Shown here: piece by piece, positions 1 through 64,000 of the stretch | How positions within the stretch are numbered: position 1 is the first letter of the stretch | Layout of the letters: each line of letters opens with the position of its first letter | Assembly (NCBI GenBank): GCA_041690135.1 | Contig: JAWLHY010000010.1 | Span: 32,001 to 96,000 of the forward strand | DNA from: Armatimonadota bacterium | GTDB lineage: Bacteria; Armatimonadota; SYMT01 | Direction of reading: 5' to 3' | DNA: 64,000 bases | The notes under the pieces: model-generated | The model's input: the letters and a program-made list of their open reading frames with translations, nothing else | Databases searched by the model: none | What the model was told of the DNA's origin: nothing | Made by a program: the position numbers and the translations under genes

Positions 1-1588
1 CAACCTCATCGATCCCCACATCGATAGGGAATGGAAGCGGCTGGGGCTTCTCCCCTCGGAGCCCTGCTCCGACGCGGAATTCATCCGTCGCGCCTACCTC
101 GACAGCCTCGGCACGCTGCCTACCCCCGCCGAAGTGGAGGCGTTTCTGGCCGAGTGTGATACGGAGCGTCAGGCTGGTAACTCGAACAGAGTGCAAGGGA
201 GCGAGGGAGCGGAGGGCAGGGGGAAAAGGAACAGTGGGAAGGTCCTTCCTTATCCTAATCCTCGTCCAAGTCCTAATCGGGCGCGAGAGCGCCTCGTCGC
301 CCGCCTTCTGGAGCGCCCGGAGTGGGTGGATTACTGGACCCTCTACTTCGGAGACATCCTGCGCAACAATCGCCAACTCGTGGGCGACAAGGGGATGTGG
401 GCGTTCCGGTCCTGGATCCAGGACTGTCTCCGAACCGGGAAGCCGTACAACGAGATGGTGCGGGAACTGATCGACGTGAGCGGCTCAGTTTACCGAAACG
501 GCGCGGCGAACTACTACAGCGTGGCGCGGAACCCCGAGGACCTCGCCAAGACGACGAGCCAGGTGTTCCTGGGCATCCGGATCGAGTGCGCCGAGTGCCA
601 CAACCACCCGTTCGAGAAGTGGACGCAAAAGGATTACTACAGCCTGGCCGCCTATTTTGCGCGGGTCAAGTACAAGGGCTTCCCAGGCAGCGGCCGCTTT
701 GGCGGAGACCAGCTCGTGCTCATCGCCGAGAGCGGCGAGATCAAGCATCCTCGCACCGGGGAGGTGATGCTGCCCAAGCCGCTCGAAGGCAAGGCGCGGG
801 AGATTCCCGGAGAGCAGCGGCTTGCCGATCTGGCCAACTGGCTCGCGGATCCGACGAACCCGTTCGTTGCGCGGAACATCGTCAACCGGATCTGGGGCCG
901 CATCATGGGACGGGGGATCATCGACCCGGTTGATGACGTTCGGGCGTCCAATCCACCCACTCATCCGGAACTGCTCGATGCCCTGACACGCGATTTCGTA
1001 TCCGGCGGCTTCAACCTGAAACAGTTGATGCGTCGGATCTTGACGTCGGGTGTCTACCAGCTTTCGTCGCAAGCCACCGCCGCGAACCAGAAGGACACGC
1101 AGTACTACTCGTATTATCGCGCGCGGCGACTGGCGGCCGAGCCGCTGCTGGACGCGATCTGCAGCGTTACAGGTATTCCGGAGAAATTCGCCGGGCTGCC
1201 GGCGGGTTACCGGGCAATCTCCCTCCCGGACTCGCGCGTACCCTCGGCCCTGCTGGAGACCTTCGGCCGCCCGGCGCGGGAAGCGCTCTGCGAGTGTGAG
1301 CGGAACGCGGAGCCGAACCTTAGCCAAACGCTGCTGCTGACGAACGGGGAATTTCTGCAGAAGCGGATCTCGGCGAAAGAAAGCATCGTCAACCGGATGC
1401 TTGCCGCCGGCCGCTCGGACGAGGAGATCCTGCGGGAGATCTATCTGCGCGCTTTCTCCCGAGCGCCACGGCCGGATGAGCTGGTGCAGGCAAAGGGCTT
1501 CATTGTAGAGGCGGGCTCCCGCAAACAGGGACTGGAAGATTTGCTCTGGACCGTGCTGAATTCACGAGAGTTTTTGCTGCAGCATTAA
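1..1588 (+). CDS. DUF1549/DUF1553 (PSCyt2/PSD1) domain protein, 5' end outside window
   Basis: Frame open from base 2 (NLIDPHIDREW...SDAEFIRRAYLDSLGTLPT); CAECHNHPFEKW motif; ARNIVNRIWGRIMGRGIIDPVDD and PPTHPELLDAL; C-terminal LEDLLWTVLNSREF. Confidence 0.9.
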   Translation, partial: NLIDPHIDREWKRLGLLPSEPCSDAEFIRRAYLDSLGTLPTPAEVEAFLAECDTERQAGNSNRVQGSEGAEGRGKRNSGKVLPYPNPRPSPNRARERLVARLLERPEWVDYWTLYFGDILRNNRQLVGDKGMWAFRSWIQDCLRTGKPYNEMVRELIDVSGSVYRNGAANYYSVARNPEDLAKTTSQVFLGIRIECAECHNHPFEKWTQKDYYSLAAYFARVKYKGFPGSGRFGGDQLVLIAESGEIKHPRTGEVMLPKPLEGKAREIPGEQRLADLANWLADPTNPFVARNIVNRIWGRIMGRGIIDPVDDVRASNPPTHPELLDALTRDFVSGGFNLKQLMRRILTSGVYQLSSQATAANQKDTQYYSYYRARRLAAEPLLDAICSVTGIPEKFAGLPAGYRAISLPDSRVPSALLETFGRPAREALCECERNAEPNLSQTLLLTNGEFLQKRISAKESIVNRMLAAGRSDEEILREIYLRAFSRAPRPDELVQAKGFIVEAGSRKQGLEDLLWTVLNSREFLLQH

Positions 1589-1606
1589 CGCTGCAAGGGG
1601 GCGAGG

Positions 1607-2905
1607 ATGTTCGACATCATCACCGGACGGAACTGGGATTGCACCGGGACGACCCGCCGGGATTTCTTGCGACTGGGTGGTCTGGCGGCGCTGGGGCTTG
1701 GCCTGCCCGATCTGCTCCGCCTACGGGAGGCCTCCGCGGCACCCGCCCCGGAGGTGAATTGCATCCTCCTCTGGTTGGTGGGGGGTCCTCCCCAGCACGA
1801 AACCTTCGATCCCAAGCCGGACGCTCCCATCGAGATCCGCGGCGATCTGGGCGTGACGAAGGCGAAAACCGGCTTCCTGGTTTCCGATGGCCTGCCGCGC
1901 CTGGCCGCGATGTCGGATCGGTATTCCGTCATTCGCTCCCTCACCCACACGGACAACAACCACGAAACTGCGCAGGTGTGGATGCAGTCCGGCTACAAGT
2001 TCAACGCGGCGACCCGTTATCCGTCATTTGGCTCCGTCGTGTCGAAGGAGAAGGGCTGGCGGAACGGCCTCCCTGCCTACGCCCTGCTGGGGGGCCAGCC
2101 CGCGGCGGAAGGCGCCGGGTACTTGGGCACCGTGTACAACCCCCTCTCCGTGACGGCGGACCCCAGCGCCAGAGACTTCAGCGTCAAAGACGTAACACTG
2201 CCGGCCGGCGTCTCCCGGACCGTTTTCGACCGCCGGCAGCGGATGCTGGCCGCCCTCGACCGTTTCCAGCGGAACACGGAGGCCCGCTCGGCGGTGGCGA
2301 AATCGATCGACCGGTTCCAGGAGCGAGCCGTCGACCTGGTGACCTCGCCCGCCGCTAAGAAAGCCTTTGCCCTGGATGAGGAGCCCGCGAACGTCCGGGA
2401 GAGCTACGGAAAGCACCGGTTCGGGCAGAGCTGTCTGCTCGCACGCCGCCTCGTGGAAGCCGGGGTGCGCTTTGTGACCGTGGGAATGGGCGGATGGGAT
2501 ACCCACCAGGACCACTCGCTACATATGAAATCGCTGCTTCCCCAGCTCGACGCCGGCTACTCCGCCCTGCTCCAGGACCTGAGCGACCGGGGTATGCTCG
2601 CCAACACGCTGGTCCTCACGTTCGGAGAATTCGGGCGCACCCCGCAGATCAACCCACGCGCCGGCCGCGACCACTGGGCCAGCGTCTTCAGCGTCTGCCT
2701 GGGCGGTGGCCCGGTCAAGCTCGGCCAGGTAGTCGGCGCCAGCGATGCCATCGGGGCTACCCCGGTCGACCGCCCGGTCACCGCTGCGGAGTTGGCCGCG
2801 ACGATTTACCACTCCCTGGGAGTGGACTACCGCAAAGAGTACCAGGTCCAGGGCCGCCCGATCCCGCTGGTATACGAAGGAGAACCGATTAGAGAACTCC
2901 TTTGA
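1607..2905 (+). CDS. DUF1501 family protein with Tat-like leader
   Basis: TRRDFLRLGG leader; GGPPQHETFDPKP; FGQSCLLARRLVEAGVRFV; GWDTH; GEFGRTPQIN..GRDHW; usual partner of DUF1549/1553. Confidence 0.92.
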   Translation: MFDIITGRNWDCTGTTRRDFLRLGGLAALGLGLPDLLRLREASAAPAPEVNCILLWLVGGPPQHETFDPKPDAPIEIRGDLGVTKAKTGFLVSDGLPRLAAMSDRYSVIRSLTHTDNNHETAQVWMQSGYKFNAATRYPSFGSVVSKEKGWRNGLPAYALLGGQPAAEGAGYLGTVYNPLSVTADPSARDFSVKDVTLPAGVSRTVFDRRQRMLAALDRFQRNTEARSAVAKSIDRFQERAVDLVTSPAAKKAFALDEEPANVRESYGKHRFGQSCLLARRLVEAGVRFVTVGMGGWDTHQDHSLHMKSLLPQLDAGYSALLQDLSDRGMLANTLVLTFGEFGRTPQINPRAGRDHWASVFSVCLGGGPVKLGQVVGASDAIGATPVDRPVTAAELAATIYHSLGVDYRKEYQVQGRPIPLVYEGEPIRELL

Positions 2906-4583
2906 CGTCGTAACAGAGCAGCGTCTCCTGATCCCGAATCAGCAGCTTCCCGCCGGCCACGACGGGATGAGGCCAGGAGGGCTTGCTGGAACGCTCGGGT
3001 TGGGAGAAGCGACCTTTCTCGACATAGCGCTGCGGGTTGGCCTCCACCAGGGCGATGGAACCGCCCTCGCCGCGGACGTAGAGATGGCCGTCGGCATAGG
3101 TGACAGAGCCCTTGCCGACGCTCCGTTCCTGCCAGGTGGCGCGGCCGGTGCGGATGTCGAGACAGGTCAGGATCGCCTCGTCACAACCGTAGAGGTGATC
3201 CCCTACGAGGACCATCCCACCGTGATGGTTTTTCATGTCGCGCGTGAAGTAGACCTCGCGCGCGGTGAAGCCGCCGCCGTTCGGCACCAATTGGGCGAGG
3301 CCGCCGCCGGTGTTGTAGCCGGAAGCCGCGAAGACGAAGCCATTCGAAAAAATCGGCGTGGAGCAGTTGGCGGTCCCGTTGGCGGGACGGTTCCAGCGCC
3401 AAAGGAAGCGACCGTCCCGGGCGGAGACGCCGATAACGCCACCTCGCATAAACTGGATGTACTGCCGCTGGCCCGCGACATCCGCGGCAATGGCCGAGGC
3501 GTACTGGGCCATATCCCCTTCCGGCACGCGTGAGCGCCAGAGGTCGCGACCGGTCTGCTTGTCGAAGGCAACGATGGTGGCGTTCGCGCCGCCGGGACAG
3601 GCAATGACCCGGTCGCCATCCACCAGCGGCGACTCGCTGTAGCCCCAGTCCGGAATGCGGCCGCCGAACTCGCGCACGAGACTGCGGTGCCACTGAATCC
3701 CGCCGCGGGCTGTGTCGAGGCAGACCAGGTCCCCGCTCACCCCCAGGACATAAACCCGGTCGCCATCCACCGTGGGGGAACAGCGCGACCCCTCACCATA
3801 GCCGACACCCCGGTTCGCACGGGCGATCTCCGCCACCCACACGCTGCGACCCGTGGCCGCGTCCAGGCACCACACCGTCTCCGTTTCGCCCCGGTAGCCC
3901 ATGCCGTAAATCCGGCCGCCAGCCACCGTCGGCGTGGAGTAGCCGCCGCCCAAGCCGGGAGCGCGCCACGCCAGCCGGGGGCCCGTTTGTGGCCAGGAGT
4001 CGAGCAGCCCCGTTTCACGGGAGAGACCGTTGCGGTCCGGCCCCCGCCACTGCGGCCATTCCCCACCGGCTCCAGAGATACGCGCTGGAGCAGCGGGCTC
4101 CGTTGCCGCGGGGGGCTCAGTCGGCTTGGGAGCTGCAGGCTTGGAGACAGGCCTGGGGGCACTGCCCAGCGCATAGCGGCCGTTCACGATCTTCTCCCAT
4201 ACCGCCACCTCGCGCGCCGGTAGGGACTTGCCGCTCCCCAGGTCCTTGCCGACGACCAGCGCGCGGAACCCGGGCTTCAACTCGCCCAGCTCCACCGTTC
4301 GTGTGCGCTCCCGGCGCAGGAAAACGGCGGTCTCGCCGATCTCGATGGTCTTTGGCCGGGGTTGAGAAAGGCTGCGGGTGCTGCCGTTCGGAAGGGTAAA
4401 GCTGGCCGCATCGAGGACGAAGCTCTTCTCCTCGATATCGACCGAACGGATCACGCCCTGCAGGTGGATCTCGCCGGGACCGGGATCCAGCTCCCCCGCC
4501 GTCATCCCGGCGCGCGCCAGCAGCAGGCCCACCAGGGCGCCGCCCGCCAGCCATTTCGTCGTTCTTTCCCGGTTGCCGAGCAT
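2889..4583 (-). CDS. Secreted PQQ-binding-like beta-propeller protein with N-terminal beta domain and Pro-rich linker
   Basis: Signal peptide; WPQWRGPDRNG; repeated CLDxxTGxxxW blades; ends WPHPVVAGGKLLIRD. Confidence 0.85.
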   Translation of the reverse strand: MLGNRERTTKWLAGGALVGLLLARAGMTAGELDPGPGEIHLQGVIRSVDIEEKSFVLDAASFTLPNGSTRSLSQPRPKTIEIGETAVFLRRERTRTVELGELKPGFRALVVGKDLGSGKSLPAREVAVWEKIVNGRYALGSAPRPVSKPAAPKPTEPPAATEPAAPARISGAGGEWPQWRGPDRNGLSRETGLLDSWPQTGPRLAWRAPGLGGGYSTPTVAGGRIYGMGYRGETETVWCLDAATGRSVWVAEIARANRGVGYGEGSRCSPTVDGDRVYVLGVSGDLVCLDTARGGIQWHRSLVREFGGRIPDWGYSESPLVDGDRVIACPGGANATIVAFDKQTGRDLWRSRVPEGDMAQYASAIAADVAGQRQYIQFMRGGVIGVSARDGRFLWRWNRPANGTANCSTPIFSNGFVFAASGYNTGGGLAQLVPNGGGFTAREVYFTRDMKNHHGGMVLVGDHLYGCDEAILTCLDIRTGRATWQERSVGKGSVTYADGHLYVRGEGGSIALVEANPQRYVEKGRFSQPERSSKPSWPHPVVAGGKLLIRDQETLLCYDVKGVL

Positions 4584-4691
4584 CGCCGCTCCCCTTCCTG
4601 ACCGACCAGATAAACGTGCTTTTCCTAAGTCCGACGAACACGAGTACGGCTTAGTTGCATAGAGTCTTGGCTAGGGTGCCTGCCTCGCCCA

Positions 4692-4797
4692 GAATGAATG
4701 GGGGAACTGATGAATGGAAGAATGGGTGCCCGCCTCAAACAAACCTGGCGTTTGCCTCTCCCATTCCCCATTTCTCCCCCACACCCCCACTCCCATG
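4692..4797. repeat. Inverted pair of purine-rich and pyrimidine-rich short-period repeat tracts
   Basis: gaatgaatgggggaactgatgaatggaagaatggg followed by ctcccattccccatttctcccccacacccccactcccat. Confidence 0.55.
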
Positions 4798-4823
4798 CCA
4801 TCTGGAGACCGTACCCGCTGGAG

Positions 4824-6116
4824 TTACCTCCGAAGGTGTCTGTCCGCGAAGTTGAGGAAGTGGGTCCAGTCCTCCCGGTTCATGGAGTGTTTGCCGGGGC
4901 GGATGAAGTAACCCAGGCGGCTGTCGACGAGCTTCCCGACCGGAGGCATCGTGCTCGCCGCGAGGCCCTCTACCCCCAGGAAACGGTAGACGGGGTCGGC
5001 CGCCTTCAACACCTCGAATTGACCTTCCGGGTTGGCCCAGGTGTCCTCGACGGCATTGCCGAAGAGTACGGGGCGCGGAGCGACGAGGGCCACCAGACTG
5101 TGCTGGTCGAATGGAAGTCGGTCCGTTTTGTCGTTGAACAGGGGGAAGGTATCGTTGAACCAGTGCGGAAAACGGTCGTTGATCTGCTTCACCGACTCGC
5201 CAATCTTGCCCCGGCTGGGGGCGGTACCGCCGCAGCCCGCCTGTAGCGGAATGGACAGCGCGATCCGCTCGTCCAACGCCGCGGCCAGCAGCGCCGTCTT
5301 GCCGTTCCTAGAGTGCCCCACCGTCGCGATGCGTTTGGGATCGACGTGCGGGTCGGTCACCAGGTAGTCAACAGCACGCGAGAAGCCCCAGGCCCACGCG
5401 GCGATGGTGCCCCAGTCGTGGGGACCGAGTTCCTTCTGGCCCGGCTTCAGGTAGTGCGGGTGGACGCCGTCGGAGAAGTCCGGCTTGTCCGGGTCCACGT
5501 CGCCGGTGTAGAAAGTCGCGAGCCCATAACCACGCTCCACGATCAGGTCCACGTTCCAGAGGTCCACCTGGGTACCGCGGGCCGCATCCGTGGCCCGGTT
5601 GTTCACCACGCCTGGACGGTTGGAGTAAATCCAGGCGTCGGATAGCCGGATCTGCGGATCGTTCAGCACCGCATGGTTTCCGGCAAAGTTGATCCCCAGG
5701 AAGGTGGGCACGCGCTTCTTACCATTGGGGGTGACCACCAGGAGGTGGATCGGCGGTGTTCCGGCGGGGCCAAACCGGAGTGTCACCTCCCGCAGAGTCG
5801 CCTTTCCACCCAGCGCGGTGCGGTCTTCCCGCTCCACCTTCGCCTCGACCCGGTCGGGGGCCGGCGGCGCGAAACCGTACATGTAGTGCTGGAACAGGCG
5901 CTTCAGTTCCGGTCGGCGTTCCTTCATCCACTGCTTCTTCGTGGTGACCCGTCGCCCGTCGAGCATCACCAGTGGGTCCGGCAGTCCGGGGTGCGCCGGC
6001 AATTCCGAAACTGGCGGGAGCAACGACTCACGCGGCGCGGTCTCGGCGCCGGTGACGGCGGAAAGGCAAAGGGCGGCGCCGGCGGCGAGGCCGAGCAGGA
6101 GCGTGGTTCGGATCAT
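4824..6116 (-). CDS. CE15 glucuronoyl esterase-like alpha/beta hydrolase, secreted
   Basis: Signal peptide; LPDPL; WGTIAAWAWGFSRAVDYL; nucleophile motif GHSRNGK; LPFDQHSLVALVAPRP; RPGKHSM. Confidence 0.88.
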   Translation of the reverse strand: MIRTTLLLGLAAGAALCLSAVTGAETAPRESLLPPVSELPAHPGLPDPLVMLDGRRVTTKKQWMKERRPELKRLFQHYMYGFAPPAPDRVEAKVEREDRTALGGKATLREVTLRFGPAGTPPIHLLVVTPNGKKRVPTFLGINFAGNHAVLNDPQIRLSDAWIYSNRPGVVNNRATDAARGTQVDLWNVDLIVERGYGLATFYTGDVDPDKPDFSDGVHPHYLKPGQKELGPHDWGTIAAWAWGFSRAVDYLVTDPHVDPKRIATVGHSRNGKTALLAAALDERIALSIPLQAGCGGTAPSRGKIGESVKQINDRFPHWFNDTFPLFNDKTDRLPFDQHSLVALVAPRPVLFGNAVEDTWANPEGQFEVLKAADPVYRFLGVEGLAASTMPPVGKLVDSRLGYFIRPGKHSMNREDWTHFLNFADRHLRR

Positions 6117-6314
6117 GGCAGGTCCCTGGCGATAAAGGTGGTGGAGTGTGGTTCACCATTAACGTTCGTCCGAGGGTGGCGGAAAGTCCTCGTCAAACAC
6201 CACGCGGCAAAGGTGTTCCACAGGCTGCTCATTATCACCATTACCCTAATATTTCAGCGAAACCACGGCGGCGAGTGAATTTCGGTCTGAACCCTCCGTC
6301 TGGGTTGGAACGTG

Positions 6315-6480
6315 GGCTCCCCCTCTCTGCATCGGAGAGGTTTACGCCCCGAGGGGGTGCCGGGTACCCGTGTGCGGGTGGCGGGGGTGAGGTCGTCGTG
6401 CGGATCGTACGTATGATGCAACTGCAGCCCCCGTCCCCTCTCCCGCGCTGCGGGAGAGGGTTACGCCCCGAGGGGTGGGA
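6315..6480. repeat. Two REP-like CCCCTCTC...GAGAGG hairpins, each followed by ttacgccccgagggg
   Basis: ccccctctctgcatcggagaggtttacgccccgagggg and cccctctcccgcgctgcgggagagggttacgccccgagggg. Confidence 0.65.
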
Positions 6481-6558
6481 AGCCGGTGCTCAAGACGAGA
6501 CGGAGCTCATCTCTGGTCGTCGTCGGGTGCACAGGTTTCCAGGTTGGAGAGGGGTGCC

Positions 6559-7764
6559 CTACTTGCCGATCGAGTCGACGGTGACCTGCATCATCTGCAG
6601 GTCGCCGTAGCTGGTGGGCTCGAAGTCGACATTGATCGAGGGGGTGTAGGGTTCCGAGAACTTGAGCGAAAGCTTCGAGTTCAGCGGTGTGGCCGCGCCT
6701 CCCGGAGTGATCAGGCGCGTGGCGAGCGCGTACTGGCCGACCGGGACATTCGTCAGGTACCAATGGATCGAGCTGGTAATGTTGCTGTCGAAGGTCCGGC
6801 GGAAGGTGACCGGCTGGCCCGCGCTGCCGTCGATCAGCGGGCCTCTCGGCGTCAGGGTGATCTCCAGGGTCGCGCCCTTCGTGAAGTACACGGGGGAGTT
6901 CAGCGTGCCCTCTTCCCGGTTCTTCACCAGCACGTAGCCGCCGTAGTACTTGGTACCTTCCGTGTGCGCGCCTTCCTCACCCGGCTTCTGGTTCGGCTTG
7001 AGGCCGGAGATCTTCCAGATGAAGTTCTTCACGATCCCCGCGGATGCGTCGTGCCCCGGAGCCGTCTTGCCGTCCGTGGGAAACAGGGTGAAGCGATAGT
7101 TCTTGCCCTGGTAAGTGGTCTCGTAGTAGGCGGCAATCCCGTAAATTCCGTCCGGCACCCGGAGCGAGTACTGCCCGTTCGCGGCCGTCTCGACCTCGAA
7201 GCGCGTCCGGTCCCCGGCGGCGGTGGTGCCGAAGATCCCGACTCCTACGCCGGCCAGCGGCTTTCCGGCCATCGTGGTGACGCGGCCCACGACATAACCC
7301 GGCTTCGCTTTCAACGCGGGAAGGACGGGCAGTTTCGCCGGTGCCGGACGAGGGGCGGGAGGTGTCGGCTTCGTGACCGGAGGCGCAGTCGGGCGCGGAA
7401 CATCTGCGACAGGGCCTGTGGGACGGGCGGAGAGGCGCGCCGTAATTACCTGCTCTTTGCCGTCGCGAAGTATCCGAAGGCGGACGGTGGTCCCCTCCGG
7501 AAGCCCTTCCATAAACCGGCCCAACGCAACTCCGCTCGTCACCGGGAGATCATTTACCGCTGTGACGATGTCCCCGACGCGAAGGCCAGCCTGTTCCGCG
7601 GGACTTCCCTGCGCCACGCGCGTGATGGGAGCGCCTTCCGCAGTACCGGCGCCGAGATAACCCGCGTCCGCACTGACAAGCCGTGCGCTGCTGACGAGCA
7701 GTCCGAGCGCCGCCACGGCGGCCATACGCTGCTTGCTTCCTGATCCAGACAACAGAACCTCCAT
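6559..7764 (-). CDS. Secreted PDZ domain plus carboxypeptidase-regulatory-like (Ig-like) domain protein; start codon uncertain
   Basis: GYLG...ITRVAQGSPAEQAGLRVGDIVTAVN (PDZ); Pro-rich linker; VVGRVTTMAGKPLAGVGV...TAANGQYSLRVPDGIY. Confidence 0.75.
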   Translation of the reverse strand: MEVLLSGSGSKQRMAAVAALGLLVSSARLVSADAGYLGAGTAEGAPITRVAQGSPAEQAGLRVGDIVTAVNDLPVTSGVALGRFMEGLPEGTTVRLRILRDGKEQVITARLSARPTGPVADVPRPTAPPVTKPTPPAPRPAPAKLPVLPALKAKPGYVVGRVTTMAGKPLAGVGVGIFGTTAAGDRTRFEVETAANGQYSLRVPDGIYGIAAYYETTYQGKNYRFTLFPTDGKTAPGHDASAGIVKNFIWKISGLKPNQKPGEEGAHTEGTKYYGGYVLVKNREEGTLNSPVYFTKGATLEITLTPRGPLIDGSAGQPVTFRRTFDSNITSSIHWYLTNVPVGQYALATRLITPGGAATPLNSKLSLKFSEPYTPSINVDFEPTSYGDLQMMQVTVDSIGK

Positions 7765-7897
7765 TTTGGTACAAACAGAGCACCGTTGTCGTCTACCGGA
7801 AGGACGGCATCGCAGGTTCCACCCCGGCCGGCAACCCACGTGTCAGTAGTCGCGGCCGGGCCGATGATAGCACATCCTGTTTCGCCAGATCCGTAGC

Positions 7898-8254
7898 TTA
7901 CGAAGGGGGTCTCCGGATGCGGATGCGCCCCGGTGAAATAACGGAGAAATTCCCCGGCATCTCCGCTGCATGAGCGGAAATGGCTACCGAAACGAGGGCA
8001 GCCTTTGTCTCGGGAGCGAGACCCGGTAGGCGCACCAACACCACGCCCAGATGCACCAGGCGCTGCCGGAAAACCAGTTCACCAAAGTCGTGGTCCTCTG
8101 TGATGAGGAGCGCACCATGTTCGTTGGCTCGCTGGAGAACCAGGTCATCCGAGATGCTTGGCTCCATCTCGGCAACGTAGAGGACGAGGTGCCCATCTGC
8201 CCGGAGCCGCCGGACGATCTGCGACTCCAGGTTCTCGTCGGCCAGCAGATTCAT
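7898..8254 (-). CDS. DUF5615 PIN-like toxin (VapC45-like)
   Basis: MNLLADENL; SDDLVLQRA; LLITEDHDFGEL; ATGA overlap with upstream antitoxin. Confidence 0.9.
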   Translation of the reverse strand: MNLLADENLESQIVRRLRADGHLVLYVAEMEPSISDDLVLQRANEHGALLITEDHDFGELVFRQRLVHLGVVLVRLPGLAPETKAALVSVAISAHAAEMPGNFSVISPGRIRIRRPPS

Positions 8255-8487
8255 GCCGCCTGGGCTTCAAGAGGATACACGACGTCGGCACGTAGAGCGC
8301 GTGCGGCGAAATCAAGCGCTGCCAGCACTCCCGCGTGGGTAAGACGTGGGTATGCTTCCAGCAACTGGTCGATGCTTTCACCCGCAGCCAGCTTTTCCAG
8401 TATGAGCTCCACAGTGATGCGAGTTCCAGTCACTACAGGTTTACCCATCATCACTTTGGGATCCGATTGAATCAATGGCGCGTCCAA
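8251..8487 (-). CDS. DUF433 family antitoxin
   Basis: IQSDPKVMMGKPVVTGTRITVELILEKLAAGESIDQLLEAYPRLT. Confidence 0.92.
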   Translation of the reverse strand: MDAPLIQSDPKVMMGKPVVTGTRITVELILEKLAAGESIDQLLEAYPRLTHAGVLAALDFAARALRADVVYPLEAQAA

Positions 8488-8682
8488 TGGGGTGCTCCTC
8501 TCCTGCGGTAGGATCTAATACCTGACGTTCGTTTCCTATCTGCCCCGCTGCAAACAAACGAGGCTGACAGCAGGTGTCTCCGGAAATCATCAGCATATGG
8601 CTGGCTCTGCGCAGATGCCGTTTCGAATTGTACTGCCAGGTTGACGACACCTGCAAGTAACCGCGGCAGTTGCCGGTGACCG

Positions 8683-8898
8683 CTACAACGGAACTGGGCG
8701 GGTTGCCCGGTGGCTTCCAGGACGGACATCCAGCTTCCGGCCGGAGACCGCCAGTTCCATCGGCACGTGGACGAACTCGCCGTGCCACTGGCTGACGATC
8801 ATGGCGGTGTTCCCGGCCATGGCGGCATGGATCAGCTCGCGGACCAGCCCCTGGACGACGTTATTCAGGCCGGAGCAAAGGCCGCCGCCCGTCGCGAA
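8683..8898 (-). pseudogene. 6-phosphofructokinase relic with a large internal deletion
   Basis: N-terminal PFK motif TGGGLCSGLNNVVQGLVREL joined in frame to C-terminal motif IHAAMAGNTAMIVSQWHGEFVHVPMELAVSGRK. Confidence 0.75.
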
Positions 8899-9062
8899 AC
8901 TCCCGCAGGAATTCGGAAGCCTCCTGCCGCGCCAAGGACGTGACCGGTGCATCATTGGTGCCCATCTGTCCGTATTCCCGCCAAGCCACTTCACTCAACT
9001 CGATGACTTGCTGCGTCTCTTTCATCTCTTCGTGCCTTCGTGGTTAACAGGCCCCTGCCGTG

Positions 9063-10469
9063 TCAACGGAGGCGGAGTTGGGTCAGGAAGATGTCGTTGC
9101 TGCCCGTGGCGGTGAGGGAGGCCGTGCCGTAGCGGGTCGTGCGATTGAAGGCGCCGGAGAGATACGCGTGGCCTTTGCCGTCCAGCGCGACGCAGTAGCA
9201 GAGGTCATCCCCCTCCGTGCCGCCGGGTTTGACCCAGGAGAGGGTTCCATTCTGCTCCACGCGGGCTACATAGAGATCGCGTCCGCCGGCGTTGGGCACG
9301 GTGGTAGCGGCATTGGAGCCGGTGGAACTAAAGGTAGCGGTGCCACTGATCTCGCCGACCGCGTAGCAGCCCCCCTTCGGATCGGCCGCGATCCCCAGGC
9401 AATAGTCGATGCCCGCACTTGCCCCCTTGTGAGCCCACCGGGGCTTCCCATCCGGATCGAAGCCGGCAATGAACAGGTCGTAATCGCCGCTGCCGGACAG
9501 GGTGGTGTTTCCAAAGACCGCGGTGCTCTTGAACATACCTCCGATATAGCTGTGGCCCCGGTCGTCCACGGCTACACCGGTCGCCACTCCGTCCGACTTG
9601 CCTCCGGCCCCGGTGGCCCAGAGCGCCCTGCCGTCGGCGTCGTATTTCACCAGGACCACATCCCGCCCGGTTGCCGCATAAGTGGCACCGCCAAAGTCCG
9701 CCTCGGCGGAGACGGAACCGGTCGCCCAGCAGTTCCCGGACCGATCCACGGCAAGAGCCTGCCCGGCCGCGCCCCGGCCGCGGCTCTGACGCACCCAGGC
9801 GATTTTGCCGCTGGGAGCGTACTTTGCGACGAAGAGATGGGAACCGACTGGATTCTCCACCTTTTCCCCACCGAAGTCGTTGTTGCCGACGACGCCCCCG
9901 GTGACATAGCAGTTTCCCGTTCCGTCCACGCCGATCCCGTGACCGTAGTCGTAACCTTCCCCGCCAGCAGTCTGCACCCACTGCAGTTTGCCCTGCGGGT
10001 CGTAGCGGGCCACGAAGATATCGTGATCTCCCCGCTGCGGGAGGGCCGGGCTCCCGTCAAACGTCGCGTCCGTGCTCTGGTAGTGACCGGTCACGAAAAC
10101 GTTGCCTTGCCGGTCGACTTCGACTTCGTAACCGCGGTCCGTTCGGGCTCCCCCACCCTGGCGCACCCACAGGCACTCGCCGGCCGGGCTGTATTTGGCC
10201 ACGAAGAAGTCGTAGTCGCCGCGACTGGTGAGCGTGTGCTTGCCGAAATCGGCGACCTCGGCGAATTCGCCGGTCATGTAGACATTACCCGCAGCGTCGG
10301 TGGTCAGCCCACGGGTCTTATCGGCCTTCTTGCCCCCCGCCCGGACGGCCCAGAGAAACTCCGGCTCCTTCGACTGGCCGGACACGGGGGCGGGGGAAAC
10401 GGCAGCAACCAGGAAAGCAAGGGCAGCCAGGGGCAGAAGCAAGTGGGAAATGCGGCGGTGGTTCATCAC
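9063..10469 (-). CDS. Secreted SBBP-type beta-propeller repeat protein
   Basis: Signal peptide; about seven repeats of DxxGNxYxTGxF...DxFVAKYxxxGxxxW. Confidence 0.85.
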   Translation of the reverse strand: MMNHRRISHLLLPLAALAFLVAAVSPAPVSGQSKEPEFLWAVRAGGKKADKTRGLTTDAAGNVYMTGEFAEVADFGKHTLTSRGDYDFFVAKYSPAGECLWVRQGGGARTDRGYEVEVDRQGNVFVTGHYQSTDATFDGSPALPQRGDHDIFVARYDPQGKLQWVQTAGGEGYDYGHGIGVDGTGNCYVTGGVVGNNDFGGEKVENPVGSHLFVAKYAPSGKIAWVRQSRGRGAAGQALAVDRSGNCWATGSVSAEADFGGATYAATGRDVVLVKYDADGRALWATGAGGKSDGVATGVAVDDRGHSYIGGMFKSTAVFGNTTLSGSGDYDLFIAGFDPDGKPRWAHKGASAGIDYCLGIAADPKGGCYAVGEISGTATFSSTGSNAATTVPNAGGRDLYVARVEQNGTLSWVKPGGTEGDDLCYCVALDGKGHAYLSGAFNRTTRYGTASLTATGSNDIFLTQLRLR

Positions 10470-10574
10470 AATCCATCATCCTCGCGGTGATCGGTCTCTG
10501 GACGAGCGTTCGCCTTCCAAGCCGAAAGCCCCTGCGGCAGGTTCCGCACTCCTCCTCCCACTCCTTTTCCATGG

Positions 10575-10735
10575 CTTCTTCATCCTCATCTTTTTCATCT
10601 TCTTCATCCTCATCTTCTTCCGTCCACCTGCCCCGCTCTCCCCTTCCTCCTCCTCATCCATCCTCTGCCTCTTCCATCCTCAACCTCATCCATCCACATC
10701 CTTTCCTTATCTTTATCTTCATCGCTCCTCATCCA
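10575..10735. repeat. Pyrimidine-rich (ATCYTY)n hexamer-like tract in a divergent intergenic region
   Basis: ttcatcctcatctttttcatcttcttcatcctcatc...ccttatctttatcttcatc. Confidence 0.65.
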
Positions 10736-10844
10736 ATTCCGGCCGCAGGCAAGCGAGAGGGTTCCCTCCCGGCGGCTCGGAACTGTAGAGTGGGTTCAGT
10801 CATTCCGCTGTCCGGAATGCGACTGCGATCCAGTTGGTGGGAGA

Positions 10845-13800
10845 ATGGTTGGAGATTTGACGGAAGGCCTGGTCTTCCTATTTACGGACGTTGAAGGCAG
10901 CACGCGGACCTGGGAACTGCAGCCCGAGGGAATGCGCGCGGCGCTGGGGCGGCACGATGCTCTCCTGCGGAACGCGATCGCGAACCATGGGGGACGTGTC
11001 TTCAAGAGCATGGGGGATGGGTTTGCCGCGGTGTTTTCGGACCCGGCCGCGGCCGTTTCCGCCGCGTTCGAGGCGCAGCGCGAGCTCTTCCGCCAGGACT
11101 GGCAGGGGCTGCCGGTGTTGCGAGTGCGCATGGCGCTCCACACCGGCAGCGCCGAAGCCCGCGATGGAGATTTCTACGGACCCATCGTCAACCGGGTCGC
11201 GCGCCTGCTCGACTCGGCGCACGGGGGCCAGATCTTATTGACCGGTGCGATCTTTCAGGCATTGGGGGGCAGTCTGCCGCCCGGCTGTGAAGCCCGTGCC
11301 GTGGGCAGCTACCGTTTTCGGGATCTGCTCCTGCCGGAAGAGATCTATCAACTGGTCCACCCTCAGCTTCCGCCCGTGTTCGACCGGTTACGGGCCCTGG
11401 CCGCGTTTCCCCACAACCTGCCCACGCAGCTTTCCTCCTTTATTGGCCGTGAGAAAGAACTCTCCGCTCTCTCGGAGTGGCTGGAGGGGAGCCGGGTCCT
11501 GTCGCTGACGGGGCCCGGCGGAACCGGAAAGACCCGTCTCGCACTCCAGCTTGGCGCGGGCGTCACGGAGCAGTTTTCGGATGGCGTGTGGCTGGTAGAG
11601 CTCTCTCCCTTGCGGAAAGCCGATCAGATCTACCGGGCGCTAGGCGCGGCCCTGGGCGTGCGAGAAGATCCGTCGCGCGACCTGCTGACCACGCTGGCCG
11701 ATTACCTGGAGCACCGGCGCGCACTCCTCATCCTCGATAACTGCGAGCACCTGCTCGAGGAATGCGCGCATCTGGTGGAGCGGATCCTGCGGCACTGTCC
11801 CTACGTCCGCATCCTCACGACTACTCGTGAGATGCTGAAAGTGGCCGGAGAGCGGGTCTATCCCGTCCCTCCGCTCACCCTCCCCACTCCGGACGTGGCT
11901 CCGAATACGGAGCCTGTCTTGCCCGCACACCTCGAACAATTTGAGGCCGTCCGTTTGTTTGTAGATCGCGCCGTGGCGGCTCACCCTCGCTTCGCCCTGA
12001 CCGCCGACAATGCCGGGGCCGTGGTAGAGCTCTGCCGCCAATTGGATGGGTTGCCTCTGGCCATCGAATTGGCTGCGGCCCGAGTCCGGATGCTGTCGGT
12101 TGAGCAGCTTCTCGGCCGCATCCAGGACCGCTTCCGGCTGCTCGCTTCGGGGAGGCGGACCGCCGAAGAGCGCCAGAGCAGCCTTCGCGGAATGATCGAC
12201 TGGAGCTACCAGTTGCTCACGGAAGCCGAACGCGAACTGTTCCATCGCGTGGCGATCTTTCGCGGCAACTTCGACTTTGCCGCCGTCGAAGCCGTCTGCG
12301 TGGGGCAAGGGGTTCCCGAGGAAGACCTTTACCTGCTGCTCGAGAGCCTGATCGACAAATCGCTCCTGGTGGCGGAAGAGGTGGAAGGGGCAGTTCGCTA
12401 CCGCCTTCTGGAAACGCTGCAAGCCTACGCGCTGGAGCGGCTTCAGGAGGCGCACCGGGCCGAGGAGTTCGCGGGGAAACACGCCCGGTGGTATGTTCAG
12501 GTGGCACGAGAAGCAGGCGACCACCTGGAAGGGGAGCGGGGAGACCTGCAAGAAGCGGCCGCGCAACGGTTGGACCAGGAAGGGGAGAACCTGCGCGCGG
12601 CAATGGTCTGGGCTCTGGATCGCGACCTGGAAGCGGCTCTACACCTCGTGCGCGGGATGGGTCTTTACTGGTTGCGGAGGGGGCGCTGGTCCGAAGCGGC
12701 GGAAGCCCATGAGCGGGTTCTGGCCCTGCGGGGTAACACACCGGCCGACTTGCGCGCGAAAGTCCTGCGCCGGGCCGGAATCTTCGCGCGCATTCGCGGC
12801 GACTACCGGCGCGCGCACGCTCTCACCGCCGAAGCGTTGGCCCTGTACACGGACCTGGAGGATACGCTGGGGATCGCCGTGTCCCTCTATTCTTTAGGCA
12901 CCATTGCTCTGAATCGGGGCGAGACGCAGGAAGCCTGGTCCTATTACGAAGAAACGTTATCGCAGTTCCGATCAATCGGGCGCCAGGCGGGTATAGCGGA
13001 CTGCTTCCAGGCGTTGGGTCTGCTGGCGCTGGCGGCTTCGGACCTGGAGTTGGCCGGTACGCACTTCCAGCGGTGCCTGGAAATTCATGAAGAGTTGCGA
13101 CAAACCACGGGGATCGCCATCGCGCTGAACTACCTGGGCGTCGTAGCCTACCTCCAGGGAGCGGGCGCGGAAGCGCGGCGGCGCTATGAGGAGAGCCTGG
13201 CGATTCTCGGAGAAGGTGGAGACCGGGTGACCACGGCGGTGGTGCTGCAGAACCTTGGCCGCGAGGCGCGCAGCCGGGGCGACCTGGAGACTGCTCGCTC
13301 ATTGCTGGAACGGAGCCTGGCCGTGGCCCTGGAAATCGGCAGCCGGGAACGGGCGGCGGTGATCTGCGGAGACCTGGCACGGTTGGACCTGCGCGTGGGG
13401 CACACCGCGGCCGCGCGCGCCGCGCTGGAAGATAACCTGGGCACCTTGAAGCAAATCGGCAGCCGGCGATACGTGGCGAAATTCTTGCATGACCTGGGTG
13501 AAGTGGCCCTCGCCGAAGGGGACCTGGAAAAAGCTGCTCCCCTGCTGCGGGAAAGCCTGGAGATGCGACGCGAGATGCAGCATCTGCTCAACCTGCCGGA
13601 AAGCCTTGAAGCTGCGGCCCGGTTCGCCGCGGCCTCCGGCCAGGAAGCGAAGGCAGCGGGCCTGTTCGGCGCGGTGGAAGCATGCCGGCGCCACCTCGGC
13701 ATCGCCGCCTGTTCGGATGCGCAGGCGGCTCTGGCGCGGGATGAAGAACGCCTCCGCGGCCAGTTAGGAGAAGACCGTTACTTGACGGCCAGGACAGCCG

Positions 13801-13889
13801 GGCAGAAACTCGCGCGGGAAGCGGCTATGAATGTGGCACTCGCGTTGCTTCGCGCGGAGCCCGAGAAGCCACCGGAGGACAGCGAATGA
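10845..13889 (+). CDS. Class III adenylate/guanylate cyclase - NB-ARC/STAND ATPase - TPR protein
   Basis: FLFTDVEGST, FKSMGDGF and GPIVNRVARL (cyclase); Walker A GPGGTGKT; Walker B LLILDNCEH; LDGLPLAIELAAAR; C-terminal TPRs. Confidence 0.92.
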   Translation: MVGDLTEGLVFLFTDVEGSTRTWELQPEGMRAALGRHDALLRNAIANHGGRVFKSMGDGFAAVFSDPAAAVSAAFEAQRELFRQDWQGLPVLRVRMALHTGSAEARDGDFYGPIVNRVARLLDSAHGGQILLTGAIFQALGGSLPPGCEARAVGSYRFRDLLLPEEIYQLVHPQLPPVFDRLRALAAFPHNLPTQLSSFIGREKELSALSEWLEGSRVLSLTGPGGTGKTRLALQLGAGVTEQFSDGVWLVELSPLRKADQIYRALGAALGVREDPSRDLLTTLADYLEHRRALLILDNCEHLLEECAHLVERILRHCPYVRILTTTREMLKVAGERVYPVPPLTLPTPDVAPNTEPVLPAHLEQFEAVRLFVDRAVAAHPRFALTADNAGAVVELCRQLDGLPLAIELAAARVRMLSVEQLLGRIQDRFRLLASGRRTAEERQSSLRGMIDWSYQLLTEAERELFHRVAIFRGNFDFAAVEAVCVGQGVPEEDLYLLLESLIDKSLLVAEEVEGAVRYRLLETLQAYALERLQEAHRAEEFAGKHARWYVQVAREAGDHLEGERGDLQEAAAQRLDQEGENLRAAMVWALDRDLEAALHLVRGMGLYWLRRGRWSEAAEAHERVLALRGNTPADLRAKVLRRAGIFARIRGDYRRAHALTAEALALYTDLEDTLGIAVSLYSLGTIALNRGETQEAWSYYEETLSQFRSIGRQAGIADCFQALGLLALAASDLELAGTHFQRCLEIHEELRQTTGIAIALNYLGVVAYLQGAGAEARRRYEESLAILGEGGDRVTTAVVLQNLGREARSRGDLETARSLLERSLAVALEIGSRERAAVICGDLARLDLRVGHTAAARAALEDNLGTLKQIGSRRYVAKFLHDLGEVALAEGDLEKAAPLLRESLEMRREMQHLLNLPESLEAAARFAAASGQEAKAAGLFGAVEACRRHLGIAACSDAQAALARDEERLRGQLGEDRYLTARTAGQKLAREAAMNVALALLRAEPEKPPEDSE

Positions 13890-16681
13890 CCGTCGATCGC
13901 TACTATGTGGCGTCCGGAGCCGACTACGAGGCGGCATGGGCACCGGAAAGTGGGGAGCGGGAGCGCCTCCTTCCACGCCAGGACGGCAGCTTGCCCCCTG
14001 CGGTGTTCGGCAGTGGAGCAGCGCGTTTGCGACTGCACCGGACCTGGGAACCACTTTCCCCTCGCTGGCGGGAGCCGTCCAATGCTTCGCTTGGGATCGG
14101 GATCATCAGTTGCAACCGCCTCGACCGGGTCCGCTGGCTGGTGGAAGCTCTGCAGAGCCACACGCACACCCCATTCCACCTGGTGATCGCGGACGACGGC
14201 AGCGTGGACGGCACGGCCGCCTGGGCGCGGGAGAGCGGCATCCCGGTGGTGACCGGCCGCAACCGCGGGGTAGCCTGGAACAAGAACCGGGCTCTCTACT
14301 GGCTGATGCACCGCACTTCCTGCGAAAAGCTGCTGCTGATCGAGGACGACATCCATCCGGTGCGCGATGGGTGGGAGCGCGGTTGGCTGGAGGCCCTCGA
14401 CTGCTTCGGTCACCTCAATTACTGTCCCGACAGCGGGCGCCCCGAAGGAGGCCAACAGGTCGCCGTCTACGACCCCTATCCGGCCTTCGACTGGGTCAAT
14501 GGCCTGATGATGGCCTTCACCCGACCGGCGGTGGAGCAAGTGGGTTACCTCGACACCCGGTTTCAGGGTTACGGAGCCGGGCATGTGGAGTACACGGAGC
14601 GGTTCAGGCGGGCAGGCCTGCACCCCCCACGCGGCTTCGTGACCCTGCGCGACGGCTCGTTGAGTGAGCACCCACGACAGCCCCTACAGGAAAGTCGCGT
14701 CGCGGATATCGCTCGAAACCGGGCTCTGCGTCGTGAGTTGGCTCAAGATCCAGTCTGGCGACCGCCGGCTCGGGGCTCGCGGGAGGCGGCAATCCTGGTG
14801 CATGAGCAAGAGCGTGCCCGGTGGTCACAGAAACTACCGGTTGGCGAAGGGGCCGAGATCGTTTCCGTGTTGTGTGCGAGCCGCACGGAGGCGCTCGCCC
14901 GGCGCATGGCCGCCTCGTTCAGTAACGATCCGAACATCGAATTCCTTTGGGCCTGGAACGGCGAAGGGATGCCGGACCTGCCAGGGCGCGTGCTCGACTA
15001 TCCCGGGCGTCCCTTCAACTACTGCGAGGCCTATAACTGGGTAGCCCGCCACGCACGGGGCAAAGTGCTGCTGATGGTCAACGACGATGTCGAGTTGACC
15101 TGCACCGGCCTTCCCCGGTTCCTCCTGGACCTTTATCGCTCCCGGCCGGACCTCGGCGTTGCTTACGGCGGACAGGCCGGCACGTGGGAAGTCCATGATG
15201 CCCCGGAGGCGCCTCACTGGCAGGGTTGTTGTTGGGCGATCTCGCGAAGCGCGTTCGCAGCCATGGGAGGGCTCGAGGAGTCCCTCCACGGATACGGTGC
15301 CGACGAGTTCGTTACTACCATCCGCATGCTGCGCCTCGGGTATGCCGGGGCGAGAATAAACGGCTGGACTTACCGCCATGAGGCTCACAAATCTTACGGT
15401 CAGGTGGAAGGCCTGCGCTACAACCGCCGAGAAGTTCCCGCCGCCCTGGGGTGGGGAGTCGCCACGGAACTGAGCGATCTGGATCTTGGTTGGAACGGTC
15501 CCTGGCTACATCAGCAGATCGCCACCGCCGAGGGTCGGGGGGACCTCGCGGACGCCTGGTTGCCCAATGTGTTCAAGTCAGCCGCCTCCGAACCACTCTC
15601 CCTGGCGGACACTACCCTTTCGGTAGCAGGTGACACCGCGCACTACAGTGCAGATGCGGTCACTGCCGGGAATACGGCCGGGCACCCACTGCCATCCATT
15701 GGGTACACCCTGGGGATTGCTCCCGCAAACGGACCGCACGTGGCGTCCCCCGCCATCGCCAAGGGGATGGGGGAACGATCTGAACAGTTTTTGACTGCTC
15801 GGCACGAACCTGTTTCTCCCTCCACACCCCTTGGATCATCACGACTGGGTGCGGCTTCCGGTCCATCGCCGAAGCCGTTCGATCGGATCCCGTTGTCTCC
15901 CTGGTTCGAGCCGGCTCGGGCGCCGCTTGGAATCGGGATCATCAGTTGCAACCGCCTCGCGCAAGTAAGGCGCCTGGTGGAGGCCTTACAGAACCACACG
16001 TTCACCCCATTCCACCTGGTGATCGCGGACGACGGCAGCGTGGACGGCACGGCCGCCTGGGCGCGGGAGAGCGGCATCCCGGTGATGACCGGCCGCAACC
16101 GCGGGGTAGCCTGGAACAAGAACCGGGCTCTCTACTGGCTGATGCACCGCACTTCCTGCGAAAAGCTGCTGCTGATCGAGGACGACATCCATCCGGTGCG
16201 CGATGGGTGGGAGCGCGGTTGGCTGGAGGCCCTCGAGCGCTTCGGCCATCTCTGCTACAGCCCCGAGGGGGCTCACGTTCCCGAGCAACTGGTGGCGCTC
16301 CACTTCGGTTACGTCGCCCTCGACTGGGTGGGCGGCGCCCTGATGGCAATGACCCGGAAGACCGTGGAGAGGGTGGGTTACCTCGACACCCGCTTCCAAG
16401 GATACGGCGACGAGCACATCGAATACAGCGAGCGATGCCAGCGCGCGGGATACTACTCCCACCCGGGGTTTGTCACCCTGCGGGACGGCTCCCTCTGCGA
16501 CCATCCCCCGATCGAGGGCTCCCCGGAGCGTCTCCGGGATCTCCTGCGCAATCGAAAACTCCGTGCTCGGCTAGTCGAAGAGCCGGTCTACCGTCCCCCT
16601 GCCCGGGACGAACCGGAGCGACAGGTACTGGAAACGGAGATCGAAGCGGCCATCGCCCTCCGTGAGTTGGCTTGGGTTTAG
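13886..16681 (+). CDS. Multidomain glycosyltransferase with three GT2 (GT-A) domains
   Basis: Two copies of GIISCNR...VIADDGSVDGT...NRGVAWNKN...LLIEDDI; middle domain PFNYCEAYN...LLMVNDDV...MGGLEESLHGYGADE; ATGA overlap with upstream gene. Confidence 0.85.
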   Translation: MTVDRYYVASGADYEAAWAPESGERERLLPRQDGSLPPAVFGSGAARLRLHRTWEPLSPRWREPSNASLGIGIISCNRLDRVRWLVEALQSHTHTPFHLVIADDGSVDGTAAWARESGIPVVTGRNRGVAWNKNRALYWLMHRTSCEKLLLIEDDIHPVRDGWERGWLEALDCFGHLNYCPDSGRPEGGQQVAVYDPYPAFDWVNGLMMAFTRPAVEQVGYLDTRFQGYGAGHVEYTERFRRAGLHPPRGFVTLRDGSLSEHPRQPLQESRVADIARNRALRRELAQDPVWRPPARGSREAAILVHEQERARWSQKLPVGEGAEIVSVLCASRTEALARRMAASFSNDPNIEFLWAWNGEGMPDLPGRVLDYPGRPFNYCEAYNWVARHARGKVLLMVNDDVELTCTGLPRFLLDLYRSRPDLGVAYGGQAGTWEVHDAPEAPHWQGCCWAISRSAFAAMGGLEESLHGYGADEFVTTIRMLRLGYAGARINGWTYRHEAHKSYGQVEGLRYNRREVPAALGWGVATELSDLDLGWNGPWLHQQIATAEGRGDLADAWLPNVFKSAASEPLSLADTTLSVAGDTAHYSADAVTAGNTAGHPLPSIGYTLGIAPANGPHVASPAIAKGMGERSEQFLTARHEPVSPSTPLGSSRLGAASGPSPKPFDRIPLSPWFEPARAPLGIGIISCNRLAQVRRLVEALQNHTFTPFHLVIADDGSVDGTAAWARESGIPVMTGRNRGVAWNKNRALYWLMHRTSCEKLLLIEDDIHPVRDGWERGWLEALERFGHLCYSPEGAHVPEQLVALHFGYVALDWVGGALMAMTRKTVERVGYLDTRFQGYGDEHIEYSERCQRAGYYSHPGFVTLRDGSLCDHPPIEGSPERLRDLLRNRKLRARLVEEPVYRPPARDEPERQVLETEIEAAIALRELAWV
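14089..16235 (+). repeat. Intragenic direct repeat (14089-14400 and 15925-16235)
   Basis: About 234 bp core from caccccattccacc to ggccctcga is identical except for one GTG/ATG change. Confidence 0.9.
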
Positions 16682-16935
16682 GCCCGCCTGGCGGAATGGG
16701 CGCGGATGAGCTGCCGCCTGATCCCGAATGGAGTGGACCGGCCCGGTCCGGCCCGAACGACGACACCGCAAGGTGCCGCCGTTCGGGTTGCACGGGGATG
16801 GAACCCTGCATCGTCCCCGCCCCATGCTTTCACGTTCCACGGTTCACACTTAAGCATCATGCCTGCGATGCACGAGAACCCGGTTATTGTCTTTGCGCCC
16901 TTCTTCAACGACGTACCGATACTCGCACAAGAAAG

Positions 16936-17925
16936 CTAGCTGGTGAAGCGTACCGGGGTGCCGGTGCTAACCATTCCGGCCAGTTCCTGGGCATCCCAGT
17001 TGGTCAGTCGCACGCAGCCATGCGAGGCCTGTTTGCTGATTCGTGACGGCGTGGGAGTGCCGTGGATTCCATACCCCTCTTTGGATAGGTCGATCCAAAC
17101 GATGCCCACCGGATTGTTAGGTCCCGGCGGCACCTTGAGCACTTCCCCTTCTTCCAGGTCTGCATACTCCAGATCCCCGCTGTAGGTGAACACCGGCCGC
17201 TCCGCAATTCCATTGACCTCCAGGTCGCCGGAAGGCGAGGGGAACTGGTTACTCCCCACCGTCGCCGGATAAAAGGCGATGAGCTGCCCATCGGTCCCGT
17301 AGGCTTTCACAGTCTGGTTGTTGCGATCCACCATTACGGTCTTGATCTCACCGGCCGGCTGGCGGTCGAGCACATTGGCTACGGTGATCTGGGTTCCCGC
17401 GCTACCGAAGTCCACACCTGGGTTCAGGTCCTCCAACAGGTCCTGGTCCATGTGGAACTTCTCCGCCAGGAGTTCGGCGGGAGACGTGTAGGGCATCCGC
17501 TCCATCTCCGCCATTTCGGTCATCTGATTGGGAATCGACTCCGCGAATGGGCCGTTCGCGTCATCTTCGGAGATGGTGTAGGTCGTCAACACGGGCGCAT
17601 TGCCGCCTTTGCGTAGCAGCGCCTCCCACGTCTGCCGGTCGAGGTTCCCTGTCCGGGGCAAGCCGTTTACGTATTGGAAAGCCCGCAATGCCTTGCGGGT
17701 ATTACCGCCGTAGTAGCCGTCAATGACCCCTGGTGAGATGTAGGCGCGGTCCAACAGAATCTGCGCCTTGGTCATTATTCCCTGTGGCCCTCCGCCCTGC
17801 CGGGCCTGTGGGCTGAACTCCGCCTGCCGGACTTCCTCCGGATTGATCTGAGCCCATGCGGGCGTTGCGCCACCCACGAGCGCCACCGCACCGATGGCCC
17901 CCAGGATCTGCCTCCACTGTTTCAT
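16936..17925 (-). CDS. L,D-transpeptidase (YkuD/ErfK) with peptidoglycan-binding domain
   Basis: Signal peptide MKQWRQ...AWA; AQILLDRAYISPGVIDGYYGGNTRKAL; PPGPNNPVG; YGIHGT...SHGCVRLTNWDA. Confidence 0.92.
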   Translation of the reverse strand: MKQWRQILGAIGAVALVGGATPAWAQINPEEVRQAEFSPQARQGGGPQGIMTKAQILLDRAYISPGVIDGYYGGNTRKALRAFQYVNGLPRTGNLDRQTWEALLRKGGNAPVLTTYTISEDDANGPFAESIPNQMTEMAEMERMPYTSPAELLAEKFHMDQDLLEDLNPGVDFGSAGTQITVANVLDRQPAGEIKTVMVDRNNQTVKAYGTDGQLIAFYPATVGSNQFPSPSGDLEVNGIAERPVFTYSGDLEYADLEEGEVLKVPPGPNNPVGIVWIDLSKEGYGIHGTPTPSRISKQASHGCVRLTNWDAQELAGMVSTGTPVRFTS

Positions 17926-19193
17926 TGTCCCTGTCTCCCTTCCGTGTTCCTTTTCTCGTTTTGCTCTTCTCTTTCCGTTGCGTCTCCCAACTCCTCCGGG
18001 GGCGACATCTTCGCGGCCGGCCCCTCTATGGCAAGGTCGGGGTTGGACACTTCGGCGGCCGGCAGGTAGAAGTGCATGATGTCCCCGCTGCCGTTTGCCA
18101 TGTCCGTGCCGCCCCACATGATCCCCACTTCGCCCAGGGCACGAACCAGCTCCTGGGACAGGTTCATAAAGCCAAACTCCGGAGCCCGGTACTGCGCGTC
18201 GCCCACGAAGGGCCGTTCCGCTTCGCCCAGAGGTTGCGGGTCGGGATAGGTGAACCCGGCAACCGGCGGCCCGGCGCGCCCCGCCAGCGTTACGTAGTCC
18301 TGCAGCATCTGGCGTTGGAGCGCATCCGCCGTGATCTCCTCCCCTCCGGGTAGGATCTCATTCCAGAAGGCAGGCGGCGCCGGGTCCGTAATGGCTTGCA
18401 GGTGGCGATCGATCTCCGGGCGATCCTGCATCAGGCGGAAGTAGGCAATCATCGCGCGGCTCTCCTCTTCCAACTGTTGGAAGAGGCGCATCCGCCGCTC
18501 CTGGCTCGGCGGCCAGGTGGTGATTTCTTCGGGAATTACCGAATCGCGGCCCAGCATCAGGCGAGCGATGCGATGATAGACCTCGCCCAACTGGCGGTTG
18601 AGTTCGTCCTCCCCCTGCTCGTGCATGATGTAGGGGTTGCGGAAGTAGTTGATGTCGATCGCCAGACCACGCGAGTGCGCACGGCTGCCGGGCCGATAGC
18701 CGGAGATGGTCCGTACCCCCCAACGTCCCTGGTCGCTGGCTCCCGATGACTCCACCTGTGCGAGAAGTCGTTCTGCTTCCAGGAGCCGATCCCGCATCTC
18801 CGGGTGCAAGCCGTAGACGGTGGTGCCAAAGACTTCTACATCCACGAGCGCCTCCGGGATATCGGTACGCCTCGGCGCCGCGGGCAATTCGCCGGGCGGC
18901 GGGGGCGTCGGTAACGGAGGCGGTGCGATCTGGCCGGCCCCCGCCGTTCCGTTGGGTCCCTCGCCGGTGGAATCCGTGGGGTCTTCGGGGCACGTTTCAT
19001 GCATCTCGGAATTCGTCGCGTAGGCCTCTCCCTGCGGCGTCGCGCGGACGACCTCCTCCGGCAGAGGCAGCGCCTCACATCCCCCCACCAGTACCGCCGC
19101 GCTGACGGTGAGCACGGTCCATACGCCAGTCGCCGTCCGGCGCACCGAGCCGGGAAGGTGGTGTCTCCCGACATTTGGTGTTCCTTGTCTCAT
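17922..19193 (-). CDS. M15-family Zn peptidase, probable lipoprotein; start uncertain
   Basis: Lipobox-like LVGGC; ISGYRP..RAHSRGLAIDIN; WGG....GDIMHF; stop overlaps the L,D-transpeptidase start. Confidence 0.72.
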   Translation of the reverse strand: MRQGTPNVGRHHLPGSVRRTATGVWTVLTVSAAVLVGGCEALPLPEEVVRATPQGEAYATNSEMHETCPEDPTDSTGEGPNGTAGAGQIAPPPLPTPPPPGELPAAPRRTDIPEALVDVEVFGTTVYGLHPEMRDRLLEAERLLAQVESSGASDQGRWGVRTISGYRPGSRAHSRGLAIDINYFRNPYIMHEQGEDELNRQLGEVYHRIARLMLGRDSVIPEEITTWPPSQERRMRLFQQLEEESRAMIAYFRLMQDRPEIDRHLQAITDPAPPAFWNEILPGGEEITADALQRQMLQDYVTLAGRAGPPVAGFTYPDPQPLGEAERPFVGDAQYRAPEFGFMNLSQELVRALGEVGIMWGGTDMANGSGDIMHFYLPAAEVSNPDLAIEGPAAKMSPPEELGDATEREEQNEKRNTEGRQGQ

Positions 19194-19364
19194 TCCTGTC
19201 CTCCGGTACGCCCGTTTTACCTGAATCGGAGAAGGCCCAACCTTTCCACGACGACAAAGCAGGAGACACAACTGCAGCCCGAGCGGAGACCGATTGAGGG
19301 ACGAACGACTTGGGTAAGCCCCAGTTAAGGCGGAAACTGTAGCCCGCCGGAAAGGAACGAAAAG

Positions 19365-19520
19365 ATGTGGGGAGTGCTTTGGACGATTATCGCGGTGCTG
19401 GTGGTCCTCTGGATCGTTGGGTTGGTCCTGGACCTGTTTAGCCCCATCCTGCACCTGCTGCTGGTTGTAGCCGCGGTGCTGTTTGTAATCAACATGTTCA
19501 TGGGGCGGACGCGGGTCTAG
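19365..19520 (+). CDS. Small membrane protein, lmo0937/DUF5670-like (51 aa, below the ORF-track cutoff)
   Basis: SD gaaagga; MWGVLWTIIAVLVVLWIVGLVLDLFSPILHLLLVVAAVLFVINMFMGRTRV. Confidence 0.85.
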   Translation: MWGVLWTIIAVLVVLWIVGLVLDLFSPILHLLLVVAAVLFVINMFMGRTRV

Positions 19521-19535
19521 CTTTCAGACCGCATG

Positions 19536-20127
19536 GGGTGCGGTTTGGCGGGATCTGGGTTGGCAGGTTGAAGCCCCCCTCGGGGGCCAAGGGGTGAAAG
19601 TTGCTCCGGATCCGGCGCTTGGTACGGTTCGATAAGACCGGGATCCGAGTCGGAAACTTGAGATCCGTCAATCCCCAGCAGGCCTCTCCGGGCTTGGCGT
19701 AATCAGGGCCGGCAGTTCCGTCGGGCTGAAGCGTTTCGCCGTGAGACCTTCAATCCTGACCCCGTAACAGCCGAACCGAATAAGCCGCTGCCGCTGGGCT
19801 CCCAACCTGCCACCTGCCAACCCTCAGCCCTGATTAAATCCCGCGAAGCCGCACCCCATTCTGGCCGCAGGGGTCCCCAACCCCTGGCCCCCAAGGGGGC
19901 ATCAACTTTCAACCTTCAACGCTTGGCCCCCGAGGAGGGCTTCAACCTTCAACCTTCAACCCTTGGCCCCCGAGGGGGGCTTCAACCTTCGACCTTCGAC
20001 CTTCAACTCACAACTCAGATCTCATCGCAGCAAAACCGTACCAGCCTCAGCGACCCGAATTCCTAACCTTCAACTTTCCAACCTTCCAACCTTCAACCTG
20101 CAACCCAGATCCCGCCAAACCGCACCC
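19536..20127. repeat. Composite repeat element with 37-38 bp terminal inverted repeats, (TTCAACC)n tracts and GGCCCCCGAGGGGGGC units (MITE/BIME-like)
   Basis: 19536-19573 gggtgcggtttggcgggatctgggttggcaggttgaag is the reverse complement of 20091-20127 apart from one indel. Confidence 0.8.
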
Positions 20128-20131
20128 ACTC

Positions 20132-20160
20132 TTGACTCCATGCATAGACGCTCGTAAACT
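20132..20160 (+). promoter_or_regulatory. Sigma70-type promoter candidate for pyrG
   Basis: TTGACT-N17-TAAACT, 58 bp upstream of the start codon. Confidence 0.65.
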
Positions 20161-20218
20161 GGCGGGTTGGAATGGCCCACTCCGGGCCTTTTAAGCAACT
20201 GGACCTGGTGAAAAGCAC

Positions 20219-21859
20219 GTGACTGACAATACCCGCTTCATTTTCGTCTCCGGAGGGGTCGTGTCCGGGCTCGGGAAGGGCATTACCGCCGCTTCTCTCG
20301 GACTGCTTCTCAAGGCGCGTGGATTCAGCGTCTCGCCGATCAAGTGCGACATGTACGTCAACCTGGACGCGGGGACGATGAACCCCACCATCCACGGCGA
20401 GGTCTTCGTGACCGACGATGGCCTGGAAGCGGACCAGGACCTGGGCCACTACGAGCGCTACCTCAACCAGGACACGAGTCGTGCCAACTACGTGACCACC
20501 GGCCAGATCTACTACTCCATCATCCAGAAGGAGCGAGAGCTGGCTTACGAGGGCAAGTGCGTCGAGGTGGTGCCCCACGTTCCGGAAGAGATCATCTCCC
20601 GTATCACGCAGGCGGCCAACGGCGCGGAGTTCGTGATCGCGGAGTTCGGCGGCACGGTCGGCGAGTACCAGAGCGAAGTCTTCCTGGAAGCCACTCGTAT
20701 CATGGCGAAGCGGCTCCCGGGCCGGACCGCCCACATCCACGTCTCTTACTTCCCCTACCTCGATAGCCTGGGCGAGTTGAAATCCAAGCCGACCCAGCTC
20801 TCCATCCGCAAGTTGAACGAGTGCGGTATCCTCCCCGATTTCGTGGTCGCGCGCTCGGCACGGGCCGTGGATACTCCCCGGTTTACGACCCTTTGCCAGA
20901 ACTCGAACCTGGAGCCGGACCAGATCATCTTCAGCCCGGACATGCAGTCGGTCTACCAGGTGCCGATGAAACTGGAGGAGCAGGAGTTCGCCCAGAAGCT
21001 GCTTCGCCGGCTGGGCGTGAACGTGATCCCCCGTCCGCGCATCCAGGAGTGGGAAGACCGCGTCGCCAGGTTCCTGGCGCCCAACAAGCAGGTGCTCAAG
21101 GTCGGCATCGTGGCTAAATACCACGCGGTCGGCGACTACTCTCTCTCCGATGCCTATGTCAGCGTGGTGGAAGCGCTCCATCACGTGGAAGCGATCGCCG
21201 ACGTGAAAGTCGAGATCGACTGGGTGGACGCCGAGGACCTGCGCACGGTGAAGGATGCCGCCGCCCGCCTGGCGAGTTGCGATGGGGTCATCATCCCGCA
21301 GGGCTGGGGCTCGCGCGGCGCCGAGGGCAAGATCGCGGCCATCCAGTACCTGCGCGAGAACAACGTGCCTTACTTCGGTCTCTGCTACGGCATGCAGATG
21401 GCGGTGATCGAGTTCGGGCGCAACGTGCTGGGTCTGAAGAATGCCAGCAGCGAGGAAGTGAACCCCTCCACCCCGCACCCGGTGGTGCACGTGATGCCGG
21501 AGCAGGCGGAGATCATCCGCCAGAAGCGATACGGCGGCAGCATCCGGGTGGGCGCCTACCCCTGCCGGACCTCCGAGGGCTCCCGGCTCCGCGAGCTTTA
21601 CGGCTCCGAGGTGATCAGCGAGCGGCACCGGCACCGGTACGAGTTCAACAACGAGTACCGCGCGCAATTCGAAGCGGCGGGGCTGGTCTTCTCCGGGCAG
21701 TCGCCGGACGGGAAGTTGGTCGAGGCCGTGGAATTAACGGATCACCCGTTCTTCGTAGGCGTCCAGTACCACCCCGAGTACAAGAGCCGCTTCGAAGATG
21801 CGCATCCGCTCTTTGTCGGCTTCATCGAGGCCTGCCGCAACCGCGCCGACAACCGCTAA
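20219..21859 (+). CDS. pyrG: CTP synthase
   Basis: GGVVSGLGKG; HGEVFVTDDG..DLGHYERY; GLCYGMQ; ERHRHRYE; QYHPE. Confidence 0.97.
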   Translation: MTDNTRFIFVSGGVVSGLGKGITAASLGLLLKARGFSVSPIKCDMYVNLDAGTMNPTIHGEVFVTDDGLEADQDLGHYERYLNQDTSRANYVTTGQIYYSIIQKERELAYEGKCVEVVPHVPEEIISRITQAANGAEFVIAEFGGTVGEYQSEVFLEATRIMAKRLPGRTAHIHVSYFPYLDSLGELKSKPTQLSIRKLNECGILPDFVVARSARAVDTPRFTTLCQNSNLEPDQIIFSPDMQSVYQVPMKLEEQEFAQKLLRRLGVNVIPRPRIQEWEDRVARFLAPNKQVLKVGIVAKYHAVGDYSLSDAYVSVVEALHHVEAIADVKVEIDWVDAEDLRTVKDAAARLASCDGVIIPQGWGSRGAEGKIAAIQYLRENNVPYFGLCYGMQMAVIEFGRNVLGLKNASSEEVNPSTPHPVVHVMPEQAEIIRQKRYGGSIRVGAYPCRTSEGSRLRELYGSEVISERHRHRYEFNNEYRAQFEAAGLVFSGQSPDGKLVEAVELTDHPFFVGVQYHPEYKSRFEDAHPLFVGFIEACRNRADNR

Positions 21860-21865
21860 CCAACT

Positions 21866-21915
21866 GGTTGAAGGTTCCAGCCCCCCCTCGGGGGCCGGGA
21901 GTTGAAAGTGGAAAG
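21866..21915 (-). repeat. Heptamer/CCCCCTCGGGGG element, inverted relative to the copies upstream of pyrG
   Basis: ggttgaaggttccagccccccctcgggggccgggagttgaaagtggaaag. Confidence 0.7.
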
Positions 21916-21947
21916 TTCAGGGGTCTCGCATGCGAGACCCCTGAACT
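21914..21947. terminator. Perfect 34 bp palindrome downstream of pyrG (terminator or stabilising hairpin; no U-tract)
   Basis: agttcaggggtctcgca|tgcgagacccctgaact. Confidence 0.55.
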
Positions 21948-21984
21948 CATGGCGGACGGGTCAGGATCTGAGTTCGCACCGGGG

Positions 21985-22325
21985 GATGTAGGGCGGGATC
22001 TCGGTCCCCGCCTGGCTATGGATTTGCACCCGTGGTGGAAGTTGGTGGTAAATTCGGATTGATCGGCTGCAGCGCATGCGTCCGTAGGGATTGGACTGCA
22101 GCCGAAACACTTTGTGCGCAGTTGCACTGCGCCGCTCCTGACCTGGGGTTTGGCATTGGCGATCCGGGTGATCCGGGACGACTGCTGCACCATGGGCCCC
22201 CGCAGTGCAACCCCACACCCCTGCGGGGTACCCGGTCGTATGGCTGCAGGACGAACCACCCACTTCGTAGGTACCCGACGCGGGCTGTGCAACTGCCCGC
22301 GATCGAATTTCCAACCACATCGTTC
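21985..22325. other. Highly structured intergenic hairpin mosaic (REP/REPIN-like or ncRNA)
   Basis: GTAG-type hairpin gtagggcggg...cccgcc; tcggctgcag...ctgcagccga; gttgcactgcg...cgcagtgcaac; inverted pair of GGTACCC motifs. Confidence 0.5.
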
Positions 22326-22400
22326 GGGCGGCTGCGCCAACCCCTGCCAGCCCCTGGGCTCGCACTCGCCCCCGGACCTTACCCCGACACAACGCCCGAG

Positions 22401-23585
22401 TTAACGCCGTAGACTCTCCCACCAGATGATGTTCTTGCTGTTCTCGCCGGCTTGAATCAGGTCGAGATCGGTATCTCCGTCTAGATCCACGGCCCGGATG
22501 TCATTTCCGGATTGGGTCGCGTCGAGTTCGCGCCGGGTGAACTTTCCTTTGCCATCGTTCTCGAACCAGGCGGTCCGGCCATTCGTCCGTCCAGCACTGA
22601 TGACGTCGAAGTCGCCGTCTTTATCCAGGTCCGCCACCTCGATCGTGTGGGGACCTTCCAGCCAGCCCTCGTCGATAACCCGTTCTTCTTGCCAGCGGGG
22701 CCCGGCCAGCCACCCGATGCCGGAGGCGTGCCCCCGCGAATAGAGCAGGTCCCACTGGCTGTCGTTGTCGGCCTGGAACGGGATGCAATGCGTCGCGCCG
22801 GGAATCTCCTCGCGGATCACGTGTTTGGTCCAGATCAGGGTCGCGTCCGCCGGGCGCTCCCACCACGCCAGGTAGCCGCCTTTGGCAGCCGCGGTCACGA
22901 TGTCACGGTCGCCGTCCTTGTCCAGGTCCACGAACGAGAGGTAGTGGATCTCACCCCCGGCGCCGGAGCGCGCCAGGTACTTCCGCTCCCACATCGGGCG
23001 CCCCGCCGCCTCGCCGCGGTAGCTTGCCGGCAGTGCGCCCTGCGGGTTCCGGGGAATGGAGTACCACACGATCGCTCCCTCGTGAGCGGCGATCAACTCC
23101 GGCCGGCCGTCCCGGTTCAAGTCTTCCAGCGCCTCGAAGTGCACGCCCGGCAGGTTATCGATGAGGTGCCATTTCCACGGCTGCGTCGGGTCGGACGGGC
23201 ACTCGTACCACGCCAGGTTGCCGTTCGCGAGAGTGTGCGAGAGGAGATCCAGGTCCCCATCCCCATCCATGTCGTGCGTCGTCAGCCACGCCGACCAGAC
23301 CGAGCCGGTTTCGTCTGTGCGCTGCTGGATCACGTGCTTGCGCCAAAAACTCGGACGGGTACCCCGATCGAACCAGGCGACTTCCTCGTTGGAGGCGGCA
23401 GCGACATCCAGCTTGCCGTCCTTATTGAAGTCCGCCGCCACCACGCTGCCCGTCGCCGGACCGAATGCAATGATATGCTTCCGGAACCGCAGCCCGGAAC
23501 CCTGGGCCTTCACACCCTCTCCCGTAACCAGGCCACCCGCGACCACCGCGGCCAAACCCGCAACGCACCAACTTCGCTTTTTCAC
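22401..23585 (-). CDS. Secreted FG-GAP/VCBS repeat protein
   Basis: Signal peptide; repeated DxDxDGDxD motifs (DFNKDGKLD, DMDGDGDLD, DLDKDGDRD). Confidence 0.88.
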   Translation of the reverse strand: MKKRSWCVAGLAAVVAGGLVTGEGVKAQGSGLRFRKHIIAFGPATGSVVAADFNKDGKLDVAAASNEEVAWFDRGTRPSFWRKHVIQQRTDETGSVWSAWLTTHDMDGDGDLDLLSHTLANGNLAWYECPSDPTQPWKWHLIDNLPGVHFEALEDLNRDGRPELIAAHEGAIVWYSIPRNPQGALPASYRGEAAGRPMWERKYLARSGAGGEIHYLSFVDLDKDGDRDIVTAAAKGGYLAWWERPADATLIWTKHVIREEIPGATHCIPFQADNDSQWDLLYSRGHASGIGWLAGPRWQEERVIDEGWLEGPHTIEVADLDKDGDFDVISAGRTNGRTAWFENDGKGKFTRRELDATQSGNDIRAVDLDGDTDLDLIQAGENSKNIIWWESLRR

Positions 23586-24081
23586 CCTACCGGCTCCTTC
23601 TCTGCTTCCGACGCTTCCGCCTCATCTTCCACATGTACAGGTCGGCATCCCTCCCTCCGTGCCGTGGATCAGAAGCACTCCGCCGGGTGCAACGGTCGCA
23701 AATTGGCCCTCTCCCTCCGGTTGGTAGGAGTAGAACCAGGGCCGAGATCCGTAATGGATGAAAGGTAGAATGACGGTATCATGCCCGGAGTCCCGCTGCG
23801 AGGCGGGCCTTCGCGACCAGGAGAAAGGTGCTCGTGCTAATCGCTGGCAATTCTGCTTTGGATTGAGTGGCCGCCAAGGCGCCCGCAGCGCGAGGATGGA
23901 TGATGGATCCCGTGATGAAGATGGCGCATAGGATCTTGCGCTCGCATCGTAGAATCTCCGTTTCGGATAACCTACACCTCTCGCACCAGGAGACGGAGGC
24001 ACAGTCAGCCAGTAAGCGGAGGCGACGCGGGCATGGACGCCGGTCGCCTAGGGGTGCAGCGTCTCTACGAGCGAACGGATC

Positions 24082-25233
24082 ATGCGAAGCCGCCACGAAG
24101 GGCAGCGGTCCCTACAAGAAGCCAGGACGAAGGCGTCCGAACCTCCACCATTAACTCCACTGGATTGCGGCCGTACCCTCGATGACGCCCGCGCTGCGGA
24201 CTGCCGCTGGCGCCGCGACCACCTTGCCCGAATCCGCCGCCGCATCGCCTCCCTCTGCCGCGCGGAGCTCCACGCCGAACGCTGGGGCGTCGCCCTGTCT
24301 GTACTATTCCTCCTCGCGGCCATATCCACCATCCGCCCGCAGTCAGAGGCAGCCGAGATCCTCTCCAATTTCTACCGTTTGGTCTATCCTTCCATGGGCT
24401 TCGCTGCTGCGGGGCTCGGCCTCGTGGCTCTTGCACAATGGCTCCAGAAGCGCTTCCGCCACGAGACCCGCCGCCAGGGATTCAATATCGAAGACGGCTC
24501 CCATTCCGACGAGCCTCAACAGCGTGAGGCGCTTCCACGAGCCGCCGGGACCGTCGCCACGCTCCGCCGGATCCGGCTCGCAGTCGGAAGTGCGCTAGTA
24601 GGGCAGGTTCGCGCCCTATTGGTCATTGCAACGGCGATGGTTTTCTTCGCCCGAGACCCCGATCCTTTTGCTCCTACCTTTTTCTGGCTGCTGGCCGGCA
24701 CGGCCGGCACAGCCGTGCTCCAGGTCCTCACCGGCAGTGCGGCTTCCTGGTTGAACCGTGGAGACCGGTATGAGTCGGCGGATCCGGTAACAGTCCCGCT
24801 CTTCCGCTTCCAGCGAGCCGGAAGCCCCTGGACCTGCCCCGGCTGCGGCCAGAAGAATGCTTCTGCCCTGGCGCGTTGTCAGGGATGTACCGTCAGGTGT
24901 CCGGTCCGGAGCGTTCTTCTGCCGGGGTCTTTGGAGATCACCTTCCCGCACCGGCGTTGGAAGCGACGTTACGAAGGGATCAACCTGCTCCGCCCCCGAC
25001 GCCGAGCGGGCACTTTCACTGGCAGGTGGCGGTTGTTGATTTTGGCGGTGATGCTCGCCCTGACCGTAATCGTGGAGTGGCTGCCGAACTACCTTCCCGG
25101 TGTAGAGCTGGAAGGCTTCTACAAACTGGGACTACTGGCCTGGCTGGGATGCCTGGCGTGGAGCGTTCGTATCTGGAACGGGTCGCCGGAACCCGATCCA
25201 CTCGACTCTCTCCCTGCGGGGAAGCAGAAATGA
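24082..25233 (+). CDS. Multi-pass membrane protein with RanBP2-like zinc ribbon; start uncertain
   Basis: About six hydrophobic segments; WTCPGCGQKNASALARCQGC; ATGA overlap with next gene. Confidence 0.6.
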   Translation: MRSRHEGQRSLQEARTKASEPPPLTPLDCGRTLDDARAADCRWRRDHLARIRRRIASLCRAELHAERWGVALSVLFLLAAISTIRPQSEAAEILSNFYRLVYPSMGFAAAGLGLVALAQWLQKRFRHETRRQGFNIEDGSHSDEPQQREALPRAAGTVATLRRIRLAVGSALVGQVRALLVIATAMVFFARDPDPFAPTFFWLLAGTAGTAVLQVLTGSAASWLNRGDRYESADPVTVPLFRFQRAGSPWTCPGCGQKNASALARCQGCTVRCPVRSVLLPGSLEITFPHRRWKRRYEGINLLRPRRRAGTFTGRWRLLILAVMLALTVIVEWLPNYLPGVELEGFYKLGLLAWLGCLAWSVRIWNGSPEPDPLDSLPAGKQK

Positions 25234-25943
25234 ACGCAAAAATGAACGATGGCCCGACCCCCACCTCCCGGCTCCCGAAGATTTCCGGCGCGCTGGCTAT
25301 CCTGTTCACCCTGGCGGCGCTCCTCCTCACCCTGCTCGGGGACCCACACCCGGACACGGCCGGGCAGATCGCGGCCCGGAACCAGCAGCTGAACCTGGGC
25401 CTCGTCGCGTGGGTGGCGGCGGGTGCACTCTGGGGCCTCGCCATCATCTCCTCCGCGCTCTCCCAGCCGCGCAGTCGCGACCGCCAGCAACTTCCGCCAC
25501 TCCTTCAGGCCCTCATTGGGATCCTCCCCCTGCTGCTGCTGGCGTGGCTGATCGGGTCGAGTATCCTGGCGCCCTCGCACGAGGACGATATCTGGGCCGC
25601 CATGACCCGCGGCGACAGCGCCGCGGTGCAGCGTCTGGTCCGCGACCACTCGGGGATGTCCGGCAGTCTCGAGGAGCAGGTGGTTCTCTGGAGCCTGGAG
25701 AGAGGCGATACGGAGCTACTCCGCCTCTTGCTGGACCGCGGCCTCGATCCGAACCGCGAGGTGCAATACGCACCCCTGTTGGTCCACGCCATCCGCCGCG
25801 GGGACCCGGCCCTGGTGCGCCTGCTGCTCTCCTACGGCGCCTCCCCCACTCAGCCGGACCGGGACCTGACCACGCCCCTGGAACATGCCGCCCAACTGCA
25901 GAACCCGGAGATCCTCCGGCTCCTCAAAGAACATGCCCGATGA
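25230..25943 (+). CDS. Membrane protein with C-terminal ankyrin repeats
   Basis: Starts MNAKMND; three TM segments; GDTELLRLLLDRGLDPN, GDPALVRLLLSYGASP, TPLEHAA. Confidence 0.8.
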   Translation: MNAKMNDGPTPTSRLPKISGALAILFTLAALLLTLLGDPHPDTAGQIAARNQQLNLGLVAWVAAGALWGLAIISSALSQPRSRDRQQLPPLLQALIGILPLLLLAWLIGSSILAPSHEDDIWAAMTRGDSAAVQRLVRDHSGMSGSLEEQVVLWSLERGDTELLRLLLDRGLDPNREVQYAPLLVHAIRRGDPALVRLLLSYGASPTQPDRDLTTPLEHAAQLQNPEILRLLKEHAR

Positions 25944-26389
25944 AACCCTTGCGCAGTTGGCTACTCGTGGTGCTGGCCGCAATCATTGGCCTTGGCGCTG
26001 GCATCGCGGGTGTCGTGCTCCTCAACTGCCTCGGAGCCGAGTTGTACCTCCACCGCCACTATTCAGATGAATACTCACCCAACCCCGACCACGTGCCACT
26101 GGGCCTGGTGTTCGGCAGCACCACGGCTGTGGTGCTGTTGGGGTGGGTCGTCGCTCCGGGTCCTGCGCTCACGAAAGGAATAGGGTGGCTTTTCCCCCTG
26201 AACGGCCAGTGGTTGAAGGGACTCCTGGCGCCGTTGCTCTGGATGGTTACGCTGGCGGCCCTGTTCATTCTCGACGAGGCAAGGGCACTGGGAACACCGG
26301 TTGGGCTGACGCTACTAACCGGAATCTGGGTCTGCCTGGTCCGGGGCGGCATTCGCCACTGGTCGGAGGTGAGCCGCCGTGATACCTGA
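25940..26389 (+). CDS. Hypothetical 4-TM membrane protein
   Basis: Starts MKPLRSW with ATGA overlap; four hydrophobic segments; FPLNGQWLKGLLAPLL. Confidence 0.65.
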   Translation: MKPLRSWLLVVLAAIIGLGAGIAGVVLLNCLGAELYLHRHYSDEYSPNPDHVPLGLVFGSTTAVVLLGWVVAPGPALTKGIGWLFPLNGQWLKGLLAPLLWMVTLAALFILDEARALGTPVGLTLLTGIWVCLVRGGIRHWSEVSRRDT

Positions 26390-26879
26390 ACCGCAAGATC
26401 AGCCACCGGCCCCCGAGCGCCGTGCCCTCCGCACCGCCGGCCTTTTCCTGTTGGGTATGCTCGCGGGACCTACCGTGCTGGGGTTGTGGAGCCTGCTTCC
26501 CATCGGCGGATATTCCGGGTCCGACCTGGCATCCTGGTGGGAGTGGGGCGGCATCCTGCTGGCGCCCCTGGGACTGCTCTACGGTCCCCTGTTCACCACC
26601 CTCATCGACCGCTGGGTACGGACTGCGCCGGAAAGTGCCGCCACCTTGCCCCGGAACGCCGCGCCTTTCCTACCCTTCCGTGGCCGCTGGGCGCGGTACT
26701 TTCTGGCCCCGGTGCTCTTCACCGCTGCGCATGGAGTGCTTTTCGGGCTGCTTCACGTCGGCGCGGTAGTCGGCGGAGGGACCTCACTTCTGGCAGCATC
26801 ACTCGTGTTGTGGTTCTTCCTGCTGGTGTTCACCGCGATCTATTGCAGCAGGTGCGCCTCATCCAATCGGAACGGGTAA
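26379..26879 (+). CDS. Hypothetical 4-TM membrane protein
   Basis: SD ggaggtg; overlaps previous gene; FLPFRGRWARYFLAPVL. Confidence 0.7.
   Translation: MIPEPQDQPPAPERRALRTAGLFLLGMLAGPTVLGLWSLLPIGGYSGSDLASWWEWGGILLAPLGLLYGPLFTTLIDRWVRTAPESAATLPRNAAPFLPFRGRWARYFLAPVLFTAAHGVLFGLLHVGAVVGGGTSLLAASLVLWFFLLVFTAIYCSRCASSNRNG
26657..26850 (+). repeat. Direct repeat, copy 1 (partner 29836-30029)
   Basis: 194 bp ungapped alignment, 25 mismatches by hand count (~87% identity). Confidence 0.9.
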
Positions 26880-26908
26880 GCAACCGGTGCTTTTGCCGGT
26901 CAGCTCCC

Positions 26909-28564
26909 TTAAGGGCTCGGCTCCAAACCAGGACGAGAAGCGGGTCCTCTGCCATCGGGCCCCACGGACCACTGCCAGGAGGGACCGAAGTTACTCTGCC
27001 CACGGATCGATAGGGCCCACCTCTCCATAGCTCCGTCTGGGGAACCCACCTTCGCCGGTAGGATGCGGAAGACCAGATCGCGCTGCTTCTCTTCGTCCAC
27101 CGCGCCTACCCACGCCAGCAGGGTGCGACCCAGGTACGCGCGCACCAGTTGCGGATCCGCCTGTGAGAGCGGCAACCCACGTTCCGAAGTCACCTGAGCC
27201 TTCTGTGGGTCCGGTAATCGCCGATAGAAGCGCAGGCAGGCGGGTGCACCCGTACCGTCCTCATGTCCCGCGACCAGGAGTCCAGCGGCGGCCGGGCAGA
27301 TCCCCGTGTCCAACAACTTGCGAAGCTGCACTTCCCGCAGGTCTGCCAGGGCCGCAAGGTCGTCCAGAGAAGCTCGGCTTTCCCCGCCCAGATCCTTCCG
27401 GAACCGGGCCAGCAGCTCGTCGGGGATATCGGCCTGGTCCTCCAGCCACCAATACTTCGCGCGGATCAGGACCGTGGTTTTCTCCGCATCGAGGAACTGC
27501 CACTCGCAGTCCCACATTCCGGCCAGTCGATCGAGGACCCGGTTCAGCGGGACCTCCCGGAATTCCAGTGGAGTGGGTAGCTCCAGGCTTGGGCGCAGGT
27601 ACCCGTCGGCGATGATGTTCAGGCGTGCCTGGTCGGCAAGGAGCGGAAGCAACTCGTCCAGCGTCCTCTTCACCGGTTTCCCGTCCGGTGGCTTTTGCGC
27701 CAACTGCACGGTCACCGGCCGTTCATCAGCGGCCGCCGCGGGCGCGGGGCTGCGAGTAGCGAAAAGGCGCTCCGGGACCTGCAAAATCGCCATGCGTACC
27801 TGCGTTAGGCCCTTACGCGTGACGAGCGCCAGCGTCAAACCGCCCAGCGGGCGCAACCCTCCCCGGACCCGGCTGAGTACGATTTGGTAGTCGTCGAGCG
27901 CGGCGTCACTGGCGCCGGCATAGGATTGCGAAACGGCCCGCAGCCAGCCCCGGACTTCGGAGCCGGCATGCGGCGGAAGGTCACCAATCCTTCGAACCAG
28001 CGTCTCCCCGGTCATCAACCGCTTCTGCTCTGCCGGCTGCAGTGCCTGTACGATCGCCGTATGGGCTACTCTCTGGTGGAGCAGTGCTTTTCGTGTCCCC
28101 GCAGGCGCAGTTTCTAACTCCTTGAGCCCGCGTTCTTTCACCCAGCGCGCTTCCTGCTCGACATGCCTGGCAAAGAGCAACTGGTCCAGATTCGCCAGCG
28201 CCGCAATTCTCTCTCGGCGGTTTCGGCTTTGTTCTAGACGCCATCCCCGACCCTCCGCGAGCTTCATCCAGAGCACGGGGCCATCTGGCTCGGCAAAGAG
28301 GAGGCGTTCCAGACCCCGCGCGACCTGTTCCAGCTTCACGTCTTGCGTGACAACGGTGACCCGCTGCCTGGCAAGATCGGCACTTGTGCTGAGTCGGACA
28401 CCGTAAGCAGTTGACGCTTGCCTCAGGAGAGACTCCAGCGTACCTCCCAGGCTCCTCAAGCTGGCGCTTTTATTTGAGGCAGGCACCGGACGCATCTCAG
28501 TGTCTGCGGAAGCCGTTCCGGGTGTCAGAATCACGAGGGCCGCCAGCATCGAAGCAACCCTCAT
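26909..28564 (-). CDS. Secreted hypothetical protein with two STN/secretin-N-like segments
   Basis: Signal MRVASMLAALVILTPGTASA; TLESLLRQASTAYGVRL...RVTV and TLDELLPLLADQARLNIIAD...PLNRVLDRLA. Confidence 0.65.
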   Translation of the reverse strand: MRVASMLAALVILTPGTASADTEMRPVPASNKSASLRSLGGTLESLLRQASTAYGVRLSTSADLARQRVTVVTQDVKLEQVARGLERLLFAEPDGPVLWMKLAEGRGWRLEQSRNRRERIAALANLDQLLFARHVEQEARWVKERGLKELETAPAGTRKALLHQRVAHTAIVQALQPAEQKRLMTGETLVRRIGDLPPHAGSEVRGWLRAVSQSYAGASDAALDDYQIVLSRVRGGLRPLGGLTLALVTRKGLTQVRMAILQVPERLFATRSPAPAAAADERPVTVQLAQKPPDGKPVKRTLDELLPLLADQARLNIIADGYLRPSLELPTPLEFREVPLNRVLDRLAGMWDCEWQFLDAEKTTVLIRAKYWWLEDQADIPDELLARFRKDLGGESRASLDDLAALADLREVQLRKLLDTGICPAAAGLLVAGHEDGTGAPACLRFYRRLPDPQKAQVTSERGLPLSQADPQLVRAYLGRTLLAWVGAVDEEKQRDLVFRILPAKVGSPDGAMERWALSIRGQSNFGPSWQWSVGPDGRGPASRPGLEPSP

Positions 28565-28692
28565 GCGAACACATAATTGCCTGCCGTGGAATTGCGATTG
28601 AGACGTACCCATTTGTCGTTAGCCCCAAGCCGTTTCGCGTGCAGCGGATGCGGGGAGTGACTGCTCGCCCCGCATCCGCTTTAGGGTGAAGA

Positions 28693-29226
28693 TCAAAAAC
28701 AGGTAAACTCTTGCCCCGTGAGGATGTGGGTGTCCGCCGTGCTAAGAATGATGATTGGACTTTGGACAGTACCATCCACTGCTGCACGTGCCGTGTTTGT
28801 TCCCGGGTTGATATCCATGTTCGTGCTTAAGCCATACCCAAAGTAGTAATGGCTTTCATCAACGAACTCAGTCTCGGGGTCGTCGGCCGTGACGTGCATT
28901 ACTACGGATGGGCCCGTTACAGATGGGTTACCGTCAAGAGATCCCTGCATCGAGCCCCAGATACCCGACTGAGAACAGGTAGGGTGTCGCGTCAGAGAAC
29001 CCCAGTAGAAGCTTTCAATCTCAATCGAGCCCTCAACCAGAACCACGTCTTCTCCATATGGCTCGAGTAACTCAGCAGTGACAGATATTCCAAGTTCCGT
29101 ATCGTTGTATTGTGCAACAACCTGATGTGCCTCGGCGGGCTTCCCCACTGGAAGCAGAGTACTGATGGCAAGTCCGAGGGACAACATGTACTTCCATTCT
29201 CTTCTGATTTGCAGTTTGACTGTCAT
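28693..29226 (-). CDS. Secreted hypothetical protein, lower GC
   Basis: SD agggag; signal peptide ending PAEA; acidic beta-rich mature region. Confidence 0.6.
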   Translation of the reverse strand: MTVKLQIRREWKYMLSLGLAISTLLPVGKPAEAHQVVAQYNDTELGISVTAELLEPYGEDVVLVEGSIEIESFYWGSLTRHPTCSQSGIWGSMQGSLDGNPSVTGPSVVMHVTADDPETEFVDESHYYFGYGLSTNMDINPGTNTARAAVDGTVQSPIIILSTADTHILTGQEFTCF

Positions 29227-29508
29227 TGAATGTTATCTCCCTTGTGAGTTGCGGGTCCGACCTGCGGACCACTTCTTCGATGGCTGGCAATGGCCCCACA
29301 AAGCTTCGCCGTTGGACCAGGTTAATGCCAACCTTAGGAGACATTGAAAGCCAAGCCCGCACGGACCTTCATGACGAGTACGTATTTTTCGTGGCGAGAA
29401 TTACTTATTGAGCATCGAACGCAAGAATTTCTACTAGACACCAACAAATCCGCCCTCCTCGGGGATCTAAGTAGAGAGTCCACTCACTACCCAGAAAGGA
29501 GGCTTGCG

Positions 29509-29727
29509 ATGCAAATATATCAATATATTACAGATAAAGAGCTGGATGTTCTTCGATTGGTAGCAACGGGACATTCAAGTGAAATAATATCTCAACTACT
29601 TTACATCAGTCGACGAACAGTCGATACTCATAGATATCGAATCCGGAAAAAACTGAAGTTCAGCGGAAGCGCTACTGATTTCCGGACCTTTGCAGTAAAG
29701 TGGCTTGAAGGATCTGCGACACTTTGA
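29509..29727 (+). CDS. Stand-alone LuxR/GerE-type HTH regulator (72 aa), AT-rich
   Basis: SD agaaaggagg; ITDKELDVLRLVATGHSSEIISQLLYISRRTVDTHRYRIRKKL. Confidence 0.85.
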   Translation: MQIYQYITDKELDVLRLVATGHSSEIISQLLYISRRTVDTHRYRIRKKLKFSGSATDFRTFAVKWLEGSATL

Positions 29728-29835
29728 AAGCATAGGGCCAATACACCACTGGAGAATCCAGTTGTTCGGGCGAATGGACTGGGGCAGGCGATAGCTGCCG
29801 TGTCGCATGGCCTGGAGCAACATAGTCCCAACCGG

Positions 29836-30043
29836 CGCCACGCCATTCCTACCCTTCCGCGGCCGCTGGGCGCGATATTTTCTGGCCCCCGTGCTCTTCA
29901 CCGCTGCGTTCGGGCTGATGTACGGGCTGCTTTACGCGGGCGCGGTAGTCGGCGGAGGGACCACACTTCTGGCAGCGTTACTCGTGTTGTGGTTCTTCCT
30001 GCTGGTGTTCGCCACGATCCACTGCAACATCGCGAACCGGTAA
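29836..30043 (+). pseudogene. 3' half copy of the 26379-26879 membrane gene (direct repeat, copy 2)
   Basis: PFLPFRGRWARYFLAPVLFTAAFGLMYG...; no 5' half upstream. Confidence 0.75.
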
Positions 30044-30065
30044 TCGCCTCGATGAGACCGTCCGC

Positions 30066-30302
30066 TCACTGGGCGAATCGCGCAGTGCTGGCGAGTAAGC
30101 GCATCAGGACCGCCGGTTCCACCGGTTTCGCGAGGTACTCGTCAAAGCCCGCCGCCCTGCCCCGCGCGATGTCCTCGGGATGGGCGTAGCCGGAGAGCGC
30201 GATCAACCGCACTCCGGAAAGCGTGGGCTCCTGGCGCAGCGCGGCGGCCACGGAGTAGCCGTCCATCCCCGGCAGCCCGATGTCCGTCAGAACTACCTCG
30301 GG
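30066..30302 (-). pseudogene. C-terminal half of a receiver (REC) domain, hybrid-kinase type
   Basis: PEVVLTDIGLPGMDGYSVA...LIALSGY...AGFDEYLAKPV; in-frame TGA just upstream; N-terminal acidic pocket missing. Confidence 0.8.
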
Positions 30303-30408
30303 CAGGCAGGTCGGGGCGCATCGGGCTGCACTTCAGAAACCAATGAAACGGAAGGTGACGAGCCGATTTGGGGATAGCAGTTTCCCAACTTCCCCTCGTC
30401 GGCTTTCG

Positions 30409-30474
30409 CATCTGCACAATCTGCGGACTCATTGTCCACACTATCCCTTCAATCAGTGAAATCTGTGGCTCCCC
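30409..30474. repeat. Nonamer (AAATCTGTG) repeat element ending in GGCTCCCC
   Basis: aatcagtgaaatctgtggctcccc; other copies at 31474-31497, 53930-53952 and 54750-54770. Confidence 0.8.
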
Positions 30475-30480
30475 GGTGCC

Positions 30481-31209
30481 CTACGGCAGTTCCCGGATCC
30501 GCAGGTCCCGGAACTCCGTCGGCGAGCCTTCCGACTCGAAGCAGAGCAGGCCGTTGGCCGGGTTGCAGTTCGTGCCGCCGCTCACCTCTTCGCCATTGAC
30601 CCACAGGCGCACCTCACCGTTGATCGCGCGGATGTAATAGTGGTTCCACTCGCCCGTCGGCTTGCTGAGCTGCTTCCGCGGGAAGCTGCGGCTGCCGTCC
30701 GGCGATATAGGCGGGAACGGCGTCATCTTGGAGGCCTTCGTGGGAAACACGTCGCCGTGGGTCGTGAACCAGTCCGCCTTCTTCCCCGTCTGCTTCTCGT
30801 ACTTCGCGGTGTAACCGGTGTCCAGCACCTGGACCTCGATCCCCTGCGGGAGCTGGTTTCGCTGCAGGCTCTTGATCGACTCCTCCACGCCCCAAAGGAA
30901 GATGCCGGAGTTTCCCGCATCCTTCAGGTGCCGCCAACGGGCCACCAGCTCGAAGTTCTTGTACGGCTTCTTGGACGGGGATACCCCCACCGGAATGCCG
31001 GTGCAGTCGAAGCCGTTGCCCTTCCACTTGAACGTCTCCGGGTCCACGTTCCCCTGGGTAAAGTCGTCCGCGATTAGGTCTCGCCATCCCGGTCCACTCC
31101 CATCGATAAAAGCTTTCGGCGCGGCCGTTCCCTCCGCCACGCCCCGTGCGGCCGGCACGGCCACCGCCGCCAGCCCCAACGCCCCGAACAATAACGCCAT
31201 CCCCTTCAT
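30481..31209 (-). CDS. DUF1080 (3-keto-disaccharide hydrolase-like) secreted protein
   Basis: Signal MKGMALL; YKNFELVARW; GNSGIF; GIEVQVLD; GEWNHYYI; FESEGSPTEFRDLRIREL. Confidence 0.9.
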   Translation of the reverse strand: MKGMALLFGALGLAAVAVPAARGVAEGTAAPKAFIDGSGPGWRDLIADDFTQGNVDPETFKWKGNGFDCTGIPVGVSPSKKPYKNFELVARWRHLKDAGNSGIFLWGVEESIKSLQRNQLPQGIEVQVLDTGYTAKYEKQTGKKADWFTTHGDVFPTKASKMTPFPPISPDGSRSFPRKQLSKPTGEWNHYYIRAINGEVRLWVNGEEVSGGTNCNPANGLLCFESEGSPTEFRDLRIRELP

Positions 31210-31406
31210 CGCCAGATTCTCCTCAATCACTGGGCCGCGCTCCAGCCGTCTCCCAGTTCCCCAAAACCGCCCCATCCGCCTTCTCCGCCAGGATCCCACC
31301 ATCAACACGCAACCTCCACACCTTAACCCTGTGACGCTGTCCACATGCAGGTCAGGATCCGGCCCAAGCGCGGTTTGCCGTCCCTTGGATCCCCTTGCAT
31401 CTTTCC

Positions 31407-31497
31407 AATCTGCGTCATCTGTGGACCACTTTCGGCCCCCTCCGCTCCCCTTCCATCCTTCCAATCTCTTCAAAATCTGTGAAATCTGTGGCTCCCC
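31407..31497. repeat. Nonamer (AAATCTGTG) repeat element
   Basis: aatctgcgtcatctgtgg...aatctgtgaaatctgtggctcccc. Confidence 0.8.
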
Positions 31498-31500
31498 CCC

Positions 31501-32766
31501 TCATCCCTCGTAGCGGCTGATACGGTAATCTGGCCGATCCGAGCGGAACAGGTCCGGGTTCAGCCGTGTGCCGAGGCCCGGACCCCGAGGCAATTCCGCC
31601 TCCCCGTTCCGGATCACCACCGGCGTGTCGATCAGGTCGGCGTAGAAGGTGCGGATATGGGCGCGGACCGACTCCTGGAAGCAACAGCCGGGGACCGCGG
31701 CATTCACATGCAGGCCCGAGAACAGCGTGAGGGGACCGGTGCAATCGTGCATCGTCACCGGCACGTTGTACGCCTGCGCCAGGTGCGCCAGCCGGACGGT
31801 CTCCGAGATCCCGCCCACCCAGGTCGGGTCGATCATCACGTAGTCCGCGCCCTGCGCCGCCAGCACCTGGGCGAAGTCCGCGCGCGAGAGCAGCATCTCG
31901 CTGATCGAGATCGGCACCCGGGCCTGCTTCCGGTACTCGGACAGCGTCTCCAGGTTATCCGTCTTCAGGATGTCCTCCAGCCACAGCGGCTGGAGCGGGC
32001 GCAGCGCCTCCGCGATCCGCAGCGCCGCGGGCAGCATGAAGAAGCCGTGACCGTCCACCATGAACTCGATCCGGTTGCCGAATCGCTCCCGGATCCGGAC
32101 CAGCGGTCGGATCGTCTCCTCCAGTTCCTGCAGGCCGATCCGCATGCCGCCGTTCCGGTGCGCCACGCTGTCGAAGAGCCAGGTCTTGAATGCCGTGTAG
32201 CCTTCCGAAAGCAGCTCCTCCACCAGCTCTTCCGGTGCGTGGAACAGCTTATAGGAATCCTGCAGCGGTCCCGGCTGGCCGATGGGCCCGTAGCCGGGCC
32301 ACCCCTGCCGCCCTTCCGGATTGCGGCCGTACGCCGGGTTGCCCAGGCTGTTGTAGACCGGCACCTGGCTGCGGACGGGTCCCCCCAGCAGGCGGTAGAC
32401 CGGTTGCCCGCAGGCCTGCCCCAGCAGGTCCCACAGGGCCAGGTCGATCGCCGAGATCGCGCGGAGTTCCGCCCCCCGCACCCCGAAGTTGGCACAGCGC
32501 TCGTACAGGAAGCGCCAGTGCGACTCGATCGCCAGGGCGTCCTGCCCCAGCAGCCGCCGGGCCATCCAGTCGTGAATCAACGCGGAAACGGCGTGCGGCG
32601 CGTAATAGGTCTCCCCGTGACCAATGGTGCCGGCATCCGTGTGGATGCGCAGCAGCATCAGGCCGGGCATGATGTCCGTCGGGATAACCGTCTCGATGGC
32701 GGTCACCCGCACGGCCTCTTCGAGCGGCGTGGCCGGGAGGTAGGGTGCGGTTAATGGATCGGTCAT
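31501..32766 (-). CDS. Mandelate racemase/muconate lactonizing enzyme family protein (acid-sugar dehydratase-like)
   Basis: AISAIDLALWDLLG; FMVDGH; WLED; SE; HDCTGP; PGLG. Confidence 0.9.
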   Translation of the reverse strand: MTDPLTAPYLPATPLEEAVRVTAIETVIPTDIMPGLMLLRIHTDAGTIGHGETYYAPHAVSALIHDWMARRLLGQDALAIESHWRFLYERCANFGVRGAELRAISAIDLALWDLLGQACGQPVYRLLGGPVRSQVPVYNSLGNPAYGRNPEGRQGWPGYGPIGQPGPLQDSYKLFHAPEELVEELLSEGYTAFKTWLFDSVAHRNGGMRIGLQELEETIRPLVRIRERFGNRIEFMVDGHGFFMLPAALRIAEALRPLQPLWLEDILKTDNLETLSEYRKQARVPISISEMLLSRADFAQVLAAQGADYVMIDPTWVGGISETVRLAHLAQAYNVPVTMHDCTGPLTLFSGLHVNAAVPGCCFQESVRAHIRTFYADLIDTPVVIRNGEAELPRGPGLGTRLNPDLFRSDRPDYRISRYEG

Positions 32767-32905
32767 AAGGCGTTGTAGCGGGGTTGTTCAGAAGGGTTGA
32801 GATAGTGTCAGCAGAATCTTGCCCGGCCGGTACTTAACCTCCTGCCGCCACTCCTGGAGAGTTGAACGTGCCTGAAGGCTGATGCCTGGTGGAAGTTAGC
32901 AGCGT

Positions 32906-33082
32906 TCCCCCAGGATTGGGGGCCAGGGGGCCGATCGGGTGGAAGGTCGCACCAGCCGAGAGGTGCGACGATCGAATTCTGCTCTTGACCTCCTTATCCT
33001 CGTCCTTATCGTTATCTTAATCGGCGAAGCCCTCTTGCTGCGGTTCTCTGCCGGGTGCCGGGTACCCACGAGCGGGTGTGGG
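32906..33082. repeat. Mosaic of repeats: CCCCCAGGATTGGGGG hairpin, hexamer tract and GGGTACCC element
   Basis: tcccccaggattgggggccaggggg; ccttatcctcgtccttatcgttatcttaatcggcgaagcc; gggtgccgggtacccacgagcgggtgtggg. Confidence 0.7.
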
Positions 33083-33103
33083 CGGTGCGGTGAGTTCCCC
33101 ACC

Positions 33104-35533
33104 CTATCGCCGGAGGAAGGTGCTCACCTCCAAGCCATCCGTCCCCAGCGTTACCGTCACCATGCCGCACTGGTCCGTTCGGGTCACGGGAATCCGTGCC
33201 GCCGCGAGCCGCTCCAGGGCCGCCCCGTGTGGGTGACCGTAGACGTTCCCGCGGCCGCACGAGATCAATGCGCCCGCCGGCCGCACCGCTTCCAGAAAAA
33301 GGGTGCTGGTAGCGCCCTGGCTGCCGTGGTGGCCCACCTTCAAGAGATCGGCACGGAGATCCGCTCCGGCTTCCACCAGTCCGGCCTCGGTGGGCTCGCC
33401 GGAGTCCCCCATCAGCAGCACGCGCGAACCGCCGGCCTCCCAGTGCGCCACCAGCGATTCCTCATTCGGGTTCTCCTCCCCCGGAGCGTCACCCGGTTCG
33501 GGAGCCAGCACCACCAACTGTGCGTCTCCCAGCTCGATCCGGTCACCCGCCGAGGCGGGGAGTTTCCGCACCCGGAACCGGTCGGCCACGGCCAGCGCCT
33601 CCTGCCACAGCGGCGTCACCTGCACGCGCGGGCTGTAGATCAGCGCCCGCACGGGCACCTCTCCCAACAGCACCGGAAGACCCCCGATGTGGTCCGCGTG
33701 CGCGTGGGATACGAGGATTGCATCCAGGCTCCCGATGCGCAGCGCGCGCAAAGTGCGGGCAAGGGGGGTCGGCCCGGAGCCCAGTGGCGGTGGACCCGCA
33801 TCCACCAGCACGTTCGATCCCCCGGAGCCCTGGATGAGAACCGCATCGCCCTGCCCGACGTCGATGGCGCGGACGGTCGGCCGGGCCGGTGGCGGCGCGG
33901 GGGTGTGCTCGAATGCCAGGAGGAGCGCAACGAGGCCCGCCACCCCACACCAGCGACCGTAGTGGCGTAGGCTGGTCGCGGTGAAAAGCGCCACCCCGCC
34001 CAGCAGCGGGAACCCCCACCCAGCCACCGGAAACACCGGCGCCGCCCCAAAGGGAGCCTGGCTGAAGAACCGTGCGTAACCGAGCACCGCATGCGCCAGA
34101 AAACCCACCACGGGTGCCAGGTAGGAAATGTCCAGGAATCCGGCTGCGGCATGGAAGATCGTCGCCCACAGCAGGAAGGTCGCCGGCGGCACCACACAAA
34201 GGTTGGCGAGAAGTGCCGACCAGCACGACGTCTGGAAGTGGTAGGCCAGCACCGGCGCCGTCGCCAGATGCGCCGCCACCGTTACGGAAACTGCAGTAGC
34301 CAGAGCCCGCCACGCCGGATGCACCGAGGAGCCTCCCTCCCTCCTTCCCCCTCCACCCTCCACACCCCCTCCACCCTCCCCTACCAGAGTCCGTTCCAGG
34401 GCCGGAGCCAATCGGACCAGACCCCACACCGCCGCAAACGAGAGCTGTGCGCCGATGTCGAACACGGCGAACGGGTTCGCTGCCAGCATCGCCAGCGCCG
34501 CGATACCGAGGCAATTCTCCCCATCCGTCTGCCGCAGGAACGCCCGGCCCAGAATCACCGTCAGACCCAGAACGGAGGCGCGGAGAATGGATGCGTCACC
34601 GGAGGTGGTGAGATAGAAGAGGAAGAGAACTCCCACCCCAAGCGTCCAGAAGAGGACACGGAACAGCCACAGCCGCCGAGATAGCCAAAGGAAGGGGCCA
34701 AGGACCAGGCCAACCTGCGTGCCGGAGACCACCAGCAGGTGGATCGTTCCGGAACGGCGGAAAGTTTCCTCCAGCACCGTCGCCCGCTCCGGGTCGCCAC
34801 CCGGGTCGGTCCCGATCAGGAACCGGTTGGCGATGGCCGCGGCATCCGCTTGGAGTGTAGCCCGATTAAACGCCGACACGTGCTCCCGCAGCCGCCGGGC
34901 CATCTCCGTCCACGGGGGACCTTTCCGGTATCCCAACCGGCGGAAGCCCCGTTCGTGCGGGTCCAGCCGCACCCGCACACCCCGAACTTGCCAGTAGCGC
35001 CGGGCATCGAAACCGCCGGGATTGGTGGCAGGCAGGATCTCCTTAAGCACCCCACTCGCCTGCACCTGGTCCCCTTCGCGCACACTCACCGGCGCCGCCA
35101 ATCCCACGCGCCCGCCCAACGGGACCCAACCCGCAGGCGAGTGGCGCCGCTCGACCTGCAGTATCGCCCGCGCCCCTTCAGCGTCTTCCGAGAGCACCCG
35201 GACTACCACTCCGGCTATGGTGACGGCCCGGCCCGGCTGGAGCGCGGGGTCCAGTCCGGCAGTCAAGCTGCGAAACCCCCACACCGCCGCCAGCAAGAAG
35301 AAGAACACCGGGCTGGCCGCCCAGAACTGCCTCCCCGCTGCCACTACGGTCAGGAGCAGCGTCCCGCTGGCCAGCAGGGGCAGCGGCGAGAACTCCAGGT
35401 GCCAGGCGTCCGCTGCCAGGATGCCCGCAATAACCGCCAGCGCCCACCAGAAGCACGGGCGCCGGTAGAACCCCGTCCGGCACGCCAGGAGGATCCGGCG
35501 CTGCAAGTTAGCCGTGCTGCCTGCGGTGTTCAT
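33104..35533 (-). CDS. comEC: DNA uptake channel ComEC/Rec2
   Basis: NPGGFD; GTIHLLVVSG; GAQLSFAAV; DVGQGDA; SHAHADHIGG; LKVGHHGS; YGHPH. Confidence 0.95.
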   Translation of the reverse strand: MNTAGSTANLQRRILLACRTGFYRRPCFWWALAVIAGILAADAWHLEFSPLPLLASGTLLLTVVAAGRQFWAASPVFFFLLAAVWGFRSLTAGLDPALQPGRAVTIAGVVVRVLSEDAEGARAILQVERRHSPAGWVPLGGRVGLAAPVSVREGDQVQASGVLKEILPATNPGGFDARRYWQVRGVRVRLDPHERGFRRLGYRKGPPWTEMARRLREHVSAFNRATLQADAAAIANRFLIGTDPGGDPERATVLEETFRRSGTIHLLVVSGTQVGLVLGPFLWLSRRLWLFRVLFWTLGVGVLFLFYLTTSGDASILRASVLGLTVILGRAFLRQTDGENCLGIAALAMLAANPFAVFDIGAQLSFAAVWGLVRLAPALERTLVGEGGGGVEGGGGRREGGSSVHPAWRALATAVSVTVAAHLATAPVLAYHFQTSCWSALLANLCVVPPATFLLWATIFHAAAGFLDISYLAPVVGFLAHAVLGYARFFSQAPFGAAPVFPVAGWGFPLLGGVALFTATSLRHYGRWCGVAGLVALLLAFEHTPAPPPARPTVRAIDVGQGDAVLIQGSGGSNVLVDAGPPPLGSGPTPLARTLRALRIGSLDAILVSHAHADHIGGLPVLLGEVPVRALIYSPRVQVTPLWQEALAVADRFRVRKLPASAGDRIELGDAQLVVLAPEPGDAPGEENPNEESLVAHWEAGGSRVLLMGDSGEPTEAGLVEAGADLRADLLKVGHHGSQGATSTLFLEAVRPAGALISCGRGNVYGHPHGAALERLAAARIPVTRTDQCGMVTVTLGTDGLEVSTFLRR

Positions 35534-35595
35534 CAGGAGTAATTGGCCACCTCAAGCCATCAACCTACCCACAGTTAACTCTCGCAGGAGGTCTC

Positions 35596-35777
35596 AACCC
35601 CTGTCCCCCCAAGGGGGTCCTCAACCCCAGGCCTCCGTCGGGACCTCAACCTTCCAACCATTAGCCCCCAAGTGGGCCTCAACCTTCAACCCTTGGCACC
35701 CGAGGGGGGCTTCAACCTTCAACCTTCAACTTGCCAACCTTCAAACCCGGATCAGCCTCCGCCAAACCGCACCAGCA
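35596..35777. repeat. Second composite heptamer element, between divergent comEC and the sigma factor gene
   Basis: Units like aacccttggcacccgaggggggc separated by (ttcaacc)n; ends ccgccaaaccgcacc as at 20112-20126. Confidence 0.8.
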
Positions 35778-36092
35778 CTGGGGATTCGGTAATCTGCCGA
35801 GGAAAAGCTCGGCCTCTAGTTGAAACCCTTAGCGGACATCATCTCTCTCAGGCGTTATTGGAGATCCAAAAGGCGCACGTTGCGACATCTGCGTTACGTG
35901 CTGCAAGCAAGTGGGTATATCACCACCGGGCGTGCTGCCTTGTCGTCGAGCCGGCTTATCCGCACCGTATCCCAACAGCCGTAGCTCTGGGCCAGGCCCA
36001 GCGTCGTATCCCCGTTCGCCGAGGCGAACGCTTCATTCGATCGTTTCCGGCCCTCCATTCCGGATGGCACGCTTTCAGGGCATTCGATCACC

Positions 36093-37004
36093 TTGGGAAA
36101 AGAGATCTCGCACGAAGCAGGCATGCACCACCTGATAGATCAGGTGGTCCCCGCCTTCGAGCCGCAAGAAGAGCCCGTATCTGCGGAGCCCACCCATCCC
36201 TACTGGCCGACCGGCGCCGATGCCGCGTTGCTGACCGCCGATGAGGAGGTCGCCCTGGCCCGTGAGATCCGGGCGGGAAATCCGGAGGCCCGGCAGCGGA
36301 TGGTCGAGTCGAACCTTCGGCTCGTCATCTCCATCGCCAAGCGGTATCGCTGTCGCGGACTTTCCTTCGAGGACCTGGTGCAGGAGGGCATTATCGGACT
36401 GATGGCGGCGATCGCCCGGTTCGATCCGGATAAGGGGTACCGCTTCAGCACCTACGCGACCCACTGGATCCGTCAGGCGATCGGACGGGCCATCGACAAC
36501 CACAGCCGGTTGATCCGCCTGCCGAGTCACGTCTCCGACTCCATGCGCAAGTTGGAGCGCTGCCGGATGCTTCTGGCCCGTCGGCTCGGACGCCAACCCA
36601 CCCTGGGTGAGCTCGCCCAGGAAACGGAGCTCCCGCTAAAGAAGATCCAGAGCCTGGTGCAATCTTGCCAGGAGCCGCTTTCGCTCGACGCAATGTTGGG
36701 CGAAGCGGAAGAAACCTCTTTGGGCGACCTTCTGCTGGATACAGGGGCGCCGGACCCGGAACTGGTCACTATCCGCAGCCGCGGAAGGGAGGCGCTGGAG
36801 GTAATGCTCAGCGTACTCCGGCCTAGGGAACGCCGCGTGATCGAAAAGCGGTTTGGCTTCGTCGACGGCCGCGTTCATTCGCTCCAGGAAGTGGGAGAGC
36901 AGATGAAGATGTCGCGGGAGGGCGTCCGCCAGATTGAAGTTCGCGCCCTTCGCAAGCTGAGAGAAGCCGCTCACCTCCAGCGCCTGGAGGATTACCCGGT
37001 CTGA
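36093..37004 (+). CDS. RNA polymerase sigma70, group 2 (RpoS/SigB-like); may start at ATG 36123
   Basis: LLTADEEVALA; SNLRLVISIAKRY; DLVQEG; KGYRFSTYATHWIRQAI; SREGVRQIEVRALRKLR; no region 1.1. Confidence 0.92.
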   Translation: MGKEISHEAGMHHLIDQVVPAFEPQEEPVSAEPTHPYWPTGADAALLTADEEVALAREIRAGNPEARQRMVESNLRLVISIAKRYRCRGLSFEDLVQEGIIGLMAAIARFDPDKGYRFSTYATHWIRQAIGRAIDNHSRLIRLPSHVSDSMRKLERCRMLLARRLGRQPTLGELAQETELPLKKIQSLVQSCQEPLSLDAMLGEAEETSLGDLLLDTGAPDPELVTIRSRGREALEVMLSVLRPRERRVIEKRFGFVDGRVHSLQEVGEQMKMSREGVRQIEVRALRKLREAAHLQRLEDYPV

Positions 37005-37029
37005 GCGGGAGAGAGTCTCCATCCTCATT

Positions 37030-37065
37030 CGGGCTGCCCTCTTCCCCAGCGGAGAGGGCAGCCCG
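37030..37065 (+). terminator. Hairpin after sigma factor gene
   Basis: cgggctgccctct...agagggcagcccg then taactttgtt. Confidence 0.6.
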
Positions 37066-37198
37066 TAACTTTGTTGCGCGTCTGTTGGCCTTTGCTTTTC
37101 CCGTAACGGATCCTCCTAGATCAGCGTTAGGGAATTCGAACCGCAAAACAGATAAACAACTCCCGGAGCTGCTGTGTTCGGTTGTCCACCGGCACGGC

Positions 37199-37705
37199 AT
37201 GATGAAACTTAACGGCCTATCCGAAGCAATTACCCATCCCGGCATGCGCTGGCTCGCCGGTAACCTGATCGTCCTGTTCGTAGGGGGCGCGATCCTTTAT
37301 GGGCGCATGCGACCGCCCAGCATGGCGGGCGCGGAATTTCATCACGCCAATCTGGCCTACGCCAATCTCCAGCGCGCCGACCTGGGCGGCGCCACGTTGC
37401 TCAATTGCGATCTGGGACGCTCCGATCTTTCTGGAGCATACCTGCGGGGGGCTAGCCTGGTTAACTCGAACCTCGCGGGGACCGATCTTCGGGGGGCCGA
37501 CCTCCGGGAAGCAGACCTCCGTGGCGTCAACCTGGATAATGCCATTCTGAACGACACGGATCTTCGGTCCGCGGTCTACGACCGCAACACTACCTGGCCC
37601 TCGGGGTTCGATCCGGAGGCCCTCGGCGCCGTTCCTGGCCCCACCGTTCCATCCCAAGCAGGGCCGTACGCATCCGTGCGCACTCGCGCCCCCCACACGT
37701 TCTAG
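37199..37705 (+). CDS. Membrane-anchored pentapeptide repeat protein
   Basis: One TM segment, then ANLAY-ANLQR-ADLGG...ADLRE-ADLRG; ends YDRNTTWPSGFDP. Confidence 0.85.
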   Translation: MMKLNGLSEAITHPGMRWLAGNLIVLFVGGAILYGRMRPPSMAGAEFHHANLAYANLQRADLGGATLLNCDLGRSDLSGAYLRGASLVNSNLAGTDLRGADLREADLRGVNLDNAILNDTDLRSAVYDRNTTWPSGFDPEALGAVPGPTVPSQAGPYASVRTRAPHTF

Positions 37706-37794
37706 CCGCCACAGCGGAATGGAGCGCAGGGGGGCCCGAAGGCCTGAACGTTTACCCCCCACAGGGGTCCAAACTCCCTTCATCCTTCCGCCTT

Positions 37795-37836
37795 CCTTAT
37801 CCTAATCGTAATCCGAATCCTAATCCACCGAAGGCC
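37795..37836. repeat. Hexamer (CCTWATC-like) tract capped by CCGAAGGCC
   Basis: ccttatcctaatcgtaatccgaatcctaatccaccgaaggcc. Confidence 0.75.
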
Positions 37837-37843
37837 CTTCCCC

Positions 37844-38737
37844 CTATTCGTCCCGCTCCACCGGCAGCTCCATCCGGGCGGTCCACTCGTTCCACGATCC
37901 GTCATAGTTGCTGAGGCGAGGATAACCCAACATGCTTAGCGCGAACAGCACGGAAGTGGCGGCTACCCCGCCGTTGCAGTAGGCGATAATCTCCCGATCC
38001 GGGCTTACTCCAGCCTCCTGGATCAGTGCTTGCAGGCGCTCTGGGGTTTCGAAGGTGCCGTCGGGCCGCATCAGGCGCTCGCGTGGGAAGTTGAGAGCGC
38101 CGGGAACTCGGCCTCCACGCGGTCCCCGGCGGATCCGTCCGGAATACTGGCCTTCGTCACGGGCATCCACCAGGCACACTTCGGGAGCCCCCAGGCGCGC
38201 CACCACCTCTTCGGCCGTCTTTCGCCAGCCTATCTGCGGCCTTGGGGTAAACGTGGCGGGCGGAAACTCGGGAACTTCCGCAGTCAGGAGACGCCCCTCC
38301 GCCTGCCACCTCCGCAGTCCGCCATTGAGGACGCGGCAGTTCTCGTGCCCGTAGTAGCGCAGCACCCACCACAGGCGAGTCGCAAACTGACCGGACGGAT
38401 GATCGTCGTAGGCGACCACCAGGTGCTCGTCACCGATGCCGCGCTCGCCCAGCACGCGCGCGAGCTTCTCCGGAGGCGCCACCTGCGCGGGTACCGGATC
38501 GTGCTCGTCTATCAGGTCACTGGTCCAGTCCAGGTAGATGGCGGCGGGAATGTGGCCCACCGCATACGCTTCCGGGCGTCCCTGGTATTGGGCCGTCTGG
38601 AATCCGGTATCGTCGGTCTCGGTGGCCACCTGACCCCGCATATCCACAATCCGCAGATTCGGGTCGGACAGGTGCGCCTCGAGCCAGTCGGTCTCGACCA
38701 GGTGTTCGGCGCGCAGTTTCAGCAAGTCCGGCGACAT
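37844..38737 (-). CDS. Tandem-domain rhodanese / sulfurtransferase (SseA family)
   Basis: GHIPAA; ATRLWWVLRYYG; LVDAR; YCNGGVAAT; YDGSWNEW. Confidence 0.93.
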   Translation of the reverse strand: MSPDLLKLRAEHLVETDWLEAHLSDPNLRIVDMRGQVATETDDTGFQTAQYQGRPEAYAVGHIPAAIYLDWTSDLIDEHDPVPAQVAPPEKLARVLGERGIGDEHLVVAYDDHPSGQFATRLWWVLRYYGHENCRVLNGGLRRWQAEGRLLTAEVPEFPPATFTPRPQIGWRKTAEEVVARLGAPEVCLVDARDEGQYSGRIRRGPRGGRVPGALNFPRERLMRPDGTFETPERLQALIQEAGVSPDREIIAYCNGGVAATSVLFALSMLGYPRLSNYDGSWNEWTARMELPVERDE

Positions 38738-38904
38738 GGATACTCTCCTTCTCGCATTCGTTCCGTGGGATAGGTTCTAGGCTCCGGCTGGGTAATCTAA
38801 CGAAAGTGATCCCGGCGCACGGGAGTTTTCGTCCGGGATGAGACGAATTCCCTCCGGAGCGATCGGCAATGGGGATACAGTACTGAGGAGAGGATGCCGC
38901 AAAG

Positions 38905-40929
38905 ATGACCCTGGCTGCCACACGACCCCTAACCGAACTGTTCCCCTTCCCCCTGGACGACTTTCAGGTGGATGCGATCCACCGGATCGAGGAGGGGCAC
39001 AGCGTACTGGTCTGCGCCCCCACCGGCGCCGGCAAGACCGTCATAGCCGAGTACGCGATCCACAAGGCGCTGGGTGAGGGCCGCCGGGTCTTCTATACCA
39101 CACCCCTGAAGGCACTCTCCAACCAGAAGTTTCGCGACCTGGGCGCCGCCCTGGGTGAACACCGGGTCGGCCTGCTGACCGGCGATGTCAGCGTCAACCG
39201 GGAAGCCGACGTGGTGGTGATGACCACGGAAGTCTTCCGCAATATGCTGTACGGCACCACGCTGGGTGCGGTGGAGACCAACCTGCGGAACGTCGGATTC
39301 GTGATCCTGGACGAAGTCCACTACATGAACGACGAACAACGGGGCACCGTTTGGGAAGAATCGATCATCTACTGCCCCCCTTCGATCCAGCTGGTGGCCC
39401 TATCCGCGACGGTGGCGAACGCGGTCGACCTCGCCGCCTGGATGAACCAGGTCCACGGCGACACGACCCTGATCTCCACCGACTTCCGGCCCGTGCCGCT
39501 GCGCTTCCACTACTTCGATGGGCGCAACCTGGTGCATCTCCTCCGGCGCACCGCGTCCACGGGCGATCACAAACAGCGGGTGGACCCGAACACCGGCCGT
39601 AAGTTGCGCAAGTGGGAGATGATGCCCGAACCGGACGCCCTGGTGGACATCCTGGCCGAGAAAGAGATGCTCCCGGCGATCTACTTCGTCTTCAGTCGCA
39701 AGGGCTGCGATTCAGCGATGCTCGGGTGCGCCCACCTACAGCTGCTGAAAGAAGAAGAGATCAACCGGATGGAGTCCATGCTCGAGGACCACGTGCGGAA
39801 CTACCCCTCGGTGGCCGACCATCCGCACCTGCCTTACCTGTTCCGTGGGTTGGCGGTGCACCATGCCGGCCTACTGCCCACCTGGAAGGTGCTGGTGGAG
39901 CGCCTGTTCCAGGCCAACCTAATTAAAGTGGTATTTGCGACGGAAACGCTGGCCGCGGGCATCAACATGCCGGCACGGACGACGGTCCTCTCCAGCATCA
40001 CCAAGCGGAGCGATCAGGGGCACAGGCCCCTTACTGCAAGTGAGTTCCTGCAGATGTCGGGGCGTGCCGGGCGACGGGGGATGGATAAGGTCGGGCACGT
40101 CGCAGTAGTGGCCAGCCCGTACCAGACGGTGGCAGAGGCGCAGGCCCTGGCGCAGGCCCCGCCGGACCCCCTGGGGAGCCGCTTTACTCCCACCTATGGC
40201 ATGGTGCTGAATCTGCTGCAGCGGCACACCCTGGAAGAGGCGCAGTTCCTCATCTCGCGCAGTTTCGGCGAGTTCCTGGAGGAGAAGCGCCGCCGGCGCC
40301 CCGGGCGTCGCAAGGGCAAGGAGCGTCGGGAGAAGGGCCAGGAGGCCCCGCAAGAGGCGGTTAACTGGCAGCGGTTCCTGCGCCTCCGGGACGTGCTTCA
40401 GCACTTCGGCTACATGGAGCGGGACCACCCCACCCCCCACGGCGTGACGGCGGCGGCCCTGCGCGCCGAGCATGAACTGCTGGTGGCGGAGGCGCTCTTC
40501 TCGGGCGCCATGGACGACCTCACCGCTCCGCAGTTCGCGGCTGTAACCACGGCCCTCGTAGCGGAAGAGCTCCGGCCCACGGCCTGGATCAAGGCGGGGC
40601 CGGACCAGCGGGCCTGCAGCGCCCTGAAGCAAATTGTCCGCACGGCGCGCGAGATCCGCATCATCCAGAACCGGCACCGGCTCGACCTGCCCACCCGCAT
40701 CCATTCCGACTGCTCCGGCCTCACTCAACTCTGGGCGGAAGACGCGGATTGGGATTATCTGATGGGCTTCACTAACCTGGACGAGGGGGATGTGGTGCGG
40801 ATCCTCCGGCGGACAGTCGACCTTCTGGAGCAGATCCAACACGCCCCCATGCTCGATGACGCCCTCCGAAACCGCGCCCGCGAAGCCATCGCGGCCATGG
40901 ACCGGGAACCGGTAAGGGAAGTCATGTAG
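38905..40929 (+). CDS. Ski2-like SF2 RNA helicase (HelY family, DSHCT domain)
   Basis: APTGAGKT; TPLKALSNQK; DEVH; SAT; ATETLAAGINMPART; QMSGRAGRRG; DEGDVVRILRRTVDLL. Confidence 0.93.
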   Translation: MTLAATRPLTELFPFPLDDFQVDAIHRIEEGHSVLVCAPTGAGKTVIAEYAIHKALGEGRRVFYTTPLKALSNQKFRDLGAALGEHRVGLLTGDVSVNREADVVVMTTEVFRNMLYGTTLGAVETNLRNVGFVILDEVHYMNDEQRGTVWEESIIYCPPSIQLVALSATVANAVDLAAWMNQVHGDTTLISTDFRPVPLRFHYFDGRNLVHLLRRTASTGDHKQRVDPNTGRKLRKWEMMPEPDALVDILAEKEMLPAIYFVFSRKGCDSAMLGCAHLQLLKEEEINRMESMLEDHVRNYPSVADHPHLPYLFRGLAVHHAGLLPTWKVLVERLFQANLIKVVFATETLAAGINMPARTTVLSSITKRSDQGHRPLTASEFLQMSGRAGRRGMDKVGHVAVVASPYQTVAEAQALAQAPPDPLGSRFTPTYGMVLNLLQRHTLEEAQFLISRSFGEFLEEKRRRRPGRRKGKERREKGQEAPQEAVNWQRFLRLRDVLQHFGYMERDHPTPHGVTAAALRAEHELLVAEALFSGAMDDLTAPQFAAVTTALVAEELRPTAWIKAGPDQRACSALKQIVRTAREIRIIQNRHRLDLPTRIHSDCSGLTQLWAEDADWDYLMGFTNLDEGDVVRILRRTVDLLEQIQHAPMLDDALRNRAREAIAAMDREPVREVM

Positions 40930-41053
40930 GCCTTCGGCCGATAAGGATAAGGATAAAGAGGGGCGGCGAGGGCATCTGGGGTCTGGCGCACTTGCCGTCA
41001 GGCCCGCCAGTCCTTCACACTGTTTTCTTCCTTCTTTATCTTTATCCTTATCC
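40929..41053. repeat. Inverted pair of hexamer tracts forming a long hairpin after the helicase gene
   Basis: ggccttcggccgataaggataaggataaagag ... tctttatctttatccttatcc. Confidence 0.8.
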
Positions 41054-41144
41054 ACCACAGGTCCCGGAAGTCTTTTTTGAACCTGGTGCTGGGGGGCGCC
41101 GTCTATGGGTGCAGATCCCTTTTTTGATAAGGAGCACCCCGAAG

Positions 41145-41540
41145 ATGAATCGCTGGCTCACCTCTCTCACCGCCGTGCTGGCGCTTGCTATTGCCACCCC
41201 CGCCGTTGTCGGCACCGTCAGCCCCGCCTACGCCCAGGGCGCTGCTGCCAAGGGTAAGGGGAAGGGCAAGAACGGCGGCCCCATCAAGAAGCTGGAAACC
41301 ACCCTGGCGAGCCTCAACCTCACCGCCGAGCAGAAGCCGAAGGTCGATGATGCCCTGAACGCCTTCAAGGCGGAAGCGAAGAAGATCGCGGATGCCGGCG
41401 GCACTCCCCAGGAGAACCGCCAGAAGATGCGGCCGGTACGGCAGAGCCTGATGAAGAAGCTGGGCGGCATCCTCACCCCCGAGCAGATGACGAAGCTGAA
41501 AGAAGCCACGGCTCGCAAGAAGAAGCCCGCTGCCCAGTAG
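41145..41540 (+). CDS. Basic periplasmic Spy/CpxP-like (LTxxQ) protein
   Basis: SD aaggag; signal peptide ending AYA; LNLTAEQK and ILTPEQM. Confidence 0.8.
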   Translation: MNRWLTSLTAVLALAIATPAVVGTVSPAYAQGAAAKGKGKGKNGGPIKKLETTLASLNLTAEQKPKVDDALNAFKAEAKKIADAGGTPQENRQKMRPVRQSLMKKLGGILTPEQMTKLKEATARKKKPAAQ

Positions 41541-41570
41541 GCGCCGAGCTCTCCTTCTCTACTTGCAAAT

Positions 41571-41600
41571 AGCGGGCCCGCGGTTTCCCGCGAGCCCGCT
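41571..41600. terminator. Hairpin between convergent genes
   Basis: agcgggcccgcgg...ccgcgagcccgct. Confidence 0.55.
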
Positions 41601-41626
41601 GTCTCTGTGCCAGATGGAAGCGGCGT

Positions 41627-42262
41627 TCAGCGAACGTGGACGCGGCGACCCTCGATCCGAAGCCGCTCCTCCGCGAAAAGGCGCACGGCCTCCGGATAGG
41701 CGCGATGTTCCTCCTCCAGTACGCGGGCGGCCACTGTGTCGACGGTATCGTCTTCCAATACCGGAACCGTGCGCTGGAGAATGATCGACCCCTGGTCGTA
41801 CTTGTCGTCTACGAAAAAGACCGTTACACCGGTGTACTTGACCCCGGTCTCGATCACGGCCTCGTGGACATGGCGGCCGAAGTAACCCTTCCCCCCGAAG
41901 GCGGGGAGCAGCGAGGGGTGGACGTTCATAACTCGGCCGGCATAGCGAGAGAGGAAGACCGGCCCAAGCAGGCGCATGTACCCGGCCAGGCAGATCAACT
42001 CGACTTCCGCCTCCTCGAAGCTCCGAACCAGGGCTGCATCAAGCGAGTCTTGATCCGGGTAGTCCTGTGCGGGAATCAGCCGGGTCGGCACTCCGGCGGC
42101 TTCCGCACGCTCTAGAGCCGGCGCGCCGGGAGAGGTGCTGACAACCAGTGCCACCGTACCCGGGATGCGGCCATCCCGGGTGGCGTCGATCAGCGCCTGC
42201 ATGTTGCTCCCCCGCCCTTTGCCGGACAGTAGGATACCGAAGCGGAGGTGGCGGTCAGACAT
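41627..42262 (-). CDS. purN: Phosphoribosylglycinamide formyltransferase
   Basis: GRGSNMQAL; LAGYMRLL; NVHPSLLPAFGG; TGVTV..VD..YDQG. Confidence 0.96.
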   Translation of the reverse strand: MSDRHLRFGILLSGKGRGSNMQALIDATRDGRIPGTVALVVSTSPGAPALERAEAAGVPTRLIPAQDYPDQDSLDAALVRSFEEAEVELICLAGYMRLLGPVFLSRYAGRVMNVHPSLLPAFGGKGYFGRHVHEAVIETGVKYTGVTVFFVDDKYDQGSIILQRTVPVLEDDTVDTVAARVLEEEHRAYPEAVRLFAEERLRIEGRRVHVR

Positions 42263-43752
42263 CAGACCAGCGTGGGCTCCTTCGGTTTCAGCTCTTCGAG
42301 CGAGAACTTGCTGACGCGGAGGTCCTGCGGGACCTCGATCGGATAATCGCCCGTGAAGCAGGCGTGGCAGAACTTGTCCCGCGACATGCCGATCGCCCGG
42401 GTCAACCCTTTCACGCTGAGGTATCCGAGGCTATCCGCGCCGATGTGCTGCCGGATCTCCTCGATCGTCCGCTTGGCCGCGATCAGGTCTTTGCGGTCCG
42501 CCATGTCGATCCCGTAAAAGCAAGGCCACTTGACCGGCGGCGAGCTGATACGGACGTGGACCTGCGTGGCCCCCGCCTCGCGGATCAGCTTCACGATCTG
42601 GCCGGTGGTGGTGCCCCGCACGATCGAGTCGTCCACCATGACCACGCGGCGGCCCGCCAGGGTCTCGCGAAGCGGGCTCAGCTTCATGCGCACCCCGAGT
42701 TCGCGCATCCGCTGGTCCGGCTCGATGAACGTCCGTCCGATGTAGCGGTTCTTGATAAGCCCCTCACCGAACGGAATCCCGCTCGCCTCGCTGTAACCAA
42801 TGGCGGCGGGGAACCCGGTATCGGGCACAGGGATGACCACATGCGCATCGACAGGATACTCGGCCGCCAGCTCCTGCCCCATCCGGCGGCGGGCGGCGTG
42901 CAGGGAACGTCCGTAGATCATGCTGTCCGGGCGGGCCAGGTAGATGAACTCGAACACGCACATCGCCGGCCGCTCGGGAAAGAGGGCCGGGTGATTGGTG
43001 GTTCCCTCGTGATCGATCACCACCAGCTCGCCCGGCTCGATCTCCCTCATGAACCGGGCGCCGATCACGTTCAGCGCACACGTCTCCGAAGAGACGACCG
43101 TGCCCTTACCATTGAGTGAGGCGAGGCAGAGCGGCCGGATTCCGTTCGGGTCGCGGAAGGCCAGGAGCTTATCCGGGGTCATGACGACTACGGAATAGGC
43201 GCCTTCCACGCACGCCATGGTCTCCTGGACGGCGCGGACGATATCGCCCCGATGCAGGCTGCCGATGCAGCGGGCAATCACCTCGCTGTCGTTAGTCGAT
43301 TCGAAGCGAATGCCGTCTGCCTCCAGCTCCTGCCGGAGTTGGCGGGTATTGACGATGTTGCCGTTGTGCGCGACCGCGATGGGGCCGTACGCGGTTTCCA
43401 CCAGGATCGGTTGAGCATTACAGAGAATGCTCGAACCCGTAGTGGAGTAACGCGTGTGCCCTATGCCGATGTGTCCGCCGCGCAGGTCCGTCAGGCTCTC
43501 CTCGGTGAAGACCTGGCTGACCAGCCCCATTTCCTTATGGACGCGGATCCGCTCTCCATCGGAGACGGCGATACCCGCACTCTCCTGCCCCCGGTGCTGC
43601 AGCGCGTAAAGACCGAAGTAGGTCAAACGCGCCACCTCGCTCCCGGGAGCGAAGATCCCGAAAACCCCGCATTCGTCGTGAGGACGGTCCAGATCGGGGT
43701 CGAAATGAGCCAGGCTCAGGGTTCCATCACTGCCGGGATAGTCCGCTGCCAT
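42262..43752 (-). CDS. purF: Amidophosphoribosyltransferase
   Basis: ECGVFG; QHRGQESAG; GHTRYST; VDDSIVRGTT; Fe-S cysteines CHAC. Confidence 0.97.
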   Translation of the reverse strand: MAADYPGSDGTLSLAHFDPDLDRPHDECGVFGIFAPGSEVARLTYFGLYALQHRGQESAGIAVSDGERIRVHKEMGLVSQVFTEESLTDLRGGHIGIGHTRYSTTGSSILCNAQPILVETAYGPIAVAHNGNIVNTRQLRQELEADGIRFESTNDSEVIARCIGSLHRGDIVRAVQETMACVEGAYSVVVMTPDKLLAFRDPNGIRPLCLASLNGKGTVVSSETCALNVIGARFMREIEPGELVVIDHEGTTNHPALFPERPAMCVFEFIYLARPDSMIYGRSLHAARRRMGQELAAEYPVDAHVVIPVPDTGFPAAIGYSEASGIPFGEGLIKNRYIGRTFIEPDQRMRELGVRMKLSPLRETLAGRRVVMVDDSIVRGTTTGQIVKLIREAGATQVHVRISSPPVKWPCFYGIDMADRKDLIAAKRTIEEIRQHIGADSLGYLSVKGLTRAIGMSRDKFCHACFTGDYPIEVPQDLRVSKFSLEELKPKEPTLV

Positions 43753-45956
43753 GTGGCCTCCAGGTCATCCACGGGGACATCCAACGCCCCTCGGACGATA
43801 AGCCGGTCGCCGCCGACCTCACCGAGGTCGATAAACGGCACACCCGCCGTTTCCAGTTGCTGTCGTACAGCGGCGAGGTGCTCGCTCGCGATGGAAACCA
43901 CCACGCGCGAGGGCGCCTCGCCGAACAGATACTCCGCCGTAACGGCGCCGGCCGGCTGCAGCTCGGCGCCGAGGCGTCCCGCAATGCAGGACTCGGCGAT
44001 CGTTGTGATCAGGCCACCTTCGGAACAGTCGTGCGCGGACTGCAAGAGCCCCTGGCGTACCAGGGAACGGACCGCGCGCTGGACGGAGAGCTCCTGCTCC
44101 ACATCCAGCAGGGCCGGACGCCCGACTTCCAGGCCGTGCTCGACCGCCAGAAATTCGCTTGCGCCCAGGCCACCCACCGGAGCCGGATTGCCGATCAGCC
44201 AGATCCGGTCGCCGGCCTGCTGGAATGCAAGAGAACCGCGGCGTTCCACGTCCTCCAGCACTCCCAGCATTCCGATGATCGGGGTCGGGTGAATCGGGCC
44301 CTCCGGGCTTTCATTGTAAAGAGAGACGTTGCCACTGACAACGGCGACGTCGAACTGCTGGCATGCATCGGCAATGCCCCGCACCGCTTCGCGGAACTGG
44401 TAGTACCGGTCCGCCTTGTCCGGGTTGCCGAAGTTGAGGCCGTCCGTGACGATCCGCGGCTCGGCGCCGACACAGGCGAGGTTCCGCGCCGCTTCCGCGA
44501 TGCAGAGGCGAGCGCCTTCATACGGATCCAGGTAAACCTGGCGATCGTTGCCGTCCAGCGTGAGGGCGATGCCGATCGGCGGCGCTTCCTTGATCCGGAG
44601 CACCGCGGCGTCTCCGCCCGGCCCCTCGACCGTGTTGGCCTGAACCATGTGGTCGTACTGCTCCCACACCCAGCGCTTGCTGCAGACGTTGGGAGAAGCC
44701 AGCACTTTCAGCAGGGCCTGCCCGTAATCCGCCGGTTCCGGCAGGGCCGCCAGATCGAAGGACCACGCCTCATCCAGGTAAGCGGGCCGCTCGTAAGGGA
44801 GGTCGTAGCGGGGCGGCTCCGTCAGGAAGTCCGCGGGGAGTTTCGCCACCTCGTGACCACCGTCCAGCACCGTCAGGATCCCGTCGTCGGTCACCTCGCC
44901 GATGACCACGGCGTTCACATCCCACTTGGCGAAGATGTCGATCAGGTCCTGTTCGTTGCCCTTCTGCGCGACGAGGAGCATGCGCTCCTGCGACTCGCTC
45001 ATCAGGACCTCGTAAGGCTCCATCCCCGCTTCGCGGCGCGGGATCAGTTGGAGGTCGACCCGCATCCCCACCCCACCGGCGGCGGCCATTTCGGAGGTGG
45101 TGCAGGTGACCCCGGCGGCGCCCATGTCCTTCATACCGACCACGTACCCGGACTGGGCCGCTTCGAGACAGGCCTCGATCAGCCGCTTCTCGGTGAACGG
45201 GTCGCCGATCTGGACCGTGGGGCGCTTCTCATCGCCCTCGCCGAACTCGTGGCTGGCCAGCACGCTGCATCCGCCGATGCCGTCCCGGCCCGTGCGGCTT
45301 CCGGCGTAGAGGACGGGGTTACCGGCGCCCTTGGCCGCGGAAGAGAGCAACTGCTGTGTCGGCGCGACGCCCACCGCCATGGCGTTCACCAGGCAGTTGC
45401 CGGTGTAGCTGTCGCTGAAACGGACCTCGCCCACCACGGTTGGCACGCCGATGGAGTTGCCGTACCCGCCGATACCGTGGACCACGCCGCGCAGCAGGTA
45501 GCGGGTATACGGGTCGGAGAGTGGCCCGAACCGCAGGGAGTTGCCCGAGGCGATAGGTCGCGCGCCGCAGGTAAAGATGTCGCGGACAATACCTCCCACC
45601 CCGGTGGCGGCGCCCTGGTAGGGCTCCACCTGCGAGGGATGGTTGTGGCTCTCCACCTTCATCACCACGGCCAGGTCGGGCGTCAGGTAAAAGCCGCCGC
45701 TGTCGGCTCCGACCAGCACCTCGGCCTGGGTGCTGGTCTTTGGCAGCATCCGCAGGACGTTTCGGCTCTTGGGGTAACCGCAGTGCTCGCACCACTCCAC
45801 CGAGAACATGGCGATCTCGGTGAGGGTGGGCTGTCGCCCCAGACCCTCCAGGATGCGCTCGTACTCGTAGGGCGTGAGGCCCCAGTCGTACGCCGCCTGG
45901 CGGAGCTGCTCGGGAGTGAGATTCTCCCCGGATCTCGTAGGCGTTTCCACAGCCAT
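43716..45956 (-). CDS. purL: FGAM synthase subunit PurL
   Basis: WCEHCGY; ESHNHPS; DMGAAG; SESQERM; SGNVSLYN. Confidence 0.97.
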   Translation of the reverse strand: MAVETPTRSGENLTPEQLRQAAYDWGLTPYEYERILEGLGRQPTLTEIAMFSVEWCEHCGYPKSRNVLRMLPKTSTQAEVLVGADSGGFYLTPDLAVVMKVESHNHPSQVEPYQGAATGVGGIVRDIFTCGARPIASGNSLRFGPLSDPYTRYLLRGVVHGIGGYGNSIGVPTVVGEVRFSDSYTGNCLVNAMAVGVAPTQQLLSSAAKGAGNPVLYAGSRTGRDGIGGCSVLASHEFGEGDEKRPTVQIGDPFTEKRLIEACLEAAQSGYVVGMKDMGAAGVTCTTSEMAAAGGVGMRVDLQLIPRREAGMEPYEVLMSESQERMLLVAQKGNEQDLIDIFAKWDVNAVVIGEVTDDGILTVLDGGHEVAKLPADFLTEPPRYDLPYERPAYLDEAWSFDLAALPEPADYGQALLKVLASPNVCSKRWVWEQYDHMVQANTVEGPGGDAAVLRIKEAPPIGIALTLDGNDRQVYLDPYEGARLCIAEAARNLACVGAEPRIVTDGLNFGNPDKADRYYQFREAVRGIADACQQFDVAVVSGNVSLYNESPEGPIHPTPIIGMLGVLEDVERRGSLAFQQAGDRIWLIGNPAPVGGLGASEFLAVEHGLEVGRPALLDVEQELSVQRAVRSLVRQGLLQSAHDCSEGGLITTIAESCIAGRLGAELQPAGAVTAEYLFGEAPSRVVVSIASEHLAAVRQQLETAGVPFIDLGEVGGDRLIVRGALDVPVDDLEATWQRTIPAVMEP

Positions 45957-46366
45957 CAGTTCATCGTCCAGTCTTCGAGTGCAAGCCCCAACGGCTGGAA
46001 AACCTGAAAGTGTCGCGTGTTGTTGGTAAGTACCACTAACTGTAGTTCCAAAGCTTGAGCGGCAATCAAGAGGTCCGAATCCTCTATCGGCTCTCCCCGG
46101 TCTCGGGTGAATGCCCAGATCTCCGCTGCTTTACGCCACGTCGCAAGCGTCGTATCCCGATACCGGAAACGCTCCACGGCGGCTTCGTAAGCGTCTGACG
46201 TTCGCTTTGCCCGGCGACGGATCAATCCCCGCCGGATCTCATAATCGACCACGGGATTCAAAACAAATTGGTGGTGCACCCGGCGAGCCTCTCGAAACCG
46301 TTTTACGACACCGGCATCTCCACGCAACAGCAAGGAGAGCGTATTCGTATCCGGCAGGTAGTTCAC
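45956..46366 (-). CDS. VapC-family PIN toxin
   Basis: YLPDTNTLS; VDYEIRRG; DSDLLIAAQA; LTNNTRHF; EDW. Confidence 0.92.
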   Translation of the reverse strand: MNYLPDTNTLSLLLRGDAGVVKRFREARRVHHQFVLNPVVDYEIRRGLIRRRAKRTSDAYEAAVERFRYRDTTLATWRKAAEIWAFTRDRGEPIEDSDLLIAAQALELQLVVLTNNTRHFQVFQPLGLALEDWTMN

Positions 46367-46645
46367 CTAGCGTCGCTCCGGGATACAGAGCCGGTTCGCA
46401 GCCAACTCTTGCTGGAACTCGTCCCACCACTCTTCCGAATGTTCCGCGGCAGCCTCCTGAATTGCATCCAATGCCCGCTCGAAAGCGAGAACCTCGTCTT
46501 CCTCCGTCGTGCCGGCATTCATGGTGGAGACCTCCACAGACACCTCTACCAGGCGACCCTTAGGAATGTCCAGCGGTTCGAGCAACCGCAGCATACCGTC
46601 GTCGACAATTGCCCGTACTTTGGAAGACAAGTCGGACCTCCTCAA
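46367..46645 (-). CDS. Antitoxin, DUF104/AF2212-like
   Basis: [28 protein letters not shown] plus acidic tail; abuts the PIN gene. Confidence 0.8.
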
Positions 46646-47370
46646 TACCTGGCGAGCACACTCTCAAACAGACGGCGGCCGTCGGCCGTGCCCAGGACCG
46701 CCTCGCTGGCGCGCTCGGGATGGGGCATCAAGCCCATCACGTTGCCTTCGGCGTTGCAGACACCGGCGATGTTCTCCAGGCTGCCGTTGGGATTGGCATC
46801 CGGAGTGACCTCGCCGTTCGCTTCGCAGTATCGGAGCAGGATCTGGCCGTTGGCGCGCATGGATTCCAGCACTTCCGGCTCGGCGAAGTAGTTCCCCTCG
46901 CCGTGGGCGATCGGGATCCGCAGCACCTCACCGACCCGGCACTCCTTCAGGAAGGGGGTCCGGGTGCTCTCCACCCGCAGGTAGGTCCACTTACAGGCGA
47001 AGTTCTGCGAACGGTTCCGCAGCATGGCGCCCGGGAGCAAGCCGGCTTCCAGCAGGACCTGGAACCCGTTGCAGATCCCCAGCACGGCCTTACCCGACCG
47101 CGCGAATTCCTGAACGGAATCCATGATGGGGCTGAAGCGGGCCACGGCCCCGGCGCGGAGGTAGTCACCATGGGCGAAACCACCGGGAAGCACGAGGACG
47201 TCCAGATCGGACAGGTCTTCGTCGCGGTGCCACACGAAGCGCACCTTCTGCCCCAGAACCTGCTCCAGCACGTGGTAGGTATCCAGGTCGCAGTTGGTGC
47301 CCGGGAACACCACCACGCCCCAGCTCAGAACGGCGGGCGCGGCGGAGGTCGTAGGTGCGGTAATACTCAT
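46642..47370 (-). CDS. purQ: FGAM synthase glutaminase subunit
   Basis: FPGTNCD; [13 protein letters not shown]; GICNGFQ; AHGEG; NPNGS; MPHPER. Confidence 0.97.
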
Positions 47371-47374
47371 CGGC

Positions 47375-47617
47375 TTACCCCTCGGAGGAGAGGGCGATGG
47401 AATACTGCTCGATCACGGGGTTGGCCAGCAGTTTGCGGCACATTTCATCCACCTGGCCCTCGTCGGCGTCCGGGCCGAGGTCCAGCTCGATGTATTTCCC
47501 CATGTGCACGTCCTGGACACTCTCGAATCCGAGGCTGTGCAGTGCATTCTTGACCACGGCACCCTGGGCATCCAGGACCGTAGGCTTCAGGCGGATGGTG
47601 ATCTTGGCTTTAGGCAT
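47375..47617 (-). CDS. purS: FGAM synthase subunit PurS
   Basis: [19 protein letters not shown]...[14 protein letters not shown]. Confidence 0.95.
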
Positions 47618-47657
47618 GAAAACAGCGTCGCGGCAGCCGTGACAAAAGGACACGCGT

Positions 47658-47687
47658 TCTAGCTTAAACGCGAGTTAATCATAGCCT
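47658..47687 (-). promoter_or_regulatory. Sigma70-like promoter candidate for the purS operon
   Basis: Minus strand TTGCTG-N18-TATGAT upstream of purS. Confidence 0.4.
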
Positions 47688-47731
47688 ACCGGGACACGAG
47701 TCAGCAAGGAAAGGCGGTCGCCTGCTTGATG

Positions 47732-48871
47732 CTATCGACCCAATACTTCATCCACCGCGTCGGGGTCGAGGAAGTTAGCCGTGCACTGCGGGCAGGTGCC
47801 GATGGGCCGCTGGGTGATCGTGCCGATGGTCCGGCCGAACATGATCAGGCCGCAGTCCGGGCAGAGGACCTCGTCCTTATGTCTGCGAGTTGCCCGAGTA
47901 GCTACCTCCCGCACTTTCTCGCGCACCCATTGTAGTTGCTCGCGGGACTGGAACACCAGGGCACTGAGGCGACCCCGTTCCAGCCACACACTGCCGCAAC
48001 CATCGCACGCATCCAGCTCGATTCCATCCGAGTTGATCCGGTGCAGGGCGCCGGCACAACCGGGACACTTCCCCACGATCTGGCCGAGGAACATGTGCCC
48101 GCAGGCCCAGCACACGGGCGCCTTCTCGTTGTTGGGCTGACCGCAGGACTCACAGAGGCGTTCTCCCGGCCGCGCCGCGCCCCCGCCCGTTCCGGGGGCA
48201 GGCTTTCTGCCCGGAACCTGGGCACGAAGCAATTCGGTGGGCGGAGTGCCGTAGTAGGACGCGCCCGGAGAAGCACCCTGCGGGGTCGCGGGTACCGCGT
48301 GGTCAGCCGGAACGGCAGGGGGTGGTGGCGGTGCCCCGTAGTAGGACCCCGACGCGGGTGCGGTCGCAGAGGGAGGCGCGTAGAAACTGCCCGAATGGTT
48401 TGCCGGCGGAACCGGGGGCGAGGGCGGCGTTGGAGCAGCGCCGTTGGGGTTCCCGGCGGAAGCAGTCCAGGGGTTCGAGGCGGAGGCGGGTGAAACCCGC
48501 GTGTTCACGGCCTGCTGACTCTGAAGGTGGTCGGCAATCCGGGCTAGCGCCGCCAGGTCGAGCCAATAGCTCTCGCACACGCCGCAGGTCGATAGCCGTG
48601 CTCCCGGCATGGAAGGGTACTCGACCCCCACCAGGACGCGCTCGCAGTTCGGACAACCCAGGGTCGGTCGTTTAGGGATGGAGGGATTGGCCCTGCCCTG
48701 TAACGTCTCCACCAGGCGACGGATGGCGGCCGAACCCGCGGCGACCACCTGCTTGAGCGTGTCCATGGTCACCCAGGCCCCGCCACAATTCAGGCAGAGG
48801 TCCAGAGTAACTGGTCCCAGGCGGCCCGCCGCCAACGGTTGCACGCATGCCGGACACGGTCGCACTCGCAT
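47732..48871 (-). CDS. Multi zinc-ribbon protein (four zf-TFIIB-like units, one extra ribbon, Pro-rich linker)
   Basis: CPAC..LDLCLNCGGAW; CPNC..CGVCESYW; CESC..CWAC; CPGC..LDACDGCGSVWLERG; CPDC..CPQC. Confidence 0.8.
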   Translation of the reverse strand: MRVRPCPACVQPLAAGRLGPVTLDLCLNCGGAWVTMDTLKQVVAAGSAAIRRLVETLQGRANPSIPKRPTLGCPNCERVLVGVEYPSMPGARLSTCGVCESYWLDLAALARIADHLQSQQAVNTRVSPASASNPWTASAGNPNGAAPTPPSPPVPPANHSGSFYAPPSATAPASGSYYGAPPPPPAVPADHAVPATPQGASPGASYYGTPPTELLRAQVPGRKPAPGTGGGAARPGERLCESCGQPNNEKAPVCWACGHMFLGQIVGKCPGCAGALHRINSDGIELDACDGCGSVWLERGRLSALVFQSREQLQWVREKVREVATRATRRHKDEVLCPDCGLIMFGRTIGTITQRPIGTCPQCTANFLDPDAVDEVLGR

Positions 48872-48996
48872 TCCCACCGGTGATCCCTCCATACGGCGGC
48901 TTGGTCCTCTCACTGCCGAGGACCCCCCAATCCACCTGCCGCTTATATTGACGCAGAAACCGCCGGAGCGGTTGCTGTCCTTGGTGGGCTATTCTA

Positions 48997-50799
48997 CTAA
49001 ATTTTCGTGACCGATCCTAGAAGCGCCTCAAACTCCACAATGGTACGGCGGCATACGTCGAGGCTGCTCCACCAGAAGTCGACGCTCTCGCAGTCGATAC
49101 CAAATCGAGCCGCGAGGGTGGCGGCGTCCGCCATTCCGGTGGAACTGAGCAGGTCGTTGTAGCCGACCCGGAAGCCCTCCGGATCTTCCTGATACCGGGC
49201 ATAGAGCCCCAGCCCGAAGAGCAGTCCAAACGTGTAAGGATAGTTGTAGAAAATGGGGCCGTAGTAGTGTCCCTTCACCGCCCACATGTAGGGGTGGAGC
49301 AACTCCGGGTCCAGACCGTCTCCGTAGGTGGCCAACTGGGCCTCCAGCATCAGCGCGTTGAACTCACGGACGGTGAGGTCCCGCTGCGCTCGGCGCTCGA
49401 AGACTGCCTTCTCGAAGAGGAAGCGGGAGTGGATATCCACGACCACGAGGAGATCCCGCTGCAGCGAGGTGTCCAGCAGCGCCAGGCGCTCGGCCGGGTC
49501 TGCTTGCTCCAGCACTGCGTGGAAGATGATGGTCTCGCAGAAGATGCTGGCGGTCTCCGCCAGGGTGCTCGGCGTGCCGCGGAGGAGCGGAGTGCGGCGG
49601 CCGAGTTGGAGATTGTGGTAGGCGTGCCCCAACTCGTGGGCAAGGGTGCTGACGGCGTTGAACGAGCCGTCGTAGTTCATCAGCACCCGGGATTCGCCGG
49701 GCCGAATGCCCGTGCAGTAGGCCCCGCCCTCTTTGCCGGGCCGAGGTCCCACGTCGATCCAGCGCTCGCGGAAGGCGCGATCGGCCAGGCGGGACATCTC
49801 CTCGGAGTAGCAGGCGAAGTTCCGGCGGATGAACGCCTCCGCTTCCTCCCAGGTGTACTGCCGCGCGGCGGAGCCCACCGGAGCGCTCACGTCGAACCAG
49901 GTGAGCTTATCGATCCCCAGGGCTTGCGCCTTGGCGGCCATGTAGCGGCGGAAATCCGGAAAGCTCTCCACGCAGGCCTGCTGCATGGCCTCCAGCGACT
50001 TCCGGGTAATGTTGTTCTGCAGCAGTGTCGGCTCGACATCGTCCGAGAAGCCCCGGCGGCGATTGACCACGCTCTGGGAGCCCTTCACGCCATTCAGCGC
50101 CGCGGCGAGGGGGACGGCGACCTCCTCCCAGGCCTTCAGTTCCGCTTCATAGGCCGCTTTGCGGACCTCGCGGTCGGGATCGTTGGCCAGCGCTCGGACC
50201 GCGGCCATGGGGAGGCGCTGTGCTTCGCCGCGGAGTGTGAGGGGCACTTCCAGGAGCGCGGTCATATCGGAGTGGAGGCGCGCCCAGGCCCGCAGGCCGG
50301 CGGGAAGGAGATCCGCATAGAGGTTCTCCTCCCCTTCCGGCATCTGGTGGCGGGCCAGGGTCTGCGCCTTCCGCAGCAGGAACGCATATTCGCCGGCCGC
50401 GGGGCTCTCCCCCAGCAGTGTCTCCACGTCCTGCGAGCCGATCCATGCCGTCCAGCGCTTGTCGAGCTGGTCCAGCGCGACACAGACCTGGCCGAGCTCG
50501 GAGAGCTTCGACTGGGCCGCGTCGTTCGAGGCATCCGCCGAGACCTGGCATCCCAGGTAGGAACGGAGCGTCCGCAGGCGGTCGTAGAGCGGGTTGAGCC
50601 GGTTCACGACCGCCTCAAAGGTGTCGACCGCATCCCCGGCCGGCTGCTCGGACCGCCGGATGCCCCGCGCGTCGAAGAAGGCGGCCAACTCGCCGATCTC
50701 CTCCTTGAGGGCAGCGAAGGCCGCTTCGAACTCGGGTGAGTCAAGCGCCGGGAAGACGGACTCCAGATTCCAGCGGGGCAGCAGGTCGGCCTGGGACAT
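48997..50799 (-). CDS. M3B oligoendopeptidase F family
   Basis: WNLESVFP; GKEGGAYC; TLAHELGHAYH; LAETAS; FYNYPYTFG. Confidence 0.94.
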   Translation of the reverse strand: MSQADLLPRWNLESVFPALDSPEFEAAFAALKEEIGELAAFFDARGIRRSEQPAGDAVDTFEAVVNRLNPLYDRLRTLRSYLGCQVSADASNDAAQSKLSELGQVCVALDQLDKRWTAWIGSQDVETLLGESPAAGEYAFLLRKAQTLARHQMPEGEENLYADLLPAGLRAWARLHSDMTALLEVPLTLRGEAQRLPMAAVRALANDPDREVRKAAYEAELKAWEEVAVPLAAALNGVKGSQSVVNRRRGFSDDVEPTLLQNNITRKSLEAMQQACVESFPDFRRYMAAKAQALGIDKLTWFDVSAPVGSAARQYTWEEAEAFIRRNFACYSEEMSRLADRAFRERWIDVGPRPGKEGGAYCTGIRPGESRVLMNYDGSFNAVSTLAHELGHAYHNLQLGRRTPLLRGTPSTLAETASIFCETIIFHAVLEQADPAERLALLDTSLQRDLLVVVDIHSRFLFEKAVFERRAQRDLTVREFNALMLEAQLATYGDGLDPELLHPYMWAVKGHYYGPIFYNYPYTFGLLFGLGLYARYQEDPEGFRVGYNDLLSSTGMADAATLAARFGIDCESVDFWWSSLDVCRRTIVEFEALLGSVTKI

Positions 50800-50802
50800 G
50801 GG

Positions 50803-51321
50803 TTAGAGCTCCTTCGCTACACGCTCCATCAGCTTGCTGTTGCGCTTTTCGACCGACTGCGCCATTTCCGCCTTGAACTGGCGCACGCGCTCGCGGACCT
50901 CGGTGTCGGTCGCACCGAGCACTTTTGCCGCCAGCACGCCCGCATTGCGCGCGGCGTTGATCCCCACCGTGGCGACCGGCACTCCCGGAGGCATCTGCAC
51001 GATCGAGAGCAGCGAGTCGAGCCCATCGAGCGCGGCGGACTTCACCGGAACGCCAATGACGGGGAGCGGGGTGAGGGCCGCGATAACTCCCGGAAGGTGA
51101 GCCGCCCCGCCGGCGCCGGCGATCACCAACTGCACGCCGCGCTCTTCCAGACCGCGGACCCACTCCGCCACCTGGTCCGGCGTGCGGTGCGCGGAGAGCG
51201 CCTTGATCTCCCAGCCGATCCCGAGCTGGTTGAGCACGCGCCCGGCATCGAGCATGACGCCGAGATCCGAGTCGCTGCCCATGATGATACCGACGCGGAC
51301 GGGTGGGGTTGTGTCTGCCAT
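50803..51321 (-). CDS. purE: N5-CAIR mutase
   Basis: MGSDSD; SAHRTP; AGAGGAAHLPG; SIVQMPPGVPVATV. Confidence 0.97.
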   Translation of the reverse strand: MADTTPPVRVGIIMGSDSDLGVMLDAGRVLNQLGIGWEIKALSAHRTPDQVAEWVRGLEERGVQLVIAGAGGAAHLPGVIAALTPLPVIGVPVKSAALDGLDSLLSIVQMPPGVPVATVGINAARNAGVLAAKVLGATDTEVRERVRQFKAEMAQSVEKRNSKLMERVAKEL

Positions 51322-51391
51322 AGAAGCCTCCTGTTTAGATGTTGCTTGTTGGGTACTGCTCGTACGGATGCTGGGTGTGCGGGATGGACAA

Positions 51392-51450
51392 GTAGTGCGT
51401 AACGCGTATTGCGTAACTGGAACCGTTCGTGTTCGAGCCGGGAACGGTTC
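51392..51450. repeat. Heptamer (TTACGCR)x3 tract and hairpin between purD and purE
   Basis: gtagtgcgtaacgcgtattgcgtaa; gaaccgttc-N13-gaacggttc. Confidence 0.55.
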
Positions 51451-51473
51451 TCAGCTGTCTACTCTTCCTTCGT

Positions 51474-52805
51474 CTACACTTCCCGGACGCGGGCGGCGAT
51501 GTCGGAGCGGTAGTGCGCCTGGTCGAACGTGATGGACCGCACGCCGGCATAGGCCCGGTCCGTGGCTTCGGCGAAGGTGGCGCCGACGCCGGTGACGCTC
51601 AAGACCCGTCCGCCAGCGGTAACAATGCCGCCCTCCCGCTCCGCCGTGCCGGCGTGGAACACCGTCACACCGGGAAACCCGGCGGCCGATTCCAGCCCGG
51701 AGATCGGCTTGCCGGTTTCGTAGTCCCCGGGATAGCCCCCGCTGGCCATCACTACGGTAACGGCGCGACCCTCGGGGCCGGACTTCCACGGCACTTCCGA
51801 TTCCACCAACTCCCCGCTTGCCACGGCCAGGAAGAGCTCCACCAGGTCGGCATCCAGGAGGGGCAGGACCACCTGCGTCTCCGGATCGCCGAACCGGCAG
51901 TTGAACTCGATCACCTTCAGGCCGTCCGCCGTGAGCATCAGGCCGGCGTAGAGGCAGCCCCGGAAGGGCGTGCCGTCTTCGCGCAGCCCCCGCAGGGTCG
52001 GGCGGACGATGCGGTCGAGCGCGTCCTGCAGGAGCTCCGGCGTGACGACCGGCGCGGGGGCGTAGCAGCCCATGCCGCCGGTGAGGATCTCGTAGTCGCC
52101 GGCCCAAAGGCTGCGGTCGTTGTCGAAGGCGCGCTTGTAGTCCTGCGCGGGCGGCAGCGGCAACACATGCTCGCCATCCGTGAGGACCAGGAGACTCGCC
52201 TCCGGACCGGAAATCCGCTCCTCGATCACGATCTCCGCCCCGGCCGCGCCAAAGGAGTGGTCGACGAGCATATCGCGGACGGCGGTCCGCGCCTGTTCCA
52301 GGTTGTCGCAGACGATGGAGCCCTTGCCCGCGGCCAGGCCGCTGGCCTTCACCACGGCCGAGGTCGCGCCCCGTGCGGCGAGGTCGTCCAGGAACGCGAG
52401 GGCGGGCTCGGCTTCCTGGAACCGCGCGAAGGCGGGTTGGGGCACCTCCATCCGCGCCATGAGGTCCCGCGCGTAGGCTTTGCTGCTCTCGATGCGGGCG
52501 GCAGCGGCGCTCGGCCCAAACACCGGAATCCCGGCCTCCGCGAGGCGATCCGCCAGGCCGGCCGCGAGGGGCGCTTCCGGGCCCACGACCACCAGCCCAA
52601 TGGCGTTCTCGCGAGCGAATTCCACCTGGCGGTCCAGGTCGCCGACCGGAATCGGCACGCACTCGGCCACCCCGCGCATGCCGGCGTTCCCGGGCGCGGC
52701 GAAGAGGCGGCCACACCGCGGGGACTGTCGCAGCTTCCACGCCAGCGCGTGCTCGCGGCCCCCACCCCCCACTACCAGAATATCGATCTGATCCATAGCT
52801 TCCAT
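51474..52805 (-). CDS. purD: Phosphoribosylamine-glycine ligase
   Basis: GGGGREHAL; VGPEAPL; KASGLAAGKG; TGGMG; EFNCRFGDPETQ; TAGGRVL. Confidence 0.96.
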   Translation of the reverse strand: MEAMDQIDILVVGGGGREHALAWKLRQSPRCGRLFAAPGNAGMRGVAECVPIPVGDLDRQVEFARENAIGLVVVGPEAPLAAGLADRLAEAGIPVFGPSAAAARIESSKAYARDLMARMEVPQPAFARFQEAEPALAFLDDLAARGATSAVVKASGLAAGKGSIVCDNLEQARTAVRDMLVDHSFGAAGAEIVIEERISGPEASLLVLTDGEHVLPLPPAQDYKRAFDNDRSLWAGDYEILTGGMGCYAPAPVVTPELLQDALDRIVRPTLRGLREDGTPFRGCLYAGLMLTADGLKVIEFNCRFGDPETQVVLPLLDADLVELFLAVASGELVESEVPWKSGPEGRAVTVVMASGGYPGDYETGKPISGLESAAGFPGVTVFHAGTAEREGGIVTAGGRVLSVTGVGATFAEATDRAYAGVRSITFDQAHYRSDIAARVREV

Positions 52806-52878
52806 CTACCGGACGACGGTCGTCCGTCGGTCCCCGTTGTTATAGCGCACCGGGTTGAGGGAAGAGGACCGGGAATGG

Positions 52879-52905
52879 CTCGCGCAAAGCCGCAAAGGCG
52901 CCAAG
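52879..52905 (+). repeat. Octamer (CGCAAAGR) repeat element
   Basis: ctcgcgcaaagccgcaaaggcgccaag; related copies at 54707-54731 and 55273-55310. Confidence 0.7.
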
Positions 52906-53050
52906 AGGAAAAGAGGAAAGGGGCAACTTCGTTGTTCGCTCGTTCCGTGTACGGGACGTTCGGGCCTACGGCGATCCCCAACCAGGACGACGTGCGTAGG
53001 AGCCAGAACCAACTGTAGGTGGGTACGGAGGAAAATTCAGGAGGTGAGCC

Positions 53051-53905
53051 GTGGAGCAGAAGGGATACCGAATCCGGACGATGGGGCGGGAGGACCTCGA
53101 CTTTGCCCTTGAACTGGCGAACCAGGAGGGCTGGAACCCGGGCCTCGCCGACGCGAAGTGTTTCTACCAGGCCGATCCGGATGGGTTCTTCGTGGGCGAG
53201 GTGGAGGGTGAGCCGATCGGGTGTATCTCGGCCGTCTCGTACGGTGAAAAGTTCGGATTCATTGGCCTCTACATCGTCGCGCCCCCGCATCGCGGCCGGG
53301 GCTACGGCCTTCAACTGTGGCGGCACGCGATGCAGTACCTGAAGGGCCACAATATCGGGCTCGATGGGGTGGTCGCGCAGCAGGACAACTATCGGAAGTC
53401 GGGCTTCAAGCTGGCCCACCGAAATGTGCGGTATGCTGGCCGCGCCGAGGCGGCAGAACCGGTCCCCCAAACCCCTATCGTTCCGGCCGCCACCGTTCCC
53501 TTCGAAAGACTGGCCGCCTACGACCGCACGGCCTTCCCCGCCGGGCGCGACCGCTTTCTCCAATCGTGGTTGGGAGTTCCCGGAGGCACCGCCCTGGCGT
53601 GGCACGACGGCGACACCCTCTCCGGGTACGGCGTGGTCCGGCCTTGCCGGCAGGGCTTCAAAGTCGGTCCCCTCTTCGCCGACACTCCCGAGGTTGCGGA
53701 GGCCCTCCTGCGCGCGCTGATCGCGGAGATCCCCGTGGGAAGTGACCTGTTCCTCGACGTCCCCGAACCCAATACCGAGGCCGTGAACCTCGCGCGTCGG
53801 CACGGGATGCAGCCGGTGTTCGAAACGGCCCGGATGTACACCGGCGAGGACCCGGCCCTGCCGCTAGAGCGGATCTTCGGGATCACCACCTTCGAGCTGG
53901 GTTGA
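53051..53905 (+). CDS. GNAT acetyltransferase (YitH-like, two domains)
   Basis: SD aggaggtg; EGWNPG; FIGLYIVAPPHRGRGYG; YRKSGF; KVGPLFAD; FETARMY; FELG. Confidence 0.9.
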   Translation: MEQKGYRIRTMGREDLDFALELANQEGWNPGLADAKCFYQADPDGFFVGEVEGEPIGCISAVSYGEKFGFIGLYIVAPPHRGRGYGLQLWRHAMQYLKGHNIGLDGVVAQQDNYRKSGFKLAHRNVRYAGRAEAAEPVPQTPIVPAATVPFERLAAYDRTAFPAGRDRFLQSWLGVPGGTALAWHDGDTLSGYGVVRPCRQGFKVGPLFADTPEVAEALLRALIAEIPVGSDLFLDVPEPNTEAVNLARRHGMQPVFETARMYTGEDPALPLERIFGITTFELG

Positions 53906-53983
53906 TGAATGCTTTCCGTATGCGGTTGAGGGGAGCCACAGATCTCACAGATGAGACTTGCACGTCGCGGGTAGCAAGTCAGT

Positions 53984-54841
53984 ATGGCTACTCACATCGG
54001 GACTTCGGGGTGGAGCTACGACCACTGGGTTGACATCGTCTACCCGCGGCGGGCGTCGTCGCTGGAGCGGCTGGACCGGTATGCCGAGCGGTTCGGGACG
54101 GTGGAGGTGAACTTCACCTACTACCGCTGGCCGCAAGACTCGACTTTCACAACGTGGCGGGAGCGGGCGCCGGAGGGGTTTCTTTTCTCGGTAAAGGCGT
54201 CGCGGGGGATCACCCACTTCGCGAAGCTGCGGGACCCGAGCCAATGGCTGGAGAAGATGGGCCGGGGCCTGGAACAACTCGGCGACCGGATGGGCGTGCT
54301 GCTGTTCCAGCTTCCCGCCGCCTTCCCCTGCGACCTGGAGCGCCTGGAGTCGTTCCTGGAGGAACTGCCGGACTGGTATCGGAGCGCCATCGAATTCCGG
54401 CACCCGAGTTGGGACCGGGAAGAGGTGTACCAGCTCCTTGAGCAGTATGGGGTCGGCTACTGCGTGATGAGCGGGGCCGGTCTGCCATGCGTGCTCCGTG
54501 CCACCGCACACTTCGTGTACGTGCGCCTACACGGGCCGGATCCACACCACCTCTACGGCGGCTCCTATTCGGAGGAGGATATGCGCTGGTGGGCGGAGCG
54601 GATCGCCGAGTGGGAGGCCCAGGGTCGCGACGTGTGGGCCTACTTCAACAACGACTGGGAGGGGAACGCCGTGCGAAACGCGGAGACGCTGTTGAAGGAG
54701 GTGTCTCTCGCAAAGACGCAAAGGCGCAAAGAAGAAGGGGAAAGAGGGAGAGCCACGGATTTCACAGATTTGGAAGCGATTGAGGAGCGCGAGAGAAGGG
54801 TGGATGGCCGTGAAGTGAGCGGGGTGGGAAAGTGGGGGTGA
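53984..54841 (+). CDS. DUF72 family protein with repeat-derived C-terminal tail
   Basis: IGTSGWSY; VEVNFTYY; LLFQLP; EFRHPSW; YVRLHG; YFNND. Confidence 0.92.
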   Translation: MATHIGTSGWSYDHWVDIVYPRRASSLERLDRYAERFGTVEVNFTYYRWPQDSTFTTWRERAPEGFLFSVKASRGITHFAKLRDPSQWLEKMGRGLEQLGDRMGVLLFQLPAAFPCDLERLESFLEELPDWYRSAIEFRHPSWDREEVYQLLEQYGVGYCVMSGAGLPCVLRATAHFVYVRLHGPDPHHLYGGSYSEEDMRWWAERIAEWEAQGRDVWAYFNNDWEGNAVRNAETLLKEVSLAKTQRRKEEGERGRATDFTDLEAIEERERRVDGREVSGVGKWG

Positions 54842-54941
54842 CGCGGGTGGGCTGCGTGGCGTATACGGAGGCTGGGAGGTGTGCCCGGCGGTGGGCGGTC
54901 TTCCCGGAACTATTCGTTTCCCCTGTGCAGCACTGGAGTTG

Positions 54942-55262
54942 ATGATGAAGAAGTCTTGTGCCCTGGTTTTGACGATCGCCGCGCTGACCGTGACCGCTCC
55001 GATGACCGTTCATGCCGCCAAGAAGCCGGCCGTGAAGAAGTCCGGCGTGGCGGTGGCGAAGCTGAAGATCACGGGGATGCACTGCGAGGGCTGCGCGATG
55101 GGGATCACGCGGCAGGTGCAGAAGGTGAAGGGCGTGAAGACCGCCAAGATCGACCACGCGAAGTCGCTGGGGACCATCGAGTACGACCCGAGCGCGTGCA
55201 AGCCGGCGGACCTGCTGGCGGCGGTGAAGAAAAGCGGCTACAAGGCGTCGTTGCTGAAGTAA
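54942..55262 (+). CDS. Secreted heavy-metal-associated (HMA/MerP-like) protein
   Basis: Signal peptide; ITGMHCEGCA; ends AVKKSGYKA. Confidence 0.88.
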   Translation: MMKKSCALVLTIAALTVTAPMTVHAAKKPAVKKSGVAVAKLKITGMHCEGCAMGITRQVQKVKGVKTAKIDHAKSLGTIEYDPSACKPADLLAAVKKSGYKASLLK

Positions 55263-55323
55263 CGGGCGGGACCTCACCGCAAAGGCGCAAGAGCCGCCGA
55301 GGGCCGCAAGGAAAAGCAAGAAA

Positions 55324-55575
55324 TGGCAGTTGCGGATGGCTGGCTGGTACTGCCGGGTGCCACTCGCAGAAGGCTGATCTTGAGCTCTGTGCGGCTGCCA
55401 CGAAATCCGTAACAGAGTTCCAACTTGATGGAAACATCCGTGCCTGCGTCGGCAGGTACCCCGAAGGGAATGGGAGCGACGCGGATTTATCCCGTCGCGA
55501 GTCGTGGACGGGCGTAACAGCCCGTGGTAACGAAGGGCCCGGCAGTGTGTGGGAAGATGCACTGCCGAGCCCTTG
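55324..55575. other. Chain of hairpins between convergent genes (REP mosaic or ncRNA)
   Basis: tgcctgc/gcaggta; gcgacg...cgtcgc; acgggc/gcccgt; aagggcccggcagtg/cactgccgagccctt. Confidence 0.45.
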
Positions 55576-55591
55576 TGGTGGGGCTGGGGGA

Positions 55592-57424
55592 TCAGCGGTA
55601 GAGGGGGCCGTAGGTGGCGCAGGCGCGGTAATCGGCGGCCTGGGGTTCGAGGGAGCCGAAGCGCGCCCAGGAGCTGGGGCGGAAGACCCGATCGTTGGGC
55701 ACGTTGTGCATGTCGACGGGAATCCGCAGCAGGGAGGCGAGGGAGATCAGGTCGCCGCCGATGTGGCCATAGCTGATGGCGCCGTGGTTGGCGCCCCAGG
55801 CGTTCATCACGGAGTAGACGTCCGTGAACGGCCCGGCCCCGGTGAGGGTGGGTACGAACCAGGTGGTGGGCCAGGTGGGGTTGGTCCGCTCGTCCAGGAT
55901 GTCGTGGACGTTTTCCGGCAGGTCCACGGACCAGCCTTCGGCGATCTGGAGGACCGGGCCGAGACCCTTCACCAGGTTAAGACGGAACATGGTCACCGGC
56001 ATGCCGCCGAGGGTGAGGAAGTCGGTGGACCAGCCGCCGCCGGGGAAATACTCCACCATCGAGGTACACCACTGGGTGTGGTCGAGGCAGGCCGCGGCTT
56101 CCTCGGGGGAGATCTCCCAGAACGGCTTTACCGCCGGCTGACCGTTACGGCTCTGGCGACCGGTCCAATCGAGGGCGGCCGGGCCGGAGTTGATGAGGTG
56201 GAGGATGCCGCCCTCGGCGCGCCCCGTGAGGCGATGGCCGGTGACGCGCTCCACTGCCGCGGGGCTCCAGTAGGTCCGCACGTCGGCGAAGAGCTGCGCG
56301 GTGCCGGTGAGCAGGTGCCCGAAGAGCATGGAGGCGCCGTTGAGGGCATCGTTCTCCGTGGCGCAGATGTAGGGCTGGCGGATGCCGTTCCAATCGAACG
56401 AGGTGTTCAGGATCGCTTCCGGGAAGTCCCCGTTCGGGTAGAAGTCGGTCCACTGCCGCTGGCCCTGGAAGCCGCTGGCCAGGGCGTTGTGCCCTTCCGC
56501 CTCTTCCGCGAAGCCCATCTCGGCCAGCTTCGGGTTACCGACCATCAGGTCGCGCGCGATGAGCGCCATCTTGACGGAGGTTTCCCAGTCCTGGTCCTTC
56601 TGGGCGCGGCTGCGCTGCTTCTCCGGCTCGTTGCGGTCCGCGCCTTCCGGGCAGTTCTCCTTCACCCAGGCGAGGGCCCGCTGGTATTCCTCGCGGTCAT
56701 AGATCTCGCGGTCCATGCGGCGGGCGAACTCCGTCATGTCGATCGTCTCGGTCCGCATTCCCAGGTAGTCCTGGAAGAACTCCTGGTCCACGATCGAGCC
56801 GGCGATCCCCATCGAGACCCCGCCCATCGCCAGGTACGAGGTACCGCGCATGGTGGCGACCGCCAGGCCGGCGCGGGCGAACTGCAGCAGCTTGGCCTGC
56901 ACGTCGGCGGGAATGGAGGTGTCCGTGGTGTCCTGGACGTCCTGCCCGTAGATCCCGAAGGCCGGGAGCCCCTTCTGGCTGTGGCCGGCCAGGACCGCCG
57001 CCAGGTAGACCGCACCCGGCCGCTCCGTGCCGTTGAACCCCCACACCGCCTTCGGGATGAGCGGGTCCATATCCATCGTTTCGGAGCCGTAACACCAGCA
57101 GGGCGTCAGGGTGATGGAGACCCCCACCCCTTCCCGCTTGAACTTCTCGGCGCACTTCGCGGCTTCGGAAACGCCGCCGATGCAGGTATCGGCGATCACG
57201 ACTTCCACGGGCAGGCCGCAGGCGTGGCGGAGGTGGTCGCGCAGCAGCGTGGCGGCGTTCTGCGCCATGCCCATCGTCTGCCCTTCGAGGGATTCGCGGA
57301 CCCCGCCGAGCCGCCCGTCGATGGTCGGTCGGATGCCAATTTTGGGCAGGGCGCCGCGCATGCGGTTTACGGGGGTATTCAATTTCAAGCTCTGGATATT
57401 TGCCAAGGTCGTAGGCCCTTTCAC
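55592..57424 (-). CDS. fucI: L-fucose isomerase
   Basis: [11 protein letters not shown]; [11 protein letters not shown]; [10 protein letters not shown]; [10 protein letters not shown]; ATEND; WGANHG. Confidence 0.96.
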
Positions 57425-57580
57425 CGCCCGGAGGCACTCCGCCGGCAGCCGTGCCGGGTGGCGGTGATCTTCAATCCCGAAAACATGTGGGGTGGGTGGT
57501 CCGAAGAGGGCGGCTGGTGCTCGACCGCGGCTCCGTTCCGGGTAAATCCTTCGCGCCGGAACCTCACGGTCCCTCCCCCA

Positions 57581-57973
57581 TCAGGAATGCCACTCGGGAA
57601 CACGGGCGAGGAGGCGGCTCACCCGCTCCTCCAGTGCGGCGGCGTCCACGAGCTTGCCGCTCCACCGGGCCGGGATGGCGTCATAGCCGAATCGAGCCCC
57701 GAGAAGAGCGCCGGCCACGGAGGCATTCGTGTCGGCGTCTCCACCCTCGTGAACGACCCTCAGCACGCCGTCCTCGAAGGTAGTGGCGTGAAGCATGGCC
57801 CAGAAGCCGGCGCCGAGTGCCTTGAGCGTATACCCGATCCGGTTGGTGCCACCGGGCTCGAGCCCCTCGTCCAATTGCCAGGCCTCCAGCGGCTGATGCA
57901 GTGCGGTGGTCAGGGTCTCGCTCACCCGGGAATCGTACTCTCCAACCTCTTCGGCCAGTGTAGCAGCCATCAA
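57581..57973 (-). pseudogene. C-terminal fragment of ADP-ribosylglycohydrolase (DraG family)
   Basis: GGDADTNASVAGALLGARFGYDAIPARW; only 130 aa, N-terminal TDD metal site absent. Confidence 0.72.
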
Positions 57974-58755
57974 GGGCGAAGTCCCGTGCTGCGAAGCAGG
58001 TCATTCACCCAGGCCTCGTCCGCCAAATGCAGCGGCTCGCGCGGTGGCTGCCGGTAGTCCAGCCGAACCGGATAGGCGCCTTCATCGTAACACTCACTGA
58101 ACGCTGCCGGGAGATCGAGAACAACATCCGGATCCGGTGAGCGGAGCGGAATCCGGATGAGAGGGAGACGGTCCCGTAGAGTAAAGGAATAAACTTCCGC
58201 CCGGTCGCGTGCGGAAGCCCGGTTGACGCTGATCAGGTAATCGAGCGGAGGGAGTGATTGGAGACTACCCGGCGGAACGTGAGCGACCGAAGGGGCTCGC
58301 CGGAGCAGGTCGATCTCCACCAGGTTAGCTCGGCTTGCCAGCACCTGCTCCTGTTTGGCCCGGTACTCGGCGCGCCCGCGGCCCGCACTGCTCTTATTCG
58401 TGGGGCTGATGAGCTCAAGGACCGTCACCACCTCGTGCGAGCCGACGGATCGAATCTCGAGATAAGGCTCCCGCACCTCCAGATTGAACAGCAACACCGT
58501 GGGCTCATCGGCCACCAGTGTGGCGGCCCCTCCCCGTTCGGCGGCCGGTCTTGGCACCTGCAACACAGTCACATCCGGACTGATGACGTTCTGTACGTCC
58601 TCGACGTACAAGCGCTCCGAAAGACTCGAAAAGTAACGGGGTGGCAAGTAGGGGCGAAGATGGCGGTCGATCGCTGCGATCAGCCGAAAATGCACGTCCG
58701 GCCAAAGGGCCGGATCTTCCAGATAGGGATCCATTCCAGGAAAAGGACTGGGCAT
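57970..58755 (-). CDS. DUF4058 family protein (PD-(D/E)xK-like)
   Basis: MPSPFPGMDPYLE; PDV; VVTVLELISPTNK; LVEIDLLR; LDYRQPP. Confidence 0.92.
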   Translation of the reverse strand: MPSPFPGMDPYLEDPALWPDVHFRLIAAIDRHLRPYLPPRYFSSLSERLYVEDVQNVISPDVTVLQVPRPAAERGGAATLVADEPTVLLFNLEVREPYLEIRSVGSHEVVTVLELISPTNKSSAGRGRAEYRAKQEQVLASRANLVEIDLLRRAPSVAHVPPGSLQSLPPLDYLISVNRASARDRAEVYSFTLRDRLPLIRIPLRSPDPDVVLDLPAAFSECYDEGAYPVRLDYRQPPREPLHLADEAWVNDLLRSTGLRP

Positions 58756-58823
58756 CGCTCTCTCGCCTCCTGAATTCAATCCAAGCATACCCGGAGGACC
58801 GCCACGCGACGACCCCCGCGACC

Positions 58824-60749
58824 TTACGGTAGGGCGAAGGCGACAAAGACATCCCCCGCCGGGGTCGCGAGCTTGCCCCCGCCGGCCGCCGCGATGGCCA
58901 CGTAATGCTTGCCGTTAACCGCATAGGTGCAGGGGGTGGCGTACCCTCCGAACGGCAACTTGTACTCCCATAACTCCTTGCCGGTCTTTTTATCGAAGGC
59001 ACGGAACATCTCGTCCTTGGTGCCGGCCGCGAAAACGAGACCCCCCGCGGTGACGATGGTCCCGCCCAGGTTCTCGGTTCCGGTGGGCGGCAGGCCTTTG
59101 CGGGTCAACTCGGGGAACTCGCCCAGCGGGATCTGCCAGCGGAACTCGCCCCTGTTCAGGTCGATGGCGGTAAGGTTCCCCCACGGCGGCTTCACGGCGG
59201 GATAACCGAACTGGTCGTGGAAGCGGCCGTAGCCGGTGTTGCGGTACGGATCCCGCGAACCGGAGGCCGTCTTTTCCAGGTGGTGCTCCCGGGGGATGTT
59301 GTTGGAGTTCACGTAGAGCGTGCCGGTGGTCGGGTCGAAGGAGGCCCCGGACCAGGTGGCGCCCCCAAAGAAGCCGGGGAAACGGATGGTCGGCTGGAAG
59401 CCCGTCGGGGTGAAGATGGGGCCGTACTTCATGCCCTGGATCTTCTCCGAAACGTATCGGCGCGATTCCGGAGAGATGTTGGTGACCTCTTCCGGCCCGA
59501 ACCCCTGGCGGGAGAAGGGCGGCGGCTTGAGGGGGAAGACCTGGGTCGGCCAGGCCGCCTCTCCCGGAATGTCCGAAGGCGGGACGGAACGCTCTTCCAT
59601 GGGAAACAGCGGCTCGCCGGTCTTGCGGTCGAGCACGAAGCAATAGCCGGTCTTGGTCACCTGGGCCACCGCTTCCCGGAGCCGGCCGTTCTGCCGGACG
59701 GTGCAGACGACCGGCGGGCAGGGGTTGTCGTAGTCCCACAAGTCGTGGCGGACCACCTGGTAGTGCCAGAGACGTTTTCCGGTGTTCGCATCCAGGGCAA
59801 TGATGCAGTTGCCGAACAGGTTCCGCCCCTTGCGGTCCCCTCCGTAGAAGTCGAAGGCCGGAGATCCGGTGCCGACGAAGACGATCTCGTTCCGGGTATC
59901 GACGGTGGCGCCGCTCCAGGAGTTGCAGCCGCCCCGCTCCTTCCAGGTGTCCGTTGCCCACGTGTCGTGCCCGTACTCACCCGGCCGGGGGACCGTATGG
60001 AAGCGCCACACCTCCTTGCCGGTACGAACGTCGAACGCGCGCACGTCGCCCGGAGCGCCGGGGCCCGTCCCCTCGCCGTTCGCAAATCCCAGGATCGCCA
60101 GGTCGCGATAGATGGCGGGCGGCGAGGTGCAGCCGTAGGGCAACCTGCTGATGTCCCGCTCGATGCCGGCCCGGAGGTCCACCTCTCCACCCTTTCCGAA
60201 CGCCGGGTCCGGCTTCCCGGTGTGCGCGTCGAGCGAGAGGAGCCGGCCGTCCGCCGTCCCCATCAGGACCCGCCGGAGACCGTTCGGCTTGCCGTCCGAC
60301 CAGTAGCTCACGCCCCGGTTCACCCCGCCGGACGCGATGATCTGGCCCGGGCGGGGACGCGCGAAGGGATCGTACTTCCACCGCTCCTTGCCGGTCGCGG
60401 CATCCAACGCGACGATCTTGACCCGCGGGCTGCAGGTGGTGACGTACATCCAGCCGTCCACTACCACCGGGGTGCACTCGATGTTCGTCAACTTCTGGGG
60501 ATCGGCGTCACCCGTGTGATAGCTCCAGGCCGGCTTGAGTTTCCGGACGTTCTTGCGGTTGATCTGATCGAGGCGTGAGTACCGCGTGCCTTCGCGGTCG
60601 CCGTTCGTCGCCAGCCAATCGGCGCGCACCCCGATGGGGTCAGGCATGGGCGCCTGCGCGGCGGCGGCCCCGGCGAGAAGGCCGAGGGAGACGAGAGCTA
60701 GTCTTGAAGTACGAGGTGTGAGGTGCGAGGTGCGAAATATCCGACGCAT
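58824..60749 (-). CDS. PQQ-dependent dehydrogenase (glucose/quinate family)
   Basis: RYSRLDQINRKNV; NRGVSYW; DFYGGDRKG; HDLWDYD; KPPWG; TGTENLGG. Confidence 0.92.
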   Translation of the reverse strand: MRRIFRTSHLTPRTSRLALVSLGLLAGAAAAQAPMPDPIGVRADWLATNGDREGTRYSRLDQINRKNVRKLKPAWSYHTGDADPQKLTNIECTPVVVDGWMYVTTCSPRVKIVALDAATGKERWKYDPFARPRPGQIIASGGVNRGVSYWSDGKPNGLRRVLMGTADGRLLSLDAHTGKPDPAFGKGGEVDLRAGIERDISRLPYGCTSPPAIYRDLAILGFANGEGTGPGAPGDVRAFDVRTGKEVWRFHTVPRPGEYGHDTWATDTWKERGGCNSWSGATVDTRNEIVFVGTGSPAFDFYGGDRKGRNLFGNCIIALDANTGKRLWHYQVVRHDLWDYDNPCPPVVCTVRQNGRLREAVAQVTKTGYCFVLDRKTGEPLFPMEERSVPPSDIPGEAAWPTQVFPLKPPPFSRQGFGPEEVTNISPESRRYVSEKIQGMKYGPIFTPTGFQPTIRFPGFFGGATWSGASFDPTTGTLYVNSNNIPREHHLEKTASGSRDPYRNTGYGRFHDQFGYPAVKPPWGNLTAIDLNRGEFRWQIPLGEFPELTRKGLPPTGTENLGGTIVTAGGLVFAAGTKDEMFRAFDKKTGKELWEYKLPFGGYATPCTYAVNGKHYVAIAAAGGGKLATPAGDVFVAFALP

Positions 60750-60865
60750 GAGCAGGACCGGTTCCCAGTGTCGTAGAGCTTACCTGTACTTTCGGTCGCG
60801 GGTGCGCAATCTCCCTGCTTCCGGACGCGTGGGGCGCCGGTTGAGAGTACACAGTAGACTGGTGA

Positions 60866-61843
60866 GTGATGCTGGAACTTCTCTTCCTGCTACTGGGCCT
60901 GGGGTTCGCGGTCGCGGGGATTCGCCTGCAACGCTGGGGTGCGTCTCGCCGGGCTTTAGCGCGCTGTGCCGCGGCCATAGGAGCGGCATGGATGCTGCTG
61001 CTCGGTTTCGTGGGACTCGCAGCGGCAGGATGGCGGTTCTGGTTCACCCACCGGCCCCAGCCCGCTCCGATCACGAGACAGCTCTTCCCGGGAGTGCACT
61101 ACGAGCGCCTGACGCGGAAGAGCCCCCGAGCTCAGGTGATTCACCTGGTGCGGATCCCGCTCGCCCGGCCGGGAATCCGTTTCCTGGTGACCCCCGCGGA
61201 TGCGGTTACAGGTGGAGAGGTGCGCGCGCGGACCACTTCCCAGTTCCTGCGGGAGAGTGGAGTGCAGATCGCAATCAATGCGGCGGCCTTCTCGCCCTGG
61301 TGGTCGAACACGCCGTGGGACTACTACCCGCACGTGGGAGACCCCGTGGACGTGCACGGGCTCGCGGTTTCCGACGGGCGCCGCTACTCGGAACCCTCCG
61401 AAAAGCACCCCGCCTTCGGTATCACTCGCCAGAACCGGGTCCGCTTCGACGACCTGAAGGACGCCCATAACGCCTGTTCGGGAAAGAGCCCTCTCCTCCG
61501 CGCCGGGAAGCCGGTGGACTGGCCGATTCGGGTCGATGCGGGGGATGAGCCGCATCCACGTACGGCGGTGGCGGTGGACCGGGAAGAGAAGGAGTTGCTG
61601 CTGGTGTTGGTGGATGGGCGCCAACCGAATTACAGTGAAGGGGCCACGCGAGCGGAACTGGCCGAGATTGTGAGGGAGGCCGGCGGCTACCACGCGCTGA
61701 ACCTCGACGGAGGCGGGTCCACGGCGCTCGTCATCGAAGGCCCGGATGGGAAGCCGGCCCAGCTCAACACTCCCATCGACAATTACCTTCCGGGCCGCGA
61801 ACGACCCGTCGCCAACCACCTGGGGGTGTTCGTTCCACGCTGA
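60866..61843 (+). CDS. Membrane-anchored phosphodiester glycosidase (NAGPA/DUF2233)
   Basis: Two TM segments; IAINA; HPRTAVA; VDGRQ; ALNLDGGGST; ERPVANHL. Confidence 0.88.
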   Translation: MMLELLFLLLGLGFAVAGIRLQRWGASRRALARCAAAIGAAWMLLLGFVGLAAAGWRFWFTHRPQPAPITRQLFPGVHYERLTRKSPRAQVIHLVRIPLARPGIRFLVTPADAVTGGEVRARTTSQFLRESGVQIAINAAAFSPWWSNTPWDYYPHVGDPVDVHGLAVSDGRRYSEPSEKHPAFGITRQNRVRFDDLKDAHNACSGKSPLLRAGKPVDWPIRVDAGDEPHPRTAVAVDREEKELLLVLVDGRQPNYSEGATRAELAEIVREAGGYHALNLDGGGSTALVIEGPDGKPAQLNTPIDNYLPGRERPVANHLGVFVPR

Positions 61844-61912
61844 GGATTTGCGGGGCGATGGATCGCCGCGACCCGATAATCTGCTCGGTAACTACCGGAG
61901 ACAAAGAAGAGC

Positions 61913-62914
61913 ATGAGTTTCGACGTTTTTAGCATGTGCAACGCCCTGTACGACATCCAGGCCGAGGTCCACGACGAGATCCTGACGGAGCTGGAGCTGG
62001 AAAAAGGCAGTATGGTCCTGCTGAGTGAAGAACAGCAGGCGGCCATCGTGCCGCGGGTGTACACCCACATCGTCCACACGGAATCGGGTGGGTCAGGCGC
62101 CAACACGGCCTTCGGCGTGGCGCTGCTGGGCGGCACCGCCTGCTATACCAGTCGCGTGGGCGACGACGAGCACGCCGACCTGTATCGCGAGGGACTGGCG
62201 GCCCGCGGTGTGAAGCCGAACCTGGGTTCCGGGACCGGGGCCACGGGCGTGTCGCTGATCCTGGTGACGCCGGACGCCCAGCGGACCATGTGCACCTACC
62301 TGGGCCGCTCCCGCGAGCTGACGAGCGACGACCTGAACCTGGACGACCTGCGCGCCAGCAAGTACCTCTATGTGACCGCGTACCTGTGGGACACGGACAA
62401 CCAGAAGGCCGCCGTGCTCCGCGCGATGGAAGAAGCGAACCGCGCGGGGGTGAAGGTCGCGCTGAGCCTTTCGGACCCGTTTTGCGTACATCGCCACAAG
62501 CAGGAGCTGCTGGAACTGATTAGCAACCACGTCGACCTCCTGATCGGGAACCAGTCCGAGGCGGAGGTCCTGACCGACACCACCACGGCCGAAGACGCGC
62601 TGCGGGTGCTGGCCGGGCACAGTGAGATCGCCGTGGTGACGATGGACGAAAAGGGCTCGATGATCCGGCGCGGCGAGGAAGTGGTGACCATTCCGGTGTA
62701 CCCGGTGCGGCCGGTGGACACCACCGGGGCCGGCGACATGTACGCGGCGGGCCTTCTCTACGGCCTCACCCAGGGCTACTCGCTGGAGATCACCGGGCGC
62801 ATCGCCGCCTACGCCGCGGCGCAGGTGGTGGCGAAGATGGGCCCGCGCCTGGAAACAATCGACCACGACGCGCTGGCGAAACTGCGGGCGGGCACGGACT
62901 TCGCGGACCTTTGA
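61913..62914 (+). CDS. PfkB family kinase (adenosine kinase-like)
   Basis: NALYDI; SGGSGANT; TPDAQRTMCTYLG; DTTGAGDMYAAG. Confidence 0.92.
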   Translation: MSFDVFSMCNALYDIQAEVHDEILTELELEKGSMVLLSEEQQAAIVPRVYTHIVHTESGGSGANTAFGVALLGGTACYTSRVGDDEHADLYREGLAARGVKPNLGSGTGATGVSLILVTPDAQRTMCTYLGRSRELTSDDLNLDDLRASKYLYVTAYLWDTDNQKAAVLRAMEEANRAGVKVALSLSDPFCVHRHKQELLELISNHVDLLIGNQSEAEVLTDTTTAEDALRVLAGHSEIAVVTMDEKGSMIRRGEEVVTIPVYPVRPVDTTGAGDMYAAGLLYGLTQGYSLEITGRIAAYAAAQVVAKMGPRLETIDHDALAKLRAGTDFADL

Positions 62915-62974
62915 GTTCATCCGCTAAGGTTTACACCGCACAGGAGTGCACGAAGGACACAAAGACGGAGTTAT

Positions 62975-63207
62975 GAGGGGAGGGGTAGCGAATTGTGGGG
63001 GATTTGCGATTATTCCCCTCGGCACCGTGAACGTTGCCGCTGCGGTTAACTGTGGTCGCGAATGCCGTGTTCACAGCGGGTGCAACCCGTGTTCGGGAGT
63101 GTGCACGAGTTGCACCCGTTGCTCGGACCGCGACCAACGCCCTTGGCCCACACCCAGTGGGTACCCGGGACCCCGGCTCTGCTACCTCAGATAACCGTAA
63201 CCGGTTC
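62975..63207. other. Chain of hairpins between convergent pfkB and proS (REP mosaic or ncRNA)
   Basis: gagggga/tcccctc; ggtcgcg/cgcgacc enclosing cgggtgcaac/gttgcacccg; GGGTACCC element. Confidence 0.5.
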
Positions 63208-63254
63208 GGTTGATCCCGCAGAGCGCCAACCTCATCCTGATCGTTATCCTTATC

Positions 63255-64000
63255 CTAATCCGTACCGGGGTATTCGGGGGCCAGGATCTTCTCTTCGGCT
63301 TCGGCGAGCAGGGCGGCAATCTCCTGTTGAATGGCCGCGATCCCCTCCTCCAACGGCACGATGCGGCTTTCGGAGGAGGTGCGCCGCTTCAACTCGATCC
63401 CGCCGTTCTTGAGCGACCGGCTGCTGATCGTCGCCCGGAGCGGGATCCCGATCAGGTCCGCGTCCGCGAACTTCACACCCGGGGCCGCTTCCCGGTCGTC
63501 GAAGAGCACCTCAACCCCCGCCGCGCGCAGGCCACGGTACAGTTCCTCGGCCTGGGCCTTCAGGTCGGCGTCGCCGCCGGTGAGCGCCACCAGGGAGAGT
63601 TGGTACGGTGCAACGGTAATCGGCAGGGTCAGGCCCCGCTCGTCGGCATACGCTTCCGCGAGGCAGGCCAGGAGGCGCCCCACGCCGATGCCGTAGGAGC
63701 CCATCACCACCGGTTTCGACTGCCCTTCCGCATCCAGGTAGTTGGCCTCCAGAGCCGCGGTATAGCGGGTGCCGAGCTGAAAGATATTGCCGACCTCCAC
63801 GCCCCGGACGAGGTGCAGGGCGCCGCCGCACTCCGGACAGGGCGCGCCTTCGTAGGCGGAAGCGATATCGGCGGTCGCGTCCGGACGGTAGTCCCGCCCC
63901 ACGTTCACGCCACGGTAGTGGAAACCTTCCTCGTTGGCGCCGGACACCAGGTTGGGGGAACCGGCCACCAGGTCGTCCACCACCACCCGGGTCCGGTTGC
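63255..64000 (-). CDS. proS: Prolyl-tRNA synthetase, 3' part
   Basis: GANEEGFH; GVEVGNIFQLG; MGSYGIGVGR; DDR..PGVKFADADLIGIP. Confidence 0.96.
   Translation of the reverse strand, partial: NRTRVVVDDLVAGSPNLVSGANEEGFHYRGVNVGRDYRPDATADIASAYEGAPCPECGGALHLVRGVEVGNIFQLGTRYTAALEANYLDAEGQSKPVVMGSYGIGVGRLLACLAEAYADERGLTLPITVAPYQLSLVALTGGDADLKAQAEELYRGLRAAGVEVLFDDREAAPGVKFADADLIGIPLRATISSRSLKNGGIELKRRTSSESRIVPLEEGIAAIQQEIAALLAEAEEKILAPEYPGTD

Follow-up and report, generated by a model that had tools for sequence, protein, structure and literature searches.

Short tandem arrays lie between the genes of this genome as dispersed intergenic simple-sequence repeats under a polarity rule at gene ends: the G-rich, C-poor strand leads away from the nearest stop or start codon, and the rule is symmetric. 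Read on the outward strand (5' to 3' away from the nearest gene), G exceeded C in 911 of the 1,147 arrays lying no more than 160 nt from a gene end (p = 6e-94). Across the genome, outward G>C stood to C>G as 553:186 for stop-side arrays and 515:155 for start-side arrays, and the bias decayed to random past about 160-320 nt. Stop-proximal arrays begin 0-20 nt past stop codons, and start-side arrays lie a median of 83 nt upstream of the start. These counts confirm genome-wide what an initial annotation of the window (the whole 64,000-nt stretch analysed) had claimed, namely multi-family repeats at gene boundaries with non-random polarity. Its wording, a transcription-linked polarity of the sense strand, gives way to the symmetric rule: orientation matched the outward strand in 75.8% of arrays, local GC skew in 58.6% and the sense strand of the nearest gene in 50.2%, the last figure following from the same rule holding at both stops and starts. 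Orientation is thus neither random nor explained by replichore GC skew, the two outcomes against which the annotation had set its claim.

The genome (9.10 Mb, 25 contigs) yielded 4,124 tandem arrays with periods of 5-10; 1,564 are intergenic, against a non-coding share of the DNA of 16.5%. Genes were taken from a home-made dicodon caller (7,244 genes, 83.5% coding), whose start codons are approximate. Intergenic arrays are short, the median one spanning 25 nt with 3.2 copies and the 90th percentile reaching 43 nt. The 464 unit families of the genome, with units of 6-9 nt, form a cloud of one-base variants; a handful of units are found at 50-70 loci apiece, the single most frequent recur at up to 71-75 intergenic loci, and some arrays show higher-order periods of 25-40 nt. 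Arrays are densest in convergent spacers (1.33 per kb), followed by co-directional (1.12) and divergent ones (0.73). The genome is of PVC type, with 118 PSD1 matches and no WhiB match.

The polarity held at 612:124 outward G>C (83%) where gene calls on both flanks were confident (348:72 on the stop side, 264:52 on the start side), and at 802:217 when one array per gene end was counted. Orientation reverses between the two sides of one spacer in all four spacer types and keeps to the rule under both signs of local GC skew (69-83%). The sense strand of co-directional spacers begins G-rich over the ~20% that follows the stop, switches about 40% along and is then C-rich until the next start; in those of 100-400 nt, sense-strand G:C counts were 119:20 over the initial fifth and 25:152 over the half nearer the start. 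Spacers with two arrays show the G-then-C order 83 times and C-then-G 11 times. Start-side polarity was stronger in co-directional than in divergent spacers (264:41 vs 137:52; Fisher p = 1.4e-4), and the stop-side difference between convergent and co-directional spacers was not significant (205:45 vs 305:98; p = 0.064). Spacer DNA outside the repeats is barely skewed.

In the window, 17 intergenic arrays of period 5-10 were detected with TRF, 12 of them outward G>C and five C>G; these and weaker elements are collected in Table 1. All 13 post-stop sites of the initial annotation do lie downstream of a stop in the orientation given, 12 of them at -7 to 72 nt by our own gene calls; five are TRF arrays at score at least 30 and the others are two-copy or degenerate. 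Their sense strand, described as purine/G-rich, has G>C at 10 sites but not at the two CACAGATTT sites (30451, 31474) or the HMA site (55273), so the description is not literal for every family. C-rich strands were said to tend to precede starts, as they do at 19880-20127 and 41033; those at 10575 and 35596 lie in divergent spacers, nearer the start of the other gene. The site at 52879, singled out as an exception, obeys the symmetric rule, its G-rich strand pointing outward 73 nt from the start of 51474..52805(-).

Table 1. Repeat elements at gene boundaries in the 64-kb window
Position	Strand	Element	Context
4757..4797	-	G-rich tract + octamer (CCCCCACA x2.4 on +)	26 nt past stop of 4824..6116(-); outward G 0.59, C 0.02
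9016..9047	-	CACGAAGG-type two-copy repeat	16 nt past stop of 9063..10469(-); under TRF threshold; sense strand purine-rich; this site (SBBP) also overlaps a weak 54-aa ORF from the home-made caller
10575..10695	-	C/T-rich arrays on + (CTTCATCTT x5.1; 16-mer x2.8)	divergent spacer; breaks nearest-gene rule, 105 nt from start of - gene
19536..19575	+	G-rich tract ending GGTTGAA + GCCCCCC..GGGGGC hairpin	15 nt past stop of small gene 19365..19520
19878..20127	-	TTCAACC heptamer arrays alternating with GGCCCCCGAGGGGGC hairpins; 40-nt higher-order period x3.1	upstream of pyrG; C-rich on sense strand, upstream of its promoter-like TTGACT-17-TAAACT (20132-20160)
21866..21915	+	GGTTGAAGG, hairpin, GTTGAAAG repeats, then 13-bp hairpin	6 nt past pyrG stop; region folds at -46.9 kcal/mol, z -4.5
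22336..22356	-	GCCAACCCCT x2.1 on +	44 nt past stop of 22401..23555(-); G-rich in that gene's sense
30451..30470	-	CACAGATTT-family element	10 nt past stop of 30481..31230(-)
31473..31491	-	GGGGAGCCACAGATTTCACAGATTT element (nonamer x2)	9 nt past stop of 31501..32766(-)
32985..33031	-	degenerate GATAAG/GATTAAG array	72 nt past stop of 33104..35533(-)
35596..35744	-	TCAACC heptamers with hairpins (33-nt period x2.6; CTTCAAC x4.9)	divergent spacer; breaks nearest-gene rule
37794..37826	-	AGGATT hexamer x5.5	17 nt past stop of 37844..38737(-); RNA unstructured, z -1.4
40940..40956	+	GATAAG x2.8	10 nt past helicase stop; 5' arm of long hairpin; region 40930-41062 folds at -66.6 kcal/mol, z -7.1 (0/200 shuffles as stable)
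41033..41052	-	CTTTAT/CTTATC x3.3	92 nt upstream of 41145..41540(+); 3' arm, pairs with 40940-40956
52883..52919	+	CGCAAAGC x2.9 + AAGAGGAA x2.1	73-97 nt from start of 51474..52805(-); G/A-rich strand outward
53930..53955	+	GGGGAGCCACAGATCTCACAGAT element	24 nt past stop of 53051..53905(+)
55273..55300	+	CGCAAAGG-type two-copy repeat	10 nt past stop of 54942..55262(+); not G>C
60712..60735	+	CGAGGTG x3.4	divergent spacer, 64 nt from start of 58824..60647(-); G-rich strand outward
62949..62975	+	CACGAAGG/CACAAAGA repeat	34 nt past stop of 61913..62914(+)
63230..63261	-	GATAAG/AGGATT hexamers x5.3	abuts/overlaps stop of 63255..65048(-); RNA unstructured, z +0.85

Composition carries most of this signal. 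Of the single variables, G minus C predicts orientation best (79% sign agreement); A minus T adds slightly to it on the stop side only, and stop-codon and Shine-Dalgarno-like content gave no predictive gain beyond composition. Among the 23 larger families, each with at least eight gene-proximal arrays, 18 are at least 75% one-way, and the preferred outward unit is G>C in 21 and G<C in none. The CACAGATTT family is strongly polar (15:1 on the stop side) though its outward strand is not G>C. Some families carry conserved companion modules: GGTTGAA arrays co-occur with a GCCCCCC..GGGGGCCAGG module (25 outward vs 7 inward), and GCGT-type heptamers with an ACGTGCG..CCTCGG module (28 vs 7). The flanks of most families hold no conserved sequence, and boundaries are sharp, with ~27-30% identity on either side in the unit window next to the array and no decay gradient at either end. 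RNA of solitary arrays folds as unstructured; array RNA read toward the gene has C 0.37 and G 0.19, with periodic pyrimidine-C dinucleotides.

Rho is known to load on C-rich, G-poor, unstructured RNA, at sites usually put at ~60-80 nt. Our leading reading, held tentatively, is that the arrays may act as orientation-selective transcription punctuation through putatively Rho-friendly incoming RNA. Arrays would originate and lengthen by slippage and be retained mostly where transcripts running into a gene (read-through from the upstream gene, antisense from a convergent neighbour or from a downstream promoter) carry a tract that is rich in C, poor in G, unstructured and free of Shine-Dalgarno-like sequence. 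Rho would load on this incoming tract, and outgoing transcripts would bear the G/A-rich complement, which it should bind poorly. The arrays would then form a strand-polar shield of each gene against incoming transcription, in a genome nearly without hairpin-plus-U terminators, and facing arrays of one family could additionally make a long hairpin across the spacer. The long 3' duplexes proposed earlier apply only to a minority: among 136 neighbouring G-then-C pairs, 27 form inverted repeats of one family. The other RNA-level idea of the initial annotation, a candidate effect on Rho loading, agrees with the data.

Support for the Rho reading is circumstantial: rho is present (two Rho_RNA_bind matches), intrinsic terminators are few (a perfect hairpin with T-tail within 120 nt past the stop in 61 of 3,946 genes vs 38 in the antisense control) and solitary arrays are unstructured. 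Equally circumstantial is the higher polarity where incoming transcription is expected, as on the start side of co-directional relative to divergent spacers, and so is the array density, highest in convergent and lowest in divergent spacers. On the start side, promoters seem to fall between array and gene, judging from ~90 hexamer hits and the single pyrG locus: -10-like hexamers number 39 sense vs 11 antisense between array and start, and 22 vs 17 beyond the array. Read toward the gene, array RNA resembles rut sites in its C-richness, pyrimidine-C periodicity and scant structure, but the arrays are far shorter than typical loading regions, which counts against Rho. The same is true of the 72% polarity in divergent spacers, where incoming transcription is expected to be low, of the non-significant stop-side difference, of the polar CACAGATTT family without outward G>C, and of the recurrence of a few units at many loci and in other genera, which Rho loading alone does not explain.

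A neutral mutational polarity is unlikely. Arrays would preferentially expand or persist where the outward transcription that dominates locally has a G-rich non-template strand, for example by R-loop-promoted slippage, with no selected function. It fits the rise of the outward G>C share with copy number (69% at up to 2.5 copies, 87% at 3.5-5), the one-base-variant clouds, the gain and loss of arrays at the same locus between genera (pyrG arrays occur in 3/7 genomes, with a different unit each time) and the length and sequence variation among close Xanthomonas species noted by Rehm et al. (PMC4692102). It sits poorly with the turn of one strand from G-rich to C-rich within co-directional spacers, whose start-side half is the most polar class although read-through there runs the wrong way. 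Arrays within genes, the most heavily transcribed, are moreover close to neutral (1,237:1,033), array ends lack a decay gradient, and non-template cytosine deamination predicts more T than A in the sense strand past stops, where A>T is observed.

We regard as improbable that the arrays are composite mobile elements, BIME- or MITE-like assemblies of arrays and family hairpin modules that are mobilised in trans with a gene-end bias of insertion or retention. Identical units at dozens of loci, the modules of the GGTTGAA and GCGT-type families, the higher-order periods, nine Y1_Tnp matches in the genome and the presence of GCGTATT, GGATGAA and GACACAGAGG units in another genus, at different loci, would suit such elements. 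Yet most families lack conserved flanks, boundaries are sharp, and arrays as a whole show no excess of nearby GC hairpins (192/1,564 vs 380/3,000 random intergenic sites). Dense arrays lay beside 0/7 Y1-transposase loci examined, with one array near one locus, and we know of no mobiliser that inserts with symmetric gene-end polarity. The trans-acting mobiliser offered as an alternative in the initial annotation is not supported.

Binding sites for sequence-specific RNA- or DNA-binding proteins (such as 3'-end stabilisers, translational regulators or nucleoid proteins), where polarity would mark the bound strand, seem a distinctly improbable general answer. Orientation within single families reaches 54/55 (AAGGAT) and 21/21 (GCGTATT), CACAGATTT is polar without G>C skew, arrays begin shortly past stops, and binding by S1, Csp or CsrA is argued for TAACTGA repeats by MacGregor 2015 (PMC4679880). 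However, 464 unit families would call for a great many binders, no motif tested predicts orientation better than composition alone, and unit repertoires vary between genera of one family.

The G-quadruplex or i-motif elements proposed for Xanthomonas and Nostoc heptamers (PMC4692102) share the geometric rule, and the 68 of 1,146 skewed arrays with a four-run G3 motif are polar at 52:16; as a general explanation they are very improbable, being largely refuted by polar arrays without G-runs. The motif is absent from 94% of arrays, polarity is equal in arrays with no GG on either strand (122:30, 80%) and in those without GGG (305:74 and 146:28), and copy number shows no peak at four. That the rule is an artefact of replichore GC skew or home-made gene calls is scarcely credible: local skew has a small genuine effect and start codons are approximate, but orientation flips left to right within the same spacer and under either skew sign, the stop-side result depends on stop codons alone, polarity is stronger with high-scoring flanking genes (83%), no hidden C-sense arrays are absorbed in ORF 3' ends (49:32 and 72:48), and a matching rule stands on curated annotations in an independent paper (PMC4692102).

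The rule is a multi-family, quadruplex-independent form of one already reported for single repeat types, since the same geometry is in print for GGGAATC in Xanthomonas campestris and X. axonopodis and GGGGA(C/T)T (GGGGAYT) in Nostoc PCC 7120 (Rehm et al. 2015, PMC4692102). Those heptamers, too, are dispersed, mainly intergenic tandem repeats whose G-rich strand lies nearer the 5' neighbouring ORF regardless of ORF direction, on the non-coding strand upstream and on the coding strand downstream, 0-50 bp from the stop or overlapping it; some form convergent inverted pairs, and they are scarce between divergent genes and show no replication-strand preference. In that source each genome has one quadruplex-capable family with four units preferred, whereas here hundreds of families, nearly all arrays lacking the motif, bear the polarity through G>C composition in a host of another phylum. 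The initial annotation, which knew of no description of this multi-family polarity rule, is therefore wrong for the rule itself, in print with one family per genome. TAACTGA repeats of marine Beggiatoaceae, cyanobacteria and Bacteroidetes are likewise intergenic heptamer arrays (2-6 copies) with strong orientation bias to genes and no evident mobiliser, but form a single family, with 147/170 sets oriented toward the start codon and the largest class ending 1 nt upstream of it, much closer than here, and the accessible text describes neither a stop-side class nor a symmetric rule (MacGregor 2015, PMC4679880). The multi-family form was not found in the literature searched.

Cyanobacterial STRR heptamers are said, after Mazel et al. 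1990, to occur as several families per genome dispersed in intergenic DNA, and roles in termination and mRNA stability have been proposed for enterobacterial REP/BIME elements. The arrays share with STRR the short tandem units between genes and the multiple families per genome, and differ in unit sequence; gene-end polarity can be compared for STRR through the Nostoc data (PMC4692102). REP/BIME elements, with their RAYT transposases (PMC3733652), are also extragenic, high-copy, often directly past stops and arranged in mosaic clusters, as the GGTTGAA and CGGGTGTT families join arrays and GC hairpins here; but a REP is an imperfect palindrome that has a conserved tetranucleotide head and its cognate RAYT, whereas most arrays here lack an adjacent hairpin and Y1-transposase genes are not array-flanked.

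Among six sampled relatives, polarity is absent in two (G001, 4:7; G007, 6:7), one of them array-poor, which also counts against Rho-based punctuation. Four of the six show the same lean, and the TTGACT-17-TAAACT element of the pyrG locus recurs in two relatives.

Intergenic short tandem arrays in the source genome (9.10 Mb, 25 contigs, ~65% G+C) tend to be oriented relative to the nearest gene end. Our analysis shows that this polarity is a symmetric, composition-based and distance-dependent rule common to many unit families: the strand that reads away from the gene, from its stop or its start alike (the outward strand), carries more G than C in 911 of the 1,147 arrays within 160 nt of a gene end (binomial p=6e-94). 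Scored by purines, the sense strand is purine-rich in arrays nearest a stop (492:122) and pyrimidine-rich in those nearest a start (361:129). Scored by G minus C on the outward strand, the ratios (G>C : C>G, here and below) are 553:186 on the stop side and 515:155 on the start side. The excess is present left and right in all four spacer types (++, --, +-, -+); it reaches 612:124 (83%), either side alike, where both flanking genes score at least 100, and 802:217 when one array is counted per gene end. Polarity peaks close to genes (99:19 for arrays 0-10 nt from a stop) and has vanished beyond ~160-320 nt. It climbs with copy number: arrays of no more than 2.5 copies show 69%, those of 3.5-5 copies 87%. 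About half of the arrays lie on the stop side, 445 of 814 within 40 nt of the stop or overlapping it, and the 43 overlapping arrays are polar 39:4. Start-side arrays, C-rich on the sense strand, lie at a median of 83 nt upstream of the start. Array density per kb is 0.73 in divergent, 1.12 in co-directional and 1.33 in convergent spacers.

The initial annotation had described the polarity as linked to the sense strand of transcription. The polarity at gene boundaries is real, but the G-rich strand coincides with the sense strand of the nearest gene in 50.2% of arrays, with the outward strand in 75.8% and with the one favoured by local GC skew in 58.6% (n=1,409), so that the rule is one of gene ends rather than of sense strands. 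The outward rule holds on both signs of local GC skew (69-83%), which, together with its presence on both sides of the four spacer types, rules out a replichore explanation.

These counts rest on genes called with a custom dicodon log-odds model. It was trained on those long ORFs of the genome itself that show the GC pattern expected at codon positions, and retrained once, after which ORFs were chosen greedily without overlap (stop codons exact, start codons approximate). The 7,244 genes obtained leave 16.5% of the DNA non-coding and 83.5% coding. From 6,901 TRF rows we retained 4,124 arrays of period 5-10, of which 1,564 are intergenic, against the 16.5% of DNA that is non-coding; intergenic and coding arrays number 441:361 at period 7 and 439:302 at period 8. 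Dozens of unit families recur, the largest being AAGGAT (the GATAAG of the initial annotation), AACCTTC (the reverse complement of GGTTGAA), AACACCCG, AATCCT and AATACGC. The median copy number is 3.2. Array borders are sharp: in 309 arrays the flanking unit windows, gene-proximal and distal alike, stand at random identity (0.27-0.30), with no gradient on either side that would show a direction of array growth.

Among single variables, orientation is best predicted by G minus C (sign agreement 79%), to which A minus T adds a small contribution on the stop side only; stop-codon, start-codon and Shine-Dalgarno-like content brought no gain over the two (cross-validated accuracy 0.79-0.80). Among the 23 families with at least eight gene-proximal arrays, 18 are at least 75% one-way and 15 reach p<0.05, with extremes of 54/55 for AAGGAT, 21/21 for GCGTATT and 13/13 for GGAAGGTT. 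In 21 of these families the unit preferred on the outward strand has G>C, in two G=C and in none G<C. The smaller CACAGATTT family is polar without G>C on the outward strand (for its two-copy core genome-wide, 15 sense versus 1 antisense on the stop side and 9 antisense versus 2 sense on the start side), and composition is therefore a rule of thumb and not the whole story. General spacer composition was rejected as the cause, non-repeat spacer DNA being barely skewed: purines make up 0.527 of the bases 20-60 nt past stops and ~0.50 of those ahead of starts, the last 20 nt excepted.

Within co-directional spacers 100-400 nt long, arrays are G-rich on the sense strand over the first fifth (119:20) and C-rich in the half next to the start (25:152), with a mixed zone at 30-50% of the length. 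Two-array spacers run G-then-C in 83 cases and C-then-G in 11, and neighbouring arrays show 136 G-to-C transitions versus 21 C-to-G. Inverted pairs exist, but they are a minority: same-family inverted repeats make up 27 of the 136 G-then-C pairs by a lenient test, and by a strict one an exact same-family partner lies 3' of 24 and 5' of 2 of 545 purine-rich arrays. Pairing thus fails as the main explanation; most arrays are solitary, and the rule belongs to each gene end rather than being a by-product of hairpins. Paired arrays do make long hairpins (see the coordinate table), and solitary arrays are unstructured as RNA (z -1.4 and +0.85). A telomere-like 3' extension or break-healing origin, which would give G on the left and C on the right, was set aside, since arrays adjoin gene ends and not the spacer centre.

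Because a replication-tied mutational cause is excluded and a simple transcription-coupled one fits poorly, we favour orientation-selective retention of arrays. The leading, if tentative, candidate for what is selected is the handling of RNA by Rho. C-rich, G-poor, unstructured RNA is a good Rho substrate. RNA entering a gene through an array would be of just this kind and would lack ribosome-binding-like sequence, and RNA leaving the gene would be its complement. Inward-reading RNA of the arrays has C 0.367 and G 0.188, a composition that fits a rut site, where RNA of this kind stimulates Rho and termination follows downstream. Rho is present, the RNA-binding domain matching in two separate open frames that are possibly two rho paralogues. 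Canonical intrinsic terminators, scored as a T-rich tail behind a perfect hairpin (6 bp or more), are scarce: only 61 of 3,946 genes have one, compared with 38 in the antisense control, and 1,046 genes are followed by a perfect GC hairpin that lacks the tail. We also counted in favour of Rho the stronger polarity where incoming transcription is expected (start side, co-directional 264:41 versus divergent 137:52, p=1.4e-4; stop side, convergent 205:45 versus co-directional 305:98, p=0.064), the lower density in divergent spacers, and the placement of start-side arrays, which appear to lie upstream of promoters. This placement is based on a -10-like hexamer only, sense-enriched between array and start (39:11) and not beyond the array (22:17); the strict -35/-10 pattern gave too few hits to place arrays, and TTGAC alone showed no sense enrichment. 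Against Rho we counted the shortness of the arrays, a polarity still at 72% in divergent spacers, and the recurrence of particular units, which Rho leaves unaccounted for.

A bolder extension, about which we are doubtful, would make the many unrelated repeats a general, composition-encoded punctuation of bacterial genes, each gene being bracketed by arrays that read C-rich on entering and G-rich on leaving RNA. In place of intrinsic terminators, the arrays would then serve as polar cassettes for Rho loading, or as insulators, and the STRR-type repeats of cyanobacteria and the GGGAATC repeats of Xanthomonas would follow the same logic. Should the arrays be polar insulators, they would offer a simple portable part for read-through control in high-GC bacteria; should they prove neutral, they would be a natural and sensitive record of the direction of transcription nearby.

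Array expansion biased by R-loops, without function, we consider unlikely. A simple transcription-coupled cause fits poorly with a strand that switches sign within one spacer, with the start side of co-directional spacers as the most polar class, and with the near neutrality of arrays inside genes (1,237:1,033).

Lower still we place composite mobile elements, to which a few families lend some colour. Family-specific modules and higher-order periods occur in the GGTTGAA, CGGGTGTT and CAGGTGTT families and in GCGT-type heptamers. A dispersed module of ~50 nt, ACGTGCGAGG..GGGGCAGGG..GCCTCGG, is bracketed on both sides by GCGTAAT/GCGTGAT/GCGTATT heptamers; a regular expression finds 52 instances, and a separate scan placed 35 in intergenic DNA (28 outward versus 7 inward) and 16 in called genes. 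Its 7-bp closing stem is weakly supported, with a mean of 4.67 pairs versus 4.38 +- 0.11 for shuffled partners (2 of 500 as good) and both C:G and U:A at one position; RNAalifold on a gappy alignment of the module returned no structure. The 40- and 33-nt higher-order repeats of the window resemble BIME mosaics in layout. REP/BIME elements with their RAYT, however, have an imperfect palindrome as the repeated unit and a cognate Y1 transposase gene flanked by its repeats. In the source genome, a perfect GC hairpin lies within 40 nt of 192 of 1,564 arrays (12.3%) and of 380 of 3,000 random intergenic sites (12.7%), enrichment being limited to GGTTGAA (22/75), CGGGTGTT (11/60) and CAGGTGTT (8/24). 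RAYT-type genes had been put forward as possible carriers of dense flanking copies; among nine Y1_Tnp matches we examined seven loci, and none is densely flanked, a single array lying near one. Flanks of most families carry no conserved sequence. A role as protein-binding sites is very unlikely in our estimate.

Quadruplexes are the explanation preferred in earlier work on comparable repeats, and here they are highly improbable. Quadruplex potential is irrelevant to polarity: the four-run G3 motif occurs in only 68 of 1,146 skewed arrays, and arrays without any GG dinucleotide on either strand are still polar 122:30. Artefact can be dismissed almost entirely, the near-neutral genic arrays and the lack of a hidden pool of C-sense arrays in ORF 3' ends (49:32 and 72:48) excluding ascertainment through stop-free C-rich arrays.

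Bacteria have been known for decades, since about 1990, to carry dispersed heptamer-type repeats, for which no function is generally accepted. The initial annotation knew of no description of a multi-family polarity rule; for single families the rule is already in print. Rehm et al. 2015 (PMC4692102) describe a GGGAATC repeat in two species of Xanthomonas and a GGGGA(C/T)T repeat in Nostoc PCC 7120, on the non-coding strand upstream of genes and on the coding strand downstream, 0-50 bp from the stop. Their convergent inverted pairs number 70-75, the repeats are under-represented between divergent genes, and neither replication strand is favoured; the authors preferred quadruplexes and left function open. 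The polarity described here is the same rule. Both sets consist of dispersed, mostly intergenic tandem units (6-9 nt in our genome), have the G-rich strand nearer the 5' neighbouring ORF whatever its orientation, have stop-side arrays near or overlapping the stop, and are scarce between divergent genes. Our inverted pairs have the corresponding chirality, but only a minority of arrays form them. The two sets differ in that the Rehm et al. unit is quadruplex-forming, with four copies preferred, and most of our arrays are not of this type. Among three further papers, MacGregor 2015 (PMC4679880) treats a different heptamer that is start-codon-directed, its TAACTGA-type repeats lying forward and directly upstream of starts, at or replacing the ribosome-binding site, unlike our start-side arrays; Huang and Mrazek 2014 (PMC4060949) report an excess of oligopurine and G patterns in the planctomycete Isosphaera; and Subirana and Messeguer 2019 (PMC6749651), in the accessible part, do not treat repeat orientation. 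Our literature search, with subscription journals and supplements outside its reach, found no paper on multi-family polarity or on PVC genomes. Gene-end polarity in single families was thus known from PMC4692102, and the multi-family, quadruplex-independent case appears to be new.

Here the rule recurs across some two dozen abundant families of unrelated units, also in arrays unable to form quadruplexes, which shifts the explanation away from any one structure and towards the excess of G over C on a strand relative to gene ends. The present case drops quadruplexes, widens the rule to many families and to a third phylum, so that it may be general, and gives a testable link to termination biology, through Rho or R-loops.

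Unit families differ between genomes. Three-copy GGTTGAA occurs 65 times in the source genome and in 0 of 20 relatives, and among 201 genomes sampled from the phylum AGGATN x4 occurs in two, the source genome and its relative G006. Other genomes have their own families of like polarity, and GCGTATT, GGATGAA and GACACAGAGG recur in another genus at other loci. No polarity was seen in the sampled DNA of the array-poor G001 or of G007.

Polarity of intergenic arrays in sampled DNA of related genomes (G>C : C>G on the outward strand), with gene calls self-trained on small samples and cruder than those of the source genome
Genome	Relation	DNA sampled	Intergenic arrays	Stop side	Start side
G005	same family	400 kb	75	30:13	16:8
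G006	same family	173 kb	30	12:2	6:7
G016	another family of the phylum	116 kb	26	14:4	6:2
G169	another family of the phylum	340 kb	27	8:4	10:3
G001	same family	400 kb	15	3:3	1:4
G007	same order	149 kb	14	3:5	3:2

Comparison of orthologous loci for empty sites, as the initial annotation had proposed, was informative at pyrG: among seven genomes three have arrays, each of a different unit and each abiding by the rule, and the site is empty in four. Elements like the pyrG promoter candidate of the window (TTGACTCC...TAAACT / TAGACT) lie upstream of the orthologues in the relatives G004 and G005. Between the source genome and G005, the 400-kb sample holds only six conserved adjacent gene pairs, too few to inform. 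As a side observation, the PSD1 (DUF1553) domain has 118 matches in the source genome, mostly in open frames of ~800-1,300 aa, and WhiB has none. Such a PSD1 expansion typifies PVC bacteria, and we therefore treated the genome as PVC-type (Planctomycetota or Verrucomicrobiota); a pyrG comparison with named contigs gave inconsistent labels, and a protein atlas pointed to Actinomycetota/Planctomycetota.

In the window, all 13 repeats that had been placed after stops do lie downstream of a stop in the orientation described, 12 of them at -7 to 72 nt by our calls. That the sense strand is G-rich held for 10, which have G>C, and failed for the two CACAGATTT sites and the HMA site. Only five of the 13 reach a TRF score of at least 30, the remainder being two-copy or degenerate. 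Among the window's 17 intergenic TRF arrays of period 5-10, the outward strand is G-rich in 12 and the opposite strand in five. The array at 52879, first taken for an exception, obeys the rule relative to its nearer, leftward gene. An Rfam scan of the window at gathering thresholds gave 0 matches, and sequencing runs searched for words of the genome returned two soil DNA runs (0.05 share of words) and no RNA run. The CGCAAAGA array is either translated or marks an ORF called too long.

Coordinates of arrays, elements and domains (window positions unless a contig is named)
Feature	Position	Strand	Detail
SBBP site	9016-9047		16 nt after the stop of 9063..10469(-)
True exception	10575		divergent spacer
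True exception	35596		divergent spacer
GGGGAGCCACAGAT(T/C)TCACAGAT element	30451-30470	-	just after stop codon
GGGGAGCCACAGAT(T/C)TCACAGAT element	31473-31491	-	just after stop codon
GGGGAGCCACAGAT(T/C)TCACAGAT element	53930-53955	+	just after stop codon
Higher-order repeat, 40 nt	19878-20001		GGCCCCCGAGGGGGC-type hairpin with two or three TTCAACC heptamers
Higher-order repeat, 33 nt	35640-35724		GGCCCCCGAGGGGGC-type hairpin with two or three TTCAACC heptamers
Promoter-like element	20132-20160	+	TTGACT-17 nt-TAAACT, ~60 nt upstream of pyrG start; TTCAACC arrays precede
Perfect 13-bp hairpin	21916-21945	+	CAGGGGTCTCGC ATGC GAGACCCCTG, after pyrG array region; no T-tail
Paired arrays, long hairpin	40930-41062		-66.6 kcal/mol, z=-7.1
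CGCAAAGA x3, then purine-rich tract	54709-54732	+	inside 3' end of called ORF 53984..54841
Rho RNA-binding domain	C1:228934-229149		open frame 437 aa
Rho RNA-binding domain	C6:187838-188053		open frame 418 aa
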